The notes beneath the pieces are model-generated. The model searched no databases. It saw only the letters and a list, made by a program, of their open reading frames with translations, and was not told where the DNA came from. From the IMG/VR virus record IMGVR_UViG_3300024268_000040: 20,843 nucleotides of DNA. One strand, given 5' to 3'. Both the position numbers and the translations under genes were made by a program. Source of the DNA: a virus. Its lineage: Duplodnaviria > Heunggongvirae > Uroviricota > Caudoviricetes. Positions 1-20,843 of this stretch are shown one piece after another. The stretch's first letter is position 1. Every line of letters starts with the position of its first letter.

Positions 1-3000
1 AACCTGTATCTTCAGCAGTAATCTCTCGATTTAAGTATTTATCAGAAGTACCACCATAGTTGGCATTACAACGAATCTGTAATTGAGAAACTGCGCCCTC
101 ATAAGCATAAGTATCTCCCAACCATTTACTATCAATATAATTAAATCTATTTCTCAAGAATAAATCTCGATGTAATTGACGACTACCCTATAAACAATAG
201 AAGCGCTTACCCTCATCTTTAGATATAGTGCCACTAGTATTAATGTAACCACTAAAAGTAGGAGCAATATATTTCCAATATTGATCAACATTAATAATAT
301 TAACGGGACGATGACCCATCATAGCGTAAGATCCACTTACATTGGCATCATAGTCATAATAACCTTTTAATTTTTCATATTTTAAGCCATTCTTGCGAAT
401 ATCTTGATAGTAAGATTTTGCAGTATCTAAGAAACATTTTTCAAAATTATACCACAATACACTACCTGCGGTAGAGAAAATACCACCTTCGGTATTAACA
501 ATAGGAGATGGTTCGACATCATATTCCCAAGAAGGTACACCTGAATTATTAACACCTAATTGAGTATCAATATCGTAGAAGATAGGATACCAGATATAAT
601 TACCACCGACCTCTTGAGGTCCCCATGTAGCCAACATCATATTCTTACCACGAGAGTCATATAATAGTAACATTTCAGTCATAATAAAATAGATTGCACA
701 ATATTCCTAATCAAACCATTTATCAAATTCATTAGCAAACTTGGCTAAACGATATTCAGCACTGTCTGTCGTATAAGTCTAACCACCAGCAGTATAAGGT
801 TCAATAGGTTCATTGGTTGGTGCCAAAGAATTGGTAGATTCTAACCACTCAGCCACTTTACGTAGGTTATCATATTTACTCAATAAGAAAGTGTTAATTT
901 CAGTCTAAGTTTTATTAGCAAAATCATTTTTCTTATCCAGAGCGTCATCAATATCATCTTCATCAACGTGATAACGATATTCAAAATCATTTAATACAGC
1001 CAATTTACCCTCATCATCTACTTCATCAAAATTAGTGACTGTAAATGATGTGCGGCCGCCTTGGTTATTTAGTAGCTCCCAGCATTCAGCAACATCTTTA
1101 AAAGTTTTGCCTTCAACATAAGGATGAGCAGTTTCATCTTCAAATCCAATAACATTATTACAACCTTTATCAAGATTATAATTGTAACGACCAATAAATT
1201 CATAGCTGCCATCTGCTTTCTTTTGGAAAACAATCATTGGGAAACCATAAACCGTAGTGCGGCGATCAGTTACATCAATATCAGGATCATAATCTTGCAA
1301 AGGATGTTTACTATATAAAGTCTTAACAAAACTAGCATAGCCCGTATTATGAGTCATAGAACTTTCCATATAATCGGCTTTCCAAGTAAATGTAGTTTCA
1401 GAGTAATGATTATCCATATAGAATCCTTTATACTCTACTCCTTCATACTCGTTCTTTTCACCGATTTCTTTACCTGCAAGAGGGCCATCAGTATATTTCC
1501 AAGAATTATCATCCTTCTTCTTGAATTTACCTTTATAATTACGACGAGGATAACCTTGAGAAGATGTTCCTTGAACGTCAAACTCAATATTAGTAGCTGT
1601 ATAACTAGGACATCCCATTAAGTATTGCGCACCAGTAATTAATTTATTTTTATAGGCATAATCCAAAGAAGGGTTGACGAAAGTTACATTAACTTTCTTT
1701 TTACCACCTTTAATATAAGGTAATAAATCCTCGGTTTTATCTACACATTCCAACACTGCATAAGCCTATAATGGACTTTCTGGATGTGCATCATTATAAT
1801 CTCTCATCTTAGTATAACTAATTGATGGGATATTATCTTTAAATTCAATAATTTGGTTCATATCATATAGCTCAGCGCTATTTTGATCGGCAATATAATT
1901 ATGAACCACATCAGCGCTTGATAAAGCAGCCTAATAAATACGAACTTTATATAAATCAACATCACAATAATTTGAGTTAATTACTAAAGTTTTTACGCCA
2001 CTAGCAAAAGAATCACTAGTTTTATCATAATTAATAATAGAACTCATAATGCCATTAATATACATATAAATCAAAGGATATTGATTGGTTGCAGCAGCTT
2101 TTTCAGCAACAAAACTTACAGTTAAAATTTCGTCTTCTTTATAACGACCAGAAGCAATAACCTGCTTAGATTTAAAGAAACCTTCTTGAGTTCCTAAGCA
2201 CATGCCAATTTCATTATCATAATAATTGCACCATACACCGTCAGTAGATTTAACAGTTTTAGTAACTTTAACTTCTACAGTATTGCCTTCTGCGTCTTTA
2301 ATTTCCTCAGAAGTAACCTCAATTAAATTTTCATACTTTTGGACATTTCTTAATTTGAATTGAATTTCAAAAGTTAAGTTAGTATCCAAATCACGAGTAT
2401 TCATAACACTAACAGGAATTTCAATGGAAGCACCATTACTAATTCTTAATACTGAATCCCCAGTAGCCAAATCATTAACCCAACCATTGTTATACCAGTT
2501 AAAATTATTAAACTTAACAACAGACTTTGTTCCATCACTACGTTCAAAGAACCAGGTTTGGCGTTCAGTCTCGTTTTCTGAATTACTTCTACCAACAGAA
2601 GTTAGATTTAAATATAAATCACTAGTTAAAATATCTAAATCTCGTAATTCATCTTCTTCTACATACAAAGATACGCTAGCAGAGGTAGTGCCACACATTA
2701 AAGTAAATGTATTTTCGCCCACCTCATAATTGGAAATATTCCAATTTAACCAGGTAGTTTCACTATGAGCGATATTATCCAAGCTAGCAATCTCATTATT
2801 ATTAATCCATCTACGAATTGAAGTACGATCAGGAGATGCTGGATCATAAACCATATATTGGATATTTAGTTTATCATGGTTAGTAATTTTCTCTGGGACA
2901 TTATTAAACCAAATAACAGGAGCATCATTATTAGGTTCCAAAAAGACAATTTGATAAATCAAAGGTTTTGTTGCAATAGTGGTAACACCAGTCTTATAAG

Positions 3001-3946
3001 ATCACTCAGCCTTCAATGTGTAAACACCATGTTTCTTTTTTGGAATAGTTACAGACATAGATTGTTCATTATCTGTTGCAAGTAAATCCTTACAGGCGCT
3101 CTCTTCCAAAACATCATCAATATATACATTTAATCTTTTCTTTACTGTGCCTACTGGAATAAAATGAAAACTCATATCAGAGTTATAGGCATATTTTAAA
3201 GGATTGAAATTAGAACTTTCTTTTAATGCTAATTCAATACAAGAAATTGAACCATATTGTAGTTGATTGGTACCAGAGTTGCTACCAATTGCCTCTACGA
3301 CTAATGTATTCTAACCTTTACCAAGCACACTACCCAGATCAAAATTATGAGTTTCTCCTGAACGGACAGAAAAGGAATAAGTGTTAGATTGTTCTGTTGC
3401 GACATTGGTAACATGATAATTTAAAATTAAAACAGAATCATGTGAAGCACCGACAGAAAAATGTATAAACTATGGCTATTCAAAAATGTAGGTTTGCGCA
3501 TTGGGAGCAGTACCTTCACAAGCCAATTCTACATATTTACCATCGCCAGTGTCTCCACCGCCGCCACCACCAGAACCCCCTCCGCCGCCAGTTCCACTAA
3601 CAGCAATACGACTACATTTCAAAATACCAGCACTTTTATTATAAGAACGAACTTTATAGAAAGTACCATTAGAATTGATAATTAAGTCGTCTTTTTTAGG
3701 AGAAGCGTCTTGATCTTCTAAATCAGCAAAATAAATGATATAACTTAAATCAGTTAAATCTTGACTAACACTTGCGGCAGTTGCATATAGAACAGAAACT
3801 CCACCACCACCAACTGGAATACGCTCACTCGCGGTATCCAAAAACATTTCACCAGTGTCAGTAGCAAAATATAAATTACCTTCAATAATTGCCTATGCTT
3901 GAATAGTATCACGCTTACCCTAAATAGGAATGAAAGGTGTATTCAT
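1..3946 (-). CDS. Gene J: giant virion-associated protein (>1314 aa, runs off left edge) with N-terminal YFATDTG module, Gly linker, beta-rich region, LamG/ConA-like domain and CotH-kinase-like domain; interrupted by one in-frame TGA at 3002-3004
   Basis: ATG at 3944-3946 with SD AAAGGAGA (3956-3963). One frame joins track ORFs 3476-3847, 1931-2962, 905-1756 and 188-682 via 11 TAG (3920, 3893, 3476, 3470, 3311, 1931, 1766, 905, 779, 707, 188). CotH-like motifs: VQGTSSQGYPRRNYKGKF (1523-1576), WKADYMESS, YDSRGKNMML, WYPIFYDIDTQLG (554-592). LamG-like ending: LIYMYING...DVDLYKVRIY. Domain names are from motif recall. Confidence 0.8.
3002..3004 (-). other. Isolated in-frame TGA at codon 315 of gene J (nonsense allele, sequence error or readthrough site)
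   Basis: Minus strand reads GCT GAG TGA TCT TAT AAG (…HGVYTLKAE*SYKTGVTTIATKPLIYQIVF…). The same frame stays open for about 1000 codons downstream, and there is no SD plus start codon after the TGA. Confidence 0.85.
3554..3598 (-). repeat. Gly-rich low-complexity linker (SGTGGGGGSGGGGGG) in gene J
   Basis: Direct translation; plus strand tccaccgccgccaccaccagaaccccctccgccgccagttccact. Confidence 0.9.
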
Positions 3947-3955
3947 ATGAAGTGT

Positions 3956-3963
3956 TCTCCTTT
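3956..3963 (-). promoter_or_regulatory. Shine-Dalgarno site of gene J
   Basis: AAAGGAGA 9 nt upstream of ATG 3946. Confidence 0.8.
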
Positions 3964-3991
3964 CTCTCAAATAATTTTTTTTGTATAAAAG

Positions 3992-4025
3992 AAAAAAGGG
4001 ACGAAAGAGATAACTCTTTCGCCCC
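3992..4025 (-). terminator. Rho-independent terminator between genes I and J
   Basis: Minus strand GGGGCGAAAGAG-TTAT-CTCTTTCGTCCC-TTTTTT: 12-bp stem with one G-U pair, 4-nt loop and U6 tract. Confidence 0.85.
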
Positions 4026-4032
4026 TTAAGCC

Positions 4033-4062
4033 TTTATATTTTATCTCTCATAGAGATTTCAA
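4033..4062 (-). promoter_or_regulatory. Possible sigmaA/sigma70-like promoter (TTGAAA-N18-TATAAA)
   Basis: -35 at 4062-4057 and -10 at 4038-4033. The AT-rich context makes a chance match possible. Confidence 0.25.
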
Positions 4063-4066
4063 TTTT

Positions 4067-4095
4067 TTTATAAATTAATGATTATTTTTTGTCCA
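4067..4095 (-). promoter_or_regulatory. Possible sigmaA/sigma70-like promoter (TGGACA-N17-TATAAA)
   Basis: -35 at 4095-4090 (5/6 match), 17-nt spacer, -10 at 4072-4067 (5/6 match), directly after the gene I stop codon. Confidence 0.4.
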
Positions 4096-4096
4096 A

Positions 4097-6463
4097 TTAA
4101 GTAGCTGGATCAAAACTATCCCAAACCATATTAATGGTCATAGTGTTGCCAGAAGCCTCAATAGTCAAATTAGAAGAAGCAGAAGTCACAGTAATCTGAC
4201 CTAAGTCACCTGCAGTACCATTACCATTCAAAGAAGTTAAGTTAATATTGGCAGAAGCTGTACCAGCAACATCAGCTACACTCAACTTACCCTGCAATTC
4301 TGCCTTATAACCAGACTGAACATGGACCCACTCAATATCAGCAGCGGCCAAAACACCCTCAGTTTCAACAGCGTCTTCTTTAGCAGTGGCAATTAACAAA
4401 TCACCAGCATAGCACTTTACTGCAGCAGTACTAGAATTATTGTCCAAATCCAGATTTAAAGCTAAATTAGATTCAGCAACAACATAAGTGTCACCAATAT
4501 GAGCATCTTTTACTTTTACAGCATCCCACTCATCAGCAGTAGAAATACCATCAATATAAGTTAAAGAATTAGCTGCATTAATTTTTCTTTCAATTTCAGC
4601 ATTTAAATCAGTTCTTAATTGAGTATCAGCAGCTTCGCGATCTTCAATTTCTTTATCAAGATCAGCCTGCTTAGCATAAGTAGAAGCAGCATTCTGCAAA
4701 GCAAGAATATCAGTACCATGAGTCTTAATAGTACCCTCAGCAGTACTTAAACGAGATTCTACATTAGCATTAGTAGTAGCCTGATCAGAATCCACTTTCT
4801 TCAAAGCATCAATTTCATCATTGATATCATTGATTGCGCCCTCATTGGCAGCGGCTTTAGCAGCAGCACCATCAGCAACACCACTTACTGCGCTAATCTC
4901 ATTAGCATTTGCAAGAGTCTTTTCATCGACTTCTTTAATAGCACCATAAACAGTAGAACCAGCAGTGCCCTTAGTGCCAATATTTTGATTAATTAAATCA
5001 ATAGCAGCAGCATTGTTAGCAGTCTCTGCATATAAACCAGAAGCAGCAGTGCTTCCAGACTTTGGAGCACCAACGGCAGTTTCTAAATTACCAACCTTAG
5101 TACTCAAACCATTAACAGTACTTTGATCAGCCTTGCCGCTTAAAGTGTTATTAATAGTAACAATATCAGCCTTAGCTTGATTTGCAACAGTCTCAGTAGC
5201 CTTCAAACGGCCCTTAATACTATCAGCTTTTTCATCATTACCAATAGCATTTTCATTAGCTTGTACTCGGCCTTCTAAAGCTTCGATATCAGCATCAACT
5301 AAAGTGTCTTTTGCTTGTAATTGAGCAATATCATATTTTACTGTACCTGCGGTATTGGCATCACCAATCGCACCATTAGCAGCAGCTGCAGAATTGGCAG
5401 CATTTAAAATATCTTGTCTAATAGTTGGTAATTCATCATTAATTGCTTTTACATCAGCTTTAATCTCGGTATCAGCATTCTCTAACTTTTGAATTCTAGT
5501 TTCATGATCAGTCTTGGCAGTTTCCAAAGGAGTCAAACGACTCTTTACGCCAGCCAAGCCATCTTCTCCCTGCAAAGCCTCAATAGCTGCATTAGTAGTG
5601 GTATCAGCAGCCTTTAACTTAACAATATCCTCAGCATTAGTGTTTGCTTTATTTTCTACTGCAGTAGTTCTAGAAGCCAAGCCATCAATGCGACTATTAG
5701 CAGTAGCGATGCTACCGTTTTCACCATCAATAGCGTCCAAACGAGTCTCATGGTCGTCTACACTATCCTGTAAGCTATTTAACCAAGGATAAACAGCAGC
5801 CTCACCTTCAGCACGAGTGCCCATGTTGGTTTCTAATGTAGTAACACGACCCTCATGATCTAAGATATCAGTAGCAGCATCAGTTTTCCAAGACTCTAAA
5901 GCTTCAATACGGTCAACCAAACCACCTTCATCATCTAAGCGGCCAACTAAAGTATTTAACTGCTCAGTCAAAGAGGCGCCTTCGCCACTTCCTAGACCTG
6001 TTAATTCATTTAATGCATCGACAGCATCTTGCAAATCTCTCAACCATACAAAAGCAGCTTTTTCGTCAGTTTCCTTGGTACCAACTTCGCCGCGCAAACC
6101 ACTAATAGCATTAGCATTAGCAGTAATGTTGCCAGACAATTCAGCAGATTTAGCAGTAAATTCTGCTGCAGTAACGTTAATAACCAAGAACTTATCTGTA
6201 GAATCATCCCAACGGATTAAAGCACCCTGATCCGCAATGTAATAAATTACATCAGTAGAATAAGGTGGCTTAGTTGCTTCAGCAAAAGCAGTAGTACTTT
6301 CATAGAACTGAACAACACCTTGAATTCTCTTAGGAGCTTTTTCTGCGTCTACGCCTAAATATAAAGAGCCCTCATCTTTAGTGAAATAAATTGCACCAAC
6401 TTCAGAAGTAGTCATTTTGACTAGATTTTCATGAGAACCCCATTTAAAATTCAAATTAGCCAT
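4097..6463 (-). CDS. Gene I: 788-aa long coiled-coil fibre-like virion protein
   Basis: Intact in either code (no TAG). SD AAAGGAGAG at 6471-6479, ends TAA. N-terminal FKWG…GAIYFTKDEGSLYLG module, then about 500 aa of Ala-rich heptads (RIEALE, RVTTLE, RLDAID, RLTPLE, RIQKLE) and a short beta-rich C-terminus. Confidence 0.85.
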   Translation of the reverse strand: MANLNFKWGSHENLVKMTTSEVGAIYFTKDEGSLYLGVDAEKAPKRIQGVVQFYESTTAFAEATKPPYSTDVIYYIADQGALIRWDDSTDKFLVINVTAAEFTAKSAELSGNITANANAISGLRGEVGTKETDEKAAFVWLRDLQDAVDALNELTGLGSGEGASLTEQLNTLVGRLDDEGGLVDRIEALESWKTDAATDILDHEGRVTTLETNMGTRAEGEAAVYPWLNSLQDSVDDHETRLDAIDGENGSIATANSRIDGLASRTTAVENKANTNAEDIVKLKAADTTTNAAIEALQGEDGLAGVKSRLTPLETAKTDHETRIQKLENADTEIKADVKAINDELPTIRQDILNAANSAAAANGAIGDANTAGTVKYDIAQLQAKDTLVDADIEALEGRVQANENAIGNDEKADSIKGRLKATETVANQAKADIVTINNTLSGKADQSTVNGLSTKVGNLETAVGAPKSGSTAASGLYAETANNAAAIDLINQNIGTKGTAGSTVYGAIKEVDEKTLANANEISAVSGVADGAAAKAAANEGAINDINDEIDALKKVDSDQATTNANVESRLSTAEGTIKTHGTDILALQNAASTYAKQADLDKEIEDREAADTQLRTDLNAEIERKINAANSLTYIDGISTADEWDAVKVKDAHIGDTYVVAESNLALNLDLDNNSSTAAVKCYAGDLLIATAKEDAVETEGVLAAADIEWVHVQSGYKAELQGKLSVADVAGTASANINLTSLNGNGTAGDLGQITVTSASSNLTIEASGNTMTINMVWDSFDPAT

Positions 6464-6483
6464 TATATTACTCTCCTTTTAAA

Positions 6484-7842
6484 TTAATTAGTTAATCCGT
6501 GCCAAGTTAAACGATCTTCAATTGCTGTAAATCTATTATTAGCAGCGGATACGTGATCATTAATAGAAGTTTCTAAAGCACTTACTTTACTGCTCACCGC
6601 AGTGACAGTAGAAGCATCAGCTTTAAGTGCTAAAACCTCATCAAGACCAGTAACTTTTGAATAATCAATTGCCTTAATAGACAAATGACCATCTTCAACA
6701 TTTAATTGATTAGTGTCAACGGTTTTAATAAACAAAGCATCTAATAGCTTATTATACATTTCATCAGTTAAATTGTTTTCAGAAAGTCCAGGGGTGGTAG
6801 CAGCATTTTTATTTAACCAATCCTCCAAGCCTTGAACATTCTCAACATTAACTGTACCAGAAATACCAACATTACCAGTCTCTTCATCAATAACTAGCTT
6901 TGCTAATTTTCCCTAATCAGTAGGACTTAATAAAGTCCAACCTTCGATCTTATCAACCTTACTATTTAAAGTATCTTGTAACCCAGTAACTTTATTGATA
7001 GTAAAAGGTTTTAAAGTTAATTGTCTATCAATACCTTCTTCACTAACAACTTCAAAATCATTAGATACAGAATTGATAATATTTTTTTCTGCATTTACAT
7101 TAACAGCTTCTAATTTTTCAGCTTCAGCAGCTGTAATTAAACGTTCACCATCCGCTTTATCAACCTTTTTGTTTAAGTCACTCTTCTTAGCATAATCAGT
7201 TAAATCGACTTCCCAAGAACCAACTTTTTCAACCACTTGAGTACCAGCAATGGTGACAACCATATACTCATCATACTTATCAGTATCAAAAATTTCATCG
7301 GCAGGTACCATAAAAATATATTGTTCAGCATCAGCATTTTCAGCCATATACTGTTCAATATCTGCTACACTACCAACAATCTTTCTCTTTAAATGAGCAG
7401 CTGCCGCAATCTTCGCGTCGGTTTCAGCCTTAGTATAAGCATCAACAGGAGCTTTCCAAGAGATTGAGCCATCAGATGCAACAGTTAATACCGTACCTGC
7501 GGCCGCTCCTTCTAATCCCTTTAAACTTAGTTCGCCAGTTTCAGAATCAACTACAAAAGCTTTATCATCAATAACTAAAACGAACTCTTCTACAGACTCC
7601 CCCGCAATAGGAGCTAAACTATTATCGGGCTGAATTACATATAAAGTAGCTTTATTATCTTCAACTACTACTAAAGTCTGACCATAATAATAAACAGACT
7701 CAGAGCTTCCAACCTCTTTTGCCAATGCTGCAGCACTAAGCGCAGCATCATAACTTTCAAAATAGCTTCGTGCATCAAGAGGGAAAGCGGAAGTAGGATT
7801 AAAAGCTACAGAGCGATTGCCCTTACCAAAGTTCATAGCCAT
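6484..7842 (-). CDS. Gene H: 452-aa tail-fibre-like protein with phage-tail-repeat (PTR-like) motifs
   Basis: Joins track ORFs 6913-7842 and 6484-6828 through one TAG (6913). Perfect SD TAAGGAGGT at 7851-7859, ends TAA. Motifs FPLDARSYF…YYYGQ, HLKRKIV…DKYDEY…VDLTDYAKK, KVDK, KVTGLQD. Confidence 0.85.
6616..6999 (-). repeat. Three degenerate PTR-like repeats in gene H
   Basis: INKVTGLQDTLNSKVDK (6949-6999), VNVENVQGLEDWLNK (about 6811-6855), SKVTGLDEVLALKAD (about 6616-6660). Confidence 0.65.
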
Positions 7843-7850
7843 AAATCTTT

Positions 7851-7859
7851 ACCTCCTTA
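7851..7859 (-). promoter_or_regulatory. Shine-Dalgarno site of gene H
   Basis: TAAGGAGGT, a 9-nt perfect complement of the 16S anti-SD, 8 nt upstream of ATG 7842. Confidence 0.9.
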
Positions 7860-9320
7860 TTAAATAGTAGCAGTAAATACATTTGCTGCATCGTAAGGAT
7901 TTGCAAAATCCATTACATAAACCTTATAATCAATAGCGCTGTGATGATCTGCGCCTTCAACTGCAATAATTTGAGGTTCGCCAAAACCAGATACAATATT
8001 CGCGTTAGAGTCGTTCTTATCCAAAACACTTGTTAAATCTTGAATAGTTGCTTCATAAGCAATAACAACTCTCATTGTTCCTACTGGAATATTAACAGTC
8101 ATAACTGAACCTGCAGTTACATCGGCATTAGTTTTATTTAAACCTCTGATAATATCAGAAGTTAAAGTATTCTTTTCAGTCAAAGTTCCATAGAAAGCAT
8201 TGCGATAACCTTTTACTGCATCAGTAACTAAATCAATAGTGCCGGCCGCAATCTTTTTACTTTCTACTGGATTTCCTAAATTGGAAACAGGAACAGCACC
8301 CTCAGTATAGCTAACAGTAGCACTGATTTTATACTCAGTAGTATCATCTACAATAAAAGTAGATAATTTACCAGATGCCACATCATTAGATCCACCATTG
8401 GTGTCGGTTACAGCATATGTTGCAGTAATACCTGTGTCAGGGCCATAAGTATATTTGCCTTTACTAAAAGTAATAGCATAACTTGGCTCATAGGAAGTTC
8501 CAGCCTCAACACTAGCAGCACTCTACAAAGCAATAGATGCACTAGGTTTAGTAGCGGATGGATTCTGCTCAGCTGCGAATAAGCCTGCAAAAAATTCTTT
8601 CAAATTTTTGCCTGCTGCTTTTACAGTGGTACTACCAGAAGAAGGAATGGTTACAGTGCCTAATGCTTTAGTGAAAATAAAATCTTCATCAAAGTAGACA
8701 TTTTCAGCATTATAATTACCATCCATCGCCGCCCATTCTAAACCGTCATAAACGTAGGCAGTATGTTGATAATTACCTTCGACAATAATATCTTTAACGA
8801 TTGCTATGTCGCCAATTGCCAAAGTCTTTCCAGTAGTGTTGCTACCAATTAATTCAATATGATCAACATTATCAACATTCTCTAACTCAAACACTTGAGC
8901 TGTAATGGCCACCCATTTACCATCACTACGTAAATAGCGATTTACATCTCCGGCGGCGGGGGCTGGAACAAGACCAGCTTGTCCATCAGAAGTTGAATTA
9001 GCTCCAATCATAACGCTAATGGCTTCTGCTAAAGGCTTATTTACCCAAGCGCCATTAGTGCCTGCGGAAGGATCATAAATCAATAGATCTTTATTAGCAA
9101 GACCTGCATTGATAACAACGTCGCTTAATTTAGCTAATGAAGTAGCACCAATAGATTCATCATTGGCACCGCTTGAAATTAACTTAGAACCTAAATACAA
9201 ATCAGCTGTTGAAGCATCATTATCATAAATAAAATACAAAGTATCTAATTCAAGCTGATCTTTTGGTAATGCTTTAAAAGCTTCAGTTGTACCTCGTCTA
9301 AATTTTACATAATTAGCCAA
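7860..9320 (-). CDS. Gene G: 486-aa fibre/appendage-like virion protein
   Basis: TTG start with SD AAGGGAG (9329-9335). Joins track ORFs 8523-9320 and 7860-8381 via one TAG (8523), ends TAA. N-terminal KFRRGT…LYF…LYLG module, fibre motifs LAKLSDVVI…LIYD…WVN and GLVPAPAAG…YLRSDGKW, and a beta-rich C-terminal half. Confidence 0.85.
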
Positions 9321-9380
9321 AATAATCTCTCCCTTCTTTTCAAAATTATTATATATAAACTTCCCTCAAAAAGAAAGAAA

Positions 9381-10196
9381 TTATACTAAAGAATTAACTT
9401 TTTCTTCAAGAGTTTTTACTTGCTCTTGTAAGGATTTAATATTTTCAGATAATAAACCAGTGGTTTGAACTAAGCCCTAAATACTAGCAGACAACGTACC
9501 AATTTGAGCTTCAGTATAATCTTTTAGATTTAAAATTGACTATGTTAATGTAATATCTTCATCTTCTAAAAGGATTCGAAATGAATCTACATTGCCAATA
9601 ATTTCACTAATTGATTCATCACTATCATCAGTTACTAAACTAAAATCCCCAATGGTATCATCTAAAGTATTAACCTAATCATTTAATTTATTAATACTTT
9701 GAGCATTGTCTTTAATTTCTTTATTCATTGTACTAGTAACTTCTTCAAGCTCATCTACAGCAGTTTCCAAATTATCAATATCACTAATAATATCAATAAC
9801 GGGCATGCGATAATAAACTGCTTCATTAGAAGCGGGTAAAATATGTCCCGCTTCATCATATTGAATAATAGGAACTTTAAAATAATCTCCAGAAGCCAAT
9901 TCAGTAACTGAAGATGGCGCTGGAGGAGATTCACTTTTTTCAATCCCCTAAATAATAGTTGGGGTTATAGTATTTGGTAAACTATGCCAAATTTTACAAC
10001 CTTCATTATCAGGCTAAATTTGAATCCATCGGTTACCACTATCAATACCAAAGACACCTGTGCGGCTATCGGCCTCGAGAGAGCCATTAGATGGCTTATT
10101 AGTTAAAAATTGTTTTGAATCCCAACCGGAATTTTTAAATAAAATTTTTGCAAAAGATTGCGCAACTTGATAATATATAGAACCATAAAAACTCAT
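9381..10196 (-). CDS. Gene F: 271-aa hypothetical structural-module protein with acidic/coiled-coil C-terminal half
   Basis: ATG 10196 with SD GGAGGT (10203-10208), ATGA-overlapped with the gene E stop. Joins 10014-10196 and 9675-9899 through 5 TAG (10014, 9948, 9675, 9540, 9477), ends TAA 9381. Confidence 0.8.
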
Positions 10197-10543
10197 ACAT
10201 ATACCTCCGGTCCATCATACACTATATCCACGATGAGTCTATGATTAATGCTTTCACTATTATTATAAGTTTTAGTTAATACCTTATCATCAAATCTCAA
10301 ACCGGTAATACGACCAACACCTTCTAAATCAAGTTCATAAATACCTGTATTACCAATAGTAATAGGGTTGTTTCCTCCATTTAAATAGAAAACAACCCCC
10401 GGTTCGCCCTATATACCAAGATGAGATACTGCTCCATAGTTATAAAATAAATTATTTGCCCAATCTCGTTCAGCCAATGAGCCAGATGGATAATTATTTT
10501 CATTTCCAGGACCATGATAGCGGAACTACATCATTCGTTTCAT
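10193..10543 (-). CDS. Gene E: 116-aa small beta-rich protein, missing from the ORF track
   Basis: ATG 10543 with SD TAAGGAGG (10552-10559). Two TAG (10526, 10409) hide it under code 11. Translation MKRMMQFRYHGPGN…SHLGIQGEPGVVFYLN…IGNTGIYELDL…LIVDIVYDGPEVYV, ending TGA that overlaps the gene F ATG. Confidence 0.85.
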
Positions 10544-10556
10544 ATCTCATCCCTCC

Positions 10557-13004
10557 TTATATAATATTCTCTGCGGCCTTTGTCGCAGTAATAGACATTG
10601 TACCATTATAAGATAATGGTAAAGTAATTTTACTTACAATATAATCTCCATCCAATCCTGTATCATCATCATGTAAATAAATACGAGTATTTGGTTGAAG
10701 ATAATAAATTGGAATAGCTGTAATTGTAGCACTTTCAATACAATAACTGTGCTGATATAATAACTCATCTAATCGCTCTTTTGCGGATTTACCTTGCGCG
10801 CTAATTGAAAACATACCATCAATCTCAGCGCATTGAATATAGCGAAAACCAGGTAAAGCGCCCGTCTCACCGGGAGCCGCATAAATAACATTAGGAGTTT
10901 CTCTAAAGTAAATGGACTTTACATTAGAGTCATTGATTGCTTTTGGCCGTGCGCCAATGTTCTTTACATCGTATTTAGATAATTCACTAGATTTCTTTTT
11001 ATCTTCATGTGAACCATCTAAAAAATCAAACCAAAAGTTTAAAGTTTCAGGTTTTTTATATACGGCCTTGTTCCAATATCTATGATCTCCGCTCTAATAA
11101 TAATTTTCATTTCTGTCCTCAATTAGTTGCTCTACTTTTATAGTAATTTTATCTAATTCATAATTTAGATTTTCTAAACGATCTTTTTCTCTAAAATATA
11201 AATCGTTTAAAATTCCCATTGCGATATAAGGATCAGAAACATTAATAAACAAAGAAGCATACTGTGGATACTAATTTTTAAATTGAATTAATATCTAATT
11301 GGCTTCTGTTTGATCATCATCAGATAATTCGTTATTAATTGCAGCTAAATAGTTTTCTAGTCCTCCGATACGATTATCGGTATTTGGATTTTCTTCTCCA
11401 AAAACAATCACAGTCAAAGTGTCTACCTATTGTTGTAAATTAGTCTATGTGTTTAAAGCCTCTTGATATTGTTCATCCAATTCTGGATAATATAGCTATC
11501 TCCAAAAGCCTTGTAAGTCAATATAATAAATTTCATATCCTGTGCGGCCAGTCGGATATAAATCTCCATTCGCTTTGGCTACTCGCAATTCAAAGTCGCT
11601 TAAAAAATTATATTTATAATAATCAAGTGCCATTTGATAAATTACTTCACGCCAATCTGATTCATCTGCTGTAATTGTAGAAGATTCCTATCCTTTTACA
11701 TTTACTTTATAATTATTATTATAAGTTTGTAACTCTTTATTATTATCTTCTACAAAAATTTTTGTATATTGTTTTGGTTTGCGATCAATAGCATAACGAA
11801 TATGTACTGGAATTTTTGCTCCACTCACACTTTCACGTTCACCCCAAATTGAATAATCATTTTTAAGATTTAATAAATTGGGATTATTATTAAATGCTGT
11901 AATTAACTCACTACCACTAAACATATATGAATGTGTTGAAGCGAGCGCTAGAGCCTGGCTCATAGGTGCATTTGAAGTTGTGGCCGCAGGTGACCACATT
12001 GTAGAAATAAAGGACTATTTTTTCTAAAAAATAAATCTTCCATCTATATCATAAAAATATTCAAATTCAACTAACATATTTTTAATTTTATCTAATACGC
12101 TAGTTAAACTTTCACCTACATTCGCAATTAAGTCTCCTGCATATACTAAATCAGTTTCTCTATAGCCCGCAGTCTAACCATACTCAACTTTTGCTACATA
12201 CCACTCTTGACCGTCCATTTCAATAATTACATTAGTTAAAGTTCCTGTAAATGGATCAACTAACATTTCTAATTCCTCTGGCCGCAAACGATCGAGAGTC
12301 TTCGTCTCTCCGGTTTTTTGGACCCTACAGATTTTTTTTCCATCAAGGGTAGCATTACGATAAGACTAATCATGAATACTTCTATACAAATACATTGGAA
12401 TATCATATCTATATTCTAGCAATTCTAAACCGTATGTATCTAAATCATTAATAATGATATTATGTAATGGTTCTCCACCATATACATGAACTGCATTACG
12501 AATAATATCTTGGATAGGAATCTTTCTAAGAGTCCATACACCTTCAGCATTTTCTTCCTCAATACAGCCAAAATCAATTGAAGATTCTAATGTACCTCCA
12601 ATTTCACCATTTAATAAAGCCATTTTATCTTTGCCTTGAATGGTTATAGAAAAATTATTCGTACTACGAGAAGTATTAAAAACGGTAATTAAAAAAATAC
12701 CTTGATTAAACCAGATAATTTTAGGATACTTAGTATCAATAGTATTTTCAACACCAACTTCTAACTTAAATTTAGTATTTAAACCCCAATAAAAATCATT
12801 ATATTTAAAATCTTGTGCCACAATAGTTAGAGAACAGGTACGACGGACCGCAGAGGATCCATCAATATTAATAGACCCCTGCGTAACACGTCCTTCAATA
12901 GTTTCAATGGGTAGCTCTTGAAAAGTAAGAGCAGTAATACGAGCATAAATAATTTTATTTTTTGATTTATCTAATTTTAATAAAAAATCTTTATCATATA
13001 GCAT
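10557..13004 (-). CDS. Gene D: 815-aa DUF5048-like tail-tip/baseplate-hub-type structural protein
   Basis: Joins 12366-13004, 11688-11999 and 10557-10814 via 11 TAG, ends TAA. Motifs GRVTQGSINIDGSSAVRRTCSL, VLDKIKNMLVEFEYFYDIDGRFIFQKK and ITAIPIYYLQPNTRI…DYIVSKITLPL resemble phage hub/Tal-like proteins of Bacillota phages (recalled, not searched). Confidence 0.75.
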
Positions 13005-15546
13005 TTATGCTCCCCCTTCCTATAGTAGCTTCATATGTCGAAATCAAAGCTCGATAATATTTTTCAAATAAACTATAATTCTCAGGGTCTTTTTCCCAAT
13101 CTTGTCTCCACTATAAAAGTTTACCTGTTTCAAAAGTATAATATTTTGTATTTAATTGATATACAATATCTACAAATAAAGCATTACCTAAATACATATA
13201 TTTAATATCGGATAAATTGGTTAAAATCATACGACCTGCAGTTCTAATACTACTATATTGACCAGAAATTAAACTACCATCCTCCTTAGTCTTGTTATTG
13301 GTAATATCAAATGTGTAATCTAAATCTAATGAAGAACCAATTAATTTTCTAGTCCATCCATCATAATATTTATCATCACATTTTACAATAACATCGATAG
13401 TTGGATGATATTCTTTGCTACCATCCCAAAAACGATATTTACCACCTTCAATAGCAGTAACTGATAATACAGTAATAACAGGTCGTTCCTGAACTTTAAG
13501 ATAATAAACATTACCAATGCTTTCTCTTAATGGAGAAGCAAGATTAAACACTGAATTATAAATACCTTTATCTAAATGAGCCTCAATCTCATCTCGATTC
13601 TAACCAATCCATGTATCAATTTTGTCTTCAATTTTAACATCTTCAATGATACTGAAAGGCTCAATAGTAGCTTCAGTATATTGCGCATAAGTTAATACAG
13701 CGCTACTCCAAGAGGCAGAAGACTAAGCTCTAGCCTATAAAAATACTAGCGGATTTTCAGCTAACAAATATTTATCAAATTCATAAATACCAGTTACACC
13801 CAAATCAGCTTCTTTAATATTATCATTTTGTAGTTGATAATAAAAACGAATATTTGGCTACCCGATAATCGTAGCCATAACAGCGTTACCTCTCCAAATA
13901 CCAAACTATGAACTTGGAATATCACTTAAAGTAACTTGAATAAACTCTAAATCACGAGTTTCTAATTTTTCTTCCATAAGCATACCATAAGCACGTAAAT
14001 TTTCAAAAGTACAATCTGCAATTTCATAAGCTGTGCTTGTAAAAGTATGAAGCATACGACTTAAAGTATCATTAGGACTCATTGAAGTATTCATTAAACG
14101 CACAATAAAACTGCCCTCGCCAGGAGACCGGAAAAGTTTAGGTTTACCATTAGTTAACCATTCTAAGACTTCCATTTTAAATTCTCGTTCCTTATGAAAA
14201 TTATCTGCGCTCAAATCAGTATGGCTACTAGTTAAATCACCGCGATACTCTTCTGAATTAATAAATGGAGTATTTACTCGATAAGGCTCTATAGTTTGAA
14301 GCCCCTCAATAAATTCGTTATTCTCATCCGTTAATACACTAATAAGACCTGAAATTGGAAATTCTTTATATTTTACATTGCCATTGCGGAAAAAGAAAGG
14401 ATACTTTCCGCCAATAGTATCCATTTTAGATTCTAGAATAGTATTTTTAAAAGAAGATACTTTTGGATTGTAGCGAATACGCAATTGGCGTTTACCATCA
14501 CTTAAATACATATCTTCAAAATCAACGTCTAATATATCAGTTTCAATACGCTTAGAATAAATGCCTGCCGCATTAAAAGCTTGTAGTGCATATTTATAAG
14601 ATACTCCTTGAGATACACAGTAATCTCGACATAAATACCTACGGGACTAACTATCCCAATTAGCCAAAACAAATTCAGTTAACTAATACCAACTTTGATA
14701 GTTATCTTCATTAGAAGCACGAAGCAATAAAAATTGTCCATTAATAAATTTGCGGTCTTCTGGTTTTGTCGTGCTATGAGGCTCAATTGAAAGCTCCACG
14801 TATGCGCCGGCCGCATCATTTCTAGCAACAAATTGATAATATTTTAAAATATCTGTATCAACTGCTTGATTATCAGTGATACGATATTTTTGGCTTTCTT
14901 CTACTAATCCATTAATTGTTTTGACACAGTATTGAATAGTAAAATCTCCATCACATCCGTATCTTGTTGTCCAGGTATCCTATGATTTATCAGTAAATTC
15001 ATCAGTAGAAGAATTATGCAATAATTCTCCACTAGTCTACACAGGAGTATCTTTTCCTAATTCAAATATATTAAACCAATAAGAATAAACTTTTTCTGAT
15101 GGGTCTAATGCATTCTCATAAACTCCCGTATAATTATAAATATTTGTATTAATTTTAATACCACCCTCTAAATCTTTTATAATTAAAGAGGGCTATGAAG
15201 TATATTTAAAAGTTCCTACTGAAGAATAGAAACCATCATTATCATTTTCACCATCCATATTGACATATGCTAATTGCACTTTATAATACTAACCAATTGA
15301 AAAATCAGATTGATTAATTGGAAATAAAGCAATCCATTGGTTATTCTTATAATACCACTAATCCACTTCACAAGTTGCAGTAGTAATTTGAACATTAGTC
15401 TATACAGATTTAATAATCGCTCTCATTTTTACCACATCACCTTTAGCAACAGAGCGATTCATTTGAAAGGGAATGCGTAATGTATCTCCCTTTTGAGCTA
15501 CAATAACGCCATCAATAAGTGGCGGATTTAATTTTACAACTGCCAT
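12994..15546 (-). CDS. Gene C: 850-aa structural protein, probable FN3/Ig-like domains plus distal-tail (Dit)-like domain
   Basis: ATG 15546 with SD AAAGGAGA (15553-15560). 14 in-frame TAG; joins 13906-14511 and 13111-13551; ends TGA 12994, overlapping the gene D start by 11 nt. Motifs RDYCVSQGVSYKYALQAFN and KYKEFPISGLIS…LTNGKPKLFRSPGEG…FTSTAYEI. The Dit/FN3 labels are inference. Confidence 0.75.
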
Positions 15547-15575
15547 TTTAGTTCTCCTTTCTCACCTTATAATAA

Positions 15576-15605
15576 AGTAAGGTGTCAGATTTCTGACACC
15601 TTACT
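15576..15605 (-). terminator. Perfect 14-bp inverted repeat, probable terminator/attenuator after gene B
   Basis: Minus strand AGTAAGGTGTCAGA-AA-TCTGACACCTTACT followed by TTATT (imperfect U tract), 7 nt after the gene B stop. Confidence 0.6.
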
Positions 15606-15612
15606 ACATATA

Positions 15613-15981
15613 TTAGTCAATCATAAACATTAAAGCTTCCATTTGAGCAGTAGTCAGAGTCAAATCATCACTTAAAGCATCGACACTAATCTTAGAAATA
15701 TTAACATCCTGCTCTAAATTAAACAAATCCTCTAATTCCTTGCTAGCCTCAGCAAGCTTATCATTAGGAATCTGATATTGCTCGCCAGACTCATCTAATA
15801 CACCATAAGTCTGAGCAATTTCTAAACGAGCCTTTTCAATATCCTGTGCCAAACTCAGAAGAGTATTCTTATTCTTCTGAAGATAGAAGTTAATCTTAAT
15901 AGGTAACTTCTGTTCGCCATCCTGGAATGCATCCATTAACTGACGAGTATAAGTATAAATTTCATTATTTGTCATTTTCAT
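15613..15981 (-). CDS. Gene B: 122-aa acidic helical protein, DUF1617-like phage tail-region protein
   Basis: ATG with SD AAAGGAGA (15992-15999), TAA stop, no TAG. The pattern KLPIKINFYLQKNK…IEKARLEIAQTYG…ELEDLFNLEQDVNI resembles small proteins that follow tail-fibre genes in Bacillota phages (recalled). Confidence 0.7.
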   Translation of the reverse strand: MKMTNNEIYTYTRQLMDAFQDGEQKLPIKINFYLQKNKNTLLSLAQDIEKARLEIAQTYGVLDESGEQYQIPNDKLAEASKELEDLFNLEQDVNISKISVDALSDDLTLTTAQMEALMFMID

Positions 15982-16032
15982 AAGAAAAAAATCTCCTTTA
16001 TCTCAGTTTTTATTTTTTTTTATGTTAACTAA

Positions 16033-19000
16033 TTATACATAAGAATAACCAGTATAAATAGTAACCTGTTCGAGAGTGCCACTACTATTCTACGCAGCAT
16101 ATAATATCCCAGTACTACTTTTATATAAAGTAATAGAATGTCTATGATAAGTAGATTGCCAAGATGGCCCACTGTCATTGGCACCAGTACCATTACCTAT
16201 CCAAGCGTAACCACTAGATCCTTTAGATGTTGGAGCATATGGATAAGTGGATCCCTATGATATTGTTTTCCACTCTAATCCAGTAGCATCACTATTAGTT
16301 GCTAACACTTGACCTGCAGATCCTACAGAAATTGCAACAGGTATACCATCAGAAAAGTATACCGGCCAATTAGTACTGCCAACACTATATTTTGTACCAG
16401 AACCATTGGCTAAAGTTAAAGCACTATTTGCAATTGCTACTTTATTATCTCCAATTAAAGTAAATCCTCCGCCAAACTCAGCAATATAATTTGGCAATGT
16501 ATATGTTACATTACCCACACGGATATGAGTATCTTCTGGAATTTCTAAATAGTGATAAATAAGAGTAGAACATTCTGTATTACCTACTCCCAATTGTACT
16601 TTATTTGTAGCCAAAGTAATTGTCGAACCATAAAACCACATTCCGCCACCAGAATCTTTGTTTACCAAAAGATAGGTATCTGCATCAGAAAAATATAAAG
16701 TGCCTGAAAAATAGCTTTTACCATTAACTCTTAAATCATAATTATTATCTGGCTCAATTCCAATTCCTAAATTTCCTGTAATATAAGTGTCTCCACTCAC
16801 TTTTAATACATAATCATCAACTGGATCAGTACCAATACCAGTATGACCACCAATTCGAGTTTTTCCATTAACTCGTAAATCCCATGTATCATTTGGAGCA
16901 ATACCAATTCCTACGTGTCCAGTTAAATAAGATTTTCCATTTACATATAAATGATAATCATTATTATAACTACTCTAACCTATTTTTAAATGACCAGAAA
17001 TCCAACCTTCACCACTTAATTCAAATTTACCTGTAGTTTTAACAGCTAATGTACCATGAACCGTTAAAGAAGTTAATTCTGCATTAGTAGCAGTTAATTT
17101 GCCTCCTGAAGTAACATTAAATGTCTCTCCTGCTTTGATACTAGAACCTGAAATATTAGTACCAGAAATAGTACCACCAGAAATGGCTGAACCACTAATA
17201 GCTCCAGTACTACCATTTAAAATAACGCTATTATTAGCGCTCTATAAATTACCATCTGAAGTAACTTTCCAATTGCCGATAGAACCAGTGCCACTAACAT
17301 TAAGATTACCACTAATATTTATATTACCAGATAAATCAGCATTAGTAAATTTAGCATTACCAGCCGCATCAATAGACCAGGGAGATGTCGATCCTCCCTA
17401 AATACTACCATCCCATTTAATTTTAAAAGCATTACCAATTTCAATTGGTATTCCATTAGGATTATTCGTAATGGATAAAGTATTAGTACCACTATCTCCA
17501 GTAAAAGTAATTAAGCCTGCTCCATCATTATCATATGCATCAATAATAATATTACTTGAACGTAACTCAAAATCAAATGCATGAATGTGACCAGTACTTA
17601 AATCAATTTTCATACCAGCACCGGGTACGCCATTTGCTCCGATTGGATCAAAATCATCAGATTTTAAATAATATCCATCAGAACCAATATAAATTAAATT
17701 ATTTCCACTCGTATTATTTTTTACAACTAAAAATGCAGTAGCTCCATCACTAGAATCAATCATTACATTTTTAGAAGTTAATTTAAAATTAAAAGCATCA
17801 ATATAGCCTTTAACTAAATCAAAATAAGTACCTTCACCTCGATCATTAGCAACTCCGTCAGTAATCCAATAGGTACCAGACCGATAATTTCGAGACTATA
17901 AGAAATAATTATTTAATCCAATAGAAATCAATGGTTTTAATTGCCAAGCACCTTCAATACCACTAGAATCCTTATTCCAAGGAACTTCAATTAAAAAATA
18001 CTAATTAGTATTAGTAGATCCGTTCGTTCCAGTAGCACTTAATAAAATATGATTTGCATATCTACTAGCAATAGTATTATTAATAGCTTCTGTCGTGCCA
18101 TCTTCTTTGTAAACAGTTTCATAATACTTATATCTATTCCCATCAGAACCTAAACTTGCACCACGAATATCAATATATCCGTCATTCAAATCAATTTTCA
18201 TGCCTGCGGGAATATCATAAATAATAGCGCCATCTTGTTCACTACGATCTAACCGAGTCTATTCATAAGAAGCACTTGTAATCGCACCTTTATTGCCATC
18301 GAATTTAATACGACCACGACCTGCTTTACCAATAAAAGCAGTGCCATCAATATTAAATCCAAAACTCTAGGCACCATCATTAAAACCATATACACCATAT
18401 CCAGTTTTTGCGTCAAGATCAATACCAGCATTACCGCCAATATCACCCATCAACACACCTTGAAATGTATTATTTTCAGTTTTCCGTCCAGCACCTACCA
18501 TTGATGATAATATTGTACCATTTTTTTTGTCAATTGTCAAGCTACCGTCCCAATCATTGAGTACAGAAGATGCAAAACGATTCTATGTAATTACAATAGG
18601 CTGAGACCATAATAAATCATTTGTAATTGCAGAATATGCTTTTACAACAGCATAACAATCAATATTATCCAAATATAATGAAGCTGGAGTTAAACCACCC
18701 GCATCATTAATAATTGGCATATAATTACGATAAAACTAATACTCTTTATTGTTTTCATCTGTAAATTGTACACCATTTGCGTTATAATATTCAATATCCC
18801 AATTAACATCAATTTGATCATTGGGATTATAAGTCTTAGATCCTAAAGTTATTTTTTTCATTGCAAATAACTTATAAGGATTATCAAACATACTTCTATT
18901 ATCAATAGTACCAAAACTATTATAGACAATAGAAGTTGGTCCAGAAATATAATAATCTCCTGCAGCCGCTGGTATTGCACGCACTGTCTCTAGTGTTACC

Positions 19001-20843
19001 GTACGATATTTCACTGTTCCTGCAGTCTCCTCAGCAGCCCCGGCCGCACTTAACTGAAATTTCGTACTTGCCTTAACAATACCACAACTTCCACCAAAAG
19101 CAGTTAAACCAATAACTTTATTTCCATCTTCAATTTTTGTAGGAGCATTGCCATTTAATTTAAACAACCAAGAGGAAGTAAATTCAGAAGTCTATCCGAC
19201 TCCATTAGCTCCAATACTGAGATCAATTTCTTCATTATTAAAATCTCTTAAAGATACATCTAAAATTAAATTTTTAGTGGGTAAAGTTGCTACCTAATTT
19301 GTAGCAGGATTAATAGATAAAGTATATTTAGTACCATTGCTACCTATTACTCCAAAATTAAAAAATTCTTCGCCACTTACAATATCATTATCAGTAGCAG
19401 CTCTAAATTCACATTTAATAGAATTAATACTTGCGGAAGCATCATAGTACGGTTTAATTTTATACCAAAAATCTCTTGTATCAAATCCATTACCATCCAA
19501 GAAAGTCCATTTACCAGACTCATCTTTTTCTCCCTAAATCTATTTATAAAAACAAATATATCCAGCTTTTGAATAAGGTGGTTTTGGATTCATTTCATAA
19601 TCAGTGACAAATCCATGAGCGATAAGCTCATCAATATTAACAGTTAACATAGTTGAAGTAATAGGAACGTACCAATAAATACCTCCGCTAGCAAGGATTT
19701 CATCACCATATAATAAACCATCATATTTAACTCGAATTTGTCGTAAATGGCTTGCGTCAGCGCTATCCATTAAATAATTAGTTAAATTATAGCATTGATA
19801 ATCATTGCGAGATTTATCAATATGTTCAAAGATTAATAAATCTCCTGTTTCAATATTTGCGGTTTCGGGTATCCGATCTTCGTTAGTAAAAATTAACTCA
19901 TCGCTTTCATACATTGCATGATTATAAAATAATACTGCTTTGTATTTTTCTTCAGATTCATTAAATCTCATTATAACATCAATTAATCCCTCTCCTGGAG
20001 CGAGTTTAATTGCATTATAAGTTTTACCATCAATTTTTTCACCTTTACCAGGAACACCTATATTGCGAGGAAGTTCAGTTAATCTACGCCAACCGTTAGA
20101 TAAAAACTAATGAACTTCATTATTAACATAATCTTTATCATATCTAAACCAATAAATACAATACTTATTATCATAAGCACTTAAATCTTTCTTAATATAA
20201 GATTTCCATTGAGTTTTTGTATTTTTGTAAGATTGTAAAGTATTATAATCAACACCATTAAAAACATCAATTGGAAAATCATATTTACTTTCTGGATCTA
20301 AATACTCTTCCAAAGTATTTAGCACTCGTTCCAATCGTATTTTATAAGTGTCATAAACTCCTGCATATCCACTATATGCGGCAGCATCTCCATACACTCC
20401 TGGTTTAATGACATTATTTAATAACGCTTCAATCTTTTGTCGCACAGTTTTAAAAGCAATCTTTATATTATTTCCATAGTGAATATCCCATTTACTATTC
20501 CAGTTATTTATTTTTTCACTATCGCTAGCCCATTCAAGATTTTGAGTTTTTACACCATGTGCTAATACACCCTTATATTGTGCTTCCAAAAGCTCAAGAT
20601 TGTCATCAATATCTGCGGCAAGGGCAGCTAAAGAATCGGACCCTCCGGCGGCCGCAAGCGCAATTAATTTATCAATTTCATTTGTAAAAGTAGTAACTCC
20701 TTCTACCTAAGAACGCAAAGCTCTTAAAGTAGTTGTTAAATCCTAAGTGACTACTTTCATTGCCTTTGTAATTAAAGGAATAGCTTCTTCTAGATTAGCA
20801 GCAAGATTTAAACTATCTCGGTCTGTCGGGATACCTTCTCTAC
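16033..20843 (-). CDS. Gene A: >1602-aa large tail/central-fibre-like virion protein (start outside window)
   Basis: One frame joins seven track ORFs via 18 TAG (20743, 20707, 20107, 19540, 19534, 19294, 19192, 18736, 18583, 18367, 18259, 18001, 17896, 17398, 17242, 16975, 16255, 16090) with no TAA/TGA until 16033. Fibre motifs: AISGSAISGGTISGTNISG, GxxGIG repeats, VGSTNWPVYFSDGIPVA, GSAGQVLATN…LEW. Confidence 0.85.
16705..16995 (-). repeat. Four tandem 24-25-aa repeats in gene A
   Basis: GHLKIGQSSYNNDYHLYVNGKSYLT / GHVGIGIAPNDTWDLRVNGKTRIG / GHTGIGTDPVDDYVLKVSGDTYIT / GNLGIGIEPDNNYDLRVNGKSYFS; spacing 75, 72, 72, 72 nt. Confidence 0.85.
17398..18204 (-). repeat. Three degenerate 70-125-aa repeats in gene A
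   Basis: Units begin GMKIDLNDGYIDI (18204), GTYFDLVKGYIDAFNFKL (17832) and GMKIDLSTGHIHAFDFEL (17616). Units 1 and 2 end LISIGLNNYFLQSRNY and LIYIGSDGYYLKSDDF. Confidence 0.7.

Follow-up and report, generated by a model that had tools for sequence, protein, structure and literature searches.

Comparison with standard-code homologs supports the reading of TAG as glutamine in an uncultured tailed phage from the guts of ruminants and other animals, found in the faeces of cattle, sheep and other species. We put the probability at about 93% that the stretch of DNA analysed here (20,843 nt, hereafter the window) comprises the tail-tip, baseplate and fibre part of the late operon in a large siphovirus-like phage that uses genetic code 15, with TAG as glutamine and only TAA and TGA as stops. 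Such recoding is real but already well described in gut phages (Borges 2021, 10.1101/2021.08.26.457843; Peters 2022, PMC9523058). The phage adds a well-documented case of the SPbeta/Yon type and leaves the known picture of the phenomenon unchanged.

TAG as a sense codon in the tail and fibre genes

All genes of the window lie on the minus strand. With TAG as a sense codon, 11 ORFs cover 98.1% of it, which bears out the gap-free operon described in the initial annotation. The genes and one further feature are as follows.

16033..20841, minus strand: 1976-aa gene of which the window has the last 1602 codons; it comes after a 3122-aa tape-measure gene and runs past the window end; 18 in-frame TAG
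15613..15981, minus strand: 122-aa gene (phrog_1401); no TAG, glutamine codons 8 CAG and 2 CAA
12994..15546, minus strand: 850-aa tail/baseplate-like gene that ends in TGA and overlaps the start of the next gene by 11 nt; 14 in-frame TAG
10557..13004, minus strand: 815-aa tail protein gene (phrog_32343 and phrog_1887); 11 in-frame TAG
10193..10543, minus strand: 116-aa gene (gene E); 2 TAG, no CAA or CAG
9381..10196, minus strand: 271-aa coiled-coil structural gene; 5 TAG
7860..9320, minus strand: 486-aa gene (phrog_35541); 1 TAG
6484..7842, minus strand: 452-aa gene; 1 TAG
4097..6463, minus strand: 788-aa Ala/Thr-rich fibre-like gene with the highest GC of the window; no TAG, 11 CAA, 11 CAG
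2..3946, minus strand: first ~1300 codons of a long tail-fibre gene, which in public copies encodes 2225 aa and has an LRR_5 domain beyond this part; 11 TAG
3002..3004, minus strand: in-frame TGA, with letters private to the window; public copies have TTA

The coding frame held 63 TAG, no TAA and a single TGA (3002-3004) in 6811 codons; the two other minus-strand frames held 681 TAA and 590 TGA. A recount over the 11 ORFs (6+5+0+1+1+5+2+11+14+0+18) returned the 63 in-frame TAGs first reported. These had been assigned to 8 of 10 genes, which stands if 3002..3970 and 2..2962 are counted as the single gene that they form in every public copy; as written, TAG occurs in 9 of the 11 ORFs. Re-calling the genes with and without TAG as sense, a check proposed with the initial annotation, gave a coverage by ORFs of at least 100 aa of 0.98 versus 0.61 (code 11), while opening TGA or TAA gave 0.63 and 0.80, respectively. 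Genome-wide, ORF coverage rose from 0.60 to 0.96 when TAG was opened. Standard annotation does shred these genes, as had been predicted: under code 11 the 20.8 kb fall into about 20 fragments and gene E disappears altogether, there being no code-11 ORF of at least 80 aa between 9321 and 10556.

All nine visible gene ends had been described as TAA or TGA, and we counted seven TAA and two TGA, a result that follows in part from the method, as an ORF finder set to pass through TAG stops only at TAA and TGA. Independent support that TAG is not a terminator comes from one of the early-like blocks of the genome (block 2), where none of 35 code-11 ORFs ended in TAG. Relatives were found with the 815-aa tail protein (10557..13004) as the query, and in the recoded ones the stops inside HSPs were TAG only, never TAA or TGA.

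The claim that starts are preceded by Shine-Dalgarno motifs held for eight of them (AGGAG/GGAGG) but not for the TTG starts listed at 3970 and 2962. The fibre gene most likely begins at the ATG at 3946, which is preceded by AAGGAG. This gene keeps the same frame on either side of the TGA at 3002-3004, and it is unbroken in G000, L099, L100 and L101 as well as in the standard-code relatives L011 and L030. The window differs from all public copies at positions 2993, 3001 and 3003; the other letters were present in four assemblies and in Logan contigs from two candidate source runs, all of them otherwise identical to the window. Recoding of TGA was rejected, since the letters of this TGA are in no public copy.

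Uneven distribution of TAG along the genome

The density of TAG was 10.3 per 1000 codons in the late structural block and 2.6 and 1.1 in two divergent, early-like small-gene blocks, a 4-10-fold difference (Fisher odds ratio 5.8, p = 8e-18); early or late status was assigned from gene content and strand. The counts for the small-gene blocks come from strand-restricted ORF calls; two-strand calls gave spurious antisense ORFs. In the late genes TAG made up about 1% of all codons and 26% of the glutamine codons, with a share that differed between genes (chi-square p = 9e-11). The major-capsid-like and scaffold-like genes, whose products are probably the most abundant virion proteins, had no TAG and used CAG. 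This codon distribution fits the suggestion, made at the outset, that recoding times the expression of late genes, but it does not prove it.

A real but minor possibility is that the recoding is a neutral by-product and not a timer, with AT-biased mutation turning CAG into TAG wherever translational selection is weak. The suppressor tRNAs would then only make TAG harmless, and the pattern among genes would reflect expression level without any switch. The share of TAG among glutamine codons was indeed anticorrelated with GC3 (rho = -0.49) and with the share of CAG (rho = -0.71), TAG-rich genes being almost without CAG and TAG-free genes richer in GC; moreover, standard-code relatives end only 3 of 78 genes in TAG, which fits the drift route proposed before (10.1101/2021.08.26.457843). 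However, the early-like blocks match the TAG-free virion genes in GC3 but are made up of numerous small genes, which are unlikely to be all highly expressed, and they still show the avoidance of TAG given above. In addition, the glutamine codons of relatives opposite TAG were CAA in 52 cases and CAG in 10. Thus TAG has not simply replaced CAG, and the view of TAG as a mutated CAG was rejected on this ground.

Evidence for glutamine at TAG and the candidate suppressor tRNAs

The residue at TAG was assessed with 8 non-redundant standard-code relatives, to which 47 of the 63 sites could be aligned. Glutamine made up 62 of the 271 residues opposite TAG (22.9% versus a background of 3.3%, a 7-fold enrichment), and it made up 30% opposite true CAA/CAG codons in the same alignments, which upholds the proposed assignment. 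In an empirical likelihood comparison glutamine was the best fit, with K, A and E at -92, -93 and -97 nats; W, Y, L and S, which also lie one step from TAG, fell to between -140 and -390 nats. When each column was counted as one observation, glutamine still led by 12 nats and won in 4888 of 5000 bootstraps (98%), and its lead held with any single gene left out. It was also the best reading of TAG in all 12 recoded lineages. The standard-code homologs were not split at the TAG positions, an outcome named at the start as refuting, and their HSPs cross them.

Individual columns agreed with this. Glutamine occupied 6 of 10 conserved TAG columns, compared with 12 of 18 at true glutamine codons, and four TAG columns (18583-18585, 15289-15291, 12024-12026 and 10409-10411) were glutamine in 8/8 standard-code relatives. 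In the 1976-aa gene, glutamine was found in 6/8 standard-code relatives at 18367-18369 and in 6/7 at 17896-17898, and in gene E in 4/4 relatives at 10526-10528. The sequence contexts first cited as glutamine sites were borne out: GRFIF-TAG-KK, G-TAG-YYKVQ and LGI-TAG-G had glutamine in 8/8 standard-code relatives, FWR-TAG-LY had it in 3/7, and L-TAG-GSR had it in both aligning relatives, each of which is itself recoded. The CAA CAA TAG run cited along with them is present at 11435-11427 in the 815-aa tail gene. Other conserved columns were not glutamine: relatives had E in 8/8 cases at 14683-14685 (850-aa gene; standard-code relatives), K or R at 12015-12017 (815-aa gene), H at 14980-14982 and D at 12174-12176. 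The same scatter to other residues was seen at true glutamine codons. The remaining 16 of the 63 TAGs had no aligned standard-code homolog, and therefore termination is still conceivable at a few TAGs close to 3' ends.

Neither the window nor the 64-kb record yielded a tRNA in ARAGORN and Rfam tRNA searches, and an Rfam scan of the window at the gathering score gave no match. The 110-kb parent contig holds an array of 30 tRNAs that is cut by the contig end after Pro(GGG). Up to that point the order of the array matches that of strains ~96-97% identical over the array, in which it goes on to two tandem tRNA(CUA) genes; the parent contig ends about 6 kb short of this site, and no same-sample or same-strain contig spanned the last ~6 kb. 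Each of the two genes scored 50-51 bits against the Rfam tRNA model (cut-off 29) and folds into a cloverleaf. The first had the same sequence in 8 contigs and the second in 7, all from different samples; in the eighth contig a pair in the anticodon stem of the second is A-U instead of G-C, a compensatory change. A tRNA(CUA) was present in 5/5 recoded relatives with intact arrays and in 0/5 standard-code relatives that were at least 90% complete. A search for such a tRNA, a glutaminyl-tRNA synthetase and a release factor had been recommended, and it was the tRNA that turned up, in the near-identical strains. Neither an RF-1 domain (PF00472) nor a GlnRS/GluRS catalytic domain (PF00749) was found in G000, G002, G006, G007 and G009, all but one of these records being incomplete.

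Both tRNA(CUA) have an unpaired 1:72 and G73. One of them shares its first 10 bases with the tRNA-Gln(UUG) of the phage and has G2:C71, G3:C70 and G10; the first has C2:G71 and C3:G70, unlike these glutamine-like pairs. As the two genes differ in the acceptor stem and the D-arm, different synthetases might charge them, and TAG could be decoded ambiguously (as glutamine plus a second amino acid) or mainly as Glu or Lys, in keeping with the few conserved columns at which relatives have E, K, H or D. We consider this very unlikely in view of the distance of 92-97 nats by which glutamine surpassed K, A and E, the even poorer fit of W, Y, L and S, and the column bootstraps. Moreover, the counterpart of the first suppressor in G002 has an acceptor 5' strand in common with the genuine tRNA-Gln(UUG) of G004, and a U35 anticodon drives glutamine charging even in amber suppressors derived from E. 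coli tRNA-Trp.

With glutamine as the preferred reading, the following course of infection may be proposed. The phage bears a large tRNA array beside the small-gene blocks, which are poor in TAG and divergently transcribed. In the 96-97% identical strains two neighbouring CUA tRNA genes are part of this array, as they would be in the exact strain studied here. Given the unpaired 1:72, the G73 and the glutamine-like features of one of them, the glutamine-charging pathway of the host would probably load both. Late proteins would be truncated until the suppressors had built up; once accumulated, these would out-compete the host RF1 at TAG and allow full-length late proteins to be made. The TAG-free major virion genes would fit a suppression that is incomplete or costly.

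In the sister lineages G006-G009, the TAG columns of which also read as glutamine, tRNA(CUA) is 88-91 nt long and combines a glutamine-like acceptor stem with a long extra arm of ~19 nt. Elsewhere, an arm of this kind is characteristic of Ser, Leu and Tyr tRNAs. If these long-arm tRNAs do carry glutamine, they would be an unusual solution to tRNA identity, and the extra arm might, for example, help to evade host defence or recruit the charging enzyme. It seems unlikely, although conceivable, that the build of these suppressors (two unlike adjacent tRNA(CUA) here, long-arm tRNA(CUA) in the sister lineages) is new.

Relatives, host and comparison with known systems

The Pfam families of the parent contig include YonB, YonD_N and YonG_N. 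Its TerL is 46% identical to those of Enterococcus phages, 45% to Geobacillus E3, 44% to phAss-1 and 33-36% to Bacillus/Brevibacillus phages, in one of which TerL is annotated as YonF. With the shared SPbeta/Yon-type head and packaging genes (YonB, YonD, YonF-type TerL and YonG) present, the phage belongs with the SPbeta/Yon-type large siphoviruses of Bacillota, in the wider EF1/phAss-1 group. Its genome is probably ~180 kb in size; those of phAss-1 and EF1 are about 136-140 kb (PMC10607447). The thought that the lineage might be undescribed did not hold up: a related TAG-recoded group, phAss-1 (proposed Phassvirus), has been published (Babkin et al. 2023, PMC10607447), dozens of relatives are present in IMG/VR and the ENA gene calls for this phage already read through TAG.

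phAss-1 has 36 tRNAs, including suppressor tRNA(CTA) genes, and carries TAG in its TerL, portal, tape-measure and fibre genes, with no dedicated synthetase (PMC10607447). The phage studied here resembles this group in its large genome, the suppressor tRNA(CUA) genes of its near-identical strains, TAG in late genes and the failure to find a dedicated synthetase in the records searched. Nevertheless, the two are only distant kin, probably of a different genus or subfamily (TerL 44% identical as above, the N-terminal part of the 815-aa tail protein 33%); phAss-1 comes from the human gut rather than from animal faeces and has three suppressors, compared with two in tandem in strains of our phage. 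The latter is neither crAss-like nor a Lak phage, as judged by its SPbeta/Yon-type head genes and by its TerL identity of 44-46% to Enterococcus and Geobacillus phages, and while some Lak and Agate genomes have an RF2 gene, none was found here. As in the published recoded gut phages (PMC9523058), in-frame TAG lies mostly in structural and late genes with early genes nearly free of it, tRNA(CUA) is phage-encoded (here in the near-identical strains), close relatives use the standard code and have low GC and rare TAG stops, and the hosts presumably use the standard code.

A parallel may also be drawn with the classical amber suppressors of E. coli, of which supE derives from tRNA-Gln and su+7 from tRNA-Trp, the latter inserting glutamine. 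These have the same CUA anticodon, weak 1:72 pair and G73, and by analogy the outcome would be the same, glutamine at UAG against competition from RF1. In contrast to them, the candidate suppressors here are phage-borne and duplicated, would serve hundreds of sense TAGs, and their charging is predicted.

The host could not be taken from MAG bins, and this route was rejected: TerL relatives were binned across Acutalibacteraceae, Lachnospiraceae, Erysipelotrichaceae, Bacilli, Mollicutes, Treponema and Bacteroidales, and bins so diverse indicate that phage contigs were swept into them. With TerL relatives scattered over so many taxa, a host that itself reads TAG as glutamine, which the phage merely matches with no code switch in infection, might be envisaged. 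We regard this as less likely still than ambiguous decoding: suppressor genes are phage-encoded in the near-identical strains, the early-like blocks contain little TAG, whether as a sense codon or as a stop, and sister lineages that share the gene order have the standard code and no tRNA(CUA). To our knowledge, no bacterium with TAG as glutamine has been established. Finally, decayed pseudogenes or assembly errors under the standard code, for which the bare presence of stop codons speaks and nothing more, have next to no chance of being the explanation and were refuted by interruptions that are TAG only and never TAA, by in-frame homology that carries on past the TAGs and by letter-for-letter recovery of the same sequence from several independent samples.

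For the same phage, the JGI gene calls were shredded whereas those of ENA read through TAG, and ruminant virome surveys of tail fibres or host range need to translate this lineage with code 15. The group offers sister clades with and without recoding, suppressor tRNAs and a TAG-poor early region for comparison, which makes it a convenient system to test amber recoding as a late-gene gate. Among the sequencing runs listed as containing the window stretch there was no RNA run; the 788-aa fibre-like protein had exact matches in contigs from 26 public-collection blocks.

Reading of TAG in the window

The coding strand is minus throughout the window. Under table 11 it holds ∼20 scattered ORFs of ≥80 aa, and ORFs of at least 100 aa (the threshold used for coverage) occupy 61% of the sequence, whereas with TAG read as a residue 11 long ORFs tile 98% of it. 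Opening TGA in place of TAG gave a coverage of 0.63 and opening TAA gave 0.80. The coding frame contains 63 TAG, no TAA and one TGA codon, compared to 681 TAA and 590 TGA in the two other frames. The initial annotation had counted 63 in-frame TAGs, which is the total over the 11 read-through ORFs, and its further observations were also recovered: a gene (E) hidden under code 11, in a region (9321-10556) without any ORF of ≥80 aa; starts preceded by Shine-Dalgarno sequences (AGGAG or GGAGG ahead of eight starts); and a CAA CAA TAG run at 11435-11427. PHROG and Pfam searches gave weak names only, with the 815-aa gene (10557..13004, minus strand) matching a tail protein and the others families of unknown function.

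We then asked which amino acid TAG encodes. Scanning IMG/VR with the 815-aa protein yielded 49 related loci, against which all 11 window proteins were aligned by tblastn with TAG written as X. Stops occurred within the alignments of 25 loci, all of them TAG; the other 24 had none and collapsed to eight non-redundant lineages. These eight behave as standard-code phages: code-11 ORFs occupy 93% of their loci, and the stops are TAA, TGA and rarely TAG. Opposite the window TAGs, they carried Gln at 62 of 271 aligned residues (22.9%, background 3.3%), compared to 30% opposite the window's true CAA/CAG codons. In an empirical substitution model derived from the same alignments, Gln was the best reading of TAG, with Lys, Ala and Glu behind by 92-97 nats. 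When each of 47 columns contributed a single observation, Gln led by 12 nats, won 4888 of 5000 bootstraps and stayed first whichever gene was omitted. Four TAG columns (10409-11, 12024-26, 15289-91 and 18583-85) had Gln in all eight lineages. A few conserved TAG columns were Glu, Lys, His or Asp, with a similar scatter at true Gln codons (conserved columns being Gln: 6/10 for TAG, 12/18 for true Gln codons). The recoded relatives' own TAGs were likewise best read as Gln (12/12). The reassignment of TAG to glutamine claimed initially is correct and solidly supported.

The phenomenon was known beforehand, and this phage is a further instance. Borges et al. described TAG-to-Gln recoding accompanied by suppressor tRNAs, a bias towards late genes and sister lineages that use the standard code (10.1101/2021.08.26.457843); in crAss-like phages the recoding was demonstrated by peptides (PMC9523058), and it was described in the phAss-1 group (PMC10607447), a distant relative of our phage. 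Phylogenetically, the 815-aa protein places the window beside one recoded lineage (L004, support 99) within a recoded clade. The eight standard-code lineages fall into one cluster, which also includes a single recoded lineage. On this tree the code label must have changed at least twice. In standard-code relatives (L009-L030) TAG terminates only 3 of 78 long ORFs; it is therefore a rare stop already in the standard-code members of the lineage.

One apparent gene end required separate attention. The window differs from G000, the IMG/VR record that contains it, by three letters inside 11 bases (2993, 3001 and 3003), which create an in-frame TGA (3002-3004) dividing ORF 3002..3970 from ORF 2..2962. 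TTA stands at this site in G000, in three more assemblies from other samples and in Logan contigs of two possible source runs; these assemblies and contigs equal the window at all other covered positions (7.6-16.5 kb). Standard-code relatives read continuously over the site, and ENA gene calls give a single fibre gene of 2225 aa. Therefore, the TGA is supported as a gene end by no public copy. The initial count of 10 genes does not hold for the window text as it stands, and is correct only in that the two ORFs form a single gene. No ribosome-binding site precedes TTG at 3970, the start listed first for the fibre gene; ATG at 3946 is preceded by AAGGAG and agrees with the ENA call.

Parent contig and suppressor tRNAs

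G000 is a 64,138-base fragment rated 34% complete. Beyond the window it carries the following, all in the same direction as the window genes:
3122-aa tape-measure gene
virion structural genes
major-capsid-like gene
portal and large terminase
sigma-factor-like gene

These neighbours identify the window as that end of the late operon which encodes tail tip, baseplate and fibre. The terminase shares 46% identity with those of Enterococcus phages VRE9/H1/EF1, 45% with that of Geobacillus E3 and 44% with that of phAss-1; precomputed Pfam matches include the YonB, YonD and YonG head genes. Public sequencing runs with window DNA were made on animal faeces and on gut samples of bovine and sheep origin. 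G000 is the reverse complement of the final 64 kb of a 110,489-base JGI contig (Ga0257077_10000997), with identity over 22,367 bases, and we followed this contig by exact-protein look-ups. Past the sigma-factor gene follow two small-gene blocks on the opposite strand and an array of 30 tRNAs, both within the 46 kb absent from G000.

Public gene calls for this phage disagree: for the same DNA, JGI records list shredded fragments and ENA records full-length read-through genes (850, 815, 271 and 2225 aa). Close terminase relatives (L129-L148, up to 88% identical) on 37-176-kb contigs are binned in MAGs of unrelated phyla (Bacillota, Bacteroidales, Treponema, Mollicutes) and resemble phage contigs that were wrongly binned with bacterial genomes.

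The initial annotation had proposed a search for a CUA-anticodon tRNA. Neither the window nor G000 contains any tRNA gene, and the parent array is cut by the contig end just past Pro(GGG); the search succeeded in strains 96-97% identical over the overlap, which have the same tRNA order. Past Pro(GGG) these strains continue with Gln(UUG), Gln(CUG), Tyr, Thr, Ser and two adjacent tRNA(CUA) genes. Eight contigs, each from a different sample, carry the first of these genes without a single difference; seven of them do so for the second, and in the eighth the second carries a compensatory G-C to A-U exchange in its anticodon stem. The two genes reach 50-51 bits with the Rfam tRNA model (cut-off 29), fold as cloverleaves, and have an unpaired 1:72 and G73. 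In the second, the first ten bases equal those of the phage tRNA-Gln(UUG), and G2:C71, G3:C70 and G10 are present. Among related genomes, tRNA(CUA) was present in 5/5 recoded ones with intact arrays and in 0/5 standard-code ones at least 90% complete. A release factor or Gln-tRNA synthetase had also been suggested for search; the phage records searched (G000, G002, G006, G007 and G009, all but one incomplete) contained no release-factor or GlnRS-type domain, and we therefore infer that a host enzyme charges the suppressors.

The two suppressor genes (L115:17570-17719; also L117, L120-L126 and L128) abut without a spacer, are strongly unlike each other and have ∼60-65% identity to any other array tRNA. 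Four more distant recoded relatives carry a tRNA(CUA) of 88-91 nt (L086:9888-9975, L088:8380-8468, L089:11125-11214, L092:7137-7227) whose acceptor stem is Gln-like and whose extra arm is long (4-bp stem plus tail); their TAG columns are nonetheless best read as Gln. In one relative (G008, L089:11343-11414) a tRNA is predicted whose UUA anticodon would read TAA; in-frame TAA was not seen in the aligned genes of this relative. At L111:13713-13786 (same place in L112, L115, L116 and L119) ARAGORN reports a tRNA whose anticodon loop is abnormal, with a two-base 'anticodon'; this tRNA may be decaying or unusual, and related arrays (L113, L114, L118) have tRNA-Pro(UGG) there.

Distribution of TAG among genes

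TAG reaches 10.3 per 1000 codons in the late block (26% of Gln codons), compared to 2.6 and 1.1 per 1000 (7% and 4%) in the two divergent small-gene blocks adjoining the tRNA array (odds ratio 5.8, p = 8e-18); no code-11 ORF of the second small-gene block ends in TAG. This distribution fits a published model in which a naive host could read the early genes and the late genes would require the phage suppressors. Relaxed selection under AT pressure fits it equally. TAG as a late-gene gate is thus likely but unproven.

Within the late block the TAG share varies by gene (p = 9e-11), inversely to the CAG share (rho = -0.71). TAG is absent from the major-capsid-like, scaffold-like and tube-like genes and from the window's 788-aa and 122-aa genes, all of which are GC-richer and use CAG for Gln. 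TAG-free genes lie at 4097-6463 and 15613-15981 in the window and at 47899-48894 and 52885-56415 in G000. Some of them lack CAA (CAG occurs 12 times in the major-capsid-like and 15 times in the scaffold-like gene), and CAG is almost absent from TAG-rich genes.

Follow-up and report, generated by a model that had tools for sequence, protein, structure and literature searches.

The reassigned stop codon TAG, which is read as Gln in this gut-phage DNA, is depleted along a gradient among genes and not in two classes, and its avoidance in two genes, B and I, reflects selection against TAG and not base composition. We propose, with a probability of roughly 0.65, that TAG, although a valid Gln codon, is costly and is removed by selection in proportion to the translation load of each gene. 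The window, by which we mean the whole stretch of DNA analysed (20,843 nt), is part of a 64-kb contig that appears to be a fragment.

A gene array that reads TAG as Gln

Once TAG is translated as Gln, the minus strand of the window becomes one gene array. Coding density is 0.97 with 47 open reading frames (ORFs), versus 0.69 with 88 ORFs under translation table 11, as long contiguous genes on the same strand are restored when TAG is a sense codon. The genes and associated hairpins are listed below, with Gln codons given as CAA/CAG/TAG and the G-ending share calculated over Lys, Glu, Leu and Arg codons.

Gene A, 16033..20843+, minus strand: 1976 aa, 5' end beyond the window, located after a 3122-aa tape-measure gene; 19/4/26 for the whole gene, with 18 TAG inside the window; TAG-rich; no PHROG match
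Gene B, 15613..15981, minus strand: 122 aa, small, acidic and helical, phrog_1401 (unknown function); 2/8/0, CAG-rich and without TAG; G-ending share 0.52
Hairpin, 15576..15605, minus strand: 13 bp, directly 3' of the stop of B; dG about -21 kcal/mol
Gene C, 12994..15546, minus strand: 850 aa, tail-tip or baseplate-region protein; 23/1/14, TAG-rich
Gene D, 10557..13004, minus strand: 815 aa, N-terminus matching a tail-protein family (phrog_32343, phrog_1887 'tail protein'); 21/4/11, TAG-rich
Gene E, 10193..10543, minus strand: 116 aa; both of its two Gln codons are TAG
Gene F, 9381..10196, minus strand: 271 aa, coiled-coil protein; 10/0/5
Gene G, 7860..9320, minus strand: 486 aa, Ig/PKD-like beta-sandwich at residues 256-373; 5/2/1, TAG-poor
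Gene H, 6484..7842, minus strand: 452 aa; 6/3/1, TAG-poor
Gene I, 4097..6463, minus strand: 788 aa, Ala/Thr/Glu-rich coiled-coil fibre-like protein that closes the C-to-I unit; 11/11/0, without TAG; G-ending share 0.40
Intrinsic terminator, 3996..4027, minus strand: 3' of gene I, 14-bp stem followed by a T-run; dG about -23 kcal/mol
Gene J/K, 2..3970, minus strand: one 2233-aa gene with LRR_5 repeats; 53/5/14

J and K had been described as separate genes. They are a single gene in the assembly and in relatives, and the TGA that splits them (3002-3004) is exclusive to the window copy. The fold search for G recovered the generic Ig/PKD-like domain alone, a common fold (Z up to 8), and orthologs of I gave faint coiled-coil Pfam matches. 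The structure model of B is confident (pLDDT 90); it has no match among solved structures (Foldseek, VIA-align), and among predicted viral structures it matches only uncharacterised phage proteins, at a TM of about 0.8. Given that B has no assigned function, its copy number cannot be argued from its identity.

Conserved hairpins are located 3' of I, B, the capsid gene and the probable tail-tube gene. The terminator 3' of I is kept in all eight relatives checked, with variable stem sequences. The hairpin after B occurs, with differing stem sequences, in relatives L004, L005, L006 and L019 and is absent from L009, L011 and L013. B belongs to a unit A-B and I to the unit C-to-I; each unit is delimited by a hairpin, and the other genes of both are TAG-rich.

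The assignment of TAG to Gln, made in the original prediction from codon usage, is supported by alignment: TAG sites correspond mainly to CAA, CAG or TAG in relatives, including those that use the standard code. Compared with a 98% identical twin, the TAG sites of the window face 27 TAG, 2 CAA, 1 CAG and 5 gaps; in more distant and standard-code relatives the commonest partners are CAA and CAG. The claim that TAG and CAG are interchangeable is likewise borne out by swaps at orthologous sites, as five of the seven TAGs in an 86%-identical ortholog of I face CAG here, and TAG sites turn over freely among close relatives. A tRNA scan of the window and the 64-kb contig detected no tRNA gene. The 21 tRNA genes of a complete 188-kb relative include a suppressor with anticodon CUA; in a 171-kb relative the tRNA scan found none.

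Graded avoidance of TAG

Our recount of Gln codons in C, D, I and B, and of the single TAG in G and in H, was identical to the counts first reported. The non-random split noted there extends to the 42 ORFs of the 64-kb contig, for which a single genome-wide TAG fraction is ruled out (chi-square 123, df 41, p = 3.6e-10; Monte Carlo p < 5e-5). Fisher tests of TAG share against C and D combined gave p = 6e-4 for I and p = 0.03 for B. For G and H together the value is 0.08 in this genome alone and 5e-14 when pooled over relatives, the sequences of which are not phylogenetically independent.

The sharpest test is the synonymous first-position C/T choice, compared between Gln (C/T)AG and Leu (C/T)TG codons of the same genes. 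In I and B combined, none of the 19 (C/T)AG codons is TAG, versus 28 TTG among 31 (C/T)TG codons (p = 5e-11). The TAG-rich tail genes (A, C, D, E, F, J/K and the tape-measure gene, which has 59 TAGs) use TAG at 189/229 and TTG at 175/193 of the corresponding codons. Their TAG/(TAG+CAG) of 0.83 can be set against neutral comparators from the same genes, namely 0.91 for TTG/(TTG+CTG) and 0.87 for T/(T+C) at two-fold sites.

TAG share can be predicted from general codon bias. The covariate was the G-ending fraction of non-Gln codons (Lys, Glu, Leu, Arg) per gene, so that 'optimal' codons are defined internally from phage genes and not from the host tRNA pool. Logistic regression of TAG share on this fraction was highly significant (likelihood-ratio p = 8e-20; Spearman -0.73), and the residual heterogeneity was not (p = 0.06), with no two-class structure remaining. 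The expected numbers of TAG are 1.9 for I and 0.4 for B, compared with zero observed in each. The G-ending scale is topped by the capsid gene (0.77), the gene in the scaffold position (0.75) and the probable tail-tube gene (0.67), identities that rest on annotation searches and gene order. All three have 0 TAG and 0 CAA, and they share with I and B a general preference for G-ending codons; the bias is strongest in those proteins for which the highest copy numbers are expected. Two genes lie above the regression prediction for TAG: a 241-aa gene immediately 5' of the probable tail-tube gene, in which 11 of 17 Gln codons are TAG (p = 0.006), and gene E. Other predictors were uninformative, as C-ending pyrimidine bias added nothing as a second covariate (p = 0.6), Shine-Dalgarno pairing energy did not correlate with TAG share (rho 0.14), and evolutionary rate, represented by percent identities to L019 (B 90, C 86, D 84, G 88, H 78), does not track it. 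The covariate is not universal, since in certain relatives a preference for CAG in the capsid gene and B is not accompanied by a general G-ending bias.

The TAG pattern is kept across about 15 related lineages. Pooled ortholog TAG shares are.26 for C,.32 for D,.36 for E and.23 for F, versus.12 for B,.08 for G (7/90 Gln codons),.06 for H (8/135) and.07 for I. Over 85 ortholog cells, from relatives that are not phylogenetically independent, TAG share and codon bias are again negatively correlated (Spearman -0.53). I orthologs carry 1 (at 98% identity), 2 or 7 TAGs in some relatives, and the L023 ortholog, with 7 TAG and 2 CAG, is the only one with a weak G-ending bias (0.23). Orthologs of B carry 1 or 4 TAGs in some relatives; in standard-code relatives B is already 78% CAG, versus 23-28% in neighbouring genes. 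Capsid-gene orthologs have no TAG in any recoded relative checked, and in the heaviest recoder among the relatives none of the 43 Gln codons of four head genes is TAG.

A synonymous C-to-T change, under the strong AT pressure acting on the genome, converts CAG into new TAG codons. In the TAG-rich tail genes this change is nearly neutral, so that CAG is drained and TAG accumulates. The mutation is purged from B and I, from the capsid, scaffold and probable tail-tube genes and, to a weaker degree, from G and H, and there CAG survives. Purging in these genes, combined with draining elsewhere, produces the apparently reciprocal use of CAG and TAG. The cost may lie in competition between a phage suppressor tRNA and host release factor 1, which would slow decoding and truncate products. 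From codon bias alone, we infer a high demand for B, I, G and H. Selection for high expression, one of the causes suggested in the original prediction, thus gains support, as the G-ending preference is common to I, B and the capsid, scaffold-position and probable tail-tube genes and predicts TAG share genome-wide.

Alternative explanations

Alternatively, TAG may act as a temporal gate. B, I and the head genes would be kept free of TAG for translation in the host code before the suppressor tRNA builds up, and genes with TAG would await the code switch. Borges et al. and Peters et al. have published this model for recoded phages, and it is consistent with the strict absence of TAG from the capsid, scaffold and neighbouring head genes in every recoded relative. 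We consider it unlikely here. A single TAG suffices to block host-code translation, yet some are present in I and B orthologs and in G and H, and only the capsid and scaffold genes lack in-frame TAG in relatives as well; B, I, G and H do not. B and I also sit in hairpin-delimited units that are otherwise TAG-rich, it is not obvious what a fibre-like protein or a small tail-module protein would do ahead of its partners, and a continuum fits the TAG data. The proposal that a discrete set of genes is kept translatable in the host code is not supported, given the TAGs in I and B orthologs, the one each in G and H, and the lack of residual two-class structure.

A different role would be that of an active attenuator, with TAG positively selected in low-copy genes, where it would lower yield and thereby fix the proportions of subunits made from a single operon. 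In its favour, TAG density is highest in presumed low-copy proteins (59 in the tape measure, 26 in A, 14 in C, 11 in D), both the 241-aa gene and E have more TAG than the regression predicts, and TAG-enriched gene families have been reported by Borges et al. This seems improbable, as the 0.83 TAG/(TAG+CAG) of TAG-rich genes does not exceed the neutral 0.87 to 0.91, giving no sign of positive selection, and the sites turn over freely between close relatives. It is similarly doubtful that TAG is a dosage dial, in which each TAG would cost a fixed fraction of product via release factor 1 and the number of TAGs would be selected to set the ratio of low- to high-copy virion proteins per transcript; the extreme case would be the 241-aa gene (11/17 Gln codons TAG) adjoining the TAG-free probable tail-tube gene. 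The earlier idea that TAG tunes subunit stoichiometry finds no support, since TAG-rich genes are at or slightly below the neutral TAG expectation.

Base composition alone, with B and I in GC-richer patches or with another mutational history and so receiving fewer C-to-T changes in the absence of selection, would be in line with the overall GC of I (0.39 vs 0.31) and the GC3 of B (0.33 vs 0.19). It is very improbable, because Leu first positions in I and B are 90-96% T and two-fold pyrimidine-ending sites are 84% T, as in neighbouring genes, and the higher GC of I is due to its Ala and Gly codons (its GC3 is just 0.22).

I and J/K form a swapped cassette that is exchanged only among recoded relatives, as indicated by identities discordant with the flanks. 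In L019, I is 48% and J/K 36% identical with flanks at 78-97%; in L023 the values are 86% and 85% with flanks at 30-69%; and only residues 1-93 of I are shared with the closest backbone relative. Relatives of I were reached via the protein database; a pattern search of viral contigs for them found none, and a nucleotide search of the phage collection gave one 77-base match only. B is syntenic in every relative spanning its position, and its 89% identity to relative G001 is that of the conserved backbone (capsid protein 89%), where neighbouring genes are 35-53% identical. Although such exchange might suggest that B and I were recently imported from standard-code phages, with too little time for TAG gain, we reject this proposal as the least credible: every context found for I homologs at 34 to 98% identity is TAG-recoded, J/K of the same cassette holds 14 TAGs, eight of nine lineages have a TAG-poor I, and the nearest homologs of the syntenic B (90%, 89% and 72%) are in recoded phages, standard-code ones being 48-49% identical.

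Implications and comparison with known systems

A graded TAG pattern is already known in outline. Gene-family TAG bias and the origin of TAG from CAG have been published. The window allows the behaviour of a reassigned stop codon, in a phage able to read it, to be gauged cleanly from internal data: TAG is approximately a neutral synonymous variant of CAG in most late genes and is strongly purged in the most heavily biased ones. Such strong purging implies that TAG is truly costly to decode. It also implies that ordinary codon selection, and not a timing switch alone, accounts for part of the uneven distribution of TAG in recoded phages. TAG-free genes within recoded modules should not be read as standard-code islands or recent transfers. 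The comparison of TAG/(TAG+CAG) with TTG/(TTG+CTG) is a simple test that can be used on any recoded genome.

In code 15 gut phages, Borges et al. (bioRxiv 10.1101/2021.08.26.457843) and Peters et al. (PMC9523058) found TAG to be concentrated in structural genes. They compared TAG with CAG and CAA per gene family, treated stop codons as the least efficient codons, described recoded stops as enriched or depleted by selection in particular families, and stressed an early/late switch as well as families enriched in TAG, among them lysis genes and a tail tube family. The phage studied here shares with theirs the reading of TAG as Gln and gene-family-specific TAG use. It differs in that depletion occurs within the late module, is graded and follows a general codon-bias axis, and in that the probable tail-tube gene lacks TAG, whereas their tail tube family is enriched in it.

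The capsid protein is 47.7% identical to that of Phass-1. phAss-1 and the proposed Phassvirus group (PMC10607447) are large TAG-recoded phages with TAG in terminase and tape-measure genes and with suppressor tRNA-CUA genes, and standard-code and recoded members occur in one clade. The same mix is seen among the relatives here (L011-L013 versus the others). That study records TAG-containing ORFs; the per-gene choice of Gln codon and its cause are addressed here instead. For the Lak megaphages, Crisci et al. (PMC8346664) inferred that in-frame TAG derives from CAG by synonymous substitution, based on the terminase gene only and without comparing genes, whereas the CAG/TAG exchange is seen directly at aligned sites here. 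Reassigned stop codons are also depleted in highly expressed genes of Blastocrithidia (PMC12153298). That system has a eukaryotic nuclear code in which all three stops are reassigned and expression was measured, whereas ours is a phage in a standard-code host, with expression inferred only.

Gene order and glutamine codon use

When TAG is read as glutamine (Gln), a single late-gene array emerges on the window's minus strand, A to I in that order and then J/K (gene starts are from simple ORF calling). The window is 14454-35296 of a 64,138-bp phage contig, whose coding density rises from 0.69 to 0.97 once TAG is taken as sense. Ahead of the window genes the contig carries terminase and portal genes, a gene for a 515-aa protein, a gene in the scaffold position and the capsid gene (369 aa), then connector genes, a gene for a probable tail tube (331 aa, 'virion structural protein') and the tape-measure gene (3122 aa). 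The contig's capsid protein shares 47.7% identity with its Phage Phass-1 counterpart and also matches proteins annotated as major capsid in large siphoviruses of Bacillus, placing the phage in a group that includes standard-code and TAG-recoded members (PMC10607447).

Relatives (loci or contigs labelled L, phage genomes labelled G) comprise twelve viral contigs reached via gene B and eleven metagenome loci reached from a graded set of I homologs (full length; 98, 86, 74, 49, 48, 38, 35 and 34% identity). The order A-B-C-D-E-F-G-H-I-JK is kept across them. The window differs from the assembly at three bases only (window 2993, 3001 and 3003; C/A, A/T and C/A), which generate an in-frame TGA at 3002-3004 (minus strand) separating 'J' from 'K'. 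At this position TTA is found in the assembly and in the 98-99% identical twin L022, giving one LRR_5 protein of 2233 aa; all relatives have the same arrangement.

Gln codons in the late genes (window coordinates, minus strand) and TAG share of Gln codons pooled over recoded relatives, which exclude this genome and its 98% twin and are not phylogenetically independent
A, from 16033: pooled share.18
B, 15613-15981: CAA 2, CAG 8, TAG 0; pooled share.12
C, 12994-15546: CAA 23, CAG 1, TAG 14; pooled share.26
D, 10557-13004: CAA 21, CAG 4, TAG 11; pooled share.32
E, 10193-10543: pooled share.36
F, 9381-10196: pooled share.23
G, 7860-9320: CAA 5, CAG 2, TAG 1; pooled share.08
H, 6484-7842: CAA 6, CAG 3, TAG 1; pooled share.06
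I, 4097-6463: CAA 11, CAG 11, TAG 0; pooled share.07

The original prediction described reciprocal use of CAG and TAG between genes, and our recount of C, D, I, B, G and H is identical to its figures. The uneven use is confirmed and statistically solid, as a single binomial cannot describe TAG use among Gln codons across the genome (chi-square 123, df 41, p = 3.6e-10). Tested against C and D together within this genome, I gives Fisher p = 6e-4 and B p = 0.03, and G with H just p = 0.08.

The two codons are indeed interchangeable, as swaps at orthologous sites are seen in relatives. The L023 ortholog of I (86% identical) contains seven TAGs, five opposite CAG in the window and two opposite CAA, and one site in I is TAG in the 98% twin and CAG in the window. 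Across all genes, the partners of TAG sites in relatives are mainly TAG, CAA or CAG, including in the standard-code relatives L011-L013, where in-frame TAG is essentially absent. CAG has been proposed as the source of in-frame TAG in Lak phages (PMC8346664).

Composition, selection and the gradient of TAG use

CTG versus TTG in leucine codons, a synonymous first-position C/T difference, provides a neutral comparator for CAG versus TAG.

TAG use and neutral comparators by gene class
18 TAG-rich genes: TAG/(TAG+CAG) 189/229 = 0.83; TTG/(TTG+CTG) 175/193 = 0.91; T at two-fold pyrimidine sites 0.87
I and B: TAG/(TAG+CAG) 0/19; TTG/(TTG+CTG) 28/31 = 0.90; T at two-fold pyrimidine sites 0.84
17 TAG-poor genes: TAG/(TAG+CAG) 9/108 = 0.08; TTG/(TTG+CTG) 0.78; T at two-fold pyrimidine sites 0.75

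In the TAG-rich genes, TAG is a near-neutral alternative to CAG, with at most slight avoidance. I and B depart from the leucine comparator (Fisher p = 5e-11); their leucine T share is as in their neighbours while TAG is wholly missing, indicating that mutation pressure is equal and that TAG itself is purged from these two genes. The TAG-rich genes contain 40 CAG codons versus 82 expected from other G-ending codons (about half), a deficit that fits an ongoing drain from CAG to TAG. Such a drain accounts for the reciprocal appearance of the counts.

TAG use across genes is graded rather than split into two classes. I and B favour G-ending codons beyond Gln, as the G-ending share over Lys, Glu, Leu (TTR) and Arg (AGR) is 40% in I and 52% in B. 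Values in A, C and D are lower, at 15-20%; the probable tail-tube, scaffold and capsid genes, which contain neither TAG nor CAA, reach 67-77%. As sole covariate, this share predicts how much TAG each of the 42 genes uses (likelihood-ratio p = 8e-20, Spearman -0.73), and the residual heterogeneity among them is not significant (Monte Carlo p = 0.06). The fit expects 1.9 TAGs in I and 0.4 in B, versus none seen in either, so neither gene is an outlier; G, H, the portal and the terminase are intermediate.

Only one gene lies clearly above the regression (p = 0.006), a 241-aa gene outside the window (genome 48921-49646, L003:4783-5508; phrog_4051, function unassigned). TAG makes up 11 of its 17 Gln codons, the top share among sizeable genes, and CAG none; its immediate downstream neighbour is the probable tail-tube gene, which lacks TAG.

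Relatives, transfer and cassette exchange

Eight of nine I orthologs are TAG-poor and CAG-rich. The exception is that of L023 (CAA 12, CAG 2, TAG 7), where the G-ending bias of I has dropped from about 0.40 to 0.23. Orthologs are not always free of TAG, those of I carrying 1, 2 or 7 and those of B 1 or 4; from the capsid gene, TAG is absent in all recoded relatives, the heaviest recoder included. CAG already accounts for 78% in B of standard-code relatives versus 23-28% in A, C and D, and the bias of B thus predates, or is independent of, recoding.

The capsid gene and B favour CAG (75-78%) even with almost no G-ending bias in Lys, Glu, Leu and Arg codons (about 0.2) in the standard-code relatives L030 and L011-L013 and the heavy recoder L029, so that a CAG preference confined to Gln exists separately from the general bias. 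One syntenic clade covers the standard code (L011-L013) and light (L017), medium (this genome) and heavy recoding (L014, L023); tail genes of the heavy recoders have nearly lost CAG, and TAG has appeared in B, G, H and I. From standard code to heavy recoding (L011-L013 versus L004-L010 and L014-L027), the clade offers a natural series on the spread of a recoded codon.

Recent import of B and I from standard-code phages had been proposed as an alternative, and is rejected. Against G001, identity is 70-90% along the backbone (89% for the capsid protein) and 23-53% across the tail-tip module, with B, mid-module, at 89%. B is at backbone identity and is a conserved core gene amid variable genes, not an import. 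I and JK appear to form one cassette exchanged among relatives: in L019 they are 48% and 36% identical, against 78-97% for the flanks, in L023 the pattern is reversed, with cassette identity above that of the flanks, and in the closest backbone relative the common part of I is the first 93 residues only. All contexts found for I are recoded, JK of the same cassette carries 14 TAGs, and I is TAG-poor in whichever backbone it resides. Neither a single binomial nor import from code-11 phages describes the data. Across window 2-6463 (I and JK), identity to L019, L023 and G001 is discordant with both flanks, as is typical of host-range modules.

Gene products, tRNAs and a proposed role of translation demand

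The 788-aa product of I, most likely a fibre, is a coiled-coil protein rich in Ala, Thr and Glu whose N-terminus is conserved, and G contains an Ig/PKD-like domain. A confident model predicts B to be a small helical protein, with a fold that is common among phages (numerous uncharacterised proteins match at TM about 0.8); we found no solved structure related to it. Strong hairpins (dG -20 to -29 kcal/mol) occur 3' of the capsid, probable tail-tube, tape-measure, B, I and JK genes, and divide the late region into short units.

Hairpins after I and B
Window 3996-4027, minus strand: hairpin directly after I, with T-run, in 8 of 8 relatives checked (homologous gaps, L017-L027), stems differing in sequence
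Window 15576-15605, minus strand: hairpin directly after B, kept in four relatives (L004-L006, L019)

At both sites, pairing is retained as stem sequences vary between relatives. B and I, like the capsid and probable tail-tube genes, are each the final gene ahead of a hairpin, a position that is compatible with, but not proof of, higher or more stable expression. Ribosome-binding-site strength does not track TAG share.

No tRNA genes were found on the 64,138-bp contig, and ARAGORN detected none on the 171-kb TAG-recoded relative G003 (L037-L045; 87% complete). The complete 188-kb relative G005 (L046) encodes 21 tRNAs within about 9 kb and a tmRNA-like gene. Most of these tRNAs, Gln-UUG included, have U at position 34, reading A-ending codons; a CUA suppressor is present and Gln-CUG is absent from the 21. 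We infer that TAG decoding would rely on a phage suppressor tRNA in competition with host release factor 1, which would make its decoding the slowest and leakiest among Gln codons. Its removal by selection may scale with translation demand, and drift under AT pressure would fill the remaining genes.

High expression, itself deduced, is the best supported of the interpretations offered in the original prediction. A set comprising B and I, and largely G and H, kept translatable in the host code is not supported, nor is tuning of stoichiometry by TAG.

The phenomenon is a further example of one known in outline from the literature. Stop codons have been described as the least efficient codons, enriched or depleted by gene family (Borges et al., bioRxiv 10.1101/2021.08.26.457843), and reassigned stops of Blastocrithidia are depleted in highly expressed genes (PMC12153298). 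Our analysis adds the neutral-comparator test (TAG/CAG versus TTG/CTG) and extends the pattern past head genes to a tail-fibre-like gene (I) and a small core gene (B).
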